Shown here: positions 1-64,000 of the stretch, piece after piece
How the letters are laid out: each line of letters opens with the position of its first letter
Numbering within the stretch: position 1 is the stretch's first letter
Assembly: GCA_965198115.1 (NCBI GenBank)
Contig: OZ240241.1
Coordinates: forward strand, 7,648,001-7,712,000
DNA: 64,000 nucleotides
Source of the DNA: Candidatus Latescibacterota bacterium
GTDB lineage: Bacteria; Latescibacterota; UBA2968
Direction of reading: 5' to 3'
Notes under the pieces: generated by a model
What the model saw: only the letters and a program-made list of their open reading frames with translations
What the model was told of the DNA's origin: nothing
Databases searched by the model: none
Position numbers and translations under genes: made by a program

Positions 1-2
1 AC

Positions 3-3000
3 CGTCTTCTCCGTGTTAACGTCACACCAGACAGCCCGACGGAAGCCCCGATCATCGAGCACATCCAGATGGTGGGCAACGACCTCGTCTCCGGTGCCGA
101 CGGCGACTCCTTCATCCTGTTCATCGATGACCCGCGATTCCGCGTGCGTGTCTTCGACCGGCGCATCGAGCCAACGCCTTTCCCTAGCGCCTACGTGCCG
201 GAAAATGCTCTGATCACGGGCCTCGACGGCTCAAGTCTCGATTTCGACGATCTGCGCGACGGCACGCGAATCGAAGTGATCGGGACGGACTCGGACGGCC
301 GTCTCACGGTTTCTGAAGTCCACGTCGTAGGCGGAAATGTCTTCGTGGGCGAAGGCGTCCTCGAGAGCATCGACGTCGCCAATCGCCTGCTCTTCCCCGC
401 GGCGGACCCGCCGCAGCATATCGATCGTCACGCCTTCATCGTCGATGCCTTCGGCAATCAGATCGATTTGGAGACAGCTGCACGTTTCATCGAGGAGAAT
501 GATAATCTGCTCCTCGTTGCCGAAATCAACCCGTTCGGTGAGGGGCTCGTGTCGCTCGCGTTCATCGACCCGAACTTTGGGCGTCCGCCAGGTCATAACG
601 AACAGATGTTCTGGACTGACCAGGTCGAAATCAACGTCGAACAGCGCCTCTTCATCTTCAGACAGGAAGGTCCCGTCCGTCTTGCCGATGATGCTGTCAT
701 CACCGGCACCGACGGCGAACCCCTGACCATCGAAGACCTCCTACCGGGCATACGTGCGTTCGTGCGAGGCGAGGAATTCGGCGAAGATGTCCTTATCACA
801 GCCATCACACTCATCCCCAACATCGATAGCGCGGACCTGGTCGCCGAGGTCGGAGACTTCGACGAGGACGGCATCGCGAACGATGTCATCGTCGAACTCC
901 GCGATCAGAACGGGAATCCGATCCAGCTTCCCCTTCGCATCTTTGTCGATTTCAACCATCCGTTCGAGACACGCTCCGGCCACATTCTGACCGACATACC
1001 GGCCGGTCCCCACGTGATTCGCCACGAGGTCGCCTCGAGGCCTGAGATTCACGATGAAGCACGCGTCTTCATAGGCGAGCGCGTCTCGACGTTGAGCGTG
1101 CTCGAAACGGTCCCCGCCGACGGAGCGACGGGTGTCCCCGTCGCAACCGACCTGCGCATTACTTTCAGCGAAGCCGTGCAGCAGTTCGGCGATTACGTTT
1201 CGGTCGAAGGCGACATTCATCCCGAACCCCTCACGCGTGACGAAGACATCGGTTTCACGCTGGAGGAGGAAGGCACCATCCTTGTCGTCCAAAACCTCGT
1301 CTTCGAGGAAAACACGACCTACACGCTCGTCATCTCATCCGCCACAGGCAGGGATGGTGGCGTGATGATCGACCCGATCCACGTTCAGTTCTCCACCGGC
1401 GAGAGCCTTCGCGAGCTGGGGAGCCTCACCGGCACGGTTACGCTGAACTCAGACTTGAGGTTCGTGGGCACGATCAGGCTCTTCAACGAAGAAGGCGAAC
1501 AGGTCCAGGAAGCACCGGTCTCCAGCTCGGGGAACTTCGTGTTCAACGCCCTGTTCGAAGGCACGTATCGCCTCGTCGCGGATGCCACGACCGAAGACGG
1601 TCGTGCCGTCAGCAGTGTCTACCACGATGAGATCGAAATCGGACCGGGCGAGGTGCTCGGCGGGTTCAACATCGTGCTCGAGCTTCCCGACGCGCCGGCA
1701 CCAGGCGGTGGTGAAGGAAATGAAGGAACGCTCGTCCAACTGGATCTCGACACACGTTCGGGCAACCAGGGTCTCGACAATGCGCGTGCGCTACCCGATG
1801 CGGATGTGAAGGTCACCGTTTACGCCGTAGACGTTCAGGACGTCATCGGCTACAACGTGTCTTTCGCCTACGATTCCACTGCCGTGTCCTTCGTCGGCGT
1901 AGACGAGGGGACGAGCGATGAAATCAACCTGCTCAAGCAGAACAGCGGTCTCGCCGTGACACTGCCGCCCATCGTGGGGGCGGGAAGCGTAGAGTTCGCA
2001 GGGGCGATTCTCGGGGCTGCCCAATCCCAGTCCGTTTCCGGAGAGGGCGTTCTGGGTGTCTTCCGATTCAAAACGAAAAACGACTTCGCGGCCCCGACGG
2101 AATTCCTCGTCCCGCGTGTCCTGCTTCAGACTTCTGCCAACGCCGACACCATCGACACATTAGCCCGGGCGGCCATCGATCTGGCCACTCAGCGTATTCT
2201 GCTCGGTCTCACCGCCAATCCCGATACGATTCGAGCCGACGGTCGCACGCGTTCGGCACTCAGGGTCGGTTTGAAGGATGCCGACAGCAATCCCATCCTC
2301 GAATCGACCTCGGTTCGCTTCGAAATCGTGACCGGCAGGGGCACGCTGGCACAGACCGAAATCGTCGCGTCCGGCGGCAAGGCCGAAGTCGATCTATACG
2401 GCAGCTCTTCGGGGTTGGTCACCGTCGAAGTCAGTGTCGACGGGGCGTCCCCTGAGCGTGTCAGCATCTGGCTCGAGGCGCCACCCGTCATCGGCACGGG
2501 TGCTGTCGGTCCGATCGTGCTCGACCTCGATCTCGAGGCCGGCGACCAGGGCCTGCGCGAAACCTCGAACCTCAACTCGGGTGACGAGGTGGCAATCGAT
2601 CTCGTGCTGACCGACGACCTGGCCGAGGGTCTATCCGGGTTCGAGATTCTCCTCCTCTACGACGAAACCGCCTTGAACTTCTCACGGTTCGAAATCGGCG
2701 AAGTCTTCGACGGTGCACTGCCGCTCACATCGACCGGGATCGACAGTCTGACGATCAGCGCGGCGATGCTCGGAAACACGACGACACGCCCCTCCGGTAG
2801 CCTCGGCCAGGTCGTGTTCGAGATAGGAGAAGGCTTCGGCGACGAAGTTTTCATTCGTCTCGACCGTGGCCAGCTCGGCGGCCCCGATGGCACCGTTCCC
2901 CTCGATATCGGACCAAGCGGGGCCACAATCCTCCTGGGTGGGCAATCTGCCGCCACGCCAGATTTCGATGGCGACGGAACGGTTGGATTCACCGATTTCG

Positions 3001-3821
3001 TCCAGTTCGCCGGAGCGTTCGGCTCTCGTGACGGAGACAATCTCTACGACGCTCGATTCGATCTGGACGGAAGCGGCGACATCGGCTTTCCCGATTTTGT
3101 CACGTTCGCCCAGGTCTTCGGCGGTCCAGCCTCGAAACGAACGAGGCTTGCCAAATCGGCGAGCACAATCGAGCTCCAACAGGTCACGCGGTTTGTCGAA
3201 GATGGCACCGTGGCACTCGACCTGAGCGCGTCCGGTGAGTTGGCGGGCTATGATTTGACCGTCGTCTACGATCCTGCGAGCGTGGAAATCCTCGGCGTGA
3301 CGTCAGAAATCGCGTCTCTCCTGTCCGCAGGGAATGATCCGGCACTGATGGAGGAGTTGACGCCCGGACGTCTTCGGATCACCGATTACGGTTCGGAGTG
3401 GTACGGGGAAGACGCCTTCATTTCCATCGTCGCACGTCCGATTGGCAACAGTGTGCCCACGCTGGACATCGTGGACGCGACGCTCGCCACGGAATCGGGC
3501 ATTCGAACAGCATCCGTACTGCACCAGATCGACGACCGCCCGACGGTGACCGAATTGGGGCGGAACTTCCCCAACCCCTTCAATCCAGATACGGTCATTC
3601 CCTTTGCGCTCTCCGAGGGTGGCCGCGTTCAGATCGTCGTCTACAACGTGCTCGGACAGGAAGTCGTCCGCCTGGCAGACGATCAGTACACAATCGGTCG
3701 TCACACCGTCGTCTGGAATGGGAAGGACGCAGTGGGCCGGTCAGCTTCGAGCGGACTCTACTTCGTTCGAATGGTCACCGCAGGGACCAAGGCTACGAGA
3801 AAGATGACCTTGGTCAAATGA
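3..3821 (+). CDS. Large multidomain surface/scaffoldin-like protein, 5'-partial: DUF5666-like repeats, SbsA Ig (Big_5), carboxypeptidase-regulatory-like, cohesin-like domains, invasin Big_1, dockerin-like EF-hand pair, C-terminal FlgD-Ig/T9SS-type sorting domain
   Basis: Frame is open from base 3. Motifs: ITGLDGSSLDFDDLRDGTRIEVIG and ITGTDGEPLTIEDLLPG; VLETVPADGATGVP..ITFSEAV; LDLDTRSGNQG and LDLDLEAGDQG ahead of cohesin-like YD..xL/V.F strands; DFDGDGTVGFTDF..FG..FDLDGSGDIGFPDF..FG; LGRNFPNPFNP..VYNVLGQEV..SGLYF. Confidence 0.85.
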   Translation, partial: RLLRVNVTPDSPTEAPIIEHIQMVGNDLVSGADGDSFILFIDDPRFRVRVFDRRIEPTPFPSAYVPENALITGLDGSSLDFDDLRDGTRIEVIGTDSDGRLTVSEVHVVGGNVFVGEGVLESIDVANRLLFPAADPPQHIDRHAFIVDAFGNQIDLETAARFIEENDNLLLVAEINPFGEGLVSLAFIDPNFGRPPGHNEQMFWTDQVEINVEQRLFIFRQEGPVRLADDAVITGTDGEPLTIEDLLPGIRAFVRGEEFGEDVLITAITLIPNIDSADLVAEVGDFDEDGIANDVIVELRDQNGNPIQLPLRIFVDFNHPFETRSGHILTDIPAGPHVIRHEVASRPEIHDEARVFIGERVSTLSVLETVPADGATGVPVATDLRITFSEAVQQFGDYVSVEGDIHPEPLTRDEDIGFTLEEEGTILVVQNLVFEENTTYTLVISSATGRDGGVMIDPIHVQFSTGESLRELGSLTGTVTLNSDLRFVGTIRLFNEEGEQVQEAPVSSSGNFVFNALFEGTYRLVADATTEDGRAVSSVYHDEIEIGPGEVLGGFNIVLELPDAPAPGGGEGNEGTLVQLDLDTRSGNQGLDNARALPDADVKVTVYAVDVQDVIGYNVSFAYDSTAVSFVGVDEGTSDEINLLKQNSGLAVTLPPIVGAGSVEFAGAILGAAQSQSVSGEGVLGVFRFKTKNDFAAPTEFLVPRVLLQTSANADTIDTLARAAIDLATQRILLGLTANPDTIRADGRTRSALRVGLKDADSNPILESTSVRFEIVTGRGTLAQTEIVASGGKAEVDLYGSSSGLVTVEVSVDGASPERVSIWLEAPPVIGTGAVGPIVLDLDLEAGDQGLRETSNLNSGDEVAIDLVLTDDLAEGLSGFEILLLYDETALNFSRFEIGEVFDGALPLTSTGIDSLTISAAMLGNTTTRPSGSLGQVVFEIGEGFGDEVFIRLDRGQLGGPDGTVPLDIGPSGATILLGGQSAATPDFDGDGTVGFTDFVQFAGAFGSRDGDNLYDARFDLDGSGDIGFPDFVTFAQVFGGPASKRTRLAKSASTIELQQVTRFVEDGTVALDLSASGELAGYDLTVVYDPASVEILGVTSEIASLLSAGNDPALMEELTPGRLRITDYGSEWYGEDAFISIVARPIGNSVPTLDIVDATLATESGIRTASVLHQIDDRPTVTELGRNFPNPFNPDTVIPFALSEGGRVQIVVYNVLGQEVVRLADDQYTIGRHTVVWNGKDAVGRSASSGLYFVRMVTAGTKATRKMTLVK

Positions 3822-3840
3822 CAACGTGAAACGGCATCAC

Positions 3841-3869
3841 CGCAGGGGCGGTTTGAAACCGCCCCTGCG
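3841..3869. repeat. REP-like perfect palindrome
   Basis: CGCAGGGGCGGTTT-G-AAACCGCCCCTGCG between convergent genes. Confidence 0.65.
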
Positions 3870-3890
3870 TAATCCACACTACCCCACACA

Positions 3891-3921
3891 AAAAGGCGCC
3901 GACCACTTGGTCGGCGCCTTT
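3891..3921. terminator. Bidirectional intrinsic terminator
   Basis: AAAAGGCGCCGACCA-CT-TGGTCGGCGCCTTT with A and T tracts, between convergent CDSs. Confidence 0.8.
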
Positions 3922-3949
3922 CTCCATTGTGTGTCTCGGCTGATCCGGA

Positions 3950-4165
3950 TCAGCCTTTCTTGGTGACGTTGGCCGCCTGGAGTCCCTTCGGACCTTCGGT
4001 GACCTCGAATTCGACCTCCTCGCCCTCGGACAACGTCTTAAACCCCTCTCCCTCGATGGCACTAAAATGGACGAACACGTCGTCTCCCCCATCTTGTTCG
4101 ATGAAGCCGTAGCCCTTGGCGTCGTTGAACCACTTAACTCGGCCTTCTGGCAAAGAATTCACCAC
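3950..4165 (-). CDS. cspA: Cold-shock protein (CSD); true start may be TTG at about 4153
   Basis: [15 protein letters not shown] (RNP1), DVFVHFSAI (RNP2), [10 protein letters not shown]. Confidence 0.95.
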
Positions 4166-4243
4166 CTTTCTGCCATCAAAAACACCGGCGTCCGGATCGA
4201 TCAGCCGTAGCTTTTCGGTATCCTTCGTGCCCTACATAAAACG

Positions 4244-4361
4244 AAAAAACGGCAAGGGGTCATACCTCAATCCCTTGCCACATTAACCACCCAGGTCTCG
4301 TGCTGAGAGACAGATTTTATGACCGCGGGCGTTAAAATAGCTTATCAGACCCCGAAGTCAA
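4244..4361 (-). promoter_or_regulatory. Putative sigma70 promoter and structured csp leader with a terminator-like hairpin
   Basis: Minus strand TTGACT-N16-TATTTT (about 4361-4334); hairpin GGCAAGGG..CCCTTGCC followed by GTTTTTT (4279-4244). Confidence 0.5.
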
Positions 4362-4390
4362 ACTATTATTCTCCCCCCTCCGAATTTTTC

Positions 4391-5580
4391 TCAAGCGGCC
4401 AGAATGTTCACCCGATTCGCGAGATTCGCGGCTGTAGAAGCCGTGTTATTCGGGGTCCCCTGGAGGCGACGGTTCTCGCTCTGAACGTCCCGTAAATCCC
4501 GCTGGGCGGATCGCAGGTCCTGCTCCAGCTCGCGCGTCTCCGACCGCAACTCCCTTGCCTGACGCTCGTTCGAATTGATCCGGCTCTCACGCCGAGCCTC
4601 AGATCCTTGGGCCGCCGACTCCGCTGTCTGCTGCAGGTTTTGGCGAGACTGGGCATCGGCGTCGGCCGTCAAACCACGCTGGATTTCGTTCGAGTCGGCC
4701 TGGAGGTTCTCACGTATTTCCTCCGTCGTATTCGCCCGACTGATCTGCTCGGCCGTGGGTTGCGCAACACGTGGTGTCGTCTGGTTCTGTACGGCTGCAA
4801 GTCGAATGGTCGCGTCAGCTCCCTGGTTGAGAGTCCTCGCCTGCAACGTTTCCAAATTCGGAATCTCACGAGCCAGATCCTGGAGTGTGGCCGTGGCCGT
4901 CGGCCGTTGAGGGGCGTTCTCATCGACTTGCGGTGGACCGGGCGCCGCCCTGGTATCGCGACGAGCTTCGATTCGATCGAGCGCGGCCTGGACAGCTGGA
5001 TTCGCCCGCGCACGATCGGTTGCGGCCGTCTGACTTGTCGCGACGCCCTCGAGTGCGACTTGAACTGTCGCATTCGCGCGGTTTTCCCGGGCGGTTGTCC
5101 TGCCCACGTTCCGGAGAGAGGCGAAACGGTCCAACGCCGTTTGTACTGCCGGGTTGGCGGGAGCGCGTTCTAGACGACCGGGTCGTTCGCCGGCCCCTTC
5201 CGCCCGCCTTTCTACACGAGTGTCTGTCGCCCTGACAGCTGGCAGGGGAGCCTGGCGGCGAGGTCGGTTTTCCTCAGGATCGGGAGCTGCGGTGGGGGCC
5301 CCTGCCTGGTCGTCTCCCGTCGTTCGAGCCGTCAGCTGGGCGCGCAGCTGCTGCGCTGCCTGAGACTGCGGTGGCAGCTGTTCGCGTACGTTTCGCGGGC
5401 GACGTGCGTCGTCCTCCCGGCCCCGGCCGCGGGCGACGGTGCGATCAGACTCGTCCCTACCTCGGGCGATACGTCTGCGACCGTCGTCGTCATCGCGATC
5501 GGCTACGCGGGTCGCGACACCCCCACGAATCGACTGTAGTAATCCCAAGAGCCGGTCGTTGCCGGCACGTGAAACAAAAA
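4391..5580 (-). pseudogene. Arg/Ala/Gln-rich protein with a C-terminal coiled coil; its first codons (ATG at 7232) are cut off by IS1595
   Basis: Removing IS 5581-7217 and one TSD copy restores in-frame MPIFVSRAGNDRLLGLLQSIR..., with GGGGA RBS upstream of ATG 7232. Confidence 0.7.
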
Positions 5581-5696
5581 CGCAATTAGTAGTTCTTGAC
5601 TTTCTATCTTGCCTGTTTTATTGTTTGGAATGTCATGAACGGGACCCGACTGAATTTCTGGCGCAACTTCAAACCCCCAATAGAAAGGTCAAGTAA

Positions 5697-5834
5697 ATGC
5701 CGAAAACACCACCGAAACCGTCTAAGAAACCGCCCAAGAAGCCGCCCAAGAAACCACCTAACCAGCGCATCAATATTCGAGCATCCCAGAAGCCCATAGA
5801 ATCAAAAAAATCACCGAAGAACAGAAAGAAATGA
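5697..5834 (+). CDS. Putative 45-aa Lys/Pro-rich small protein inside IS1595
   Basis: MPKTPPKPSKKPPKKPPKKPPNQRINIRASQKPIESKKSPKNRKK; AGAAAGG RBS; TTGACT-N17-TATTGT promoter starting in the IR (5596-5624). Confidence 0.4.
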   Translation: MPKTPPKPSKKPPKKPPKKPPNQRINIRASQKPIESKKSPKNRKK

Positions 5835-6264
5835 TAGCACAAATGTAAAACCACCATTTTCGATTTATGGTTTTAACATTCTCTAGCATTGCTTCACCTG
5901 CGTTCTGGATCGTGTCTTTCTTGAACTCCAAGCATGATGAAGATGAAGATGAAGAAAGATAATGTTCAAAGAGCGTAGAAGGATCAATTTGCTGTATATG
6001 GCCATGTGCGCATCCAATCAAACAAAGACCTATCGAGAGCAAAAGAGAACCTGCCACCCAAAGAAAATCAGTCTCCATATGTAAATCCAGTGCTTTTAAC
6101 GCCACAGGAAAAGCCAATACCGACGGGAGCAACAAGGCTAGCAACTTCTGAAGGCGAAGATTCATTGCATCCAACAACTTCTGTGCAACTTCATAAGAAT
6201 TGACAGCCAACTCATAGATCAAATCTACAGACGGAAATTCTTTCTCGTCATTCATGCGAAGCAT
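5770..6264 (-). CDS. IS passenger membrane protein (about 3 TM segments)
   Basis: Overlaps the transposase stop; hydrophobic stretches LLALLLPSVLAFPVAL, FLWVAGSLLLSIGLCLIG, WWFYICAIISF. Confidence 0.7.
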   Translation of the reverse strand: MLRMNDEKEFPSVDLIYELAVNSYEVAQKLLDAMNLRLQKLLALLLPSVLAFPVALKALDLHMETDFLWVAGSLLLSIGLCLIGCAHGHIQQIDPSTLFEHYLSSSSSSSCLEFKKDTIQNAGEAMLENVKTINRKWWFYICAIISFCSSVIFLILWASGMLEY

Positions 6265-7139
6265 CCTTTCACGAAGGAATCAAACGCCCGCTTGTTCTTC
6301 CGGTTGTTGTATTTGTAGCACGCCTCAGCCACGTAGAGCGGTGTAAACCGCTTCGAGTAGTGATGGTGGGAACCATACCAGGCTCTCTTGAGCAAAGACC
6401 ACACGCCCTCGATGGTGTTCGTATGAATGTCGCCGTCCGAATAGTGTCTCGCGTGCTGAATCACCGCGTGATTCATGATGCGACGGACGACATTGTAGAC
6501 CCCATATTCGTCCGTGATGAGCCTGGACCCGTCAGGATCGATGGCACGCCTGATGAACTGCAACACACCCTTACCCGAGAGATCATCCGCAACCTCGGCC
6601 ACGACCTTCCCTGAACGCTCCACGGCTCCGATTACAGCCGTTTTCTTCGTACCCCGCCCCCTGGGGTTCTGCTCGTCATCGTCGCGCTTGTTGCGCTTCC
6701 TGGGCCGCCCACCGACGTAGGTCTCGTCGGCCTCGATGATACCACGAAGTATGATTTTCCCCTGCTTGCTGGCCATTTCTGATCGGATACGCTGTTGCAT
6801 GTACCATGCTGTCTTCTGGTTCAGGCTCAGATCGCGGGCGAGCTGTGGACTGGACAGGCTTTTCTTTGCGTTCACGATAAGGGCAACAGCGGCAAACCAT
6901 TTCGGCAAAGGAATGTGCGTACCCTGAAACATCGTACCTGTCAACACGTTGAACGTTGACTTGCACGCGTGGCAATTCCAGCGGTTTACGTGCTTCGTCT
7001 CGCTCTTGCGGGCACACTCGTCTACCACGCCGCATCGGGGACAGAACGGATCATCTCCGAATCGGACCTTTTCCAGATGATCGATACACGCCTGCTGTGT
7101 CGGGAACTCTTTTGCTATGGTCATAAGGTCCATTCTCAA
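6252..7139 (-). CDS. IS1595-family DDE transposase
   Basis: CPRC..CHAC zinc ribbon, HTH, IEADETYVGG, LITDEY, HTNTIEGVWSLLKR. Confidence 0.95.
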   Translation of the reverse strand: MRMDLMTIAKEFPTQQACIDHLEKVRFGDDPFCPRCGVVDECARKSETKHVNRWNCHACKSTFNVLTGTMFQGTHIPLPKWFAAVALIVNAKKSLSSPQLARDLSLNQKTAWYMQQRIRSEMASKQGKIILRGIIEADETYVGGRPRKRNKRDDDEQNPRGRGTKKTAVIGAVERSGKVVAEVADDLSGKGVLQFIRRAIDPDGSRLITDEYGVYNVVRRIMNHAVIQHARHYSDGDIHTNTIEGVWSLLKRAWYGSHHHYSKRFTPLYVAEACYKYNNRKNKRAFDSFVKGCFA

Positions 7140-7298
7140 CCCCTTAGTGATTGTTTTTACAACTATTTAAATATACTCAATCACAAGGGGAAGTCAAGTC
7201 AAAAACTACTAATTGCGAACAAAAATCGGCATAGGACCCGTCCCCAGTTGATGTCGGATTGACCCATTCAGTCCGACGATCAAGACGTGTCTTTCCTA

Positions 7299-7960
7299 CT
7301 GTCCAGCAAAAAGTCATGACCTCCGGCAAAGCCGGAGGCTTGAAAACTTGTGAACCGCTCAAAGCGGTTGGAAACCAAGCGCCACCTAAAGGTGGCGATT
7401 ACCTGAAAATGTTGAGCTGGTCGAGACGCCGGTCCTCCCGCTCCTGGTTCTGGATATACTCCCGAACCGTCTGTTCATCCTTGCCAACGGTGGAGACCCA
7501 GTAGCCTCTTGCCCAGAAATGCTGCCCGGTGAAGTTCGACCTGCGTCCCAGATAGTTCCGAGCAATGTGAATCGCACTCTTTCCTTTGATGAACCCTACC
7601 GTCTGAGCTACTGAGTGCTTCGGCGGGATCGAAATCAACGTGTGCACATGATCGGATCGCAGGTGACCCTCTTCCACACGGCATTCCTTCTGTGCGGCCA
7701 GATCCCGAATCACCTCGCCCAGATAGCGACGAATTTCACCATACAACACTTTTCTACGATACTTCCGAACCCAAACAACGTCATACTTGCACTCCCATAC
7801 CGTGTGACGTAGACTCCTTACGTTGTTCATTAGAGAGCCTTCCTTCCGTGTGCTTTGAGCGGTCTACGGCAAGGGAGGCTCTTACATATTTCTGGAACTG
7901 TCAAACTCTGGGAGTCTCCCCGGCAGAGCCGGGGGCTTACCAAGGTTTAGTTAGCGAACA
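7299..7960 (-). mobile_element. IS200/IS605-family element, tnpA only; ends approximate
   Basis: Subterminal hairpins CCTCCGGCAAAGCCGGAGG (7320-7338) and CCCCGGCAGAGCCGGGG (about 7918-7934) flank the Y1 transposase. Confidence 0.8.
7399..7830 (-). CDS. tnpA: Y1 HUH transposase
   Basis: HTVWECKYDVVW..KYRRK, DHVH (HUH), GFIKGKS, FWARGY..STVG..EYIQNQ. Confidence 0.95.
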   Translation of the reverse strand: MNNVRSLRHTVWECKYDVVWVRKYRRKVLYGEIRRYLGEVIRDLAAQKECRVEEGHLRSDHVHTLISIPPKHSVAQTVGFIKGKSAIHIARNYLGRRSNFTGQHFWARGYWVSTVGKDEQTVREYIQNQEREDRRLDQLNIFR

Positions 7961-8033
7961 CTGACGGACGTGTCAATGTCGGGTGGAGCCGAGAGGATCG
8001 GGCAAGACACGCGAGCCCGACGTAGATCGTTGT

Positions 8034-8057
8034 AAAAGTGGCCTCGGGGCCACTTTT
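8034..8057. terminator. Bidirectional intrinsic terminator
   Basis: AAAAGTGGCC-TCGG-GGCCACTTTT. Confidence 0.7.
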
Positions 8058-8096
8058 CTCCCCTCACGGAGACTGCAGTAGTCTACAGCGGTGTGA

Positions 8097-9823
8097 TTAC
8101 GTTAAAATGAACCAGATCGGGCTTGTCCAGGCGATTTCTCCGTCCACCTAGGTGATTCGCAGGTAATAATAGCACGATTGGCCCGCCCTCTCACCTCGCG
8201 CTGCAGCGTGATTCGTGTGAGCTCCTGCTGATCGACCCAATCGAAGGACACATCGACGTCATCCCCGCGATACGTTCAGATCTCGACGTTGTTCCGAAGG
8301 ATTTCGATCCTGTCGACCTCCGCCGTTCCGAAAATCTGCGCTGACACATTCCGTTCCTGAATCAGATCCCGATCGGCCTCGTCCACCTCCACGATGCTTC
8401 CCATCCTGTGTCCGTCGATCGAAAAGTCGATCAGTGGCCGATGTCCCGTCGTCGCATAGCATCGCCGGTGGCGAAGGGCGTCGAAGATTCCCTCCTGCGA
8501 CGGCGCGTCTGCCTTCACCGCCGTCAAACCAGCGCGGTAGCCCCTCCCGGCCTCGGCCCGAACAGCGTCTGTGCCGATGCCCAGGCGGCTGTTGCTCCCC
8601 GCCCCTACGCCGGCAACGACGCCCGTCGCGAAGACAGCGTGAACGGTTCGTCGTGGATGTCGGTCCAACCGGATGTCGGGGTTTCGCCCTCCCCAGTGTT
8701 CCCTATTCCCCCAGCAAGAGTAAATTTCAAGCAGATGCGTGGCCACCATTTCTTCCCGGGACGAATCGGGCAAGCTATACCGCAGAACGGCGCCCGATTC
8801 AACACCGGTCTGGAAGGTGAACGACTCGCGTGTTAGCGTCGGATTCATCCCTACCGCCAACTCGAAGTCGAGTTCGGGCGCAGCCTCATCATCATCGATA
8901 CACGCGTGGAGGTCCCCCCACAACGGAGCGCTGCCCTGACTGAGGATTGGGTTGGTCACAGTCTGCAGACCGGTTTCGTCCTCACGTACCGTGAGCCGAA
9001 GAGGGTCCGCTTGCGGAGACTCCACAACGACCTCGAGCTGAACACCACGCCCTTCTAGATCTTCGTGGGCCTGGGACGGCGGCAAACGCACGCCGGTCCG
9101 ATCTGTCAGGAGCGAGAGCCATCCTCGCCAGTCTCGGCAACGGTTTCCCAGGGCGTCCCGGGCTACGACGCGAAGCGTGAAGGGTTCACCCGCGGTTACT
9201 CGAGACGGAGCAATGGCTTCCAGCCGCTCGATGTGTCCCGGAAGAACGTCCACCGTGGGTGCATCTTCGACGGCCAGGTAACGACGTCCCTCCTCTTCCG
9301 GCTCGGAGCAGACCCAAACACTGAACGTAGCCGGTCCCGCGTAGGGAGACGCAAAAGCCTTACCCGGCCCGTCGCCATAGTTCAACACAACCTGCTCGCC
9401 CGACCTCAAGGCCCCACGTTCGAGGAACAGATAGACCGCCTGATCGCCTGCCTCCTCGCGCAAGTCTTCTTCGATCTCACCTAGCACGGGTTCGACGGCG
9501 ACGCTGATGACAGATTCGATGTTCCCCGTCTGGGCGGAGACATGACCGGGTGCGTCAGGGTTGTCCGTCTGCGGTGCGCTGAAGCCGGTCGGTATCGTGA
9601 CGCGGATAACCGAACCCGGCGAAAGTCCCGATTCGCCCACCGCGTATGTAATCGACCAGAAACCGGCTTCTCCGGCGGGAATGGAAGGTTGTTGGCTGAG
9701 CGTCGTGCTACCTTCGGCGAAATTCACGGGGACCCCTTCGTGCACGTCCGGTTCGATGCGCGAATTAGTATAAGGCTGCCCGTCTCCCGTATCAATCGAC
9801 ACAAACAGAAACGCCACCGACAA
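8097..9823 (-). pseudogene. DUF3604/PHP-like protein with a degraded C-terminus
   Basis: LWGDLH, LLEIYSCWG, IFDALRHRRCYATTG. After TGA at 8276-8278 the family tail continues through a frameshift and a TAG: YYYLRIT*VDGEIAWTSPIW. Confidence 0.75.
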
Positions 9824-9859
9824 GCGTCGATGGCGTTCTTGCCAAACCGTGGGCGAACG

Positions 9860-11434
9860 CTATGGCGACTGTCCAAAGGATCGCGCGAAACTCAGAAAGT
9901 CTGGGAATCCCACAGACCCATCCTCATCCAGGTCATAGAGCGATCGATATCCCGGGTCGCCGGAACGCGTGCCGAACGACGACGCGAAGAAAAGGAAATC
10001 GTCGAAGTCCACCATCCCGCTGCTGTCAAAGTCCGCCTTGCGGATCTTGGCAGGATCCCCTTCGTCCTCCTGGAAGGACAGGCGAATCCTCGCCCACGTT
10101 TCCTCGGTTCCGACCGAACCCGGTTCATCTACCGTCACCACGTGACGACCGCGCAGGGACAGCCCACCGATCCCCTCGAGCTTGGGTAGAGCCGCTTCGA
10201 CCACCACAGAGTCACCGGGCGCCAAAGATCGTTCCCACAGCGCATCCGTAAAGCCCCTGCCATCCGACCACCGCCAAACGTCCCCCCGACTGTCCGAGAG
10301 AACAAGATCGAATTCCTCCCCCGAGCGATACATCATTCTGAGCCTGTCTCTCGTAAGATTCCAGATCGCGTAGACGGCGACCACCGAGTCCCCTCGAGCC
10401 TGCACCCGAAGCGTTCGCCCAAGCCGGCGGATCGGAGGGACATCGGTCGAATCACCCACAACAACACGAATCGACGACTTTGTCTCCTCGAGGGTCAACC
10501 CGTTCGGCAATGCTCCATCGACCGTCAGGTAAGCATCTAGAACAAGAACACGGTCGGATACGGGACCGACCTGCCGCAGGTCAATCGTTTCCTCGAACCT
10601 GAACGTATCCTGTGAGGCGAACATCGTATCCAGCACGGTTGCAATGAAGAGCTTGTTCATGCCCCACGTCCACAGTCGACGCTCGGAAACAGGATCGACG
10701 ATCGCAAGGTCGTAGCGTTGCCCGCTCGGAAACCGAACCGGGATAGGCTCGCCAGACAGGTTCGTCAATTCATAAGAAACGTGTACACCATCGGTCGCCG
10801 TGTATCGGCGTCTGTCAGAACGAACTCGGACCCCGACCCTACGTTCTGGTTCCAGAAAAACAAGTCTCGCGAGTTCGTAACTCTGTGGGCCGGCGATCGT
10901 GATCTCCTGCCACTTGATCAGACCGACTGCCGGCGCGAACCAGAGATCTGTCGTCCCTGCGTCGGCCAGACCATCTCTCGGCCGCACCGCGAGATGGATC
11001 ACGTCAGAATACGTCCCAAGAGGGACCGAAAGTGTCGCACCACGATCCGCCACGGTAAACATCGATCCGCTCACCAGATCGTCATCCAATCCGGAAACCG
11101 TCCACGTTTCGCCGACGCTTGCTTCCAGATCTATCAGCAGCCGTCTTCCCCCATCCTTCACCTCGAACAGCTGGCCCGCCTCGGTCATACCAATGACGCG
11201 TGGGCCAAACGGTCCATCCCACCGGTAGAGATCAGCAACAGGATTCAGCGTCACGGTCCTCGCGATCTCCGTAGGCTGACCGACGAACGTGCTCGACAGC
11301 CCGTCACCCGTCGGGAAGTAGGGCGTTTGCGCCCCAGCGGGGTGAATCAGGAGCACCCACGCGATGAGAGTCGAGAACACACCTCCCCCGGTCCGAACCA
11401 AACGATTCACGAATAAATCCCTTCGAATAAGCAA
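9860..11434 (-). CDS. Secreted protein with two BsuPI-like (intracellular proteinase inhibitor) domains and a C-terminal dockerin-like EF-hand pair
   Basis: Signal peptide ..LLIHPAGAQ; FPSGQRYDLAIVD..LWTWGMNKLF and YRSGEEFDLVL..VWRWSDGRGFTDAL..LAPGD; DFDSSGMVDFDDF..FG..DLDEDGSVGFPDF..FG. Confidence 0.8.
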   Translation of the reverse strand: MLIRRDLFVNRLVRTGGGVFSTLIAWVLLIHPAGAQTPYFPTGDGLSSTFVGQPTEIARTVTLNPVADLYRWDGPFGPRVIGMTEAGQLFEVKDGGRRLLIDLEASVGETWTVSGLDDDLVSGSMFTVADRGATLSVPLGTYSDVIHLAVRPRDGLADAGTTDLWFAPAVGLIKWQEITIAGPQSYELARLVFLEPERRVGVRVRSDRRRYTATDGVHVSYELTNLSGEPIPVRFPSGQRYDLAIVDPVSERRLWTWGMNKLFIATVLDTMFASQDTFRFEETIDLRQVGPVSDRVLVLDAYLTVDGALPNGLTLEETKSSIRVVVGDSTDVPPIRRLGRTLRVQARGDSVVAVYAIWNLTRDRLRMMYRSGEEFDLVLSDSRGDVWRWSDGRGFTDALWERSLAPGDSVVVEAALPKLEGIGGLSLRGRHVVTVDEPGSVGTEETWARIRLSFQEDEGDPAKIRKADFDSSGMVDFDDFLFFASSFGTRSGDPGYRSLYDLDEDGSVGFPDFLSFARSFGQSP

Positions 11435-11602
11435 CTGTTTATAAGTAGATTAGGGAACGTTCTGTCTGACCGCCCTTTGTGCATCCTTTAAATTTCCGCA
11501 ATCCTGTTTGGTTCCAGTCGGCTCGGAAACACAAAGAACCCTTTTCGCAATCGGCCACGTCGTCTATATTCGGGGGACGATTTCCGCCACCTGGAGGACT
11601 GA

Positions 11603-12457
11603 GTGATGCTGACCGAGCAGAAGATCGACTTCTACCACGAGAATGGCTACCTCGGCGTCGAGAATGTTCTCTCCGACTCCGATGTCGAGGAGCTACGGCA
11701 GGTTACCGACGAATTCGTCGAAAAATCACGCGACGTAACCGAACACACGACCGTCTTCGACCTGGAGCCGGGTCACACACGCGAAGAGCCGAGGCTGCGG
11801 AGAATCAAGAGCCCTATGCTGCAGGACGACCGATATCGCAAGGTGCTTAGCCATCCGAACATTCTCACGATCGTCTCGCAGCTGATCGGCTACGGCCTTC
11901 GATGCAACGGCAACAAACTGAACATGAAGTTGCCCGAGTTCGGTAGCCCCGTCGAATGGCATCAGGATTGGGCGTTCTACCCTCACACGAACGACGACCT
12001 GTTGGCCGTTGGGGTCTGCATCGACGACATGACGATTGAAAACGGGGCCCTTCTCGTCGTACCGGGTTCTCACAGGGGACCTATTTACGATCATCATATA
12101 GACGGGCACTTCTGTGGTGCCATCACCGATCCGTCGTTCGACGAGAAAGGCGCCGTACCCGTCGAGCTCAAGGCAGGCGGCATCTCCATTCACCACGTGC
12201 GAGCGGTGCACGGGTCGACACCCAATCGATCCGAACATCCACGCAGATTACTCCTGTATCAGTACTGCGCGATCGATGCGTGGCCTCTCGGATTGTTCAA
12301 GGACTGGGATACTTTCAATGCGACGATCGTTCGCGGCGAGGAGACGAACGTTCCACGCGTGACGGAGGTGCCCGTCCGTATGCCGTTTCCGGCCGCTCTG
12401 CGAGGTGGATCGATCTACGAAAACCAGACCGTGCTCGACAAGCGGGTTCTAGGTTAG
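11603..12457 (+). CDS. Phytanoyl-CoA dioxygenase (PhyH) family 2OG-Fe(II) dioxygenase
   Basis: FYHENGYL, WHQD, ENGALLVVPGSH, distal HGS; GGAGG RBS. Confidence 0.9.
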   Translation: MMLTEQKIDFYHENGYLGVENVLSDSDVEELRQVTDEFVEKSRDVTEHTTVFDLEPGHTREEPRLRRIKSPMLQDDRYRKVLSHPNILTIVSQLIGYGLRCNGNKLNMKLPEFGSPVEWHQDWAFYPHTNDDLLAVGVCIDDMTIENGALLVVPGSHRGPIYDHHIDGHFCGAITDPSFDEKGAVPVELKAGGISIHHVRAVHGSTPNRSEHPRRLLLYQYCAIDAWPLGLFKDWDTFNATIVRGEETNVPRVTEVPVRMPFPAALRGGSIYENQTVLDKRVLG

Positions 12458-12465
12458 GAGTGGTG

Positions 12466-13230
12466 GTGGCCTATCTCGACCCATCGTCAGTCGCACACTA
12501 CAACGAAAAGGGATTCGTCCTCGTACGTGATGTCTTTACGGCCGAGGAGGTCGAGATTATGCTCGATGCCGTCGAGTCGGGCGATCGGGTTGCCGACACG
12601 ACCAAAGGCCGTCTCGATGGGGATGGTCTCACGTCCCGTCTCGCCATCTGGCACGACCTGGGCAACGACGTGTGGACCGCGGTTTCGACCTCTCCCCGCA
12701 TCGTCAACAGCATCCGAATCCTCCTCGGCGAAGAAGCCGCGTTCTTCCACGGCAAAATCGTTTTCAAGGACGCCCACGAAGGCGGCGCTTGGGAGTGGCA
12801 CCAGGACTACGGCTACTGGTACAACCAGGGCTTCGCCTTTCCACGAATGATCAGTGCCTCGATCGCGCTCGACCCCGCGACAATCCAGAACGGATGTTTG
12901 CAGGTGCTTCCCGGATCGCACCATCTGGGGCGCCTTGACCACGGTCGCGTCGGCGACCAGACGGGCATCGACAAGAATCGCCTGGATGCTGTCGTGCCCC
13001 TCTTCGAGCCCCTACACTGCGAGATGAATTCTGGCGACGCGCTCTTCTTCCATTGCAACCTGCTTCATACATCCGAAGCCAATCTGTCGGACCGTCCGAG
13101 ACGATCTTACATCATCTGCTACAATGCGCTGACCAATCCTCAGTTCGCGGAGACGCAGACGTCAGACCATCGGCCTTGTCCTGTGTCGTCCGACGACTCC
13201 ATCCTGAAAGCCGGCGAAATCCTCGTCTGA
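12466..13230 (+). CDS. PhyH family dioxygenase
   Basis: YNEKGFV, WEWHQDYGYW, NGCLQVLPGSH, FFHCNLLH; AGGAG RBS before GTG. Confidence 0.9.
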   Translation: MAYLDPSSVAHYNEKGFVLVRDVFTAEEVEIMLDAVESGDRVADTTKGRLDGDGLTSRLAIWHDLGNDVWTAVSTSPRIVNSIRILLGEEAAFFHGKIVFKDAHEGGAWEWHQDYGYWYNQGFAFPRMISASIALDPATIQNGCLQVLPGSHHLGRLDHGRVGDQTGIDKNRLDAVVPLFEPLHCEMNSGDALFFHCNLLHTSEANLSDRPRRSYIICYNALTNPQFAETQTSDHRPCPVSSDDSILKAGEILV

Positions 13231-13247
13231 GTTCTGATTCACAAACA

Positions 13248-13289
13248 GAAATCGCCCCCGACGCCGAGACCGGCATCGGGGGCGTTTCA
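13248..13289. terminator. Intrinsic terminator-like hairpin
   Basis: GAAATCGCCCCCGACGCCG-AGAC-CGGCATCGGGGGCGTTTC. Confidence 0.6.
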
Positions 13290-13326
13290 TTATCCCCTCC
13301 CCCCCGAGGACGAAAGGTAGATCCAA

Positions 13327-15712
13327 TCAGGGATGCATCAAAGATCCAAGGAGAGCACGCAGGGGTGCGGGCAACCACGAGTGATTCGGACTATCTGCGT
13401 AAACCCGACGAGATGCGGTCAGGACACGCGCGGGCAATGAGGCGTCGTCGAACGTCACACCGCCCCTCGATCCCGAACGTGGCGTTCGCACCGGTCGCGA
13501 TAGGTCTAAAAACCATCTCGGCGATCGGACCGTCTCCGGCAGTTGAACGCCCCTCTGTAATCGCACTGCCCAGAACGACCCTGCCGGGGGCCTCGTCGTG
13601 AACGAGGAAGAGGGGCGCGTAGGCACCGTTGCTCTCCAGCAGACTCACACGAGGAGCACGTGCGCCCACAAACTCGAATTGCGATGGATCGAACGAGAGC
13701 GTGAAACCCCAACCACGCACGTCTTCGGCCCCTTCGAGCGTGGCCCGTAGAGTCAGACGCCCATCACCATCGTCTCCGACGCGCAGCGACATCCGACCGG
13801 TGCCCTGGGCCGGAGTTGCCGGTTTGGCCGCAGCACTCGAGGGTGCGTCGACCGCGATTCGTCCGAAGTTCGCGGAGAACAGCAGGAAATCAACAAATCC
13901 GATCCGTCCGTCGCCGTCCAGGTCGGCACCCTGTAGATAGCTCACATCCGAGGCGGTCGCTCCAAAAGCCTGCGAGAAATGCAGAAAGTCATTGAAGTCC
14001 ACGCGGGGGTCCACATCGGCCGCGATCAAGCCCTTGATTTCAGCACCCGTCGCGTCGTGGTAGATCGTCACGCTGCCTTCTACGACCAGTGCGAGGCTGC
14101 CGGTCAGGCGAGGCTCGAAGACCGCGTGCTCCGAATCGATCAACAGAACGTCGATCAAGGGCAACTCGCTCGTCACGTTCTTCAGCGCGCGAAGTCGGAT
14201 CGTGGCAAGCGAACCTTCACCCGAAGCACCGCCTGGCCGAGGATCGAATTCACGATCCCGAGGTCCCCGTCCAGCAGTCGACCGGCCATATCGGCGTTGT
14301 ACTGGGCAAAGACATCCCCACGAGACGTCACGTCCACGAACGCGAACGCCGTCGGGTCGAAGATGAGGCGGAGCTGATAAGTGTGCATCTGCACGAACCC
14401 CTCGGCCTCGATTGTCACGTCGAACAAATCGCCGACTCGAACCGCCATCTCGGGCCCCACCATCCGTACCACCGGATCCGGATCCCCCAGCAACGACCGC
14501 TTGAATGTCGGGAAAACGGGTTTGATTCCCGATACCCCCGTGTTGTTCGTGACGTTTGCGGCAGCAAAGTCTCGATCCGTCGCGTTGATCACACCATCTC
14601 GGTTCACGTCGGTGATCGCACTGTAGAGACTGTCGCCAATCTGTTCGAACAGCGCCTGGTGATCGCGTTGAGATCGCTTGCGTCGATCACGTTGTTTGGG
14701 ATGCTCGAACCCGTGCTGTCGTTGAAACCGGCCACGTCGCCGGCCAACAGGAATCCGCGGTCGACATAATCTCCATCGATCACAGGCTGCACGCCGGGCA
14801 GGCTGAAGCCCGGATTGACATCGAGTGTGTCGTGACCGGCCAGATGGCGGTCCAACTTGGCGACGAGGATGAATCTCCCGGACGGAACGCTGTTCAGCAC
14901 GAACTGTCCGTCGACGCCCGTTGTGATGACCTGTACTCCATCGCGATCGGGGTCAGTGTCGTTCAGCAAGAAAAACGGGTCGTCGACTTCGCCGTAACTA
15001 CCCACCTCACGCAGGAAGAAATCGACCGTGTCGGCGGATACGGCCCGCCCCTGGAGGGGGACTGTACCTGTCACCACACCACGTGGCACGATCGTCACAT
15101 TGATTGGGGGTGGTACGCCTGCTACAATGTCGGTGATCGTCTGATCGAGCATCCGGGTTCGGCGGGGATCCTGGTTATCGATCGAAATGTTCGACGCTAC
15201 CGCCGGGCTACCGGACAGCGTCTTGGCCTTGAAGTTCGCAAACGCGCGCCTGCACGCCGTCGAAGAAGGTGAGACCCGTGGTCTGATCCGTGTAGATGAA
15301 CTCGTAGGTCAGAACGCCGTTCACGACTTGTGCAATCTGGTCGACGTTCGAGGCACTCAGCTGCGTGTTAGTCCCGAGCGTGAACGGCTGAATGCCCGAT
15401 GTGCTCGCATCCGTATCGATCGCTTCGAACAGATCGTTATCCAGCGACATGAAGATGTTGACGATATCGATTCGTCGGCCGGTCGCACTCCCGTCGTCAG
15501 GCACGATAGGTACGCTGAGAGTGTCGTCCTCTACCGCGAAGAGTTTCGGCGGTACGATGAAGCGTGCAGAAGTCGCCGGACTCGCGGGTACCACGCCCGT
15601 AAAGGTGATCCGACCGGGCGCCTTGACGAGTGGCGAGAACCCAAGGAAGTTCGCGGGCTGACCACCCGAAATACCGAAGTCCCCGTTCTCGATCCCGAGA
15701 TACACGAAGTAA
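13327..15712 (-). pseudogene. Fragmented cohesin/dockerin surface protein, 5' end removed at ISAzo13
   Basis: At least four frameshifted pieces: carboxypeptidase-reg-like (TTGVDGQFVLNSVPSG), dockerin (GDV..NVIDASDL..DVNRDGVINATD), cohesin (YQLRLIFDPTAF; WGFTLSFDPSQFEF), EF pair VDFNDF..FG..ADLDGDGRIGFVDF. Confidence 0.8.
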
Positions 15713-15769
15713 GGGTTTGCCACGAAATAAGTGCTGCACTTTTCAAGGTAATGATCTTACGCTCGGAGT

Positions 15770-16978
15770 GTGGACGTCGAAACTCTCCGAACGAAGTATG
15801 AAGCCTTGGCTCCGGTGCTGACGGAACGCACGCGTCGTCTGTGGGCCGCCACGGAAGCCGAAGCGTTGGGTCACGGTGGGATCGCGATTGTGGCTCTGGC
15901 GACAGGAATGTCCAGAGAGCGGATCTTTCGTGGCATTCAGGAGTTGAGGTCGGACGAACCTTTGGACCCGGCTCGCATCCGGCGTCCAGGCGGCGGTCGT
16001 AAGCGGAAGGCCGACACGGACCCGACGCTGTGGCAGGACCTGAATGATCTGGTCGAGCCAACGACTGCGGGGTCGCCTGACGACAATCCTCTGAGATGGA
16101 CATCGAAGAGCACTCGCAAACTGGCCGCCGAGTTGCAAGCGATGGGGCATTCGGTGAGCCCCAGGATCGTTGCCAATCTCCTGCACGAACACGATTACAC
16201 GCTGCAGGCGAATCGGAAGACAAGGGAGGGATCTGCACACCCGGATCGGGACGCTCAGTTCGTTTACCTCGATGATCGGATTAGCCAGCAGCAGCAGCAG
16301 GGCCTTCCCGTTATCTCGGTGGACACCAAGAAGAAAGAGTTGATCGGCGACTTCAAGAATCCTGGCCGAGAATGGCGACCCAAGGGAGACCCGGAGCGTG
16401 TGAAGGTACACGATTTCATAGTGCCTGCTCAGGGCAAGGCGATCCCTTATGGAGTGTATGATCTGAGCCGTGATGAAGGCTGGGTAAGTGTCGGTATCGA
16501 TCACGACACGGCCAGCTTCGCCGTGAATGCGATCCGAAGTTGGTGGAAGAACATGGGACGGCCCGCCTACGGCACTTCGACGCATCTGCTAATCACGGCG
16601 GACGCAGGCGGCAGCAACGGCGCCAAGACGCGGCTGTGGAAGTGGGAGCTGCAGCGCTTTGCGAATCGCACTGGCCTGACGATCACCGTATGCCACTACC
16701 CTCCTGGCACTAGTAAGTGGAACAAGATCGAACATCGCCTGTTCTCCTTCATCGCTATGAACTGGCAAGGCAAGCCCCTGGTCAGCCTGGCTGCAACCGT
16801 GAATCTCATTGCCGGAACGACCACTCAAGCCGGTCTCCGAGTACGCTCCGAGATCGACAAGCGACCCTACCCTAACGGGGTCAAGGTGACCGATGAACAG
16901 ATGACCCAAATCGATCTCACTCCGCACGATTTCCACGGCGACTGGAACTACACGATCCGGCCAATGGCTCAACATTGA
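15770..16978 (+). CDS. ISAzo13-family transposase
   Basis: ERTRRLWAATEA..GHGG, PLRWTSKS, ISVDTKKKE, LITADAGGSNG, HYPPGTSKWNKIEHRLFS. Confidence 0.95.
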   Translation: MDVETLRTKYEALAPVLTERTRRLWAATEAEALGHGGIAIVALATGMSRERIFRGIQELRSDEPLDPARIRRPGGGRKRKADTDPTLWQDLNDLVEPTTAGSPDDNPLRWTSKSTRKLAAELQAMGHSVSPRIVANLLHEHDYTLQANRKTREGSAHPDRDAQFVYLDDRISQQQQQGLPVISVDTKKKELIGDFKNPGREWRPKGDPERVKVHDFIVPAQGKAIPYGVYDLSRDEGWVSVGIDHDTASFAVNAIRSWWKNMGRPAYGTSTHLLITADAGGSNGAKTRLWKWELQRFANRTGLTITVCHYPPGTSKWNKIEHRLFSFIAMNWQGKPLVSLAATVNLIAGTTTQAGLRVRSEIDKRPYPNGVKVTDEQMTQIDLTPHDFHGDWNYTIRPMAQH

Positions 16979-16996
16979 GATCGACCGTTTATTTAT

Positions 16997-18416
16997 GGCT
17001 ATATCTGGATCTCTCAACGAGATGAAGTGGGTGAAGGTGCCGTGGTTCCTGGCATGGGGGCGCGGTTAGCGTGTGCGGAACCTCTTCGGAATCTGCTCAG
17101 GGATGTTTATGTCTCCGACGGTAAGGAAGATCATATCGTTGAATGCGTCGAGTGTGCGGAATCCGCTGGCTCGGTTCTTGACGATTTGGACGATTCGGTT
17201 GAGGCCTTCGGCGATGGCGTTGGTAAGACGCGTGTTCACGAATGCGAGGACGCCGAAGAAGTGCTGTCGCAGGGTCCTGACGAACTTTCGCAGGGGTTCA
17301 AGTCGACTTCTGAGTGCGGACGTCGTCCAGCATTTCAGGAAGCGTTCGGCAGCCCAGGGCGCTTTGTATTCCCAGAACTGCTCGAACTCGTCCTTGAGTC
17401 TCCAGGCTCTATAGATTCGGTAGTTCGCCTTCTCCAGTGCTTTGAGTGTCCGAGTATCCCCTCTGGAGCGTGTCGCTGAGTGCCGGTAGAGGAGCCATCG
17501 GAGGCCCTTCATGGCTTTGCGCTCATCCGGGGCAGCTTTACGCCACTGGTCCTTACGGACCTCGTCAACGGCGGCATTGAGAGCCTTGACGATGTGAAAG
17601 CGATCGAGGACCAGCTTGGCATTCGGACAGTGTTCCTGGATGGCTCCGATGTAAGCTTCGCTCATGTCGCAGCAGGCCCACTCGATCTTGGATCTCTGGT
17701 AGGGACTGAGAGCCTCTGTGAAGAACCGATCGATCGTTTTACGCGCCCTGCCGCGGCCAACCCACACCACGCAGGAGCGGTCCAGATCGTAAACGAGCGT
17801 GGCGTACCTGTGACGCTTGGCGTAGGAGATCTCGTCGATCCCGATGGTTTTGAGCCCTCGGATACGATGACCTTCACGAAGCCGCGTGATGGATCGGTGA
17901 CGGAGATCCGACAGCGTCGAGGCAGAGATGCGCAGTAACTCGGACGCCGCCTTCTGCGTCATGGTCTGGCAGTAGCGCAGCATGGCATACTCGAAGCGAT
18001 ACGTCACCCGAGAGAACCGCTCCGCCCACGGAATCTCCTCGACCACACGACCGTGGGTAGGACACCGAATCTCCCGAGGATGGTAGAGAAGCCAGACCCT
18101 CCACCCGCACACCGGAATGTCACGCCACCGACGCGGATGGGGCATTGTGCGGACGATTTTACCTCGACGGCCGCACTCCGGACAACAACAACCATTCTTA
18201 TGTGGCTTTACGGCGATGACGAAACAGCTTCTCCCCTCAAACCACCAGCTGACAACACGGAACCCCTTGAATCTCAGCAGTTTCGATAGTAATCTGCTCC
18301 CGGTCATAGGTCGCACCCCCTTCGCTTTGATTGTCCTACACACACAACCAAGCGTAGGGAACGATCTATGACCTTGTCATTCTATAGTTTCACCGTTGAG
18401 AAACCCGGATAGAGCC
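16997..18416 (-). mobile_element. ISL3-family element, copy A of the tandem dimer
   Basis: IRs GGCTATATCTGGATCTCTCAACG and CGTTGAGAAACCCGGATAGAGCC. Confidence 0.95.
17066..18343 (-). CDS. ISL3-family transposase (start may be ATG 18307)
   Basis: CPECG zinc finger, IGIDEIS, CCDMSEAY, DRFHIVK, TNAIAEGLN. Confidence 0.95.
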   Translation of the reverse strand: MCRTIKAKGVRPMTGSRLLSKLLRFKGFRVVSWWFEGRSCFVIAVKPHKNGCCCPECGRRGKIVRTMPHPRRWRDIPVCGWRVWLLYHPREIRCPTHGRVVEEIPWAERFSRVTYRFEYAMLRYCQTMTQKAASELLRISASTLSDLRHRSITRLREGHRIRGLKTIGIDEISYAKRHRYATLVYDLDRSCVVWVGRGRARKTIDRFFTEALSPYQRSKIEWACCDMSEAYIGAIQEHCPNAKLVLDRFHIVKALNAAVDEVRKDQWRKAAPDERKAMKGLRWLLYRHSATRSRGDTRTLKALEKANYRIYRAWRLKDEFEQFWEYKAPWAAERFLKCWTTSALRSRLEPLRKFVRTLRQHFFGVLAFVNTRLTNAIAEGLNRIVQIVKNRASGFRTLDAFNDMIFLTVGDINIPEQIPKRFRTR

Positions 18417-18424
18417 ATTTTTTT

Positions 18425-19844
18425 GGCTATATCCGGATCTCTCAACGAGATGAAGTGGGTGAAGGTGCCGTGGTTCCTGGCATGGGGGCGCGGTTAGAGT
18501 GTGCGGAACCTCTTCGGAATCTGCTCAGGGATGTTTATGTCTCCGACGGTAAGGAAGATCATATCGTTGAATGCGTCGAGTGTGCGGAATCCGCTGGCTC
18601 GGTTCTTGACGATTTGGACGATTCGGTTGAGGCCTTCGGCGATGGCGTTGGTAAGACGCGTGTTCACGAATGCGAGGACGCCGAAGAAGTGCTGTCGCAG
18701 GGTCCTGACGAACTTTCGCAGGGGTTCAAGTCGACTTCTGAGTGCGGACGTCGTCCAGCATTTCAGGAAGCGTTCGGCAGCCCAGGGCGCTTTGTATTCC
18801 CAGAACTGCTCGAACTCGTCCTTGAGTCTCCAGGCTCTATAGATTCGGTAGTTCGCCTTCTCCAGTGCTTTGAGTGTCCGAGTATCCCCTCTGGAGCGTG
18901 TCGCTGAGTGCCGGTAGAGGAGCCATCGGAGGCCCTTCATGGCTTTGCGCTCATCCGGGGCAGCTTTACGCCACTGGTCCTTACGGACCTCGTCAACGGC
19001 GGCATTGAGAGCCTTGACGATGTGAAAGCGATCGAGGACCAGCTTGGCATTCGGACAGTGTTCCTGGATGGCTCCGATGTAAGCTTCGCTCATGTCGCAG
19101 CAGGCCCACTCGATCTTGGATCTCCGGTAGGGACTGAGAGCCTCTGTGAAGAACCGATCGATCGTTTTACGCGCCCTGCCGCGGCCAACCCACACCACGC
19201 AGGAGCGGTCCAGATCGTAAACGAGCGTGGCGTACCTGTGACGCTTGGCGTAGGAGATCTCGTCGATCCCGATGGTTTTGAGCCCTCGGATACGATGACC
19301 TTCACGAAGCCGCGTGATGGATCGGTGAAGGAGATCCGACAGCGTCGAGGCAGAGATGCGCAGCAACTCGGACGCCGCCTTCTGCGTCATGGTCTGGCAG
19401 TAGCGCAGCATGGCATACTCGAAGCGATACGTCACCCGAGAGAACCGCTCCGCCCACGGAATCTCCTCGACCACACGACCGTGGGTAGGACACCGAATCT
19501 CCCGAGGATGGTAGAGAAGCCAGACCCTCCACCCGCACACCGGAATGTCACGCCACCGACGCGGATGGGGCATTGTGCGGACGATTTTACCTCGACGGCC
19601 GCACTCCGGACAACAACAACCATTCTTATGTGGCTTTACGGCGATGACGAAACAGCTTCTCCCCTCAAACCACCAGCTGACAACACGGAACCCCTTGAAT
19701 CTCAGCAGTTTCGATAGTAATCTGCTCCCGGTCATAGGTCGCACCCCCTTCGCTTTGATTGTCCTACACACACAACCAAGCGTAGGGAACGATCTATGAC
19801 CTTGTCATTCTATAGTTTCACCGTTGAGAAACCCGGATAGAGCC
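18425..19844 (-). mobile_element. ISL3-family element, copy B of the tandem dimer
   Basis: 8-bp spacer ATTTTTTT to copy A; whole dimer flanked by TSD TTATTTAT (16989-16996, 19845-19852). Confidence 0.95.
18494..19771 (-). CDS. ISL3-family transposase
   Basis: Near-identical to copy A, with a few substitutions. Confidence 0.95.
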   Translation of the reverse strand: MCRTIKAKGVRPMTGSRLLSKLLRFKGFRVVSWWFEGRSCFVIAVKPHKNGCCCPECGRRGKIVRTMPHPRRWRDIPVCGWRVWLLYHPREIRCPTHGRVVEEIPWAERFSRVTYRFEYAMLRYCQTMTQKAASELLRISASTLSDLLHRSITRLREGHRIRGLKTIGIDEISYAKRHRYATLVYDLDRSCVVWVGRGRARKTIDRFFTEALSPYRRSKIEWACCDMSEAYIGAIQEHCPNAKLVLDRFHIVKALNAAVDEVRKDQWRKAAPDERKAMKGLRWLLYRHSATRSRGDTRTLKALEKANYRIYRAWRLKDEFEQFWEYKAPWAAERFLKCWTTSALRSRLEPLRKFVRTLRQHFFGVLAFVNTRLTNAIAEGLNRIVQIVKNRASGFRTLDAFNDMIFLTVGDINIPEQIPKRFRTL

Positions 19845-20011
19845 TTATTTATTCGCGAACCCTTACTGCAGGGATGTAAACGACTCGAGCCATTTAGTCC
19901 TCCCGATGTTCTTTCTCAATCGCCTTGACTGTCGAGTTCTCGACATTACGGCGAGGTCATGGTCACGTAGTGCAGGGACGGTTCGCGAACCGTCCTACGA
20001 GATGACACTTT

Positions 20012-21121
20012 CTACCAATCGACAACCGATCCGTCGTCCGGATCGAACTGCGCAACGTAGGGCCGCGGCTCACCGACCATCCCTCGCAGCTTGTCTTCGT
20101 CGATAGTGATGCCGAGGCCGGGCTCCGTCGGTACTGGACGGTGGCCATCTTTGACGGGCGGGAGCGGCTTCGCGAGCAACTCATCGTACTCGTTGTCGCC
20201 CCGCTCCTGAGCGAGAAAGTTTGGAATGCATGCAGCGATCTGAAGGCTGGCAGCGAGAGAGCATGGGCCCTGAGGGTTGTGAGGCGCCAACGGTGTGTAA
20301 TAGGCCTCGGCCATGCCGGCGATAATCTTCAGCTCCGTGATGCCGCCGGCGTAGCAGACGTCAGGCTGAAGGATCGTGGCCGCTCGCTTCTCGAGAAGCT
20401 CTCGGAATCCCCATTTGGTGAAGATGCGTTCGCCCGTGGCAAGCGGGATGTGTGTCTTTGCGGCGATCTCTGCCATCACGTCCACGTTGAGGGCCTGCAC
20501 GACTTCTTCGTAGAACCACGGCTGGTAGGGTTCGAGCGCCTTGATGAGAAGCATCGCCGTGGGCGGCTGGACGGCGCCGTGAAAGTCGACGCCGATGTCG
20601 ACGTCCGGGCCGTGTTGCTCACGCAACGCAGCGAATCGCTCCGTGACTTCCTCGACGAACTTGGCTCCCTCGACGTATTTGAAAGCCTTTCGGGAGGTCT
20701 GCGGGCCGACCTTCAACGCGTTGACGCCCGTTTCCTGGCTGACCTGACCGTAGACGCGAACGCGTTCGCGCGTGGGCCCGCCCAAGAGCTTGTAGACGGG
20801 GACACCGTAGCACTTTCCCGTGATGTCCCATAGTGCCTGGTCGATGCCGGAGGAGATGGCGGTCTTGATCGGCCCGCCACGATAGAAGGCGCCGCGATGG
20901 ATGGCCTGCCAGTGGTGCGTGACCTGCCTAGGGTCTTTGTCGACGAGGTAGACCGCGACCTCCTGCGCGCCCGCTGCGCACGCCTTCGCGTCATCCTTGA
21001 GCATCTCACCCCAGCCGGTAACGCCGGCATCGGTAGTTATCTTGACGAAGACCCAGGAGTTGGTGAGGACGTAGGTCTCGATGCCGGTGACTTTGATGGC
21101 TTCGTTTGGAGCGACGAGCAT
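20012..21121 (-). CDS. dgoD: Galactonate dehydratase-like enolase-superfamily enzyme
   Basis: KITTDAGVTGWGE, SGIDQALWDI, VDFHG, YEE, LATGER, QPDVCYAGGITE, APHNP. Confidence 0.75.
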   Translation of the reverse strand: MLVAPNEAIKVTGIETYVLTNSWVFVKITTDAGVTGWGEMLKDDAKACAAGAQEVAVYLVDKDPRQVTHHWQAIHRGAFYRGGPIKTAISSGIDQALWDITGKCYGVPVYKLLGGPTRERVRVYGQVSQETGVNALKVGPQTSRKAFKYVEGAKFVEEVTERFAALREQHGPDVDIGVDFHGAVQPPTAMLLIKALEPYQPWFYEEVVQALNVDVMAEIAAKTHIPLATGERIFTKWGFRELLEKRAATILQPDVCYAGGITELKIIAGMAEAYYTPLAPHNPQGPCSLAASLQIAACIPNFLAQERGDNEYDELLAKPLPPVKDGHRPVPTEPGLGITIDEDKLRGMVGEPRPYVAQFDPDDGSVVDW

Positions 21122-21304
21122 TTGGGTTCCTTGGACTGGAAGTAATTGGCGAATCGCTAGAAAGACTTCGAGTCGGTCGACACAATATGTGGGAGGCTTG
21201 AAACTTTGTCAGCCTTCGGGCACTCTCTCATTCAAACACGGATAGCCTCAGGAATCCGTGGCACGATGTGGATGGGAAGGCCATCCACGAGTAAAGACTG
21301 AAGT

Positions 21305-22204
21305 GTGACATTCGACAGGCGGGATGATACCCTGATCGAGGAACTGACACTCAAGTGTTTTGGACGAATCTGGCCGCTCCACTCCGTCCGCTTCGGCGAG
21401 ACGCTTCAGCAGTCGGGGGGTCGGTTGGTTCGCGTTCTGACGGCGTCCGAAGGGAAATTCGTCTTCAAGGTTGCAAATGTAGCGACGCCGGAAGAGGACG
21501 TGATCCGAGATACGTTCGCCTTCGGATTCTTGAAGGAGCGGGGGTTTGTCCACATACCTGATCTGCTAAAGACGCGAACGGATCATTCCTATTCCAGGGT
21601 CGGGGATCGGCTGGTTTGCGTGATGGAGTGCGTGGAGGGTACTAGCAACAGCCGGACCCCGGAGAACTGGGCTCAGCTCGCCGAAATCGCCGCCGAGCTC
21701 CACGACATCACGGGCTATCCCTACGTATCGACATTCACCGTCAAAGATGAGACCGCTAAATTTCCTGAGACGGCCGCCAAGTTGCCTTTTGAAAAAGCCT
21801 TCATGGAACTCGCGCACGGCCTACCCGATCTTGCCAGTCTGTCGCGGTCGATCATCCATACAGACCTCGGCCTGGCCAATGTTGTCCTGAGGCCCGACGG
21901 GAGGATGGTCCTCGTCGATCTCGATGACATCGGAGTCGGTACCACCATTCTGGACGTTGCTTGTCCGCTGATGTATTTCATCGAAAGCGACAAAGATCGG
22001 TTCCAGAGAGATCGGGCAAAGGCATTCTACGATGCCTACTTTGCAAGACGACGACTTCCTGAGGGGGAAAGAGAGCTTATCTTCGACGCAGGGATCTGGT
22101 TCTTCATGGAATACCTGGGCTTCGGAAACCCTCAGAGGGGTTGGCAGCAGATTCAGTATGCTTTGAAGAATCGCGAGGAGATCGAAGCCGCGATTCTGGG
22201 ATAG
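21305..22204 (+). CDS. APH/homoserine kinase type II-like phosphotransferase
   Basis: FVFK, AELH, IIHTDLGLANV, LVDLDD. Confidence 0.85.
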   Translation: MTFDRRDDTLIEELTLKCFGRIWPLHSVRFGETLQQSGGRLVRVLTASEGKFVFKVANVATPEEDVIRDTFAFGFLKERGFVHIPDLLKTRTDHSYSRVGDRLVCVMECVEGTSNSRTPENWAQLAEIAAELHDITGYPYVSTFTVKDETAKFPETAAKLPFEKAFMELAHGLPDLASLSRSIIHTDLGLANVVLRPDGRMVLVDLDDIGVGTTILDVACPLMYFIESDKDRFQRDRAKAFYDAYFARRRLPEGERELIFDAGIWFFMEYLGFGNPQRGWQQIQYALKNREEIEAAILG

Positions 22205-22267
22205 CGGTCGTTTACGGTCGTCCGATCCCAGGCCACGCTTCTCTGGTGGAGTGTGGCGCCGCGCCGA

Positions 22268-23094
22268 TCAAGGGGTCTCTGCTTTCGAATTTTTGAGCGC
22301 CGCAATTTGTTCCACTACCTTGTAGACGGCCCGTACTACGTCCTCCGTCACTTCGCGATCTCGCCCAAAAGCCAATTCTGTTTCATCCGCACGGTGGTGT
22401 GCATGTGTGTGTTCGGCGCCCTCCTGCGGACTGCCAAACTGTCGATACGACCGGCAGAGGTCGGCCAGGGCTTTGTCGTCGGTCGTGACCATTCCTCCGT
22501 CACCCGAAACCATCGTCTTCCGTTGATAGCTGAAGGACCCGAAGTGCCCGAGCGTGCCAACCTTTCTTCCCCGCCATTCTGATCCTTGCGCCTGTGCGGC
22601 ATCCTCGAGCACGATCAGATCGTGCGCTTCCCCAATGGCTGTGAACGCATCCATATCCGCCGGAATACCGTGCAGATGAACCGGCATCAGCGCGCATTCG
22701 TGATGGCCCCTTCCGTCGCCTTGGGACACATCGAACAATTCCTGGGATCGATGTCTACCGGCACGGGCAAGGCACCGGCCAGAAGCACCGAAAGCGGACA
22801 GGCCACAAATGTGAAGGTGGGCATGATCACCTCATCGCCCGGTCCGATTCCGGCCGCCTTCAAGGCAAGCGTCATCGTCTCGGTGCCGTTGATGGATGAA
22901 ATCGCGTAGGCCGCGCCCATCCACTCGGCGAATTGAGCCTCCAGTTCCTCGCCCTTCGTGCCCCTCCCATACTGCCACTTTCCACTCTCGGCCACTCGTG
23001 ATACGGCTGCAACCTCATCCGCACCGTAGATCGGCCACTCGGGTGGTGGCGCCTCTCGAATTGGTTCTCCACCCAGCAACGCCAGCTCGCTCAT
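22268..23094 (-). pseudogene. DegT/DnrJ/EryC1/StrS aminotransferase, frameshifted and internally deleted
   Basis: LALLGGEP, GIGPGDEVIMPTFTFVA; other frame MPVHLHGIPADM..LEDAAQAQG..SFSYQRK..GDGGM; too short for the family. Confidence 0.85.
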
Positions 23095-23299
23095 CGCATT
23101 TCCCTCGTTCTATGTCGGGATCCAACCAGTTCGGCGGAAGCGTAGGGTAATATACTCGCTGGTACCCGTGTCGCGCTCGTCTCGAAAATATCTACGCTCG
23201 AAGAAAACCGAGGTTGACGCTTTCGTATGCGGATCGTTCCGTTTGTGCGGACGAAATACGAGACTCCTGCAACGACGACCACACCGAGGAGACAACGGG

Positions 23300-24134
23300 A
23301 TGCTCGCAGACCTTTCAGGGAAGACGGCGTTGGTGACGGGGGGCGGCCAGGGCATCGGGCGCGGCATCGTGCTCAAGCTGGCCGAGCAGGGCGCTGACGT
23401 GGCGATCGCGGATATCAATGACGAAGGGGCTACGGCGGTCGTGGAAGAGGTGAAGGCGCTCGGGCGCGAGAGTTTCGAGGTGCGGCTCGACGTGACTGAC
23501 AAGGGCTCGGTGGACAACGCCGTGAAGGATGTCATCGACGGGTTCGGACACCTGGACATTCCTGGTAAACAATGCCGGGATCGGTCGGCTCGCGGGTCAC
23601 GCCGGCGGCGGCTTGGACGACGATTGGGAGGAGAACTGGGAAACCGTCCTCGAAATAAACGTGCAGGGGGTCATGCGTTGTACGAAAGCCGTCCTTGGCC
23701 ACTTTATGGAGAGGAAGTACGGAAAAATCATCAACACGGCGTCGGGAGCCGGGAGAGGGCCGATTTGGCAAGGGCCTTCCACGGCGGGTATGGGCAATCC
23801 ATACGGACCGTCAAAGGCCGCGGTGATCAATTACACCCAGTATCTGGCATCCAGCTTGGGACCGCACAACATCAACGTGAACGCGATCTGCCCCGGACGC
23901 GTTTGGACGGCCTTTCACGAGTTGGCCCTTTCGGAGAGGAAGAGCAAGGATGCAGCGCTCGCGGAGAAAGATTCCTACGAGCTGTTCACGGAAAGCGTAA
24001 AGAAGGTGACCCCCTTGGGAAGGGAACAGACGCCCGCAGAGATTGGCAGTTTGGTGGCGTTTCTGGCGTCTGATGATGCGAGTTCCATAACGGGTCAATC
24101 GATTCATATCGACGGTGGTCAGAGAATGGTCTGA
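23300..24134 (+). pseudogene. SDR family oxidoreductase with a frameshift near 23560
   Basis: ALVTGGGQGIGRGI..LDI / LVNNAGI..YGPSKAA..INVNAICPG..ITGQSIHIDGG. Confidence 0.9.
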
Positions 24135-24162
24135 TGGCCGGAATCGGCAGGAGGACAGCTGG

Positions 24163-25274
24163 ATGAAGATTGTGGATCTGACGCTTGCGTTGTTCAAGTG
24201 GGAAGGCATACACGAGGGCTCGCCAAGCGCCACACAGGTCGACTGGGCGGGGACAGCCAGATTGGACTGCTCACGATCGGCACGGACGAGGGAATCGAAG
24301 GCCACGCGTTCCTGGGGACTTCCAACCGCAGTGCGGAGATGGATGCCACGTCGCTGATCCAATTCCTGAAGCCCGTGGTCATGGATCAGAACCCACTCGA
24401 TCGGGAGAATCTGTACGAGACGATGATCTTTCTTTATCGGAATACCACGATGCGAGCCATTGGCGCGGTCGACGTCGCGCTCTGGGACATCGCCGGTAAG
24501 ATCGCGGGTCTGCCAATTCACCAGTTGCTCGGCTCCTACCGAGATCGTATCCCGGCCTACGTCAGCTCACCCCGTTTTGGATCGCCGGAGGAGTACGCAG
24601 AACAAGCGGCGGAAAGTCAGGCAGCCGGATGGGCGGCCTACAAAATCCACCCACCGGCTGTCAACATCGAGGAGGACATTGAGATCTGCCGGGCCGTGCG
24701 GGAAGCAGTGGGCGACGATTATCGACTCATGCTGGATTCGATCTGGGCCTATGACTACCCCCAGGCGCTCAAAGTCGGACGGGCGATTCAAGATCTTGGC
24801 TACTACTGGTACGAGGATCCCCTGGCAGGGGACGACATCGGCAACTATGTGAAACTTCGACACCACCTCCACATTCCGATGATGGCGACGGAACATTCAC
24901 CTGGCGGCTTCACGGCATACGCCCCGTGGCTGACAGCCCAGGCGACAGACTACTTGCGAGGAGACGTGGCCGTGAAGGGCGGCATTACCGCGGTGATGAA
25001 GACTGCGCACCTGGCCGAGGCCTTTCATATGAATTATGAAATACACCACGGCGGCAACTCGCTGAATAACGTTGCGAATCTTCACGCGACCATGGCGATC
25101 AGGAACACGGAGTACTTCGAGGTGCTCCTGCCCTCCGAAGCGCAGAAGTATGGGTTGGTGGAAGATATCGAGCAGGACGGCAACGGCTTGGTGCACGCCT
25201 TTGATGAACCGGGTCTGGGGGCGAAGATCGACTTCGATCTGATCGAACGGAACAAAGTCGCCACGCTGTCGTGA
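24163..25274 (+). pseudogene. Mandelate racemase/muconate lactonizing enzyme family; frameshift near the N-terminus
   Basis: MKIVDLTLALFKWEG then a frame change; AVDVALWDIAGK, YKIH, LMLD, WYEDP, RGDVAVKGGIT. Confidence 0.8.
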
Positions 25275-25356
25275 GTCATGCTTCGACCCTCGGCCGATGA
25301 ATGGATCGGAGACAGCTGGTGCGTAGAATTCATAACCTGAATGGGGGGATGGCGGG

Positions 25357-25866
25357 TTGATGAAGCTGCCTGAAGAGCTCTTCGCTTTTCTGGAGGCGCA
25401 AGGGTTATCTTACAAAGCGACAGAACACGAGGCGGTGTTCACGGTCGAGGAATCGGCTCGTCTGGTGCCGGAACTGTCCGGCGCAAAGACGAAGAACCTG
25501 TTTCTTCGGGACAAGGCTGGCGATCGGCACCTCCTGGTCGTCGTGGGTCACGAGAAACGGGTCGATCTGAAAGAACTCTCGCGCAGGCTAGGAACGAGCA
25601 AGCTGAGACTGGCTTCTCCCAGACGCTTGGAAGTCCACCTGGGACAGTCGCCCGGGTCGGTTTCGCTGATGGCTCTGGTGAACGACACGGATGGGACGGT
25701 GGAGCTGGTGATCGACCATTCCGTCTGGGAGGCGGAAGCGATACAGTGTCATCCGCTTGCGAACACGGCAACGATCGTGATGCCTCGGGAAGACGTGGAA
25801 CGCTTCGTTGCGGCCACGGGTCATACACTGGTGGTGATGGAGGTCCCTGCGGTAACGCCTGCGTGA
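25357..25866 (+). CDS. YbaK/ProX-type aminoacyl-tRNA deacylase (PrdX-like)
   Basis: EHEAVFTVEE, KTKNLFLRDK, LGQSPGSVS, CHPLANTAT. Confidence 0.9.
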   Translation: MMKLPEELFAFLEAQGLSYKATEHEAVFTVEESARLVPELSGAKTKNLFLRDKAGDRHLLVVVGHEKRVDLKELSRRLGTSKLRLASPRRLEVHLGQSPGSVSLMALVNDTDGTVELVIDHSVWEAEAIQCHPLANTATIVMPREDVERFVAATGHTLVVMEVPAVTPA

Positions 25867-25989
25867 TGGATTCCCGCTGACGTTCAGCTTCACGTCTCTG
25901 CCTCGAGTTGCGGACAGATCGGGCATCCGTATCGTGACGAACCGGCTGACGACTTTGCGGGGACGGCAATGACACGGTGAGGAGGAGAT

Positions 25990-26850
25990 GTGACCTCGAC
26001 TGACACAACCATCGAAGTTCGTCTCGTATCGGGCGCCCTGGGTGCCGAGATTCACGGTGTTGACCTGCGTGAGCCGATATCGGATGAAGATTTTGAAGGC
26101 ATCCGACAAGCCTTCTGGGATCACAGCGTCATCTTTTTTCGGGATCAGGACCTGAGTCCGGAGCAGCACATCGCGTTTGCGGACCGATGGGGCGACATTA
26201 ACGTCAATCGATTCTTCAAGCAGGTGGAAGGGCATCCGCAGGTCGCGGAGGTGCGCAAAGAGCCGGACCAGGAGAGGAACGTCGGTCGATTCTGGCACAC
26301 GGATCACTCCTACGACCAGATTCCGGCGATGGCGTCGATTCTCTACGCGAAAGAAGTGCCGGACGTTGGTGGAGACACATTGTTCTCGAGTATGTATGCG
26401 GCCCACGACGCCCTATCTGAAGGCATGCGCGCAACTCTTAACGCATTGAAGGCAGTCCACTCGAGCCGGCATGTCTTCGGGAAGCCACGTGGTGAGGGAA
26501 AGGCGGATGATCGAATCGGGAATCCGGAGGCGGCCAGGCAGGACGCCCTCCATCCGGTGATCATCCGTCACCCGGACACGAGGCGCAAAGCGCTGTATGT
26601 GAACAGGAGTTTCACGGTCCGGATCGAGGGTTGGACGGAGCAGGAATCGAAGAGCTTACTGGACTTTTTGTATGATCACGCGGCGAACCCCGAGTTCACG
26701 TGTCGATTCCGGTGGGAGAAGGGATCGATCGCGATGTGGGACAACCGCGTAACGTGGCATCGTGCGCTGAACGATTATCCCGGGCAGCGTCGATATATGC
26801 ATCGAATCACGGTGGAAGGCGTCCCGCTACACGGTGTCGAGTGTAGTTGA
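25990..26850 (+). CDS. TauD/TfdA family dioxygenase
   Basis: LGAEIHGVDL, WHTDHS, GGDTLF, HPVIIRHPDT, WDNR..HRA. Confidence 0.92.
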   Translation: MTSTDTTIEVRLVSGALGAEIHGVDLREPISDEDFEGIRQAFWDHSVIFFRDQDLSPEQHIAFADRWGDINVNRFFKQVEGHPQVAEVRKEPDQERNVGRFWHTDHSYDQIPAMASILYAKEVPDVGGDTLFSSMYAAHDALSEGMRATLNALKAVHSSRHVFGKPRGEGKADDRIGNPEAARQDALHPVIIRHPDTRRKALYVNRSFTVRIEGWTEQESKSLLDFLYDHAANPEFTCRFRWEKGSIAMWDNRVTWHRALNDYPGQRRYMHRITVEGVPLHGVECS

Positions 26851-26889
26851 CTCAGCCCGCTCAGGTATACTCCCTCATAGCGAGATGAC

Positions 26890-28140
26890 TTGACCGACCT
26901 CTTTCGCGGATACAACCTCCGAGATTACAACGAGAACGTCCGACGTTTCTTCCTCTTCGGCATCCCGCTGGTCGCCGGGATGACCGTCCAGAGTCTTCTT
27001 TACAATCTCTATCTGACGCGTCTTGGCTTTCAGGAAGACTTTATCGGCCTGATCGTTGGGGTCGCCCCGATCGCGTGCGGCCTGTTCGCTTTTCCTATCG
27101 GCTACCTCAGCGATCGCATCGGCCGCCGACCGTTCCTGATTGCCACGGCCACTGTTCTCGCGACAACGCAGGTCGGGCTGGTCACGCTTTCGAACCCGAC
27201 GATCCTTCTCGTGTTGTCGTTCCTGGCTGGAACGTCCACGGCATTCCTATGGGTCAATCACGTCCCGTTCCTCAGCGAGAATGCCCGGCCGGAGCGTCGT
27301 GCGCAGGCCATCGCGATCTGGATGGGCATTCAGGCGATGACTCGGATGGGAGTCAGCCTCGTTGGGGGGTCACTGCCCGGCGTGATGGCGGGTCTGACCG
27401 GGACCTCGCCCCACCTGCCCGAGCCCTACCGCTATGCTCTCTACGTCGGGGCGGGCCTCTTCCTGTTTTCCATCTGGCCGCTGCTCGGCGTCGAGCCGGG
27501 CGTTCAAAAACCGCGGGCATTCGACCCGGAGGCCGAGGACGTCCCGTTCCCTACCGGTGTGTTCGTGGCCTTCTCCGCGATCGCCACCTGCAGGGGCGCC
27601 TCGATGGGGTTCTCGTTTCCGTTCTTCAACGTGTTTCTGCAGGAGGAGCTCGGAACCTCGACGGCCCTGATCGGAATCGTCTTTTTCGTCGCCCAGATCG
27701 TAACGGTGCCGGCGACGGTCGCGGCTCCGGCGATGGCCAGACGATGGGGTGCGGTCAAGACGATCGTTCCGCTCCGTGTCATCGGGGCCATCACGATGGT
27801 GTGTCTGGGACTGTCGAGTGATCTCTGGTGGGCGCTTGTCTTTGTGGTGATTGGAGCCGCGGCCGAAGCCATCACGAGCCCTACTGAAATGACCTTCGCG
27901 ACCCGTGTGATACCCAGGAAGTTCTGGGGTCGGATCCAGAGTGTGCGGGTGGCGGGTTTCCAGATCCCGTCCGGTATCGCGAGTCTCATCGCCGGTTTCG
28001 TGATCGTCAAATATGGCTACTGGCTGACGTTCATGATCGCCGCGGCCCTACGCTTCACGAGTGCCATGACTTTCTTGGTGGCGTTCAGGCGAACGACCGT
28101 GCTGGAGCCCGAGGAGCTGCCCGCTACGTCGGCAGTCTGA
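26890..28140 (+). CDS. MFS transporter
   Basis: GYLSDRIGRR motif A, about 12 TM segments. Confidence 0.9.
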   Translation: MTDLFRGYNLRDYNENVRRFFLFGIPLVAGMTVQSLLYNLYLTRLGFQEDFIGLIVGVAPIACGLFAFPIGYLSDRIGRRPFLIATATVLATTQVGLVTLSNPTILLVLSFLAGTSTAFLWVNHVPFLSENARPERRAQAIAIWMGIQAMTRMGVSLVGGSLPGVMAGLTGTSPHLPEPYRYALYVGAGLFLFSIWPLLGVEPGVQKPRAFDPEAEDVPFPTGVFVAFSAIATCRGASMGFSFPFFNVFLQEELGTSTALIGIVFFVAQIVTVPATVAAPAMARRWGAVKTIVPLRVIGAITMVCLGLSSDLWWALVFVVIGAAAEAITSPTEMTFATRVIPRKFWGRIQSVRVAGFQIPSGIASLIAGFVIVKYGYWLTFMIAAALRFTSAMTFLVAFRRTTVLEPEELPATSAV

Positions 28141-28156
28141 CGAACGGCGGGAACCA

Positions 28157-28218
28157 CCCTTCGATACGCGGCTTCGCCGCTACTCAGGGCAGGCAGATGA
28201 ACACAGATGAACACAAAT
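28157..28218. repeat. REP-like hairpin followed by a 10-bp tandem repeat
   Basis: CCCTTCGATACGCGGCTTCGCCGCTACTCAGGGCAGGC then CAGATGAACA x2.5. Confidence 0.55.
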
Positions 28219-28340
28219 GTTGTAGCCTCGGGATCTGGCAGCCCTATTCGGGAATGGGATTTGGGCAGCCAGAAGAATGACTTCGCTACATCAATGACAA
28301 TCGCTGGATCTCTGACCTATCAATCGTAGGAGGATGACTG

Positions 28341-29207
28341 GTGGCGATTCATTTTGCGATGGGGGGTGCGATTTTCGGGGCGTTCACGGCTGAGTCCGTC
28401 AACCTGATTGCAAAGTACGGGTTGCCCGGGGTTGAGCCTTACCGAAACGGAGTGCTCGCCTGGCTCGATCAGCCGGAAGCGCTGAAGGATCTTCTGGATG
28501 GACACGGCATTCGGCTCATTACGGCTTCGAACGGTGGTCCCGATCAGTCGACGGAGTTTATCGACCTGTCCAGGCGTGAGGAGACCATTGCCGATCACGT
28601 CGCTTTCTGCAGGGACTTCCTGAAGGTGTTTGGCTGCACGCACTTCAAGATCAATATGGGCGGTCGTCCGGCGGACGGGACGTCACTCGAAGATATCAAG
28701 GCGATCGCGGAGACCGTAACGGAGCTGGGGAAGCGGACGCTCGATATGGGGGTCACGATTGCCCCGCACCCACACATCTGGGGACCGATCGAGCGACCCG
28801 AAGAGGTTCGGGCACTTCTGGATCAGACAGACCCGGAGATCGTCTCGTGGATTCCCGACACAGCTCAGCTCAACCTCGGTGGAGGCGATCCCGTCGAGCT
28901 GATCTCCGACTACTACGATCGTCTGGCCGCTGTTCACTGGAAAGACTCGAAGGCATCCTACCGGGGGTATACGGGGCCGACACCGACGAAGGAGATGCAC
29001 GCCGAAGAGATCCTCTACAAGGACTTGGGCTCGGGAGGCGTCGATCATCCCGGGATCTGGAAGATGCTGGTGGAGCGCGGCTACGACGGTTGGATCACGC
29101 TCGATCTTGATCCGCCGCGTCCTAACGAGGGCGAGGGATCAGTCGACGACAAGATCGGGATCAACCATCGGTATTTGATCGAGACGCTGGAGGTTCCGCA
29201 CCTTTAA
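28341..29207 (+). CDS. Sugar phosphate isomerase/epimerase (IolE-like TIM barrel)
   Basis: APHPH..IE, PDTAQL, VHWKD, LGSGGVD, YDGWITLDLD. Confidence 0.85.
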   Translation: MAIHFAMGGAIFGAFTAESVNLIAKYGLPGVEPYRNGVLAWLDQPEALKDLLDGHGIRLITASNGGPDQSTEFIDLSRREETIADHVAFCRDFLKVFGCTHFKINMGGRPADGTSLEDIKAIAETVTELGKRTLDMGVTIAPHPHIWGPIERPEEVRALLDQTDPEIVSWIPDTAQLNLGGGDPVELISDYYDRLAAVHWKDSKASYRGYTGPTPTKEMHAEEILYKDLGSGGVDHPGIWKMLVERGYDGWITLDLDPPRPNEGEGSVDDKIGINHRYLIETLEVPHL

Positions 29208-29285
29208 AACCGAAGCAGCCACTGAGGGCACTGAGAACACTGAGATTACTGGTGGAAGGTAGGCTGGAGACCTATCATAAATCAG

Positions 29286-29320
29286 AACGGCTCACGCTGA
29301 CGAAAGCGTGAGCCGTTTCT
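29286..29320. terminator. Bidirectional terminator
   Basis: AACGGCTCACGCT-GACGAA-AGCGTGAGCCGTTT between convergent genes. Confidence 0.75.
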
Positions 29321-29344
29321 CATTGAACAAGATGGAGACACCGT

Positions 29345-30553
29345 TCATGCACGCATCAGCTGGAGGCAGTTCTCGTAAGCTTCGAAGTGTTCGCCCTCGC
29401 GTTCATCGGGGTCGACGAGTTTGAGGAACAGGGCGCTGTTGGGCTTCTTTCCGGTGAATTCGCGGTGGCTTTTGATGTGCGTGGGATCGGGGCCGCTCCA
29501 CTTCACCTCGCCGTCCTGGAGGTAGACGAAGTCCCCACCGTAGCGATCGATCATCTGCCGCATCCGGTCGCGGTAGAAGAGGCCCTGCTCACAGGCCGTT
29601 TCGCGCACGGTGGCCATCGTGGCGGCGGGATCTTCCTCGACGGAATCGAATTCGTTCAGGGGCGCGTCGACTTCGCTCTCGAGATTGATCTGATCGAGAT
29701 CGACCGTGCCGAACCCACTCTGGGCCGCGACAAGCAGATGGTTGCGGTCTCGGCGGAAAGGGGGCGTGGGCCAGTCAGATGCCGGATCGTGGCCCATCAA
29801 GTGCGCGCCGACGGCGTCGGTGGCCACGATCTGATCACCGGCAACGAGGGTGTCGCAGATTCGACCCTCCCCACCCCACTCACGTCCCCACTGGCCGGTG
29901 GTGGCGTCGATGATGTTGAGGCACGGGTTGGTGATACGCGCGAGGTCGGGGAGGACGTAGGACAACCGGATCGCGTGATGGAAGTAGCTGCGCACTCGTC
30001 CCTCGGGCGGGATCGTGGGCGTGAGACCGAACAGGTTTTTCGTGCACAGGGTGACGCCCATGAAGAGATGATTCTTCATTTTGGCGACGGAGACGACCTC
30101 GTCCGCCTCGCTGAAGCAACGGTTGAGGGTGTAACGCTGAAACATACAGCCACCTCCCGGCACGTCGTATTCGGCAAAAGGCGGGAGGTTCGACTCGGCG
30201 TACTCGACATCGAATTCTTCGAGTAGCGGCAAGTAGTTCCCGTAGTCGGTGCGAGTATGGGATTCGTCGTGACAGAAGGTATCGGCTGCGACGAGGGTGG
30301 CTGACGTCCGCTCCCGCAGGAGACGAAGTACGGCTCGGCAAACGGCATCGTCGACGAGCTCACGGCGACGACCCTCGAACTTGTGAATGTCGGTGTGGCC
30401 CATATTGAACTTGAGCGCGATGCGACCCGCCTTCTCCAACTTCTCCCACGATCGTTTCAGTGGTGCTGTGGCTCGCACTAGGGATTCGTAGACCTCCTCC
30501 TCGGAAGCCTGGTGGTCACAGCGAACTGCACGAACACGATAGTCTTTCGACAT
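29345..30553 (-). CDS. DUF362 domain protein
   Basis: IALKFN, VVSVAKMKNH..GVTLCTKNLFG, LNIIDA, GDQIVATDAV. Confidence 0.85.
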   Translation of the reverse strand: MSKDYRVRAVRCDHQASEEEVYESLVRATAPLKRSWEKLEKAGRIALKFNMGHTDIHKFEGRRRELVDDAVCRAVLRLLRERTSATLVAADTFCHDESHTRTDYGNYLPLLEEFDVEYAESNLPPFAEYDVPGGGCMFQRYTLNRCFSEADEVVSVAKMKNHLFMGVTLCTKNLFGLTPTIPPEGRVRSYFHHAIRLSYVLPDLARITNPCLNIIDATTGQWGREWGGEGRICDTLVAGDQIVATDAVGAHLMGHDPASDWPTPPFRRDRNHLLVAAQSGFGTVDLDQINLESEVDAPLNEFDSVEEDPAATMATVRETACEQGLFYRDRMRQMIDRYGGDFVYLQDGEVKWSGPDPTHIKSHREFTGKKPNSALFLKLVDPDEREGEHFEAYENCLQLMRA

Positions 30554-30566
30554 TTGCTCCTCGCTC

Positions 30567-31561
30567 TCAGCTTACTTGAAAGGCCCAGGCGTCCCATATG
30601 TTGGTAGATGTCGCCGGAACGTCTTCGTGGAAGTTTCTCGTGTCGACCCACCACTGCTGCTCCCAGCTGGGCCCCCATTCCGGTTCGTAGAGCGACAGAC
30701 CGTCCTTCTGGTAATCGCACAAGGGACGACGTAGCGCATGGCGGGTTCCCCGAGTTCGGCCGAGCGATTGACGCCGGGCGAGTGAATCAGTCGCTGGTGC
30801 CAGAAGACGACGTCTCCGGCCCTGCCCGGGAATTCTACCGGCGTGGTGTTCCTGATCGCGTCGTCACGAGCCTCTGCCAACGCCTCCTCCATTTCGGGAT
30901 CCCGCCTGTTTCCGAAGACGGTGGCGAAGTAAGGATGCAGGCAACGGTGCGAACCGGGCCAAACCGTGAAGCCGCCGCAGTGCGGGGCGATGTCATCGAT
31001 CAGAACCATGGCTGTCAGATGCCCGGTCGTACCGTCGGCGTGTGGTCCCAGTTGGCCTTCGACGTCCGGATCTTGTGGAAACTGAATGTAGACACCACGA
31101 ACCCGTCGCGAGAGTCTGACGGGCTCGCCGATGAACTTTGCAACCAGTTCTCGCATGCGTGGGTGATTCGCGATGCCGTCGACAAAGAGCGGCTCGGAGC
31201 CGATCGCGCCACGTGAGCGGAACTTCCAGCCACCGCGCGTCAGCTGCCCGACCGTCGCTGCATCTTCCTCGGTCCATTCCTCGTTCGGTATGCGGAGCCA
31301 GGAGGTCGGATCGTCACGCTTGAGCAGTCCTCGCGGCACGCTGTCCCACGCGTAGTCGATGATTTTCTTGAAGGTGTCGTGCGCATTCAGCAACCCGCGC
31401 TTGACGAGGAAGCCGTTCTCCTTGAAGAACTCGATTTCAGCGTCGCTGAGTGTCGGATCGCCGTTCGTGAAGTCCGGATAAACGAACACCTTGGCCTCAC
31501 GAATGGGCACCTCATCTTCGGCGGATTCTGTCGTTGGGGAGTGTGGAACCTCCGTGCTCAT
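30567..31561 (-). pseudogene. PhyH family dioxygenase with a frameshift near 30718
   Basis: EIEFFKENGFL, PHAD, GGFTVWPGSH, GDVVFWH..HSPG; tail CDYQKDG..WWVD is in another frame. Confidence 0.8.
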
Positions 31562-31638
31562 TGCGACTCCCAGGGAATAGCTACGTTGCGCGAGTTTCGC
31601 TACGAATGAAAGGGGTCTTTCGGACGTTGTCAATATCA

Positions 31639-32150
31639 TCACCACTGGATCAGGATTCGAAGATTCAGCGGACTGAGGATGCTTCCGAACTGAGCACCAT
31701 CGCCGTCTCTCGCAAGGCCGAAACGCAATCGGGGGGTCCAGAAGATGTATCGATAGCCCATCATCGGTGCGACATAGCCCCCGACAAACAGTCCGGTTCC
31801 ACCCCCGTCATCTTCGGCAGCGAAGCCCGCCACGGTTGCACCGACATCCACGTGGAGGAAGTCCGTCACCGGGTAGCGAATGAAGCCCGATCCGTGGAGG
31901 AGCTCTCAGATGTTCTTGTCAAAGGTGTGGGTGTTCTCTTCCCAGGCGTATCCGAGTTCTCCACCGAAATAGAAACTTCGCTCGGTTTTCCTGGCGTACG
32001 AGAGTGAAACTGTAAGGGGCTTCCTGAATCCAGGTTGTGGGGGTCCCATCCTGGTTCGAGGCCAAAGTGGTGGTCTGGTGGTGGGCTCGGTTGGGCAGCC
32101 GCCAATGTATAAGACGTGGAAAGAAGTAGGAGGAACATCGTCACGTTCAT
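31639..32150 (-). pseudogene. Small outer-membrane beta-barrel-like protein with a frameshift and a TGA
   Basis: Signal peptide MNVTMFLLLLST..AAAQ; alternating strands FYFGGELGYAW..NI*ELL..LHVDVGAT..; terminal LRILIQW. Confidence 0.55.
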
Positions 32151-32190
32151 TGCATAGAGGAGTCGTCGTGGTTTGAACCACAGCTGTGCG

Positions 32191-32814
32191 CTAGAATCGG
32201 AACGAAAGAGCGAGGGTAGGTTGGTTTCGACCGCGGCCGGGTGAGAAGCCAAGATTGAAATCACGCGGAAAGACGTCCTCCCACCTCTCACAGATGAATG
32301 CGCCTACGATCGCACCAATCATCCCACCCACAATAGCTCCGCTGGAGAATCCAGCGCCCAGGACTATAGCGTGGGTAGACGTCGGAATGTCTTGGGGATC
32401 GTCACTCAACCTTCTGAGCGACACACTGAGGATGACCGCGCCGACCGCTCCTGCAAGGCCGCCTGGCAACCACCCACGCCGCGCCCCACGCCACATTCTG
32501 GACGATATCCCTCGACGGACCTCGAGCCCTGTTACGGTCGACGTCGGAATCGCGTACTCACGCCGGTCTGAGATGAATTTTTGAAATCCGTCCTGTCGCT
32601 CGGCCTTCAGCACGATGTGACCAGGCCTTACGCTCACCACCTTCCCAACGATCGCTCGATACCGGACTTCGGATGTGACGAGTCTTACCGTAACACCAGG
32701 TGAAACCGGCAGGGGCTCGGCGAAGGGACATTGCGGGAATGAGAGCAGGACCGGAACGATGATGGCCGCCGTCCACGGCCTGCGAGCGCTCTGCAAACAG
32801 AATCGTCCAATCAT
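32191..32814 (-). CDS. Hypothetical exported/membrane protein with a glycine-zipper hairpin
   Basis: GVTVRLV..GKVV; GGLAGAVGAVI and GAIVGGMIGAIVGAF..ERWE; terminal LSFRF. Confidence 0.6.
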   Translation of the reverse strand: MIGRFCLQSARRPWTAAIIVPVLLSFPQCPFAEPLPVSPGVTVRLVTSEVRYRAIVGKVVSVRPGHIVLKAERQDGFQKFISDRREYAIPTSTVTGLEVRRGISSRMWRGARRGWLPGGLAGAVGAVILSVSLRRLSDDPQDIPTSTHAIVLGAGFSSGAIVGGMIGAIVGAFICERWEDVFPRDFNLGFSPGRGRNQPTLALSFRF

Positions 32815-33899
32815 CTTGCGAACCTTTCGGCTATGAACTGATGACGATAGAGCGCAAGAGCCGTGTCGGTGGTGACGGATCCAAATCGGCCAGTTTGGAG
32901 GCGTACTTAAGACGGAAATCGAAAATGCACTGTAGTTCAGTCGATACACTGTGGATCACAGACACAGCCGGCAGACTGATACGTTGACAGTTTGCGTTTT
33001 AGCGACTAGATGCCAAGAAGACGCCCCTCTATCGGTCTGAGAGAGGGGCGAAATCGTGTAGTCCGTGTTTTGGGGACGGAAAACGCTGGGATGCTCGATC
33101 GATCGTCGAGGCATGGTGATAAGATTGGATCGACATCGGGAGTGTCAGTTACTCATCGATTAATTCGGCTACAGTCTGACACCCTCACAAGCGCTTGCTT
33201 CAGAACCTCCTTCATCGGGTAAACGTACTCCTCGGTCGACCAACCGCCCTTCTTCCACGACGCCTCGGGGATCTGAGATCGGGTGTTCGCAGACGGTGAC
33301 CTTGATACCGGGCGAGTTTTACTTCCGTTCGGAACCGCCCGTTTCCGGAACCGGTCGGGCTTCGACGACGACGAGGCCGTGGGTCTGGATCGCTTGCGTG
33401 GTGGGGGCGCGGTGGGTCTCTATGGGTAAGGTGGTCGACAAGCCATCCTCAGACTGGCCTGTCGTATTGATAGTCAGGCGTTTTCATTAGAAGAGAGAAT
33501 CACAATACTCGGACGATCGTGCACCGCCATCCGAAGGGATCCGCTATCAAGCATTTCATTTCGCGATCTCCAGCAAGCTTCCGGGTTCCCATAGGATGCC
33601 GATCAGAAATTGCTTCAGGTCATCTACGAAGTAGGCGTTGTATGTGTCCTGACCGAAATGAACACGCGAGAACAGCCCGAACCCCCCCGCCGCCTCACCG
33701 TGTGTGAGACTTCGATCTAAAGGTAGCCTTCCGGCACTCCACGGTGAGAATTGGGGGCGATCTCTCCGCCGATCCGCAATCGGGTACGGCCGGCAAGCGC
33801 GAAGCCTCTCAACAGGTCCGTCGTCTCCAGCTCTCCCTGAAGCATATACCTGCGTTTGCCATACAGCTCGAGATCGCGGTCCGATATGCCTCCCGGGCC

Positions 33900-34372
33900 C
33901 TTTTTTTTAGCGATAAGGGCACCTTCTTCGATGTCTGGCTTGGTCCTGTTGGACCCGGTGGCCGGCGCATCGATACTGGACACATTTTGCGGGGGCAGAA
34001 GACATTATCAAAGCACGCGGCGCACGGCTATTGGGGCCCGGACCAAATTTCCCTCCGGGATGCCCAGGGCAATGAGAGGCACGAATCCCAAACGGATTTT
34101 GGCTGGAAGCTCTATCTCAACAATCCGCTTGCAGATTGTGAACCCCCGGTTTATATGAAAAATTCAATGCGCCTCGCTTTGTCACAAGGCACGGCAGAAG
34201 GCAGACCCTTGCAGATTGTCACTGCCCGCTGGCAGCTTTTTGAAGAAAATGGTATAAGTTATGTCCACGCACGACTGAACGATGCGAATGACGAAACCTA
34301 TTCCCATTCTGCAAACTATGGGGAATATGATCCAGAAACCGGCGAAGCGAGTGTTGAACTTGAGATACCGGA
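33900..34372 (+). pseudogene. Internal fragment of a lower-GC extracellular protein, cut by IS3
   Basis: GYWGPDQISLRDAQGNER..DFGWKLYLNNPLAD; no credible start; ends at the IS3 left end. Confidence 0.4.
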
Positions 34373-34438
34373 TCCAGCGCCCCGGGGTTTTCTTGGACAC
34401 TCCGTTGACCTACAGTAGGTCGAAAAGGAGGGTCCACC

Positions 34439-34822
34439 ATGAACAAGGCTACCAGGGGATCGGTTGGGGCGGAGCGAGCGAGAGCGAGCGGAGGCCCAGC
34501 CGATCCAAGCGCGACTTCGCAGGGTCGTTTCTCCGTGAAGAAGAAGGCCGAAGCCGTATTACGTGTGATGCGTGGCGAGAGCCTCGACAGCGTCTCTCGC
34601 GATCTGGGAGTAACGGCAGCTAAATTGAGCGAGTGGCGCGATCAGTTCCACTCTGGCGCCCAGGCCGCACTACGCTCTCGTCCGAGCGACGAGCGTGACG
34701 AGAGGGTCAAGGACCTCCAGGCGAAGATTGGCGAGCTCACGATGGACAACGAGCTGCTGCAACAAAGAATCGATCGTCTGGAAGCCCGCCGCCCTTTGGC
34801 GCATCGGAGGTCGCGGAAATGA
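34439..34822 (+). CDS. IS3 OrfA (HTH)
   Basis: RFSVKKKAEAVLR..SRDLGV..LSEWRDQF; LQAKIGELTMDNELL. Confidence 0.9.
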   Translation: MNKATRGSVGAERARASGGPADPSATSQGRFSVKKKAEAVLRVMRGESLDSVSRDLGVTAAKLSEWRDQFHSGAQAALRSRPSDERDERVKDLQAKIGELTMDNELLQQRIDRLEARRPLAHRRSRK

Positions 34823-35712
34823 GTGAGGTCCTTTCGCCCTCCACGGGGAGACGCTACAGCATTAAACGCGTGTGCAAAGTGTTGCAGATACCCCGTTCCA
34901 CGGTGCACAGCCAGCTTCGTCGTTCATCCGTAACCGATCTTCGGCAACCCCGGAAGCGAGGCCCGGTCGGAGCGGGTACCGATGAGGAATTGGTCTCCCT
35001 CATTCAGCAGGAGATCGACGCGTCACCCTTCCACGGCGAAGGATACCGCAAGATCTGGGCCAGGCTTCGCTTTCACGGTATGCGGACGTCAAAGGATCGG
35101 GTCCGCCGGTTGATGCGTGAAAACGGGCTCCAGGCGCGTCCAGGACGGCGTCGCGAACGACGAGCCCACGATGGCACGATTACGACCGAGAAGCCCGATC
35201 AGATGTGGGGCACCGACCTGACTGTGACGCCCACGGTCGACGAGGGCAGAGCCTCCGTGTTTATCGCGATCGACCACTGCACGTGCGAGTGTGTGGGCAT
35301 TCACGCCTCCAAGACGGCCAACCGCTTTGAGGCTCTCGAGCCGATCCGACAGGGCATCCGTGAACACTTCGGGGGCTTCGAAGAAAACATCGCCGAAGGA
35401 CTGGAGCTCCGACACGATCACGGGTCACAATACGTCTCTGACGACTTCCAGAACGAGATCGCATTCCTCGGCGTCCAAACATCGCCGAGTTTCGTGCGTG
35501 AGCCAGAAGGCAACGGATGCGCCGAGCGGTTCATCCGTACCCTCAAAGAAAACCTCCTGTGGGTTAGACACTTCAGTACCATCGAAGACCTGCGCCTCGC
35601 ACTCCTTGAGTTTCGGGACAGATACAACCACAGGTGGATCATCGAACGTCACGGCTACAAGACGCCCGAACAGGCTAGAAACGCACTCACGGCAACTCGA
35701 AAGGCCGCCTGA
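34819..35712 (+). CDS. IS3 OrfB (rve/DDE integrase)
   Basis: GYRKIWARL, WGTDLT, RHDHGSQY, NGCAERFIRTLKE. Confidence 0.93.
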   Translation: MSEVLSPSTGRRYSIKRVCKVLQIPRSTVHSQLRRSSVTDLRQPRKRGPVGAGTDEELVSLIQQEIDASPFHGEGYRKIWARLRFHGMRTSKDRVRRLMRENGLQARPGRRRERRAHDGTITTEKPDQMWGTDLTVTPTVDEGRASVFIAIDHCTCECVGIHASKTANRFEALEPIRQGIREHFGGFEENIAEGLELRHDHGSQYVSDDFQNEIAFLGVQTSPSFVREPEGNGCAERFIRTLKENLLWVRHFSTIEDLRLALLEFRDRYNHRWIIERHGYKTPEQARNALTATRKAA

Positions 35713-35867
35713 ATACACTCACCCGAGTGTCCAGACAACCGCGGGCTTTACAGTGGTCCTTCAAATAAGACCGAAAGGTGTGCAGAAATAAGTTGGCGCA
35801 TTTGCAGGCCCTTATGCATCAGGTTTTCCATGTGTATTCGACGTGAATCCAGCGTTTGACAAAGTGA

Positions 35868-36144
35868 TGTCAGGGATCGCCCTAATCAGGCCACCCCTGA
35901 TCGGCCTAATCAGGCCACTTGGAAGTGGCGTTTTGGGTCTCGGACACGGTTTTGTATTTAGCTCTTTTTCACCCCCTTTCCAACTGGGTTTTTGGATTTC
36001 TGGCATGGGTCTTGGTGCTCGGTAACTTTCGCCGTCGAGGACGACTCGATAAGCAGGGTGTCGAAGTCGGTCGAGGGTGGCCGCTCCCAGGCGTCTGTTC
36101 GGGAAGGCGTGGCCCCCTTCTTCGAAGTCGAGGTTGCTTGTGAC
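35868..36144 (-). mobile_element. istB: IS21-family right-end remnant with the istB 3' end
   Basis: TGTCA terminus, repeated CCTAATCAGGCCAC; AATLDRLRH.AYRVVLDGESYR. Confidence 0.85.
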
Positions 36145-36519
36145 GACGCGTTGACCGATGCGCTGTCCCATTCCGAATGGTGGATGCGAGCGGCTGCCGC
36201 TGACATTCTCGGCGACATCGGGGCTCCGGCAACGCCTTCGATCTCCGCGCTGACCGAAGCGATGCGTGATGACAGCGAGTGGGTACGTCGTAATGCGACC
36301 GAAGCGCTGGGCACGTTGAGAGCTAAATCAGCGGTTCCCGCGCTCGCCAGGGCGTTGTCAGATGAAAGTGACCGAGTCCGACATAACGCCGCTTTAACCC
36401 TCATCAAGATCGGCGCCCCGGCTGTCGTCGCCCGCACCGGGCTCACCCAAGCGCTCGACGATGAGAATCGTTATGTCCGAGCCCTTTCCTGCCTTGCTCT
36501 GGACATGACCCCTGGTTAG
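36145..36519 (+). pseudogene. HEAT/PBS-lyase repeat protein, 3' fragment
   Basis: LTDALSHSEWWMRAAAADILG, DDSEWVRRNATEALG, DESDRVRHNAALTL. Confidence 0.8.
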
Positions 36520-36708
36520 CCCAGATCTCGATTGTTCTTCACGCTTGTGTGGATCGATCAGAAACCGAGGCGCTCCTTAAGACCGTTGAATCAGCCCGTC
36601 TCGCCACGGATTAGCGGACCAGGTAAAGGCGGCCACGAGCAACGCGGCTGTTTCACATATAGACCGCGGGTCATCACCCCGGTCGTCACCGACCCGGATC
36701 GTACTGGA

Positions 36709-36803
36709 GCCTGTCCCGAGCGCAATCGAGGGAGCGTGGGCCACAAGCCCCCGCGGCGCGTGAGCGGGACTTTTTTGCTTCTCTTTTGGTCACAAAAGAG
36801 AAG
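36709..36803. repeat. REP-like unit plus structured T-rich hairpin element
   Basis: GCCTGTCCCGAGCGCAATCGAGGG (inverse relative of the 28157 unit); CTTCTCTTTT-GGTCAC-AAAAGAGAAG. Confidence 0.5.
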
Positions 36804-36868
36804 AACGGATAGTAACGCAGAAAGGGTTTGAGTATCGATATCCACTCTTCTGGTTGGAGACTCATTTC

Positions 36869-37743
36869 TCAAATGACCTGGTCCAGCGCCTTCATATACC
36901 CGATTGTCCAGCTTAACCCCGCCGCACGGTCTCCTGCGATCGTTGGGTAGTGTTCGGGATAGATCTGTCCTTTGTAGTCAATCTCCTTCAACGCTCTGAA
37001 CGTCTCCACCATATCCACTTCACCCGTCCCAAACGCGACCTCCAGGTAGCCTAACCCTTCCAGCCGTTCACGCACTTCCTGATCGACCGGACCACCCACC
37101 TGCGTCACGATGTCTCTGATGTGAACCATGAACGTCCGGTCGCCGAATGCCCGCACGGCGGTGCCCAGATCGTCCCCCGCCAACTCCGACTTGCCCTGGC
37201 AGAAAATCACCCCATTCGCCGGGCTGTCGACCTCCTTGAACAGACGCTCCATCGTCTCCAGGTTCCACAGGATTCGGTCAGGCCTGTGAAAGTGATGGGT
37301 TGAAACCTTGACGCCTTGTTCCTCCGCCACATCCGTCAGCTCTCGATAGTACTCCACGAGCCCTGCCCACAGACACTCCCGCTCCGCCTGGCCTTCGGGC
37401 ACGATTTCATTGCTCGAGTACAGATGGAGAAAGGGATGCCCGCTTTTCCCATCGCCTTCACGATACCCGTCATCACCGCCATCTCCTCGCCCCGTACTTC
37501 CGGATCCTTCAGTGCGGCGAGACTCGTACGCGGCGGCCTCAGCGAGGATAGCATCACGCCGCCTGCCCGATAGGTCTCCGCCACGCCAGCCAGGTCATCC
37601 GCATCCGGCACCTCACCGCCGTCCTTCGCCAGCTCCGAGGCCGAGTGAATGATGAAGTGGACATCGGAATCTGTGCAGAACGCGATGTTCTTCTCGTGGG
37701 CTGTCCCGAATGGTGCGAAAATGCCAATGTCGAGCATGGCCAT
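36869..37743 (-). pseudogene. Mannonate dehydratase/xylose-isomerase-like TIM barrel, frameshifted near 37420
   Basis: AEEQGVKVSTH, DSPANGVIFCQG, VHIRDI, GEVDM..YKGQIYPEH. Confidence 0.75.
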
Positions 37744-37889
37744 CCTCCTTGGGCTACTTCTGCTTCGATTGGGTCAATATATCTTCGCGGCTTCGCGCCT
37801 TGGTGTCTTCGTGATACTCCTCCCTGGTGTTCAAGACATCTATGTTGCCATGAACACGCCCCTTTGCCGATGCGACCACCACAACCGGG

Positions 37890-38801
37890 TCACCCCGCTA
37901 GCCTGGCGACCGCCTCGACATGCGCCGGCGAAAGACCACAACACCCCCCGATTCCGTTGATCTCTTCAGCAATCCACTGCTTACCGTAGTCAGCGAGCCT
38001 ATCGGGCGTGAGCGAGTCGTCAAAACGCCAGTTGGGCATCTCGAACGTACCCGAATCCGGGTACGCATAGACCGGTCCCTCGAAGTTCTCACGAATAGCC
38101 TTGATCGCATCCGAAACAAGCGGGCTGCCGGTGTGCATCACGCCGATCGCGGCGATCCCCGGCCGGTTAGCTGCATCCGTCAACTCGGAAAAGGGAATGT
38201 CCTGGCTCTGCGAAAAAGAGAGTAGCGATCCGTCGCCTGCGCTGCGGGCAGAAAGACCCACCCACACAGGGAGTCCCGTTTCCACGGCCGCCGTCAAGGC
38301 CAGTTCGATCCTGTGTGGCAGATACATCATCTCCAACAGGATCAGATCGACACCCTCCTGCGCCATGATCGAGACCATCTCACCGAACGTATCGGTTAGC
38401 TCCTGGATCGACGCCGACGGCGTTCCGCCGTAGCCCTCCGTCCAGTGGGACAGTGAACCCGCCACGGCCACACCCTCGACACCCGCTCGGTCGCGGGCTC
38501 GCTGAACCGTCTCGATAGCGGCACGATTCACATCGTAAACGCGGTCCCAGTATCCCGCCGCCTCCAGCATCGGCCGTGACGACGAAAACGTATTCGCCGT
38601 GACGATGCGAGCACCTGCCTCGATGTAATCGACGTGAATCTGTTCGAGCACATCCGACTGTTCGAGATTCGCCGTCGCGCTCCAGGACTGCTTGTCCATC
38701 GTCACGCCACGCCGTTCCAGCTCGGTACCGATGCCGGCGTCAATCACGATCAACTCGTTCGATGCGATGCGTTTTTCTATGGCTTCGTAGGACATAGTCA
38801 A
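37890..38801 (-). CDS. Homocysteine S-methyltransferase family protein
   Basis: IDAGIGTEL, IHVDYIEAGA..ANTF, VDLILLE, IGGCCGLSPAH. Confidence 0.9.
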   Translation of the reverse strand: MTMSYEAIEKRIASNELIVIDAGIGTELERRGVTMDKQSWSATANLEQSDVLEQIHVDYIEAGARIVTANTFSSSRPMLEAAGYWDRVYDVNRAAIETVQRARDRAGVEGVAVAGSLSHWTEGYGGTPSASIQELTDTFGEMVSIMAQEGVDLILLEMMYLPHRIELALTAAVETGLPVWVGLSARSAGDGSLLSFSQSQDIPFSELTDAANRPGIAAIGVMHTGSPLVSDAIKAIRENFEGPVYAYPDSGTFEMPNWRFDDSLTPDRLADYGKQWIAEEINGIGGCCGLSPAHVEAVARLAG

Positions 38802-38879
38802 ACCCAGTGTTCAGGAGTTCAGGAGTTCAGTGTTCAGGATAAATCACTCACAGTTCTGGTCATTACATCAAGCGATACG

Positions 38880-38993
38880 ATTGTCATCCCGGCATTCTGT
38901 TGAGCCGGGATCCATTTTCGCACCGTCACAGTCTGGCTATAGTGGTGCAGAGTCAAAATGGGCCCCGGCTAAAAAGCGTACCGGGGTGACAAT
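38880..38993. repeat. REP doublet (REPIN-like)
   Basis: ATTGTCATCCCGGC..GCCGGGATCCATTTT and the inverted copy AAAATGGGCCCCGGC..CCGGGGTGACAAT. Confidence 0.75.
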
Positions 38994-39015
38994 GTTCCTT
39001 TCCTATGCTCTATCT

Positions 39016-40513
39016 TCAATATTCAATGTCAAATTTCTTCAAAAGGAAACATCGGCTTACGTCGATAGACATAGTCGAACGTCCGCATATCCGCGGCAGT
39101 CGCACCCGTCGTGTTGACACGCGTATCAGTTTCGTGCAAACGGGCTCGTAGGCCGCCACGGGTGCGTGAACGCCCTTCGCCACGAGGATCTGAAAATCGG
39201 CGGGATCCAACCCGATGCTCGTCAACAACACCGAGACTCACCGGCACGGTCCGTCTCGACGTCAGACTAATCGTCAAGCCGGTATCCGTCACGACCACAG
39301 CCGTAGGCCCCATATCGAAATGTGTGTAACCTCCGTGACGGACCTCCGTCTCTTCGAACTTGCCGTCGTGCAGACTCTTGACGGTCACCGACGCCTCCAA
39401 AGGCTCGCCGTGGCGGTCATCCGTCTTCCCGCCCATCGTAAGCGTGACCTTCGCACCTACACCGGCCTCTCGCGCCCGATCCTGCGACTCCCGATCGAAC
39501 AGACAGACGTGGAGCCGTCGTGTCCCCTCGTCGATGGATCTCGTGGGCAATCAGCGTACTGTCCGCGGCTGACCCACCTCCAACGTTGTCGCCCATATCG
39601 AGCAGACAGACCGGCCCATCCTGCGTCACCGCCTGCTCGACGGCCTCAACCACCGTCGTGTACTCGCCCACGAAAGCTTCTCGATTCGCAAGCATATGCG
39701 CCGCCAGCTCATCCGCCAGTCGCTGAGCCAGATCGGATCGTCATCCGTCACCACGATTGCGGATGATCCCATCTCCTCAACATCCGCATACGGAAACCCG
39801 AGCACGATGCTGTTGGACAGAACGCCTGACTCGCTTAGCTGTTCATCCGCGAATTCATAGAGCGGTAAACACGGCCACTCCGATGTCAGTTGCCGCTTGA
39901 TGTTGATCCCAAAGGCAAGGAAAGACGCTCCTTGAACCGGTTTGATCTCCCCACGCAGGGTCCGGACGATCAGATCGACCCCTTCGTAACCTCGCTCCTT
40001 TTGGTCAAGATGCGGATTCGACCGATAGGCAATCGTGGCATCGCACGCGTCGACCATTCGCGCCGACAGATTGGCGTGGGGATCGATCACACAGACGATC
40101 GGGACATCAGCTCCGACCTCATCTCGCAACTTCGCAAGCCAGAATCCGTCCAGGTCTTGGTACGCCTCGCCTTCGCCCGCATTCGCCCCGTGCGGAGAAA
40201 CCAGGAAACCGTCGAGGGGTCCCGCCTGCGCCAACGCGACGAACATCATCTCGATCAACGTCTCACACGTCTCTTTCGTAATCGTGCCGGATGGCGGAGT
40301 CGCCGCGTAAAAAATCGGCACGGCTTCGGCGTCAGCTTTTTCCAACCCATCCAGGAACGCGGACATCTGGTGATGCCCACCCTCGAACGCTCCACGCACC
40401 GTTTCCCCGACGAGTAGACTGTCACGTCGAAACGAGTCGATCGTCGTCGGCGTCACCGCGAAGGTGTTCGATTCGTGCATCAGTGATAGGATTCCGATTC
40501 TCATATCACTCAC
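39016..40513 (-). pseudogene. M81/MlrC family metallopeptidase with several frameshifts
   Basis: MHESNTF, SPHGA, DPHANLS, YRSNPHLD, GFPYADV, DMGDNVGGG, VAKGVHAP across four frames. Confidence 0.88.
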
Positions 40514-40689
40514 CGGAAGTCTGATTCTTGTTCAGCTGCAGGACCATCATCGACCTGGCCAATCGCGACTTACCAAAACGTCCCTGCGCACAGCACAGGG
40601 ACGAGGATTCCGTGTTTTCAATAAGAAAGCGACCGTGGGTCGGAAGGATCTAAGGTTTCTGTACTGCCTCAATACTCGATTCTCGATAC

Positions 40690-42018
40690 TCAATCCTCGA
40701 TTTTGGCTTCCTCCACCGCCTTCCCAATCGCCTCCACCAAGCCATCGATGTGTTTTTCTTCTGTCGGCAGGCAGATCGCATTCATCGCCATGCCCTGCGA
40801 TAAATAGTACCCTTGCGTGATCAAAGACAGGAACACCGCCTTCGCCGTGTCCTTGTCAGATCGGGCCATATCGCGATACGTGCGCACCCGCTCCACCCCG
40901 AAGTGTATGCTGAACACGGACCCGGTCACGACGACGTGCGCGGTCATGCCGATCTTTTCGAACAGCGCATCCAGGCCTTTCTTGAGCCTGATGCCAAGAC
41001 CGTTCATATGCACGTGTGCCTCGTCCGTCAATTGCTCCATCGTCGCGAGGCCAGCTGCCATCGCCACCGCGTGCGAGCTGTGCGTACCGCTCTGGAAAAC
41101 CGTAGCGCCACCCTTCGTATTGTCCAACTGATCCATCACGTCTGCCCGCCCGCCAAAGGCCCCGACCGGAAACCCCCCACCGACGATCTTCCCGTAACAC
41201 GACAGATCCGGCTCAATCTCCATATAGCTCTGCAACCCGCCTCGGGCCTGCCGGAATCCGACGATCTCGTCGAAGATCATCAGCATCCCCAGTTCCCTCG
41301 TTATCTCCCACACGCGCCGGACGAATTCGTGTCGTTGCGGAATGATCCCCGCTTTTGGATCCATGATGACGCACGCCAGCTCGTCCCGGTAGCGCGACAG
41401 CAGCCGCTCGACGTTCTCATCGTCGTCGTAGGGCAGAACGACAACGTCTTCGTGTGCGCGCGGGGCCATTCCGCCGGCCGTCGGCACGGCGTTCGGCTCA
41501 TCGGCTTCGCCCACGTCGTCGAGCGACGGCGAAGTGCTGACCTCCACTGCGTCGTGGCTCCCGTGATAGCCACCCTCGAACTTGGCAATTTTCGGTTTCC
41601 CCGTGAACTGACGCGCCAGCCTGATCGCGTGCAGCGTCGCCTCCGTCCCCGAGTTGACGAATCGCACCCGGTCGAGAGATTTGACACGATCGCACATATG
41701 CTGCGCCATCTTCGTCTCGACCCCAGTGGGTCCGCCCAACGCGATCCCCTCGCTCAACTGCCCCCGCACTGCGACCACAACTGCAGGATGGTTGTGTCCG
41801 AGAACCTGTGCTGTATGGTGATTGCAGAAATCGATGTAGGTCCGACCATCCACGTCGTCCAGCTCACAACCGGACCCACGTCGCCACGTGATCGGATAGG
41901 GCGGATAGAAATACGCACCCTTCGACGCGCCCGCGTTGACCTCACGTCCCTCCTCGAACAGCTTCAGCGACTTTGGTGTCAGTTCCCTATATCGTGCTTC
42001 GATTGCCTTGATCCCCAT
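40690..42018 (-). CDS. Class III aminotransferase (glutamate-1-semialdehyde aminomutase-like)
   Basis: DVDGRTYIDF, LGHNHP, RFVNSGTEA, KFEGGYHG, IFDEIVGFR, YGKIVGGGFPVGAFGG. Confidence 0.9.
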   Translation of the reverse strand: MGIKAIEARYRELTPKSLKLFEEGREVNAGASKGAYFYPPYPITWRRGSGCELDDVDGRTYIDFCNHHTAQVLGHNHPAVVVAVRGQLSEGIALGGPTGVETKMAQHMCDRVKSLDRVRFVNSGTEATLHAIRLARQFTGKPKIAKFEGGYHGSHDAVEVSTSPSLDDVGEADEPNAVPTAGGMAPRAHEDVVVLPYDDDENVERLLSRYRDELACVIMDPKAGIIPQRHEFVRRVWEITRELGMLMIFDEIVGFRQARGGLQSYMEIEPDLSCYGKIVGGGFPVGAFGGRADVMDQLDNTKGGATVFQSGTHSSHAVAMAAGLATMEQLTDEAHVHMNGLGIRLKKGLDALFEKIGMTAHVVVTGSVFSIHFGVERVRTYRDMARSDKDTAKAVFLSLITQGYYLSQGMAMNAICLPTEEKHIDGLVEAIGKAVEEAKIED

Positions 42019-42080
42019 ATCCTCACCTCGGCCAGTGCAGGGACCTACTTTGGTCACTTGTACGGGTCAATGGTCACCGG

Positions 42081-42833
42081 TCAATTCAGTTTTAGTATCC
42101 GCTTCGCATTCTGCCCCAGCACCATCCGTTTCGCATCATCGTCGATATCCGCCGTAATGATCTTACCCAGCTGGGACCGCGGATCCATCAATGGGATATC
42201 CGACCCGAACAGCACGCGATCCGCGCCCGCCTCCTCCACGAGGCGCTCGATCACCCCCGGCTCCCTGAACGTCGAACACGTCTCCAGATACACATTAGGA
42301 TTCGCTTGGGCCGCTTCGATCGACTGCGTGCGATACGGCTCCGAATTCCCCGAATGACCGATCACGAATTGCACGTTCGGGAATCGCCCGGCGATCACGC
42401 CCACCTGCACCGGCTGACACGTCGCTTCCTGACCTGTATGCGTGATCAATGCCAGGCCTCGTTCATCCGCGAACCCGTAGATCGGGTCCCAGACAGAATC
42501 CGTCAACGGCCATCGCGAATACGGTGGATAGATCTTGATGGCCGGGAACCCCAGTTTATCGATCGATCGTTCGAGCTCAGGAACCATCCGTTCCGGCATC
42601 AGCGGCGAGACATACGCGAAACCGATGAACCGGTCCGGGTTCTTGGCCACGAAGGCCGCTGTCTCGTCGTTGCCCGTCGTCCCGTCAGGATGGAAGATGT
42701 TGAACAGACAACTCCGATCGATCCCCACCGCATCCATCGCGTGAAGGAACTGCGCAGAGTCGTCGTCCATCTCGTAGATGTCCCAACGTCCGGTGTGCCC
42801 GTGAAAATCGATGATTTCTTGGCCGTCAATCAT
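42081..42833 (-). CDS. Amidohydrolase_2 family protein
   Basis: IDFHGH, IKIYP, ITHTG, VIGHSG, RVLFGSD.P. Confidence 0.9.
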   Translation of the reverse strand: MIDGQEIIDFHGHTGRWDIYEMDDDSAQFLHAMDAVGIDRSCLFNIFHPDGTTGNDETAAFVAKNPDRFIGFAYVSPLMPERMVPELERSIDKLGFPAIKIYPPYSRWPLTDSVWDPIYGFADERGLALITHTGQEATCQPVQVGVIAGRFPNVQFVIGHSGNSEPYRTQSIEAAQANPNVYLETCSTFREPGVIERLVEEAGADRVLFGSDIPLMDPRSQLGKIITADIDDDAKRMVLGQNAKRILKLN

Positions 42834-42921
42834 TCTTTTTCGCCGTCAGAGGCGGCGCCTACCCCGCATCCTTCATCTCAGTGGCTGCCTGGTTTTAGCA
42901 TCTTCTCCAGACGACGTCCAT

Positions 42922-43706
42922 TCATTGCCCTAGTATCTTTTCCAAGTTCCCCGCACAAATCGCCGCCAAATCCTTCTCGTCAATGGACAAGTGATTCAGC
43001 ATATACAGCATCGGGCCCATCGCATACCGCGGGAAGTAGGATCCGTAGATCAGACGTTCGGCTCCGATCTCTTCGACGAGCCGTCCATCCCCCTCAGGTT
43101 CTCGTAACGGCTCAATTCGAGGACAGCGTGCGGCGGCGCTCGCAGCATCGGGCGGAGCACCAGACTGTGCGTGTAATGTGCGCCGACGAGGACGAGTCGA
43201 AGATTCGGATAATGTCGGAGAGTTTCGACGATCTCGGTCGATGGAGTGTCCGCCAGAGACATCCAGAGTGGAATCCTTTCGTCAACCAGCCAGGACAGGG
43301 CGTCCCCGTAAACCCACTGGACGAACGACAACCGTGACACCTCGGTGCTATGGAATCGAACGCTGGAAACGAGACCGTCAGCGTGCAGACCCGCAATGTG
43401 GCTGAGCGAATCGGCATCGGGCCCGATCACCTGCTGGGGGACGAGCCCGTTGTTCCCTTCCGTCCACCGCGCCAGCGATTCGTTTCCCCGAATCGCACTG
43501 ACGAGCTCCCCTTCGCAGGCATACACGACCGCTCGGTCGACCCCGTGTCGGTTCATCTCCGCCAGAAGCTGCTCGGGCCCTTCGTACGGGTAGGCCCGGT
43601 CCTTCCGGTGGCCGACCCCGATATTCGCGTCGAAAACGGCACGCGGGATTTGAAGCTCAGACCTGACATAGGCCACAAGATCGCCTTCAAACAGGCGAAC
43701 GTCCAA
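42922..43706 (-). pseudogene. Amidohydrolase_2-like protein, frameshifted near 43085
   Basis: FDANIGVG, EMNRHGVDRA; tail GAERLIYGSYFP..GNLEKILG is in another frame. Confidence 0.75.
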
Positions 43707-43823
43707 TAAAAGCTGCGCCAGGCTTCCAAATAACTGAGGCGCTTCTCAAAGAGAAACGCCCCAGCAGATCATCCTATCCTTCGTGTCTTCGCGCAGGAGC
43801 CTGCACTGAGCGGAGTGTGTGAG

Positions 43824-44475
43824 CTATCCTCCTCCAAACACAGTCGCAAATTGGAGAAAGTCCGCAAAATCGACCCGACCGCTCTCGTCCAGATCGAACA
43901 GCGCCTCCGTAGATCCGAATGCAGGCGCGAACAGCAGAAAATCCGCGAAATCGACACCACCGTTCGCGTCGAAATCACCAATCAGCGGGACATCAATAGC
44001 GGCGAGCAGCGACGCGATCGTCTCGCTCGCGCGTTCGATCTGGGGCTGACTCCTGGGGCTCTGGAACTGAAGAATCCCCTCGGGGTCCACGACCCAGAGC
44101 CATCCACCGCACCCTTTGCAAGCACACCCAGCGCCTCAGACGCTCTCATCAACAGCGGAAAACTGACCTGCGTCACCTCCTGGTAGAGCCTCAGCTGCGT
44201 CGCACTCCCGTTCCACACGTCCAGACCCAGCACCTGAACTTTTTGGGGGTTGTTGGCGTTCCAGATCTGTGTCTCTACGGACGGACCCGTCCCGAAGCAG
44301 AGGTGTCAGTCGTAGCCCATCAGGTAGAGAACAAGAACCTTGCCCCGGAACTCCGAAGGCGTATAGATCTCTCCATCCAGAGCCCGGAGGGCAAACTCAG
44401 GCACCGGCTCTCCGACATCAGCCATTAGCGGGTTCGCCGACAGGAAAACGAGGAACCAACCGTTTAAGAAACGCC
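43824..44475 (-). pseudogene. Secreted UxxC selenoprotein redoxin (TlpA/AhpC-TSA fold) fused to a dockerin-like EF-hand pair; start removed by IS256, one frameshift near 44100
   Basis: VGEPVPEFALRALDG..SEFRGKVLVLYLMGYD-TGA-HLC..VQVLGLDVWNGS..FPLL..WVVDPEGIL; GDFDANGGVDFADF..FG..FDLDESGRVDFADF..FG. Confidence 0.85.
44273..44302 (-). promoter_or_regulatory. Bacterial SECIS element
   Basis: Lower stem CUCUGC/GUAGAG, bulge UUCG, upper stem GGACG/CGUCC, apical loop GGUC starting 18 nt after the UGA. Confidence 0.8.
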
Positions 44476-45862
44476 GGTCAAGTCCCATAGTCAGTTGAAA
44501 CTCATCGGGCCCCGTAGTTTGGTCAGGCTCTCTTTTGAGCATTCTGTTCGTTGTCGAGATTCAGATCTTTGTTCAGTGCTTGCCTGAGTAGGGGAAGATG
44601 TTTGTATCCGCTCACGCGTCGCAGGCGAGGTTCGATGTCGAGGAGTGCGGCAGCCACCCATCTGTGTCTCTGGGGAGAGTTGTTCCAGCGTCTGACCTTC
44701 CGAGTGAGCTCGCCGGTCCTGCTGTTGAGGGCTTCGATGCAGTTGGTGGTTCGGAAGCTTCGTTTCAGGAATGGGAGCATACCCAGCCGGTGGAGGGTCA
44801 GGGTTTCCTCCAGGCCTTCCTCGAGGCTCGTTACGGCAGACTGATTCATCAGCTTCAGTTCGGGTTTAAGTGATTCGAGTGCGGCCTTTGCCTCCTCGTA
44901 GGTGTCGCAGTCATAGGCTTTCTGGAGCTTCCGTCGAACTCTTGGACGTTCCCTCTCCGGGAGATAGCTGACGACATTCTCGCGCTTGTGCCACTGACAG
45001 CGATGAACGCGCACATACCCTTTGAGGGCTTTGGTGACAGCACTGCGGAGCCCCTTTGAGCCGTCAAGCACAACGAGAAGGCCCTGGTCGTAGCACAGGC
45101 CTCTCCGGATGAGGTCTTGGATCAGCTGGCGGCAGATCCGTTCGTTCTCCGTCGCCGATTCGACGAAGCCCAGGGGGATCTTCTGGCCGTCCATCGTGAC
45201 CCCCAGAGCGATCACGATCTCTTCGTCGGCAAAGCTCTTTCCGTCAATGAACAGGGTCACGAAGCCGTAGTCGTCGAGGGGACGCTCCTGGAACTGCTTC
45301 AGCTTCTTCGCGGTGGCTTTGATGAACCGCCGCGAGACGGAGGACGCTGAGATACCAAACGCTTCTGGAACCGATTCGGCACAGGCCTTGTAGTTGCGGC
45401 ACGAGATCCCCTTGAGAACACGAAGCAACAGCCCCTCGTCCGTCTTCTTGGGCGTCTGTAGAGCCCGGTATGCAGCCAGGGAAACCTCTGCGTCGGCCTC
45501 GACGTCGCGCACCCGGGGAACGTCTAACGGGAGCTTCTGGTCCATCAGATACACGGATCCCTTCTGGCTTCCCCACCGACGATGCGCCTGCTCCGAACCT
45601 TTGCGCGCATACCGAACGCCTGCGAGCTGCTCGACCTCCTGCTGGAGGAGGTCTGCCACTGCCTCCAGACCCAACGGGATCAACGCCTGGATCACCGACA
45701 AACGCGTCTCCAAATCGATGACATCGCCCTCAACCTTGACTTCACCATCGCCTACAAATAGCTTCTCCATCTGGGCTCCTTTCTTACGGGTATACGCTCC
45801 TACACGTCTACCCAACGTAAGTTTGGAGCCCTCTAAGTTTCAACTACGATAGGCACAACACC
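44476..45862 (-). mobile_element. IS256-family element (type A, full length)
   Basis: IRs GGTCAAGTCCCATAGTCAGTTGAAACT and AGTTTCAACTACGATAGGCACAACACC; no matching TSD. Confidence 0.9.
44523..45770 (-). CDS. IS256-family transposase
   Basis: VPRVRD, GISCRNY, LFIDG, VLDGSKGL, RCQWHK, TTNCIEALN. Confidence 0.93.
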   Translation of the reverse strand: MEKLFVGDGEVKVEGDVIDLETRLSVIQALIPLGLEAVADLLQQEVEQLAGVRYARKGSEQAHRRWGSQKGSVYLMDQKLPLDVPRVRDVEADAEVSLAAYRALQTPKKTDEGLLLRVLKGISCRNYKACAESVPEAFGISASSVSRRFIKATAKKLKQFQERPLDDYGFVTLFIDGKSFADEEIVIALGVTMDGQKIPLGFVESATENERICRQLIQDLIRRGLCYDQGLLVVLDGSKGLRSAVTKALKGYVRVHRCQWHKRENVVSYLPERERPRVRRKLQKAYDCDTYEEAKAALESLKPELKLMNQSAVTSLEEGLEETLTLHRLGMLPFLKRSFRTTNCIEALNSRTGELTRKVRRWNNSPQRHRWVAAALLDIEPRLRRVSGYKHLPLLRQALNKDLNLDNEQNAQKRA

Positions 45863-46428
45863 GCATTAGGCTTGGTTTGCGAGACTCCGACTATAGAAAC
45901 GAAAATGAGATCCTTGTGCAGAGAAGGCAGATACTCTATGAGTGCTTCGATCTCGCTAGAAATTACTTGATTGTGAGCGAGAGCTACATTTTGGGCGTTA
46001 CTGACTTATGTCCCCGAGCAACAAGAACGCAGGGAATGGGCGCAGACATGTTCAATCTCATGAATCTAAAGTCAATTCCTGGCACAGACCTTCGGCCGGT
46101 TATAGATCAGCTGTCCTAGCAGCGTCGCGTCGGCGGTGCCGGCCACTTGGTTGCGGAGCAGCTGTCACAGGCATGCTGCTCCTCCTCCCCGGAGTCTGCC
46201 CCTCACACTCCAGACGAGCACAAAGGGAAAGACGCCCCCTCATCGGTTTGACAGCCTTCCCACAGGCCGTCTCGTATACAGGGCGAGACCAAACCTGGAC
46301 GTCCGAATAGGAAGGGCTAGCGTGGCATCGAAGGTCCGGCGTATACTCGTCGCTCTGTGGTTCTGGAAGAAATCCATCCGCTCAACTTTAGCGTAGCGCG
46401 CGATGACCAGTACAATCGAGGAGGGCCT

Positions 46429-46911
46429 GTGACGATGCGCGTATGCCTCGTAGTGTCCCTCCTCGCTATCTCGATTGGTTGTGCTGATGACACGGCTCCG
46501 GCCGAGCCGGTGGGGGCACAAAGCGAGGTGTCAAACCTTGGGGGTGCCCGCATCCGCCTAGGTATGACCCGCGATGAGGTGCTCGAAGCCCTAGGGGAGT
46601 TTGAGTTTACTCTAGACGAGTCGGGCACGGTACGGGGATACAGCCCCCTAACACCCGACACCGATGACGTGGGATCCATATATTTCAGTAACGACGGGCT
46701 TGTCAATCGGATCAACAGGAATTGGCGGCGATCCGAGACCCAGGAAAGCATAGTGCTAGCCGAGGCCCTGCTAGGTGCCTTGACGCCCATGCTGCACGCG
46801 GGAGGTGCCTGCCATAGCTGCAGAATTCACATTACTGAAGAAGCCGGCCCCCCGTTGCGGCTAGCGAATGGCGCCGGTGCCGGTACTCGTACTCGGGTAG
46901 CAAGGGGATAG
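46429..46911 (+). CDS. Putative lipoprotein
   Basis: GAGGAG RBS; MRVCLVVSLLAISIG-C lipobox; IRLGMTRDEVLEALG. Confidence 0.55.
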   Translation: MTMRVCLVVSLLAISIGCADDTAPAEPVGAQSEVSNLGGARIRLGMTRDEVLEALGEFEFTLDESGTVRGYSPLTPDTDDVGSIYFSNDGLVNRINRNWRRSETQESIVLAEALLGALTPMLHAGGACHSCRIHITEEAGPPLRLANGAGAGTRTRVARG

Positions 46912-47043
46912 GAAGGCCTTTGTGGGAAGCGAGCACGGCCCGGAGGGCATCAAGGAGCTGACCGCGTGGCTGGAAACGGACGACGCCAAGGGCCGCGCGT
47001 CCCGGTGCAAGGCCCGTATTTACCGTCCGATATGGTATCGAAC

Positions 47044-47653
47044 GGGTGTGTCCAGAGATTTGTGTAACTGGTGACACGATTACTTTAACGGGACACGATC
47101 TTCGAACATGATGGCGAACCGGTTGATGGCCCCATTCCAATCGTTCAGTGGCCGGGTCCATCGTTTGGAGATGTTTCGGATCGCCAGATACAGGAGTTTG
47201 ATGGCGGCCTGATCATTCGGGAACGCGCCTCTGTTCTTCGTGACTTTCCGGAGCGATGCGTTCATTGACTCGATGGCGTTCGTCGTGTAGATCACCTTCC
47301 GGATCTCTGGTGGGTAGGCGAAGAACGGGGTGATGTGCTCCCAGTGTTCACGCCAGGACCGACCGATCATCGAGTAGGTGTTGTCCCACTTCACAGAGAA
47401 CTTCTCCAGTTGGTTCTCGGCCTTACGAAGTGTGGCGGACTGGTAGATCGCTTTGAGGTCTCGGGCGACTTCTTTGCGGTTCTTCCAGGAGACGTAGTTC
47501 AAGCTGTTCCGCACCATATGGACGATGCACAGTTGAACATCTGTCCTCGGGAAGACGGCTTCAATCGCTTCAGGGAAGCCGTTGAGCCCATCGACACAGG
47601 CCAGGAAGATATCGTTGACGCCACGGTTCTGGAGCTCGGTCAGGACCGACATC
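47044..47653 (-). mobile_element. IS256-family remnant (3' half of a distinct transposase plus IR)
   Basis: ACVDGLNGF, VQLCIVH, IYTTNAIESMN; end GGGTGTGTCCAGAGATTTGTGTAA. Confidence 0.9.
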
Positions 47654-48932
47654 CCGGTGTTCCCTCCTACGATTTCAGGTTCGACGATAGTCTCAAGTGT
47701 AAAGCTGGTTAGTATGGATTCCCAAGAACATCCACTTCCGAAGTAGGTTTCGGGCGGTCAAGTCCCATAGTCAGTTGAAACTCATCGGGCTCCGTGGTAT
47801 TCATGCTCTCTGCCGAGCATCTTGATTGTCGCCGAGATTCAGGTTGTTTTTCAGTGCTTGCCTGAGCAGCGGGAGGTGTTTGTATCCGCTCACGCGTCGC
47901 AGGCGTGGTTCGATGTCGAGGAGTGCGGCCGCGACCCATCTGTGTCGCTGAGGAGAGTTGTTCCAGCGGTTGACCTTCCGTATCAGGTTGCCGGTCATGC
48001 TGTTGAGCGCCTCGATGCAATTGGTGGTTCGGAAGCTTCGCTTCAAGAACGGGAGCATCCCCAGCCGGTGGAGGGTCAGGGTTTCCTCCAGTCCTTCCTC
48101 GAGGCTTGCCACGGCAGACTGATTCATCAGCTTGAGTTCGGGTTTGAGTGATTCGAGTGCGGCCTTTGCCTCCTCGTAGGTGTCGCAGTCATAGGCTTTC
48201 TGAAGTTTCCGTCGAACTCTTGGACGTTCTGCCTCCGGGAGGTAGCTGACGACGTTCTCGCGCTTGTGCCACTGACAGCGATGCACGCACACATCCCCTT
48301 TGAGGGCTTTGGTGACGGCACTGCGGAGTCCCTTTGAGCCGTCCAGCACAACGAGAAGGCCCTGGTTGTAGCACAGGCCTCTCCGGATGAGATCCTGGAT
48401 CAGCTGACGGCAGATCCGTTCGTTCTCCGTCGCCGATTCGACGAAGCCCAGGGGGATCTTCTGGCCGTCCGTCGTGACGCCCAGAGCGATCACGATCTCT
48501 TCGTCGGCAAAGCTCTTTCCGTCGATGAACAGGGCGACCAAGTCGTAGTCGTCGAGCGGTCGTTCCTGGAACTGCTTCAGCTTCTTTGCGGTGGCTTTGA
48601 TGAACCGTCGCGCACACGGGGAACGGCCACCGGCAGCTTCTGGTCCATCAGATACACGGACCCTTTCTGGCTTCCCCATCGACGATGCGACTGCTCTGAA
48701 CCCTTACGCGCATACCGAACGCCTGCGAGCTGCTCCACCTCTGCTGGAGCACGTCGGCAACGGCCTCCAGACCCAGCGGAATCAGCGCCCGGATCACCGA
48801 TAAACGCGTCTCCAAATCCATAACGTCTGACCCAACCTTGACTTCGCCATCCCCTGCAAATAGCTTCTCCATCGTGGGCTCCTTTCTTACGGGTACACGC
48901 TCTCACACGTCTACCCACAACGTAAGTTTGGA

Positions 48933-50306
48933 GAGCTCAGGTCAATAGGTGTGTAAAAGAAATCAGGCGGCCATCTTCCCGGTTTCGACCTGCGGTCCGG
49001 TTGAGTGTTTCTGATCGTAGACTTGTTGTAGCAAGTGTGGCGCGGTGAGTTTCCTGAATCGGCTCTCTGCGACCTTGAGCGTACGCCAGATGAGAGCCGT
49101 GGCGTTCCTGACTTTCTTGAATCGCCTGGCGGCGTTTGTGCGAAGCCGAACGGAAGCAAAGGGGCTCTCGACGACGTTCGTGGTTCTCAGGTGTTTCCAG
49201 TGTTCCTTCGGGAAGTCGTAGAACGTGACCATCCGATCCCAGTCTCTTTCGAGCGTCTCCACGGCGGCAGGGAACTGTGAGCGATACCGTGCGGCAAAGC
49301 GTTTCCGGAGCTTCTCGGCCTCCTTTTTCGTGCCGGCATAGGGGATCTGGACGAGCAGTGCGCGGGCTTCAGCCTGTGCACGCTTGGCGACCTTGTCGAG
49401 CACGTTGAGGATCTTGTGGTTCCAGCACCGTTGTTGCCGGCTCTCTGGCCAGACCTGATCAACGGCCGCCCAGATGCCCATATTCCCGTCCGCGGCGATC
49501 AGGACAGGATGTTCGAGCCCGCGATCCCGGAGATCCCGGAGCACCGTGAGCCAGGATTCTGTAGACTCTCGATAACCGGGTTCTATCGCCAGGATCTCCT
49601 TGCTGCCGTCGCTCATCGCGCCGATCACGACCAGCAGACACGCCTTCTCGCGCTCGAGCCCGGCTTTGACGTAGATGCCATCAGCCCAGGCGTAGACCAG
49701 TTCGCGATTATCCAGACGCCTTTCTTTCCAGTCCTGGAAGTCGACCTCCCACTTCCCTCGAAGACGAGCGATCGAGGTCGGCGAAAGCGGCGCGCCATCA
49801 CCGAGCAGCGCACGCAAAGACAACTCGAAGTCGCCCTGGGAGAGACCGTGGAGATAAAGGTCGGGAAGCAGATCTCCAATGGCCCTGGTTCTCCGGGCGA
49901 ACAGGGGGAGGATGCGGCTTTCAAACCGCTCTTCCAGACCACGAACCCGGGGACGCCGGACCTTGATCGTTCCGCAGCTCGTCGAGAGACGCCGGGGCTT
50001 GCCGTAGCCGTTCCTGTAGCCCCTGGAGCTATCGACCTCGGCTCGGCGCTCATACCACGACCGGCCCAAGAACGCGGTCGCCTCCTCCTCCAGAATGGAC
50101 TGGAACCGGCCCTGGATCTCTTCACGGATCCAATCGTCAACCGTCTCCCACGTCGGCATGGACTTCAATGGGGCTCTATGCGTATGTTCCTTCACGGCGA
50201 TCCTCCTTCCCAACCGGGCCTCTCACCCGGTTTTGTGTGAATCAACTATCTCACGGGAAGGGTAGGGTCGCCCTTTCTCTTTTTCCACACCTTTTGATTA
50301 TAGCTC
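48933..50306 (-). mobile_element. Nested IS256-family element (type B)
   Basis: IRs GAGCTCAGGTCAATAGGTGTG and CACACCTTTTGATTATAGCTC; TSD AGTTTGGA at 48925-48932 and 50307-50314. Confidence 0.93.
48963..50213 (-). CDS. IS256-family transposase (type B)
   Basis: YRNGYGKPR, LYLHGLSQGDF, WADGIY, ADGNMG, QRCWNHK, LRTTNVVES. Confidence 0.95.
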   Translation of the reverse strand: MGRRIAVKEHTHRAPLKSMPTWETVDDWIREEIQGRFQSILEEEATAFLGRSWYERRAEVDSSRGYRNGYGKPRRLSTSCGTIKVRRPRVRGLEERFESRILPLFARRTRAIGDLLPDLYLHGLSQGDFELSLRALLGDGAPLSPTSIARLRGKWEVDFQDWKERRLDNRELVYAWADGIYVKAGLEREKACLLVVIGAMSDGSKEILAIEPGYRESTESWLTVLRDLRDRGLEHPVLIAADGNMGIWAAVDQVWPESRQQRCWNHKILNVLDKVAKRAQAEARALLVQIPYAGTKKEAEKLRKRFAARYRSQFPAAVETLERDWDRMVTFYDFPKEHWKHLRTTNVVESPFASVRLRTNAARRFKKVRNATALIWRTLKVAESRFRKLTAPHLLQQVYDQKHSTGPQVETGKMAA

Positions 50307-50398
50307 AGTTTGGAGCCCTTTAAGTTTCAACTAGGATAGGGACCTCACCCAAACACTTGTACAAGGGGACTACCTTTTTTATGCATAATTCAGGCTAG

Positions 50399-51952
50399 GA
50401 GCCTGTCGGGTTACACCCGGAAGCTCGTTGAGATTAAGTCCAGCTGAGTCTGTCAGCGACCGGTTACCTTCGTTTTTTCCTTGAGCCGAGTTCCTCTTCG
50501 GGATCAGGTAGCCAATGAGAGTCGATAGAGTTTCAGAAGGTTGTGTGTGAGACAGATCAGGTTCCATTCTCTGATGACTTTGTGGATTCGGCGGAATGAG
50601 AATCGGGTGAAGTTCCGAACGGATTTGATCTGTCCAAACACGGGTTCGATGATCTGTTTTCTTTTCCAGTAGGTGCAGCGACCTTTCTGTGTGAGAAGCT
50701 TTCTCGCCATTTTGTCTTTCGTCGTTGCGCCCTTGGGGATCCGTCCCCTGGGGCAGGTCGCGATGGGCGTTCCATGTTTCTGTTTTGTCGTCGCCACATA
50801 GAGGTCGACGCCATCTGATTGAACCTGATCGACCTGACTTTGGTTGAAGTATCCGGTGTCGGCAGTGAGGTGCTTGGGTGTCGTGCCGCCCATATTCGCT
50901 CTGATCTGGTTGACCATAGGTGTCATCTGGTTCTTGTCATCAGCTTCTTGGGTGACGTCGGCAGCAACGACAATCTGGGCCTTGTCATCCACAGCAGCTT
51001 GGCAGTTGTAGGCTTGAAGGAATTGGCCCCCTGAGACCATGATCCGTGAGTCGGGATCGGTGAAGTTCAGTTGTTCCTTTCAGTCGGGCTCTTTCGATGG
51101 AGGCTTGGGCTTACGTCCACGACCGCCGCGGCGCTCCCGGGCCTTTACCTTCTCTTCATACGCTGCCTGCTTCTCAGGAAACTCAGCCTCCGCTTCGGCT
51201 TCGATCTCGGCTATTGCGTCGCGGATTACTTTGAGTCGAGTCTCCCGGTGCTGCAACTCCTCGGGCAACTCGTCGCCGCGGTTGTCCTTTCCGTAGAGTT
51301 CGTCTTCGGCCGCGTCAGTGGCTTCGGCCTCGGTCAAGAGTCTGCGCACTTCGGCCTCGATCTCGGCTTCTTTCTTCTTCATCCGGCCGTAGCTCATCGC
51401 TTTGTGTTTTGAGGCATTTGCTTTGACTTTCGTGCCATCCAACGCCACGTGTCCCAGCTTCACCAGACCTGCCTTCACGCAGGGACACAGCACTTGCCTG
51501 AACAGACCTGAGAGGGCATCCAGATGCCGTTGACGAAAGGTCGATATCGTGTCGTGATCAGGATGCTGATCCAGGCTGAGCACACGGAAAGCAACGGAGT
51601 CATAGGTCGCACGCTCAATCTTGCGGGAACTCCTGATGCCTTCGCAGTAACCATACAGCAGTAGGCTCACCATCATCCGGGGATCATACGGTGGCTGGCC
51701 ACCTTGAGACCCATCGTAGGTCTCGTAGATCGCGGACAAATCAAGTTGTCCGACGATATCCAGAATGAAGTAGGTCGGATGACCCTTGGGAAGCCAACTC
51801 CGGAGATCCGGAGGCAGCAACATCAACTGAGCCGGATTGTAGACACGAAACCGAGTAGAAGTGCTCAACGGAAACCTCCAATTCAGAGTCGGAACCTTGG
51901 TCGCACTTCTACAATACGAAATCTTCCTCCGGCTGGGTACTCCGACAGGCTC
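50399..51952 (-). mobile_element. IS1182-family element
   Basis: IRs GAGCCTGTCGG and CCGACAGGCTC; CTAG TSD at 50395-50398 and 51953-51956. Confidence 0.9.
50504..51868 (-). pseudogene. IS1182 transposase, frameshifted at about 51080
   Basis: PYDPRMM..YGY..SSRKIE, PDHDTI, ALDGTKVKANAS; NFTDPDSRIM..YNCQ, ADTGY, IEPVFGQIK. Confidence 0.9.
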
Positions 51953-51962
51953 CTAGGAACTA

Positions 51963-52610
51963 ATGAAGAAGCTTTCGCTCAAATACGTTGGTGCTAAGAC
52001 GGTCCGCGCTCTATTGGAGCGCTACGCTTGTCCGATTCCGTTTCATATTGTTCGCATGCGGTTCCTCGGCAATATTGCGACGCCCAAGTTCGACGCATCG
52101 CCTATCGAAACCATTAAGAGCTTTTGGGGCGGTGAGCTGCCCGAGTTCGATAATAGGGCAGCCGTCAATGAATTGTTCGAGGCCCTGATGAGCCTGTGGA
52201 ACGAATTGGCAAGACACCAATCGGTCACCAAACCAGTCCAATTGGTGAGGATGGCCATCAAGCCGGACCCGGGCAATCTTATCCGCTTGTGCCAAACGCG
52301 CACTGAAGAATTGGAAGGCTTCATCGACGGCCTGTTCGGCGACGAAGAAGTCATCAACCTACCCAAACGGGCCAACGAAGCTCTGAGTCATCTCGCCGAT
52401 ATCAACGCAATGCTGCACGGCACTCTCGACCTCATGGCAAGAGAACTGGCACCATCGGCGTCGCAAGAGGACATGATGAGTACCTTCAAGAATGTGGTGG
52501 AACTCTCACGCATCGTGGAGAAAGAACTTCACGCGGTGGTACTTTCCGGCAAGCGAGCACGCCAACAGGCCATCTCGACCATCGCAGTGGACAAGCCGAC
52601 AATCCATTGA
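51963..52610 (+). CDS. Hypothetical protein (UPF0149/YecA-like)
   Basis: Intact 215-aa ORF with RBS; CPIPFH..FLGNI..WGGELPEF..LWNEL. Confidence 0.65.
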   Translation: MKKLSLKYVGAKTVRALLERYACPIPFHIVRMRFLGNIATPKFDASPIETIKSFWGGELPEFDNRAAVNELFEALMSLWNELARHQSVTKPVQLVRMAIKPDPGNLIRLCQTRTEELEGFIDGLFGDEEVINLPKRANEALSHLADINAMLHGTLDLMARELAPSASQEDMMSTFKNVVELSRIVEKELHAVVLSGKRARQQAISTIAVDKPTIH

Positions 52611-52840
52611 TCTGATCCGTACCGTTCTGCCTTCGCTATGGCTGCCAATTACAGTTCTCGTTCTCTCATAGAGGCTTCTTGATTTGGAAAGAGAGGGGTC
52701 ACCTCACGAAACGGGGAAAATCGTACGCCAAGGAGAATCGCCGCCTCTGGAGGTGTGGGGTTGAAGTATACCTCAACTGGACATAAGCAAGATAATGCGC
52801 GCGGGGAAAGGGCCGTTGTTAGCCACGAGCGGACATCCTG

Positions 52841-53170
52841 ATGGCTTCCATCCTATCGGAGGAATTCCTGGCCGAAGTGCGGGGGATGCCCCAGCGCAAC
52901 CTAGCCGTCGAACTGTTGCAGAAGCTTCTGAAGGGCGAGATTGCCGTCCGCCGCCGGAAGAATGTCGTTCAGGCAAGGTCCTTCGCCGAGATGCTGGAGC
53001 AGACCCTCCGCCGCATCAGAACCGTGCCGTCGAGGCTGCGCAGGTGATCGAGGAGTTGATCCAACTGGCCCGGGAACTGCGGGAAGCTACCGCTCGCGGT
53101 GAGAAGCTCGGGCTATCGGAAAACGAGTTGGGCCTTCTACGACGCCCTGGAGACCAACGACAGCGCTGAC
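52841..53170 (+). pseudogene. hsdR: Type I restriction subunit R, C-terminal (DUF3387) remnant
   Basis: [70 protein letters not shown]. Confidence 0.85.
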
Positions 53171-53181
53171 TGCGGTAACCA

Positions 53182-53469
53182 ATGATTCTGCCAAAAGTCT
53201 GTCTCGGGGTGGTGGACCTCATCCTCGTCCTGGTGGTTCTTGACGCCACCCGCGATCCAACCCGTCAGATTTCCTCCCAGCTCTACACAGCCGCCGTTCG
53301 CTACGGCTACCAACCCCTCTCGTCTCGCCTTCTCAGAGGCAACGTGCAGTGTCGTTATGTTCCCTCCTGCTCCCACTACTCGATCGAAGCTGTGAGGCCG
53401 GGGCTGTCGTACCGCCTTGATAGCGCATACTTCCGGTTGGCTTGGCCTGAACCCCTCCCCAAGCCATAG
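53182..53469 (+). pseudogene. YidD-like (hemolytic domain) protein, probably truncated
   Basis: YQPLSS..CRYVPSCSHYSIEAV; third Cys region missing. Confidence 0.6.
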
Positions 53470-53477
53470 CCAAGGTA

Positions 53478-56455
53478 ATGGAGGCCCGAAGAATGACCGC
53501 GAAGCTCGAACTTCGAATACCGCCATCATCATCGCGCCACCTGCTCAAGGCCCTACGTCTTGCGCGGACCTTCGAAGATTTCAGAGAACCCAGGGGACGG
53601 TCCGACTCCTACACGATCCGCGTGGGGCAGGACGAACTACGCATCCGGTACAAAGCCGTCGAGCGACTCTACCGCATGACCCGCGGCTGGAGGGGCACAG
53701 AGCTACGGGTAGCAGGTAAACCGGCAGACCTGAAGGCGATGAACGCTATCGTGAGCGTCTTCCGGTGTGCGGAACATCGGGACCTCACGGCTATTCCAGA
53801 TGCCTACTGCCAGCCAGGCGAAGAAGGCTGGGGATGCAAGCACCTGGACCAGATTCGCGCTGACCTGCCTGTGGTCGTGTGGCAGCTGGACCAGACAAAC
53901 TACGCCTTCTGGTTCCAGTTTGGAGAGTTCACTCAGGACGGCAAGACGTGGAAAGTTGACAAGCCCGCCCTTCGCAAGGCGTTGATGCGGGAGGCATCTG
54001 CCAAGCATCTCACGATGTGTCCGTTCTTCAGCCGGGACCGGATCAAGCAGCGGGTGGCCGCTCTGCCTGCAAATCTGGAACTGGGGGAAGGATCAGCCTG
54101 GGCCCCCCGATGCAAGACCGACATGACCGGAGCGGGGCAACGGCAGCCGTTCGGTATTCAGCCTCGGGAGCTGGACCGGGACGATCCTCTGTCCTTATCT
54201 GTATCCGTTGATCCAGAGCCCGACGGAACACCGAAACAGGAGCGGCAGATCCCCGTTGTCTCCTTCCAGGACATTGGTGGGATGGACGAGGTCGTGACTA
54301 AGGTCCGAGAAGTCGTCGAGCTGCCCATTCGGCATCCTGAGCTGATGAAGCACCTGGGGATCACACCGCACAAGGGTGTCATCCTCTACGGGCCGCCTGG
54401 TTGCGGAAAGACGTTGTTGGCCAAGGCCATCGCCAACGAGGTGAACGCCCATTTTGCCTCGGTGAAGGGACCCGAACTCTACAGCAAGTGGGTGGGAGAG
54501 TCCGAAGAACGGCTTCGCGCGCTCTTTGACCACGCGCGTGAGTTCGCTCCCTCCATCGTCTTCTTCGACGAAATCGACGCCATTGCCTCCCGGCGCTCGG
54601 GGAACGATGCTAATCGGCATAGCGCCGCCTTCCTCAACCAGCTCCTGACCCTGATGGATGGTGTGGAGACCTATACGAACGTGTTCATCCTCGGAGCTAC
54701 AAATCGGCTGGAGCTATTGGATGAAGCCATCCTGCGTCCCGGGCGGTTCGACTACGCGCTGGAGGTGAAGAGACCCTCCCCGGAGGGCTGCCGTAAAATT
54801 CTGGGGATCCACACGCACCGTATGCCACTCGGCGCTGGCGTGGACTTAGGGTTTGCCACGAAATAAGTGCTGCACTTTTCAAGGTAATGATCTTACGCTC
54901 GGAGTGTGGACGTCGAAACTCTCCGAACGAAGTATGAAGCCTTGGCTCCGGTGCTGACGGAACGCACGCGTCGTCTGTGGGCCGCCACGGAAGCCGAAGC
55001 GTTGGGTCACGGTGGGATCGCGATTGTGGCTCTGGCGACAGGAATGTCCAGAGAGCGGATCTTTCGTGGCATTCAGGAGTTGAGGTCGGACGAACCTTTG
55101 GACCCGGCTCGCATCCGGCGTCCAGGCGGCGGTCGTAAGCGGAAGGCCGACACGGACCCGACGCTGTGGCAGGACCTGAATGATCTGGTCGAGCCAACGA
55201 CTGCGGGGTCGCCTGACGACAATCCTCTGAGATGGACATCGAAGAGCACTCGCAAACTGGCCGCCGAGTTGCAAGCGATGGGGCATTCGGTGAGCCCCAG
55301 GATCGTTGCCAATCTCCTGCACGAACACGATTACACGCTGCAGGCGAATCGGAAGACAAGGGAGGGATCTGCACACCCGGATCGGGACGCTCAGTTCGTT
55401 TACCTCGATGATCGGATTAGCCAGCAGCAGCAGCAGGGCCTTCCCGTTATCTCGGTGGACACCAAGAAGAAAGAGTTGATCGGCGACTTCAAGAATCCTG
55501 GCCGAGAATGGCGACCCAAGGGAGACCCGGAGCGTGTGAAGGTACACGATTTCATAGTGCCTGCTCAGGGCAAGGCGATCCCTTATGGAGTGTATGATCT
55601 GAGCCGTGATGAAGGCTGGGTAAGTGTCGGTATCGATCACGACACGGCCAGCTTCGCCGTGAATGCGATCCGAAGTTGGTGGAAGAACATGGGACGGCCC
55701 GCCTACGGCACTTCGACGCATCTGCTAATCACGGCGGACGCAGGCGGCAGCAACGGCGCCAAGACGCGGCTGTGGAAGTGGGAGCTGCAGCGCTTTGCGA
55801 ATCGCACTGGCCTGACGATCACCGTATGCCACTACCCTCCTGGCACTAGTAAGTGGAACAAGATCGAACATCGCCTGTTCTCCTTCATCGCTATGAACTG
55901 GGCGAGGCAAGCCCCTGGTCAGCCTGGCTGCAACCGTGAATCTCATTGCCGGAACGACCACTCAAGCCGGTCTCCGAGTACGCTCCGAGATCGACAAGCG
56001 ACCCTACCCTAACGGGGTCAAGGTGACCGATGAACAGATGACCCAAATCGATCTCACTCCGCACGATTTCCACGGCGACTGGAACTACACGATCCGGCCA
56101 ATGGCTCAACATTGAGATCGACCGTTTATTTATTCGCGAACCCTTAGATGCGATCGCAGCGGAGTTGGAAGGCCGCACTGGAGCTGAAATCGCCTATGTC
56201 GCACGGGAGGCCGCCTACAATTGCCTGCGGCGGCGTGTCCAAATCGAAGACCTGGTAGGGGAAGGAGGTCCAGAGGTCGACTTCTCGGACTTCGAGGTCT
56301 CTGAACAGGATTTCATGACGGCGGTTCAAGGCGCTTCCACTGGACGGTCGGGAACTCGGGCATCGGAGCAGAACGGAAAGCCGGGCGTTCCGATAAGCAC
56401 CGATCCAAAACCACTACCCAAAACACCCAAAAAGACGCTTGGAAAGGAGGATTGA
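53478..56455 (+). pseudogene. Single-module CDC48/PAN-like AAA+ ATPase with a Cys-rich N-domain, split by ISAzo13 copy 2
   Basis: [32 protein letters not shown]; rejoined at TTA reads GVDLDAIAAELEGRTGAEI. Confidence 0.9.
54849..56143 (+). mobile_element. ISAzo13-family element (copy 2); transposase frameshifted near 55900
   Basis: TSD TTA at 54846-54848 and 56144-56146; near-identical to copy 1. Confidence 0.95.
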
Positions 56456-56554
56456 AAACCCTAAATACACACCCGTCCGAGACCCTGAAATCGCCGCACC
56501 TAAGTGGCTCCATTAGGCCGATCATGACTGGCCTCATTAGGGCGATCATTGACA
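56385..56554 (+). mobile_element. IS21-family right-end remnant
   Basis: Repeated CATTAGG(C/G)CGATCAT ending in TTGACA; related to the end at 35868. Confidence 0.75.
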
Positions 56555-56724
56555 TTCGGCGGATTCACCCACATTGTTCTGAGAGCGATGATGGACTACA
56601 GCCGTCCGGCCTACTTCTGCGCTACCCGATTTCCTGATAGGGTCGCTCAACTCAGAATTCTGTCGTGGCTCCCCCGCCACATCTGGTTGGGCCCTCACGT
56701 CACGAGCCACGAGGTGCTGGAAGA

Positions 56725-57005
56725 GCTTGGACTACGTGCCCAAGTTCTTCCGCGAACTCTCCGTGGCGCAGACCGATGGCAGTCTCACCCGCCTGCTCAG
56801 AAAACTGGCACGAGCCGATCTCCTCGTCATCGACGACTGGGGCCTCTCACCCCTCCCGATCAGTATCGACTGTTCCTCGAGATCCTTGATGACCGCTAGG
56901 GCACCGGTGCCACCCTCATCACCAGTCAATACCCGGTCAACACCTGGCACGAACTTGCCGGCGATCCCACCGTGGGCGACGCCATCCTCGACCGACTATA
57001 AGTGA
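56725..57005 (+). pseudogene. istB: IS21 helper ATPase fragment
   Basis: [53 protein letters not shown]. Confidence 0.85.
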
Positions 57006-57065
57006 GGTGAAGGGGCGACACCCGACCGCGAAAAAGTCTAGGCCAACTGGGTCAAGGAGAAAAGG

Positions 57066-57959
57066 ATGCCTCGTGAGCGTAGGCTGGCCGTAGCACTGTT
57101 CGTTTTGATGACTGCATCCTCGGCATCGGCCTGGTGGGGGGGCGGCCACGACATTCTATCGCAGGCGGCCGTCACAGCCCTACCGGACGAAATGCCCGCC
57201 TTCTTTCGGGCGGGCGCCAGGGGCGTCGCCCACGCGTCCTACGATCCGGACATTTCGAAGAACCGCGACGCCCCGATCGTATCGGCAGCCGAACACGGTG
57301 AGCATTTCCTCGATCTGGAACTGCTGGACGGAAGAGCACTTCCCACCGATCGCTTCACTTTCATCGCGCTCTGCCACGAGTTGGGCCAGAAGCCTGAGGA
57401 GGTAGGATTTCTACCCTATGCCCTGGCCGAATGGACCGAGCGTCTTGCGGTTGCCTTCGCCGAGCATCGGAAGTGGCCGGAGAATCCCTACATCCAGAGC
57501 AAGTGCCTGCTCTACGCGGGCTTCGTCGCACACTATGCGCAGGATCTTTGTCAGCCGCTGCATCTGACGATTCACTTCAACGGTCGTATCGGACCTGATG
57601 GCGAGAAGGTGCACCGAGGCATTCACGAGAAAGTGGACGCCCTTCCGGAGTTTTTCGAGATGTCGCCGGCCGATCTGGCGAAGGGAATCGAGGTCACAGC
57701 TGCCGATTCGCTGATGCCGTCGATCCTGGCTCAGTTCAAGACCGGGTTTGGGCTCGTCGAAGATACCTACGTGCTCGGAGAGCTACTCCCTCGCTACAGC
57801 CAGAAGGGCTGGGAGCCGAACGAAGCCGTTTCCAAGTTCGCGAAGGAGCGTGCGACGGAGTCTGTGCGATTTACGGCATCCTTGTTTTTGACTGCGTGGC
57901 GCCGGTCGGCTGACATCGGGCTTCACGGATGGCTCGACCGCTCGGTGGACACGAAGTAG
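57066..57959 (+). CDS. Secreted S1/P1 nuclease / Zn phospholipase C family protein
   Basis: Signal peptide then W-WGGGH, PD, EHFLDLE, HYAQDLCQPLH, GIHE. Confidence 0.85.
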   Translation: MPRERRLAVALFVLMTASSASAWWGGGHDILSQAAVTALPDEMPAFFRAGARGVAHASYDPDISKNRDAPIVSAAEHGEHFLDLELLDGRALPTDRFTFIALCHELGQKPEEVGFLPYALAEWTERLAVAFAEHRKWPENPYIQSKCLLYAGFVAHYAQDLCQPLHLTIHFNGRIGPDGEKVHRGIHEKVDALPEFFEMSPADLAKGIEVTAADSLMPSILAQFKTGFGLVEDTYVLGELLPRYSQKGWEPNEAVSKFAKERATESVRFTASLFLTAWRRSADIGLHGWLDRSVDTK

Positions 57960-58931
57960 ATGTACGCGCGTGAAACGGATGTTGCACTGGCATCAGTGAG
58001 GGAGGCAGCCGGTCTTTGCGAGCGCGTTCGAGAGGAGCTCACGGCCGGCTTTGCGATCGAAAAGCCCGACAACAGCCCCGTGACGGTGGCCGACTTCGGG
58101 TCGCAGGCTCTGATCTGCCGACGGCTGGCAGAGGCGTTCCCCGAGGATTCGATCGTCGCAGAGGAAAGTGCTGCGGATCTGGAGAAGCCGGAATACGGTG
58201 GGTTGATGTCGGCCGTGCGATCGCACGTGATGGCGTGTGGGTATGGTGCGAGCGATGAAGTCGTTCGCGGATGGATCGATCGAGGAACCGGCGACGTGGC
58301 GGACCGATACTGGACGATCGATCCGATCGACGGAACCAAAGGGTTTCTACAACGCGACCAGTATGCGGTTGCGCTGGCGTTGGTCGTCGGTAGTCAGGTC
58401 GTGGTCGCGGCTCTTGCGTGCCCCGCACTCAAGACGAGGAATCGAACGGGTGCGATGTTTCTCGCAGTCAGGAATGAAGGCGCCTGGCCGATTTCTCCAG
58501 ATGACAGACGCCAACGCATCGAGGTCACGGTCGAGCCGTCGCCGGCGTCTTGGCGATTCGTCGAGAGCGTCGAGTCCTCGCACGGGAACCCCGATCTTCA
58601 GTCGGCGGTCGCCAGGGCAGCGGCGATCGAGGCGCCGTCGCTTCGGATGGATAGTCAGGCTAAATACGCGGCCGTCGCGCGAGGTGACGCGGTTCTGTAT
58701 CTGCGACTGCCCCCGAGCGACGGACCCTACACCGAGAAGATCTGGGATCACGCGGCCGGATCGCTGATCGTGGAGGAGGCGGGGGGACGTGTTACGGATA
58801 TGTATGGCGATCCCCTCGATTTTCGGGCCGGTTCACGGATGCGGCAGAATCAGGGTGTGATCGTGAGCAACGGGCAAATTCACGACCGGGTGATCGAGGC
58901 CCTGGCGAAGCTGGCCGGAACGGCGATCTGA
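57960..58931 (+). CDS. 3'(2'),5'-bisphosphate nucleotidase, HAL2-type
   Basis: KPDNSPVTVADFGSQA, AEE, WTIDPIDGTKGFL, ESVESSH, RMDSQAKY, EKIWDHAAG. Confidence 0.92.
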   Translation: MYARETDVALASVREAAGLCERVREELTAGFAIEKPDNSPVTVADFGSQALICRRLAEAFPEDSIVAEESAADLEKPEYGGLMSAVRSHVMACGYGASDEVVRGWIDRGTGDVADRYWTIDPIDGTKGFLQRDQYAVALALVVGSQVVVAALACPALKTRNRTGAMFLAVRNEGAWPISPDDRRQRIEVTVEPSPASWRFVESVESSHGNPDLQSAVARAAAIEAPSLRMDSQAKYAAVARGDAVLYLRLPPSDGPYTEKIWDHAAGSLIVEEAGGRVTDMYGDPLDFRAGSRMRQNQGVIVSNGQIHDRVIEALAKLAGTAI

Positions 58932-58941
58932 GGCCGCGGTC

Positions 58942-59691
58942 GTGATTCGGGACTTCTCGTCGGTCGTGGATCGGATTCGGGCGCTGGATGGACTTCAATC
59001 GCGTGTGCTGGACGAAGTGGCAGGGTATCCGGTCATCGCTGTCGAGACTTTGTCAGATGAAGGCCAGCCGGCAGTTTTTATCAACGGGGGCACACACGGT
59101 GATGAGCCGGCCGGTGTCGAGGCTGCGCTGACGTTTCTGGAAGACGCGATTGTTCGATGGGGTCGGCACTTTCGTTTGACCGTCGTTCCGTGTCTCTGTC
59201 CCTTCGCCTGGGTCGCCGATCAGCGTCTGAACGCCCAGGATGTGGACATTAACTGGGCGTTTCTGCGCGACGACGTGCCAGAAATCGCCTGCGTCAAGAA
59301 GGTGGTTTCCAATCAGCGTTTCCGATGCGTCCTGGATCTTCACGAGGATTGGGAAAGCCCGGGCTATTACCTTTATGAGCAGTACAGGTTGAAGTCGATC
59401 GGTCGCTCGATCACCGATCGTGTTCGAACGGTCTGCCCGGTCGATTCCCGGACTTGCATCGAAGGAGAGGATGCTGTCGCGGGCGTGATTCATCCCAATA
59501 TGGACGTTCCCAAGCGACGCGATGGAAGTGGTATCCCGATCTCCCTGTTCAGGAACGAACACACCGAGACCATGATCACCTCGGAGTCACCCAGTCGTCT
59601 GGCGCTCGACATCCGTGTGCGTGCTCATCTGATGGCCCTGGAAGCCGCTTTGGAGCAGCACCTCGATGAGGCGCATCGGATCGATGCGTAG
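58942..59691 (+). CDS. M14/succinylglutamate desuccinylase-aspartoacylase family
   Basis: GGTHGDEPAG, R.N..DIN, LDLHED, ITSESP. Confidence 0.85.
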   Translation: MIRDFSSVVDRIRALDGLQSRVLDEVAGYPVIAVETLSDEGQPAVFINGGTHGDEPAGVEAALTFLEDAIVRWGRHFRLTVVPCLCPFAWVADQRLNAQDVDINWAFLRDDVPEIACVKKVVSNQRFRCVLDLHEDWESPGYYLYEQYRLKSIGRSITDRVRTVCPVDSRTCIEGEDAVAGVIHPNMDVPKRRDGSGIPISLFRNEHTETMITSESPSRLALDIRVRAHLMALEAALEQHLDEAHRIDA

Positions 59692-59953
59692 GGATTTCGA
59701 ACGTGCTCGGGAACGCCCGGCGTACACGATCAAGGCGGATGCTGCGGTCGAACCGGAGCTGACACGCGAGGATTGGCAGGATCTTCGGCGTGGGGCCGAG
59801 CTTTTCAACGGTGCGCCGATCGATGGACTCATCAAAGAAAACCAAACAGATCTCGACCTGACCCCCTTTGAGGTTACGGCGCAGGATTTCCAAAAGGCCC
59901 TTGAGACCATGGGCGGTTCCGGCTCCAGGACCCTCTCCCAGATGCGACCCTAA
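59684..59953 (+). pseudogene. Chimera: DUF309-like N-terminus joined to an AAA-ATPase-like tail
   Basis: LRRGAELFNG (DUF309 start) then IDGLIKENQTDLDLTPFEVTAQDFQKAL. Confidence 0.5.
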
Positions 59954-59980
59954 AATGGACAGGGCAGCACAGATAAATAG

Positions 59981-60302
59981 GGCTCTATCCGGGTTTCTCA
60001 ACGGTGAAACTATAGAATGACAAGGTCATAGATCGTTCCCTACGCTTGGTTGTGTGTGTAGGACAATCAAAGCGAAGGGGGTGCGACCTATGACCGGGAG
60101 CAGATTACTATCGAAACTGCTGAGATTCAAGGGGTTCCGTGTTGTCAGCTGGTGGTTTGAGGGGAGAAGCTGTTTCGTCATCGCCGTAAAGCCCCATAAG
60201 AATGGTTGTTGTTGTCCGGAGTGCGGCCGTCGAGGTAAAATCGTCCGCACAATGCCCCATCCGCGTCGGTGGCGTGACATTCCGGTGTGCGGGTGGAGGG
60301 TC
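59981..60302 (+). mobile_element. Truncated ISL3 (left end only)
   Basis: Matches the ISL3 copies up to GGGTGGAGGGTC, then joins IS256 sequence. Confidence 0.92.
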
Positions 60303-60591
60303 AGATACACGGATCCCTTCTGGCTTCCCCACCGACGATGCGCCTGCTCCGAACCTTTGCGCGCATACCGAACGCCTGCGAGCTGCTCGACCTCCTGCTG
60401 GAGGAGGTCTGCCACTGCCTCCAGACCCAACGGGATCAACGCCTGGATCACCGACAAACGCGTCTCCAAATCGATGACATCGCCCTCAACCTTGACTTCA
60501 CCATCGCCTGCAAATAGCTTCTCCATCTGGGCTCCTTTCTTACGGGTATACGCTCCTACACGTCTACCCAACGTAAGTTTGGAGCCCTCTA
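60301..60591 (-). mobile_element. IS256 type A fragment
   Basis: Near-identical to 45545-45835. Confidence 0.92.
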
Positions 60592-61855
60592 AGTGCATGG
60601 TTTCATAAACATTATTACGTATGTTCTGAACATTATTTGTAGCTTATGTTCTCCTTCAAAAGGAGGAGAACAATGCCAAGACGTTCGCCTTATGTGGTGC
60701 TACTGTCTGAGAAGGAACGGGTCGACCTCGAGCGAATGGCTGGACAATATACGTTACCGTATTATCAAGTGATCCGATCGAAAATCGTGCTTCTCGCCGC
60801 CGAGGGATTATCCAACAAGATTATCGCCCAACGGTTGGATGTCCCGCGTCCGATCGTAAGCAAATGGCGTAAGCGCTTTTTCGAAGAGCGTCTTTCGGGA
60901 CTCGAAGATAGATCTCGTCCCGGGCGCCCGCCCGGTTTTCCCCCCTCAGGTGGTCGTTCAGATCAAGGCGCTGGCGTGTGAACTACCGAGCGAGAGCGGG
61001 ATACCGCTCTCGCGGTTCAGCTGTTCCGAGATTGCCGCCGAGGCAGTGCAAAGGGGCTTCGTTGCCAAGATCAGCGGCGCCACTGTCTGGCGCTGGTTGA
61101 ACGAGGACGCGATTCGTCCTTGGTATCATCGCTCCTGGATTTTCCCACGGGACCCGGACTTCCAAACCAAAGCAGGTAGAGTCCTTGATCTGTATCACCG
61201 CCAATGGCAAGGAAAGCCTTTAGGGCCGAGGGAATATGTACTTTCTGCCGACGAAAAGACCAGTATTCAAGCACGAGCTCGCAAGCACGTTACCCTACCG
61301 CCAGCCTCGAACAGAGCGGCACGCGTTGAAACACGAATACGAGCGGAAAGGAGCCCTGGCCTATCTGGCTGCTCTCGACGTGCACAATGGTCGAATCTTC
61401 GGTCTCTGTGAGTCTTCTTCGGGTATCGAGCCCTTCAACCGGCTCCTGAGCCTGATCATGAGCCGGAAACCCTATTGCTCGGCAAAGAAAGTCTACCTCA
61501 TCGTGGATAATGGCTCCTCGCACCGAGGGCAAACATGCATCGACCGTATCCAGGGGAAGTGGCCAAACATCCACCCCGTTCACCTTCCGATCCACGCAAG
61601 CTGGCTCAATCAGATCGAGATCTACTTCTCGATCCTCAAACGCAAGGCTCTGACACCTATCGAATTTGCATCGCTCGAAGAGCTTGAGGCAAGAATCCTC
61701 GGTTTTCAGGAACGCTACGGACGTATCGCCACACCCTTCAAATGGAAGTTCACACGAACAGATCTCGCGGAGATGATCGACAAACTCAGGTTCTACGATA
61801 CGCCCTTGGCAAAGTCTGCTTAGAATACGTCACCGTATTTGAGAACAGGAGTACT
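60592..61855 (+). mobile_element. IS630-family element
   Basis: TA on both sides (60590-60591, 61856-61857); HTH orf 60673 with TTTTCCCCC frameshift site; LSADEKT, LIVDNGSSH, ASWLNQIEIYFS; extra frameshift near 61330. Confidence 0.9.
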
Positions 61856-61857
61856 TA

Positions 61858-64000
61858 GTCGCGTGTCGAGTTGGTCCATGACGCGGTGAAGCTCGCCCAT
61901 GACATCGCGGTTGAAATCCTCGGGCAGGCTCCGACCTTCGACGAGTTGATCGATTAGGTCAGACTTGGTTTCCAGCACGGTACGGACGAATTCCTCGACC
62001 GTACCGGTTCCTACCATATAGGTGACATTGACCGCTTGTGTCTGGCCGATACGATAAGCTCGATCCTCGGCCTGCCAATGATTGGAAGGTTGCCAGTCGA
62101 GGTCGTTGAACACGACCTGGCGTGCAGCGGTGAGGTTCAGGCCGATGCCGCCCGCGACGATATTGGCGGCGAGGACGCGAACGTTGTCGTCATCCTGAAA
62201 GCGGTCGGCGATGCCCTGCCTTTGAGCGGTCGGTGTGTTGCCCGAGATGGAAACGGCCAGATCGCCGAATTTCTTCTGGATGATTTTTGGCTCTATCCGG
62301 GTTTCTCAACGGTGAAACTATAGAATGACAAGGTCATAGATCGTTCCCTACGCTTGGTTGTGTGTGTAGGACAATCAAAGCGAAGGGGGTGCGACCTATG
62401 ACCGGGAGCAGATTACTATCGAAACTGCTGAGATTCAAGGGGTTCCGTGTTGTCAGCTGGTGGTTTGAGGGGAGAAGCTGTTTCGTCATCGCCGTAAAGC
62501 CACATAAGAATGGTTGTGTTGTTGTCCGGAGTGCGGCCGTCGAGGTAAAATCGTCCGCACAATGCCCCATCCGCGTCGGTGGCGTGACATTCCGGTGTGC
62601 GGGTGGAGGGTCTGGCTTCTCTACCATCCTCGGGAGATTCGGTGTCCTACCCACGGTCGTGTGGTCGAGGAGATTCCGTGGGCGGAGCGGTTCTCTCGGG
62701 TGACGTATCGCTTCGAGTATGCCATGCTGCGCTACTGCCAGACCATGACGCAGAAGGCGGCGTCCGAGTTGCTGCGCATCTCTGCCTCGACGCTGTCGGA
62801 TCTCCTTCACCGATCCATCACGCGGCTTCGTGAAGGTCATCGTATCCGAGGGCTCAAAACCATCGGGATCGACGAGATCTCCTACGCCAAGCGTCACAGG
62901 TACGCCACGCTCGTTTACGATCTGGACCGCTCCTGCGTGGTGTGGGTTGGCCGCGGCAGGGCGCGTAAAACGATCGATCGGTTCTTCACAGAGGCTCTCA
63001 GTCCCTACCAGAGATCCAAGATCGAGTGGGCCTGCTGCGACATGAGCGAAGCTTGAAGCTTACATCGGAGCCATCCAGGAACACTGTCCGAATGCCAAGC
63101 TGGTCCTCGATCGCTTTCACATCGTCAAGGCTCTCAATGCCGCCGTTGACGAGGTCCGTAAGGACCAGTGGCGTAAAGCTGCCCCGGATGAGCGCAAAGC
63201 CATGAAGGGCCTCCGATGGCTCCTCTACCGGCACTCAGCGACACGCTCCAGAGGGGATACTCGGACACTCAAAGCACTGGAGAAGGCGAACTACCGAATC
63301 TATAGAGCCTGGAGACTCAAGGACGAGTTCGAGCAGTTCTGGGAATACAAAGCGCCCTGGGCTGCCGAACGCTTCCTGAAATGCTGGACGACGTCCGCAC
63401 TCAGAAGTCGACTTGAACCCCTGCGAAAGTTCGTCAGGACCCTGCGACAGCACTTCTTCGGCGTCCTCGCATTCGTGAACACGCGTCTTACCAACGCCAT
63501 CGCCGAAGGCCTCAACCGAATCGTCCAAATCGTCAAGAACCGAGCCAGCGGATTCCGCACACTCGACGCATTCAACGATATGATCTTCCTTACCGTCGGA
63601 GACATAAACATCCCTGAGCAGATTCCGAAGAGGTTCCGCACACTCTAACCGCGCCCCCATGCCAGGAACCACGGCACCTTCACCCACTTCATCTCGTTGA
63701 GAGATCCGGATATAGCCTGATTTTTACGGGCTGCACGAAGCAGGAGAAGACGAGGACTTTTTCGCCCTGCTCGACGACGTCTTCGATGAAGGGAATCGTG
63801 CTGCGAACTTTGCTCGTCGCTAGTGCCCTTCGGGCCGAACTAAGCCTGCCGAGGATCCGGCCCTGACGCGACCGGCGTTCCTCGGTTTCCTCTTCTTCGC
63901 GATCTGCGCCGTCACCCCGTCTTGCGCCAAGCGCTTCCATCACGGCCTCGCTCATCCGCTTTGCGACGTTGCTTTTGACTTCGACATCGATCCAGCTACG
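61858..64000 (-). pseudogene. SNF2-family helicase (C-terminal helicase domain), split by ISL3, cut by IS630; 5' part outside the window
   Basis: GEKVLVFS..VKI/IQKKFG..GGIGLNLTAARQVVFNDLDWQPSNHWQAEDRAYRIGQ. Confidence 0.88.
62289..63717 (+). mobile_element. ISL3 element with an inactivated transposase
   Basis: TSD TGATTTTT at 62281-62288 and 63718-63725; 2-bp insertion near 62517 and 7-bp duplication GAAGCTT at 63048-63061. Confidence 0.95.

What the first reader, a model, noticed from the sequence alone, without database searches (positions are those of the whole stretch)
2961..43980. Shared dockerin-like tag on unrelated cargo plus cohesin scaffolds: candidate non-cellulosomal surface complex
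Seen: one module of about 50 aa (DFDxxGxVxFxDFxxFxxxFG..DLDxxGxV/IxFxDFxxFxxxFG) occurs four times, at 2961-3122, 9872-10033, about 13863-14030 and 43830-43980. Two hosts also carry several cohesin-like domains, one ending in a FlgD-Ig/T9SS-type sorting domain. The other two are small secreted cargos (tandem BsuPI; Sec-redoxin) with the module at the very C-terminus. Known: cohesin-dockerin pairs assemble cellulosomes. Inference: here a scaffold displays protective cargo (redox, protease inhibition); no glycoside hydrolase is seen in this window.
Basis: partly seen in the sequence, partly recalled or inferred. Interest (0 to 1): 0.7.

Follow-up and report, generated by a model that had tools for sequence, protein, structure and literature searches.

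The report
Dockerin tag replaces T9SS export signal
In this uncultured bacterium's lineage, dozens of signal-peptide proteins carry a cellulosome-style dockerin "plug", in three families exactly where their relatives carry the type IX secretion tail, and a small conserved cohesin "socket" protein that has that tail likely carries them out to the cell surface and holds them there.

Summary
The module is real: four copies in the window, 61 in the genome, 24-125 in each of 41 related genomes. It is a type II-like dockerin, and the cohesin-like domains fold as cohesins. The likely partner lies elsewhere: a signal peptide-cohesin-T9SS-tail protein, stand-alone in 40 of 41 genomes. All 20 extra copies examined lie beside tail-less dockerin genes. 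Three cargo families, the window's selenoredoxin included, end in the dockerin in this lineage but in a T9SS tail in sister lineages; tail counts fall from 45-103 to 7-29 per genome. Likely mechanism: cargo clips onto the adaptor and borrows its export tail. Binding and export are untested; the swap is one lineage contrast. Similar cohesin-dockerin-T9SS kits are in print as predictions, and this scan found them before on other DNA; I found the tag swap in neither.

The parts
69..3821 (+). Protein A, 3' part of a 2127-codon frame that opens 2.6 kb before the window: Ig domains, three cohesins, dockerin, T9SS tail. The signal peptide is in another frame upstream, so it is probably broken in this strain
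1761..2198 (+). Cohesin 1 of protein A ('GDQG' class); Pfam Cohesin, whole-protein E 9e-11
2541..2930 (+). Cohesin 2 of protein A, directly before the dockerin; no Pfam hit alone, cohesin by own profile and by model
2952..3122 (+). Type II-like dockerin, copy 1
3123..3170 (+). Lys-rich linker, seen after the dockerin when cohesin plus tail follow
3171..3540 (+). Cohesin 3, same class as the stand-alone adaptor (22% identity)
3567..3821 (+). T9SS type A C-terminal domain (TIGR04183 39 bits, cut-off 23)
9860..11434 (-). Protein B: signal peptide, two BsuPI domains, C-terminal dockerin, no tail; the only unbroken carrier in the window
9872..10033 (-). Type II-like dockerin, copy 2, at the C-terminus
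13391..15711 (-). Protein C remnant: cohesin (14215-14472), dockerin (13862-14023), cohesin (13460-13804); at least three frame breaks; the tail present in the same-genus homologue is missing
15740..19771 (.). An IS (75 near-full copies in the genome) and two ISL3 copies (228) at the 5' end of protein C
43824..44488 (-). Selenoredoxin-type cargo: signal peptide, TGA-xx-Cys at 44308-44297, frame break near 44,095, C-terminal dockerin; relatives are intact fusions
43830..43980 (-). Type II-like dockerin, copy 4, short-linker form, at the C-terminus

Best explanation
The module is a type II-like dockerin that stands in place of the T9SS tail on orthologous secreted proteins of this lineage, and it likely works as a borrowed export-and-anchor tag by binding a conserved small signal peptide-cohesin-tail adaptor (G000:C1:1278187-1278993, outside the window). 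Shown by sequence: the dockerin, the cohesin fold, the adaptor, SprA and PorV, the gene adjacency and the tag swap. Inferred steps: cargo and adaptor enter the periplasm by Sec; the calcium-loaded dockerin clips onto the adaptor's cohesin through Phe10 and Phe20, in either orientation; the adaptor's tail takes the pair through SprA-PorV; the PorU-like protein anchors the adaptor and the cargo stays displayed. Large proteins such as protein A are the fused form of the same pair (dockerin-linker-cohesin-tail) with extra cohesins that may offer more sockets.
For: Dockerin identity: best PDB match 2Y3N_B, ungapped, E 4e-13, then 4WI0 and 4U3S. Phe at positions 10 and 20 in 44 and 47 of 48 first repeats and 45 and 41 of 48 second repeats; these are the positions whose mutation abolished binding in the 2Y3N dockerin (PMC8063739 passages). 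Adaptor: cohesin fold (top 20 VIA hits all cohesins, best Z 13.3, rmsd 3.3 over 133 residues; Foldseek E 2e-8); best copy 47-82% identical and stand-alone in 40 of 41 genomes. Adjacency: 20 of 20 extra copies have a same-strand dockerin ORF within 426 bp; 0 of 56 dockerin ORFs there have a tail motif; blind-picked windows 9 of 9 against 2 of 20 controls, p 5e-6. Tag swap: metalloprotease 12 of 13 dockerin in families f1/f2/f4, against 0 of 17 dockerin and 16 of 17 tail in f3/f6; selenoredoxin 28 of 28 dockerin, against 0 of 16 dockerin and 9 of 16 full tail; M28 9 of 10 dockerin, against 2 of 2 tail. Tails per genome 7-29 against 45-103. No GspF/PilC in this 100%-complete genome, so no evident type II route. 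SprA in 41 of 41.
Against: The swap is one lineage-level contrast: the dockerin-bearing proteases are one side of one branch. f3 and f6 genomes also hold 1-32 dockerin genes (one f3 BsuPI protein carries one) with no stand-alone adaptor seen, though only 17 candidates per genome were scored. In f4 a short adaptor-like ORF appeared in 1 of 3 genomes. The primary adaptor copy has no dockerin within 1.5 kb in 30 of 30 loci. PorU-like and PorZ-like hits are below cut-off (293 of 420 and 38 of 260 bits) and GldM was not found (control silent). The 'GDQG' cohesins could be the true receptors. Cargo of over 2,000 residues plus adaptor may not pass SprA as a pair.
Confidence: 0.55

Rival explanations
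1. The dockerin is itself a new T9SS signal, read directly by a PorV-family shuttle or by SprA. The adaptor is exported separately and only captures cargo outside.
For: It sits at the extreme C-terminus in 45 of 61 carriers and replaces the tail in place. Eight PorV-family genes pass the cut-off, and one cluster holds PorU-like, PorZ-like, a dockerin carrier and PorV together.
Against: Seven genome carriers, and many relatives' cargo, have it near the N-terminus or inside the chain, unlike a C-terminal signal. Adaptor copies travel with cargo genes.
Confidence: 0.17
2. One reading: large multi-cohesin T9SS proteins such as protein A are the organising scaffolds, and they display mainly protective cargo.
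For: Protein A has three cohesins and a tail; 25 cohesin domains in 18 ORFs genome-wide; a comparable scaffoldin is predicted for Ca. Stygibacter (PMC8542988 passages).
Against: Patchy (9 of 41 genomes at E<=1e-40), at most three cohesins seen per protein, broken in this strain; proteases and repeat proteins outnumber protective cargo.
Confidence: 0.13
3. The module is a stand-alone calcium-binding or self-associating domain. Tagged proteins stay in the periplasm and the cohesins do something else.
For: Window copies hit only EF-hand models in Pfam; dockerins outnumber cohesins about 61 to 25; a ResA-like redoxin is a typical periplasmic protein.
Against: Type II dockerins outscore calmodulins by eight orders of magnitude; the surface Phe positions are conserved; the same redoxin family carries a T9SS tail in f3; adjacency with the adaptor.
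Confidence: 0.1

Closest known systems
Type II cohesin-dockerin pair of Bacteroides (Pseudobacteroides) cellulosolvens, PDB 2Y3N (PMC8063739, passages read)
   Same: Ungapped full-length profile match; hydrophobic residues at positions 10 and 20 in both repeats; two-fold symmetry suited to dual binding.
   Different: Phe instead of Met at position 10; no cellulases or CBM3 scaffoldin; Gram-negative host with T9SS tails; binding untested here.
Predicted cellulosome-like complex of Ca. Stygibacter, Cloacimonadota (PMC8542988, passages read)
   Same: Dockerin-tagged peptidases and a cohesin protein with a T9SS-type tail; prediction only.
   Different: There a 3,755-residue multi-cohesin CBM scaffoldin with GH18 and GH57 cargo; here a conserved single-cohesin adaptor, 24-125 tagged genes per genome, and a dockerin-for-tail swap not described in the passages read.
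Planctosome of Nemodlikiaceae, Planctomycetes (PMC6461901, passages read)
   Same: Non-cellulosomal cohesin-dockerin system proposed to display peptidases.
   Different: Anchoring proposed through a lamin-tail domain; no T9SS in the passages read.
Cellulosome elements reported in Latescibacteria (Farag et al. 2017; not held, seen only as cited in PMC7081726 passages)
   Same: Probably the same phylum; extracellular dockerin-type enzymes.
   Different: Read there as cellulosome-affiliated enzymes; here no glycoside hydrolase family on the carriers scanned. I could not check whether that paper covers this module.
Single-cohesin anchoring proteins such as C. thermocellum SdbA (PDB 2BM3; role recalled)
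   Same: One cohesin plus a surface-sorting module.
   Different: SLH anchoring in a Gram-positive wall (recalled) against a T9SS tail that would also have to solve outer-membrane crossing.
NCBIfam NF041540 GC-type dockerin domain-anchored protein
   Same: Weak profile similarity, 17-27 bits.
   Different: Below the 29-bit cut-off in all 11 proteins that matched, of 31 scanned.

Membership tests
Dockerin (type II-like) | Duplicated calcium loop with Asp at positions 1 and 12, each followed by a helix | tested here: met
   Asp1 44 and 48 of 48, Asp12 48 and 48 of 48; two helices after the loops in the model, block pLDDT 81-92
Dockerin (type II-like) | Closest solved relative by sequence is a dockerin | tested here: met
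   2Y3N_B E 4e-13, 4WI0 and 4U3S E 5e-11; best non-dockerin E 1e-7
Dockerin (type II-like) | Hydrophobic recognition residues at positions 10 and 20 | tested here: met
   against the mutants in PMC8063739
Dockerin (type II-like) | Pfam Dockerin_1 gathering score | tested here: inconclusive
   0 of 4 window copies, 14 of 22 genome matches
Dockerin (type II-like) | Calcium-dependent binding to a cognate cohesin | not testable with these tools
Cohesin | Nine-stranded cohesin beta-sandwich | tested here: met
   adaptor model pLDDT 84; top 20 VIA hits all cohesins, Z 9.6-13.3, next fold 9.2; protein A piece best matches a cohesin dyad
Cohesin | Assignment to type I or type II | tested here: inconclusive
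   Foldseek ranks type II first; VIA ranks type I first, within 1 Z
Cellulosome | Dockerins on glycoside hydrolases | tested here: not met
   no Pfam GH family in 60 carrier and 70 neighbouring ORFs; one BNR propeller has a below-cut-off glycosylhydrolase hit
Cellulosome | Multi-cohesin scaffoldin with a cellulose-binding module | tested here: not met
   at most three cohesins per ORF; no Pfam CBM hit on them
T9SS | SprA translocon, PorV shuttle and type A tails | tested here: met
   SprA over cut-off in 41 of 41; PorV family 8 of 12 matches over cut-off; tails 19 of 20 over cut-off
T9SS | PorU-PorZ attachment complex | tested here: inconclusive
   PorU-like E 6e-87 and PorZ-like E 7e-10, both below cut-off, clustered with PorV
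T9SS | GldKLMN motor | tested here: inconclusive
   only GldM searched; no match, and the control rang nowhere
Calmodulin-type EF-hand | Helix-loop-helix with an entering helix before each loop | tested here: not met
   the model assigns helices of 4 or more residues only after the loops; lower scores than dockerins
GC-type dockerin (NF041540) | Curated score of 29 bits | tested here: not met
   17-27 bits

The most novel reading that the evidence does not exclude
An entire bacterial lineage re-engineered its type IX secretome: it replaced the covalent T9SS tail on dozens of proteins with a position-independent dockerin and exports them piggyback on one reusable cohesin-tail carrier, so T9SS moves non-covalent complexes whose cargo has no signal of its own.
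Probability: 0.4. Interest if true: 0.85.

Novelty: new variant of a known kind. Interest (0 to 1): 0.66.

Why it matters
T9SS cargo is described as needing its own C-terminal domain (PMC11285876 and PMC9251779, passages read). A dockerin that replaces that domain on orthologous proteins suggests export in trans, a new use of both the cohesin-dockerin pair and T9SS. It is testable with two small domains and a tractable Bacteroidota host. It would explain how an abundant uncultured lineage displays proteases and eukaryote-like repeat proteins, and it could give a clip-on surface-display tag for Gram-negative cells.

Tried and rejected
The cohesin-dockerin-cohesin model has pTM 0.64, which cannot say which domains touch. 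The hairpin after the redoxin TGA folds no better than shuffles (z 0.11), so the selenocysteine reading rests on the TGA in 23 of 24 homologous loci and selB. The RNA run covered insertion sequences and short pieces only, so it shows neither expression nor habitat. The lone secretin is not in a type II cluster. BsuPI and M28 gave one and no f3 homologue, so they test the swap weakly. Row G106 was misframed. Ten of the 19 adaptor loci were picked after seeing dockerins nearby, so only the other 9 count as blind. Youssef 2015 holds none of the cellulosome terms; PMC11557425 has no Latescibacteria or T9SS mention. Farag 2017 and Peer 2009 were not held. No supplements were read.

Full report
Observation. 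Each is a doubled calcium-loop-plus-helix. In the window's genome G000 (8.43 Mb, one contig) a profile finds 61 ORFs with it: 45 at the C-terminus, 7 near the ORF start, 7 before a cohesin-type domain plus T9SS tail, and 2 broken copies of that last type. It occurs 24-125 times in each of 41 genomes of the same family and order and in 139 of 151 genomes sampled from the phylum. The best whole-cassette matches among named records are titled Ca. Latescibacterota, and one of those genomes encodes a 60%-identical adaptor; the phylum assignment is therefore likely, not shown.

What the module is. The profile of 48 copies matches the type II dockerin 2Y3N_B without gaps (E 4e-13), then 4WI0 and 4U3S; the best non-dockerin is at 1e-7 and calmodulins at about 1e-5 or weaker. 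In the 2Y3N dockerin, double mutation at relative position 10 or 20 abolished binding (PMC8063739, passages). Here both positions are Phe: 44 and 47 of 48 in repeat 1, 45 and 41 of 48 in repeat 2. Against this, Pfam Dockerin_1 passes none of the four window copies, and NCBIfam's GC-type dockerin stays below cut-off.

The cohesins. Pfam gives 14 matches, 10 over cut-off; an iterated profile gives 25 domains in 18 ORFs. Two main classes, a 'GDQG' class often just before the dockerin and a class between dockerin and tail, are homologous, and both profiles return cohesins first from the PDB. Models confirm the fold; the type is unresolved. In the 7 intact tail-bearing carriers the order is dockerin, Lys-rich linker, cohesin-type domain, tail.

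Cargo. Pfam on 60 carrier ORFs and 70 of 138 neighbouring ORFs shows S8, M10 and M28 peptidases, NHL, YncE, Kelch and BNR propellers, FG-GAP, LRR and Ig repeats, and no glycoside hydrolase family; NCBIfam adds two HExxH metalloproteases and a selenoprotein. This is a general tag, neither a cellulosome nor a protective set.

State of the window. Protein B is whole. Protein C has at least three frame breaks, insertion sequences at its 5' end, and lacks the tail of its same-genus homologue. The redoxin is out of frame with its dockerin. Protein A's signal peptide is in another frame. Contigs from what is probably the source sample agree with the window at the C and redoxin breaks. The strain carries over 300 insertion sequence copies, and 9 of 88 conserved control genes are split, so it looks eroded. 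The system is better read from relatives.

The adaptor. G000:C1:1278187-1278993 encodes only a signal peptide, one cohesin and a tail. It is stand-alone in 40 of 41 genomes, best copy 47-82% identical; in G019 the best hit is a fused form. Protein A's C-terminal cassette is matched in 9 of 41. The primary copy has no dockerin within 1.5 kb (0 of 30 loci). Extra copies differ: in 19 loci of up to 20 kb, all 20 copies have a same-strand dockerin ORF within 426 bp, and none of 56 dockerin ORFs there has a tail motif. Ten loci were chosen after seeing dockerins nearby; the 9 blind ones give 9 of 9 against 2 of 20 arbitrary windows (p 5e-6; the genomes are kin). Several small or hydrophobic residues in strands recalled as the binding face are invariant in 30 adaptor copies but vary in fused copies (the face assignment is inferred).

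The tag swap. A near single-copy metalloprotease ends in the dockerin in 12 of 13 f1/f2/f4 loci (one truncated), and in a tail in 16 of 17 f3/f6 loci with no dockerin (10 by motif, 6 by Pfam FlgD_ig, one misframed). The window's redoxin family ends in the dockerin in 24 of 24 other f1/f2 loci (25 of 34 matches were fetched) and 4 of 4 f4 loci. Of 16 f3 loci none has it: 9 have a full tail, 1 a probably frameshifted tail, 3 a short Trp-Gly ending, 3 are unreadable. M28 gives 9 of 10 dockerin (one weak, one off the contig) against 2 of 2 tail in f6. On the protease tree the dockerin lineages are one side of a branch, 100/99. Since f6 lies outside the class, the tail is probably ancestral, but this is a single event. 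f3 and f6 also have 1-32 dockerins per genome, and the adaptor search there scored only 17 candidates per genome.

Route. SprA passes its cut-off in 41 of 41 genomes. G000 has 8 PorV-family genes over cut-off and a cluster of PorU-like, PorZ-like, a dockerin carrier and PorV. GspF/PilC was not found while 13 of 14 controls rang; GldM was not found with a silent control. Tail-less cargo thus has no evident type II route.

Mechanism. Most likely the dockerin binds the adaptor cohesin in the periplasm and uses its tail for export and anchoring (0.55). Every step after gene content is inferred. Rivals: the dockerin as a direct signal (0.17), large scaffolds as organisers (0.13), a periplasmic calcium domain (0.10).

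Novelty. Non-cellulosomal cohesin-dockerin systems in Gram-negatives are in print as predictions (PMC6461901 and PMC8542988, passages), and cellulosome-affiliated enzymes are cited for Latescibacteria (PMC7081726, passages; the source paper was not held). This scan has 106 findings on the theme; e1-6780227 already proposes small cohesin-tail anchors on other DNA. Paper searches (listings only, apart from the papers named) and finding searches showed no dockerin-for-tail swap or adaptor-dependent T9SS export; the library lacks most subscription papers. Verdict: new variant of a known kind, interest 0.66.

Noticed in passing
genome G000; window 6252-7139, 15740-19771, 44523-51868: Very heavy insertion-sequence load (228 ISL3, 75 of a second element, 32 mutator copies at over 95% identity) in a genome 2-3 Mb larger than most relatives, with 9 of 88 conserved genes split: looks like early genome erosion.
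   Followed up: partly
window 3123-3170 and loci L188-L208, L211-L229: A Lys-rich linker (AKP, TKP, AGK) sits shortly before many cohesin domains, both after dockerins and after signal peptides; it may be a processing site.
   Followed up: partly
L306, L308, L310 (family f3): Three selenoredoxins end in a short Ser-Trp-Gly-x-x-Lys tail instead of a full T9SS tail or a dockerin, possibly a third sorting tag.
   Followed up: no
G000:C1:1278187-1278993 look-alikes: ESM Atlas lists 240-310 aa T9SS-tail clusters, some with Cohesin on 11-32% of members, in Zixibacteria, Fidelibacterota, Eisenbacteria and Ignavibacteria: small adaptors may be widespread.
   Followed up: no
L210:9687-12221 (G000:C1:3327686-3330220): Lone 845-codon secretin with no type II or pilus cluster around it and no GspF/PilC in the genome.
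   Followed up: partly
L155:350-1864 (G000:C1:6992349-6993863) and L154:5924-7261: Two more cohesin proteins without a dockerin: one with a tail directly behind a large fused carrier, one with a Gly/Pro/Gln-rich repeat and no tail.
   Followed up: no
L120 (G000:C1:5478912-5479478): The 88%-identical paralogue of the window redoxin is cut at its 5' end by the same insertion sequence that lies beside protein C.
   Followed up: partly
L152:8894-10111: A PorV-like weak hit scores better as NCBIfam BamG family (122 bits, cut-off 250), a few kb from a dockerin-tagged metalloprotease.
   Followed up: no

Follow-up and report, generated by a model that had tools for sequence, protein, structure and literature searches.

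Layout of the redoxin locus

The window analysed here is a stretch of 64,000 nucleotides from the genome of a bacterium of the FCB phylum Candidatus Latescibacterota (G000), which consists of one contig (C1) of 8.43 Mb. All features of the redoxin locus at window positions 43824-44488 are located on the minus strand (Table 1). When the in-frame TGA is read as selenocysteine (U), the frame beginning at 44488 yields ...GKVLVLYLMGYD-TGA-HLC...VQVLGLDVWNGS...FPLL, in which a signal-like stretch is followed by a redoxin, and the codon context is YD-U-HLC. A duplicated DF..F..FG module is present downstream in a reading frame other than that of the redoxin. The initial annotation had proposed the hidden UxxC read-through, the signal-like segment, and the double module, and each of these has held up. 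The signal-like segment aligns with the complete signal peptide of a paralog, the same column in homologs is occupied by TGA or Cys, and the double module is recovered as a dockerin fold by sequence match and by predicted structure.

Table 1. Features of the redoxin locus and the adjoining insertion sequence, in window coordinates.
Feature	Position	Strand	Basis or remark
IS256-family element	44476..45862	-	Transposase 44523-45815, Pfam Transposase_mut E 9e-39; abuts gene 5′ end
IS end with in-frame ATG	44476..44488	-	First four residues IS-derived
Rest of predicted signal peptide	44420..44475	-	Aligns with complete signal peptide of paralog
Redoxin domain, AhpC-TSA/ResA-like thioredoxin fold, N-terminal three quarters	44100..44419	-	Pfam PF00578 29.8 bits, cut-off 26
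In-frame TGA, putative selenocysteine, UxxC position one	44306..44308	-	95 TGA / 6 Cys in 101 loci; selABCD
Resolving Cys of UxxC	44297..44299	-	Cys in 101/101 kept loci (loci filtered on Cys)
Predicted bacterial SECIS hairpin	44273..44302	-	-12.7 kcal/mol; loop GGUC 44287-44284, 18 nt after UGA
One-base deletion (frameshift)	44099..44100	-	Pairwise alignment with paralog; shifted frame stops at 43984-43982
Last redoxin strands, helix, and linker, out of frame	43980..44099	-	In frame in paralog and homologs; homolog model E115-119, E124-130, H133-139
Type II-like dockerin module with two predicted calcium-binding loop-helix repeats, out of frame	43827..43979	-	Sequence and predicted fold
Original stop codon TAG	43824..43826	-	ORF reading

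State of the window copy

An IS256 element has inserted about five codons after the native start of the gene without creating a target duplication. There are 66 near-full-length copies of this element in the genome, 31 of them at ≥97%, and 22 of these 31 have an 8-9 bp duplication that the window copy lacks. Because the duplication is missing, upstream DNA carrying the native promoter, the ribosome site, and about five codons must have been lost, and neither the displaced 5′ end nor a matching target duplication is found at the other IS256 copies of the genome. The earlier claim that the start was lost to IS256 is therefore borne out. In addition, the end of the IS element supplies an in-frame ATG through which a signal-like N-terminus is restored.

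A frameshift had also been noted near 44100, and alignment with the close paralog places it precisely, with one base missing between 44100 and 44099 at a site that is not a homopolymer run. The initial annotation had recommended checking reads at this position. Contigs of two public runs (X1 and X2) carry the deletion and match the window over 43400-44303 with 0 differences and 0 gaps, and they contain the paralog as a separate sequence; these contigs come from one sample that is possibly the source of the assembly, and so are not independent. A long-read error is an improbable cause of the deletion. As judged from a homolog model, the frameshift takes away the last two strands and the last helix of the redoxin together with the dockerin.

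The paralog is about 83% identical, is located at G000:C1:5.47-5.48 Mb, and has its redoxin and dockerin in one frame, but it is split by a 1.3-kb IS that is represented by 75 copies over 1 kb in the genome. Three further family copies are frameshifted or truncated, such that five of the six copies in this genome are broken. The member with an intact frame (G000:C1:120986-122275, 429 aa) includes one TGA and two Ig domains. It is improbable that the window copy is nonetheless still active, with the IS end serving as a new start and the frameshift reflecting an assembly error or being bypassed. The signal-like N-terminus regained from the IS end would fit with continued activity, as would the 21 synonymous versus 11 non-synonymous codon differences from the paralog, which indicate past selection. 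These points are countered by the deletion in X1 and X2 (subject to their shared origin) at a site lacking a homopolymer, by the breakage of five of six copies in an IS-rich genome, and by the absence of any promoter-like site in 43600-44800. Neither a sigma-70 promoter nor a terminator pattern was detected around the gene. It is very likely that this copy has become a pseudogene.

The genome is heavily laden with IS elements. An 8-kb block containing an aminotransferase, amidohydrolases, and the redoxin (window 36361-44476) is duplicated at G000:C1:5469589-5480859 with 79-87% identity. An amidohydrolase-like gene downstream of the redoxin (window 43050-43706) looks frameshifted, since an additional base is present at 43635 in the contigs of the paralog. 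Two IS256 copies, at G000:C1:5000385-5001772 and 376894-378281, appear to have swapped flanks, with the left flank of each matching the right flank of the other, which is a sign of IS-mediated rearrangement. A 3.76-kb duplicate at 99.8% (G000:C1:1133078-1136839 and 3200507-3204268) carries DUF6029 and a frameshifted family member.

An in-frame TGA conserved at the active site

The initial annotation had asked whether homologs carry TGA or Cys at the first position of the UxxC motif. A survey of 106 rows, from which we removed two that were short or had no second Cys as well as three distant Bacteroidota proteins, left 101 loci in which this codon is TGA in 95, Cys in six, and Trp in none. Cys members are not under-sampled in this survey because its 60 regions picked from match lists include all five stop-free rows of the family profile search. 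Sec and Cys paralogs adjoin each other in three genomes (L028, L098, and L127).

The genes selA, selB, selC, and selD, whose presence had likewise been proposed as a check, are all found over cut-off in G000. Those for selA, selB, and tRNA-Sec are clustered at G000:C1:3585307-3589736, and selD carries its own TGA. Among 132 genomes of the class, selA is present in 125. A selA match is lacking in two genomes with TGA copies, G020 (91% complete) and G050 (80% complete), both of which are fragmented.

Gene callers truncate members of the family at this apparent stop. The databases hold the Sec forms only as fragments starting after the TGA (e.g. P0152, P0104, and P0142), and a word-index protein search returned one match, also a post-TGA fragment. 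Such records are what would be expected if the TGA were a true stop, or if it were read as Trp or Gly under another genetic code. However, this reading is already contradicted by several sequence features and has only a minute chance of being correct. A single TGA occupies one column in the 95 loci and aligns with Cys in the other six, the frames remain open for 100-1600 residues past it, Trp is encoded by TGG elsewhere in the family genes, the paralog gene ends in TGA, and selABCD are present. Given the TGA/Cys column, the SECIS-type hairpin described below, and the selenocysteine machinery, selenocysteine is almost certainly inserted at the in-frame TGA, and the gene family very likely makes an exported UxxC selenocysteine redoxin.

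The SECIS-type hairpin

The predicted hairpin is the minimum-energy fold of its region, and forms a lower stem (44302-44297/44278-44273) and an upper stem (44292-44288/44283-44279) capped by the GGUC loop. According to the available text of PMC13188914, the bacterial SECIS consensus comprises a loop of 3-9 nt, an upper stem of 4-16 bp, a G within the first two loop positions, a spacing of 16-37 nt, and an MFE ≤ -7.5. The window hairpin agrees with this model on every count, with a loop of 4 nt, an upper stem of 5 bp, G as the first loop nucleotide, a spacing of 18 nt, and an energy of -12.7 kcal/mol, as the initial annotation had maintained. Its remark that the loop resembles that of E. coli fdhF can be made stronger, since both the GGUC loop and the 18-nt spacing are identical. 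The selD gene of G000 has the same GGUC loop at 17 nt.

Support for the hairpin comes from codon-level tests, whereas the folding z-score, RNAalifold, and covariation give nothing beyond chance. By itself the window hairpin does not exceed its dinucleotide shuffles in stability (z about -0.2, with 75 of 200 shuffles folding as well), RNAalifold does not recover it and predicts another fold, and its covariation does not exceed that of shuffles (60 of 500 as high). In comparison, 89 of 95 Sec loci have a G-loop hairpin of ≤ -3 kcal/mol after the codon, versus 49 of 285 control windows from the same genes, and this hairpin outperforms recodings with synonymous codons (p≤0.1) in 59 of 95 versus 29 of 285, where all of these statistics are drawn from related loci. 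The codons that form the stem and loop are nearly fixed and other Gly and Pro codons vary: the Gly codon of the loop is GGT in 46 of 51 cases, and other conserved Gly codons are GGT in 3 of 51, 19 of 43, and 6 of 38.

Conservation of the hairpin is restricted to one part of the structure. Four pairs of the upper stem are kept in 31-34 of 34 rows, and a G-loop hairpin is present at the same place across the family. The lower stem (CUCUGC/GUAGAG), with 50% of its cells paired, is not conserved. In family f3, hairpins of different sequence are found at the same distance from the codon, and a weaker hairpin persists in four of the six Cys members (mean -3.8 versus -7.2).

The redoxin family

A profile search with the redoxin finds the family in at least 123 of 168 genomes of the phylum and at least 108 of 131 other genomes of the class, the latter divided by family as 30 of 30, at least 20 of 22, 3 of 3, and at least 55 of 76, in each case among the matches listed. 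A scan with a single protein for related loci recovered eight. Members share an arrangement of signal peptide, redoxin, a spacer region (absent in some, otherwise up to about 13 Ig domains, or leucine-rich repeats), and a tail, and 95 of the 97 that are long enough to test have a hydrophobic N-terminal stretch.

The domain belongs to PF00578 and has a thioredoxin fold extended at its N-terminus, with scores of 29.8 bits for the window fragment and 28.7-56 bits for seven homologs against a cut-off of 26. The modelled structure of a Cys homolog is a match to 2ls5 and to ResA, with TM of 0.81-0.87. At the position of the ResA proline, the 101 loci have mainly E (36), D (22), or H (17), and Pro is not among the six commonest residues. 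With this proline missing before the last strand, classical protein-disulfide exchange is not assured. Assignment to the strict TlpA/ResA subfamily was rejected on the grounds that the ResA proline is absent and that the ResA NCBIfam model scores at most 64 bits versus 170. Peroxiredoxins are defined by a P-x-x-x-T/S-x-x-C site and a catalytic Arg. This assignment was rejected as well, because the family has an invariant Gly three residues before U, because the column that follows the Pro position does not contain Arg, and because peroxiredoxin models score far under their cut-offs. No NCBIfam selenoprotein model reaches its cut-off on the redoxin, the best being TUGYCR with 22 bits versus 100. 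OS_HP2 and TUGYCR were both discarded as names, since they match only under cut-off and OS_HP2 does so on the Ig spacer.

In a quick tree built on 128 columns and containing many open forks, the tails cluster by lineage (18 changes versus 46 when shuffled) and Cys members are nested among Sec members; the window row carries its frameshifted end in this tree, from which no direction of change or transfer is drawn. Two loci (L104 and L109) have the Sec redoxin fused to a beta-lactamase-fold domain plus a T9SS tail. Another Sec member (L157) with a T9SS tail and a different hairpin is found in another phylum, in a record titled Deferribacteres bacterium.

The dockerin tail and its alternatives

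The best PDB sequence match to the tail profile is the type II dockerin 2y3n_B (E 2.7e-11). The tail model, with pLDDT 97, has the same entry as its first-ranked Foldseek match (TM 0.89, rmsd 1.1), and dockerins make up the top 15 of 16 rows in VIA (best Z 7.4, rmsd 1.6, 50 aligned). Thus, both the duplicated calcium-loop/helix repeat and the dockerin fold are present, and by sequence and predicted structure the tail of the family is shown to be a dockerin. The window module itself scores under the cut-offs of PF00404 (Dockerin_1, 14.4 versus 22.9 bits) and NF041540 (dockerin_GC, 18.3 versus 29); one homolog passes that of NF041540.

Among the 101 loci, the tail is a dockerin in 65, a T9SS-type tail with the NxPNPF motif in 22, SWG-type in three, and absent or cut in 11. 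The dockerin forms come from families f1, f2, and f4, with one from f3, and the T9SS forms come from f3 and one other phylum. A type A T9SS sorting domain is absent from the window copy and from the dockerin forms. It is recognized by motif in 22 Sec loci, and four of the four Cys relatives tested exceed the TIGR04183 cut-off. The best 150 matches among 1.84 billion representatives include 68 with a T9SS-like motif, seven with a dockerin, and 75 with neither by pattern, and none contains U or X. On some redoxins and cohesins (L107, L110, L133, L183, and L194; P0050 and P0105), a short C-terminal S/T-W-G-x-x-K tag replaces the dockerin or CTD and is possibly another sorting signal.

Cohesins and genome-wide use of the two tails

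Dockerins are present in 61 ORFs of G000, where 44 of the 63 matches are C-terminal, eight N-terminal, and 11 internal. The dockerin-tagged ORFs include S8, M10, and M28 peptidases and beta-propeller, FG-GAP, and Ig proteins in a scan of 40 ORFs. A cellulosome was rejected as an explanation, given that no glycoside hydrolase family was detected at E≤1e-6 in these 40 ORFs, 37 of which are from the 61 with a dockerin. The arrangement is predicted to work like a cohesin-dockerin display system rather than a cellulosome. The genome has 12 Pfam cohesin matches, and its dockerin-tagged ORFs outnumber its cohesin matches by 53-61 to 12-24. Cohesins of the candidate adaptor and cassette proteins match solved cohesins. 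Proteins with T9SS tails often end in dockerin-cohesin-CTD, and many dockerins are in the same chain as a cohesin, where the pair may be used within one chain.

Eight dockerin-rich genomes (G000, G002, G011, G018, G035, G039, G042, and G058) encode proteins of 250-350 residues that consist only of a signal, a cohesin, and a CTD. In G000, this frame has 288 aa and no dockerin (G000:C1:1278187-1279050, L204; relatives L200-L203, L205-L208, and L210), and its product is the best candidate for an adaptor. The predicted docking on a surface scaffold is backed by the existence of cohesin proteins with T9SS tails in this genome. SprA and PorV are detected over cut-off in G000, as is a PorU-like C25 protein that remains under its cut-off, and DsbD is present. 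At one end of the window (1-3818; G000:C1:7645438-7651818, plus strand) lies the end of a 2127-residue frame with Ig domains, which includes a cohesin (2505-2942), a dockerin (2940-3134), a second cohesin (3159-3542), and a T9SS tail (3567-3806). Its product is a candidate scaffold.

The balance between the two tails is reversed between lineages. In nine genomes of f1, f2, and f4, the dockerin/T9SS-tail counts are 53/19, 43/10, 120/16, 36/13, 46/18, 50/16, 105/19, 59/20, and 64/29 (ranges 36-120 and 10-29), whereas in ten genomes of f3 they are 19/87, 26/83, 5/104, 5/102, 9/45, 13/88, 8/66, 23/92, 9/80, and 11/56 (ranges 5-26 and 45-104); these are 19 picked genomes of the class, four of the large counts are lower bounds taken from the best 150 scored candidates, and f3 dockerins are perhaps under-counted by a profile built from f1, f2, and f4 sequences. 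This reversal represents one or two evolutionary events among kin, and not 19 independent points. Three genomes of other classes are rich in CTDs (dockerin/CTD 27/93, 0/47, and 1/22). Cohesin cassettes accompany the dockerin in 21 of 22 genomes, and the sole genome lacking dockerins also lacks cohesin matches.

Genes near family members

In 38 of the 68 genomes in which both are listed, a DUF6029 gene and a family member lie no more than 4 kb apart, whereas the two are not adjacent in the other 30; a neighbour scan added eight cases. No DUF6029 gene is found beside the window copy. A WCxPC TlpA is beside DUF6029 in all six loci read. The TlpA-DUF6029 pair often adjoins the Sec redoxin, and a PP-loop (TilS-like) gene is next in many relatives (L255-L266; L029, L030, L035, and L041). 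The available text of PMC9603273 likens DUF6029 to a Wzi-type outer-membrane barrel. A recharge line from DsbD through TlpA to this barrel is a lead from gene content rather than a result.

A model for surface display

Our preferred reading, to which we assign a probability of roughly 0.6 from sequence and modelled folds, is that a class-wide exported UxxC redoxin with a C-terminal dockerin is clipped onto cohesin-T9SS proteins for display at the cell surface, with the window copy likely dead. In this scheme, SelB would almost certainly insert selenocysteine at the UGA by using the in-frame hairpin, and the cleavable signal peptide would, with high probability, direct export across the inner membrane. 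The dockerin tail would then probably load calcium and bind a cohesin of the same cell. Since the putative cohesin partners carry T9SS tails, the complex would end up outside the outer membrane, a step we regard as somewhat favoured. Binding would occur before or after passage across the outer membrane, on a CTD-bearing adaptor or scaffold, and the spacers of up to 13 Ig domains seen in relatives would fit a stalk. Most tentatively, the selenolate might reduce disulfides or oxidants at the surface layer and be recharged through DsbD, TlpA, and the DUF6029 outer-membrane barrel.

One alternative would dispense with cohesins, in that the dockerin-like tail might itself be an export or sorting signal, acting as one more kind of T9SS tail or as a label that commits the protein to a different route. 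The tail takes the exact place of the T9SS tail in the redoxin family and is C-terminal in 44 of the 63 matches of G000, dockerins outnumber cohesins, and several types of T9SS tail are known (available text of PMC10202324). However, 19 matches that are N-terminal (8/63) or internal (11/63) are difficult to reconcile with such a signal, the tail is predicted to fold as a dockerin, and cohesin cassettes occur in 21 of 22 genomes and are missing along with the dockerin in the remaining one. On this evidence we consider a stand-alone signal unlikely.

The redoxin could also be a periplasmic TlpA/ResA-like disulfide reductase that is fed by DsbD and tethered by its dockerin to a periplasmic partner. 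Here the dockerin forms do lack a T9SS tail, DsbD is present in G000, the fold is nearest to ResA and 2ls5, and reductant would be supplied more easily inside the cell. Yet the same domain bears a T9SS tail in f3 and in the Cys relatives (four of four tested over the TIGR04183 cut-off), is separated from its tail by up to 13 Ig repeats or by leucine-rich repeats, and shares its dockerin with S8, M10, and M28 peptidases and with beta-propeller, FG-GAP, and Ig proteins. A periplasmic location therefore seems to us equally unlikely.

The display model can be extended to the proteome, although we hold this extension to be doubtful. Three Latescibacterota families may have swapped the T9SS C-terminal signal for a dockerin on most of their surface proteins, which would piggy-back on small cohesin-CTD adaptors for exit or anchoring. 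Such hitch-hiking type IX secretion would include the first T9SS-dependent selenoproteins, recharged over the outer membrane by DsbD, TlpA, and DUF6029.

Relation to known systems

The available text of PMC13188914 (Table 1) catalogues UxxC thioredoxin-fold selenoproteins as Prx-like thiol:disulfide oxidoreductase (PF00578), redoxin family protein (PF08534), and thiol-disulfide isomerase-like (cd02966). The present family shares a PF00578 domain, a UxxC motif, and an in-frame SECIS with the selenoproteins described there, but is distinguished by its signal peptide, by its Ig spacers, and by a tail that is either a dockerin or of the T9SS type. The terms 'signal peptide', 'T9SS', 'dockerin', and 'Latescibacter' are absent from the main text of that paper. 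Fold (TM 0.81-0.87), CxxC-type site, and export signal are shared with TlpA/ResA/DsbE proteins (ResA 1su9; B. thetaiotaomicron 2ls5), whereas G-x-x-U-x-x-C in place of W-C-x-x-C, the absence of a proline at the ResA position, and scores far below the ResA/TlpA cut-offs set the family apart.

Display of a thioredoxin-active protein by a T9SS tail has a precedent in HBP35 of Porphyromonas gingivalis (PMC2907840; a T9SS-displayed Cys thioredoxin also in PMC5445135). Compared by its description in the available text, HBP35 is a Cys enzyme with its own CTD and, unlike the family here, has no Sec and no dockerin. For Ca. Stygibacter (Cloacimonadota, FCB-related), a cellulosome-like system with a CTD-bearing scaffoldin and dockerin-tagged signal-peptide enzymes has been inferred (available text of PMC8542988). 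That system, the type II pair 2y3n, and NagJ-NagH (2ozn) have dockerin and cohesin folds in common with ours. In contrast to known cohesin-dockerin systems, the cargo here is a redox selenoprotein along with mostly non-carbohydrate proteins, the cohesins are in short cohesin-CTD proteins and dockerin-cohesin-CTD cassettes rather than in a single long array, and dockerins trade off against T9SS tails at the level of whole genomes. Type B T9SS cargo relies on PorP/SprF helpers (available text of PMC10202324). The proposed export or anchoring through a dedicated helper would be similar, but the helper, compared by description, would be a soluble cohesin-CTD protein and not a barrel.

We found no description of a dockerin-tagged UxxC selenoprotein in the open papers searched; members may be listed under generic names in subscription papers or in supplementary tables of selenoproteins. 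Open literature on Latescibacter with selenoprotein, dockerin, or type IX secretion likewise yielded nothing on this family. What is new here, from comparison of genomes, is that in relatives a T9SS sorting domain takes the place of the dockerin on this redoxin and that the genome-wide dockerin and T9SS counts flip.

Implications

The window copy, as a decayed duplicate in all likelihood, is of value only as a pointer to its family. Beyond the initial annotation, the analysis contributes the breadth of that family, the swap between dockerin and T9SS tails, and the in-frame ATG from the IS end. It adds a probable exported selenoprotein family, represented in databases by fragments alone, and suggests that bacteria may carry out selenium-based redox chemistry outside the cell. 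The exchange of tails amounts to an experiment of nature on the sorting of surface proteins in T9SS-bearing bacteria, for which a 52-residue dockerin and a 140-residue cohesin form a small testable pair. In dockerin-rich genomes, small cohesin proteins with T9SS tails would lend their cargo an export route or an anchor.
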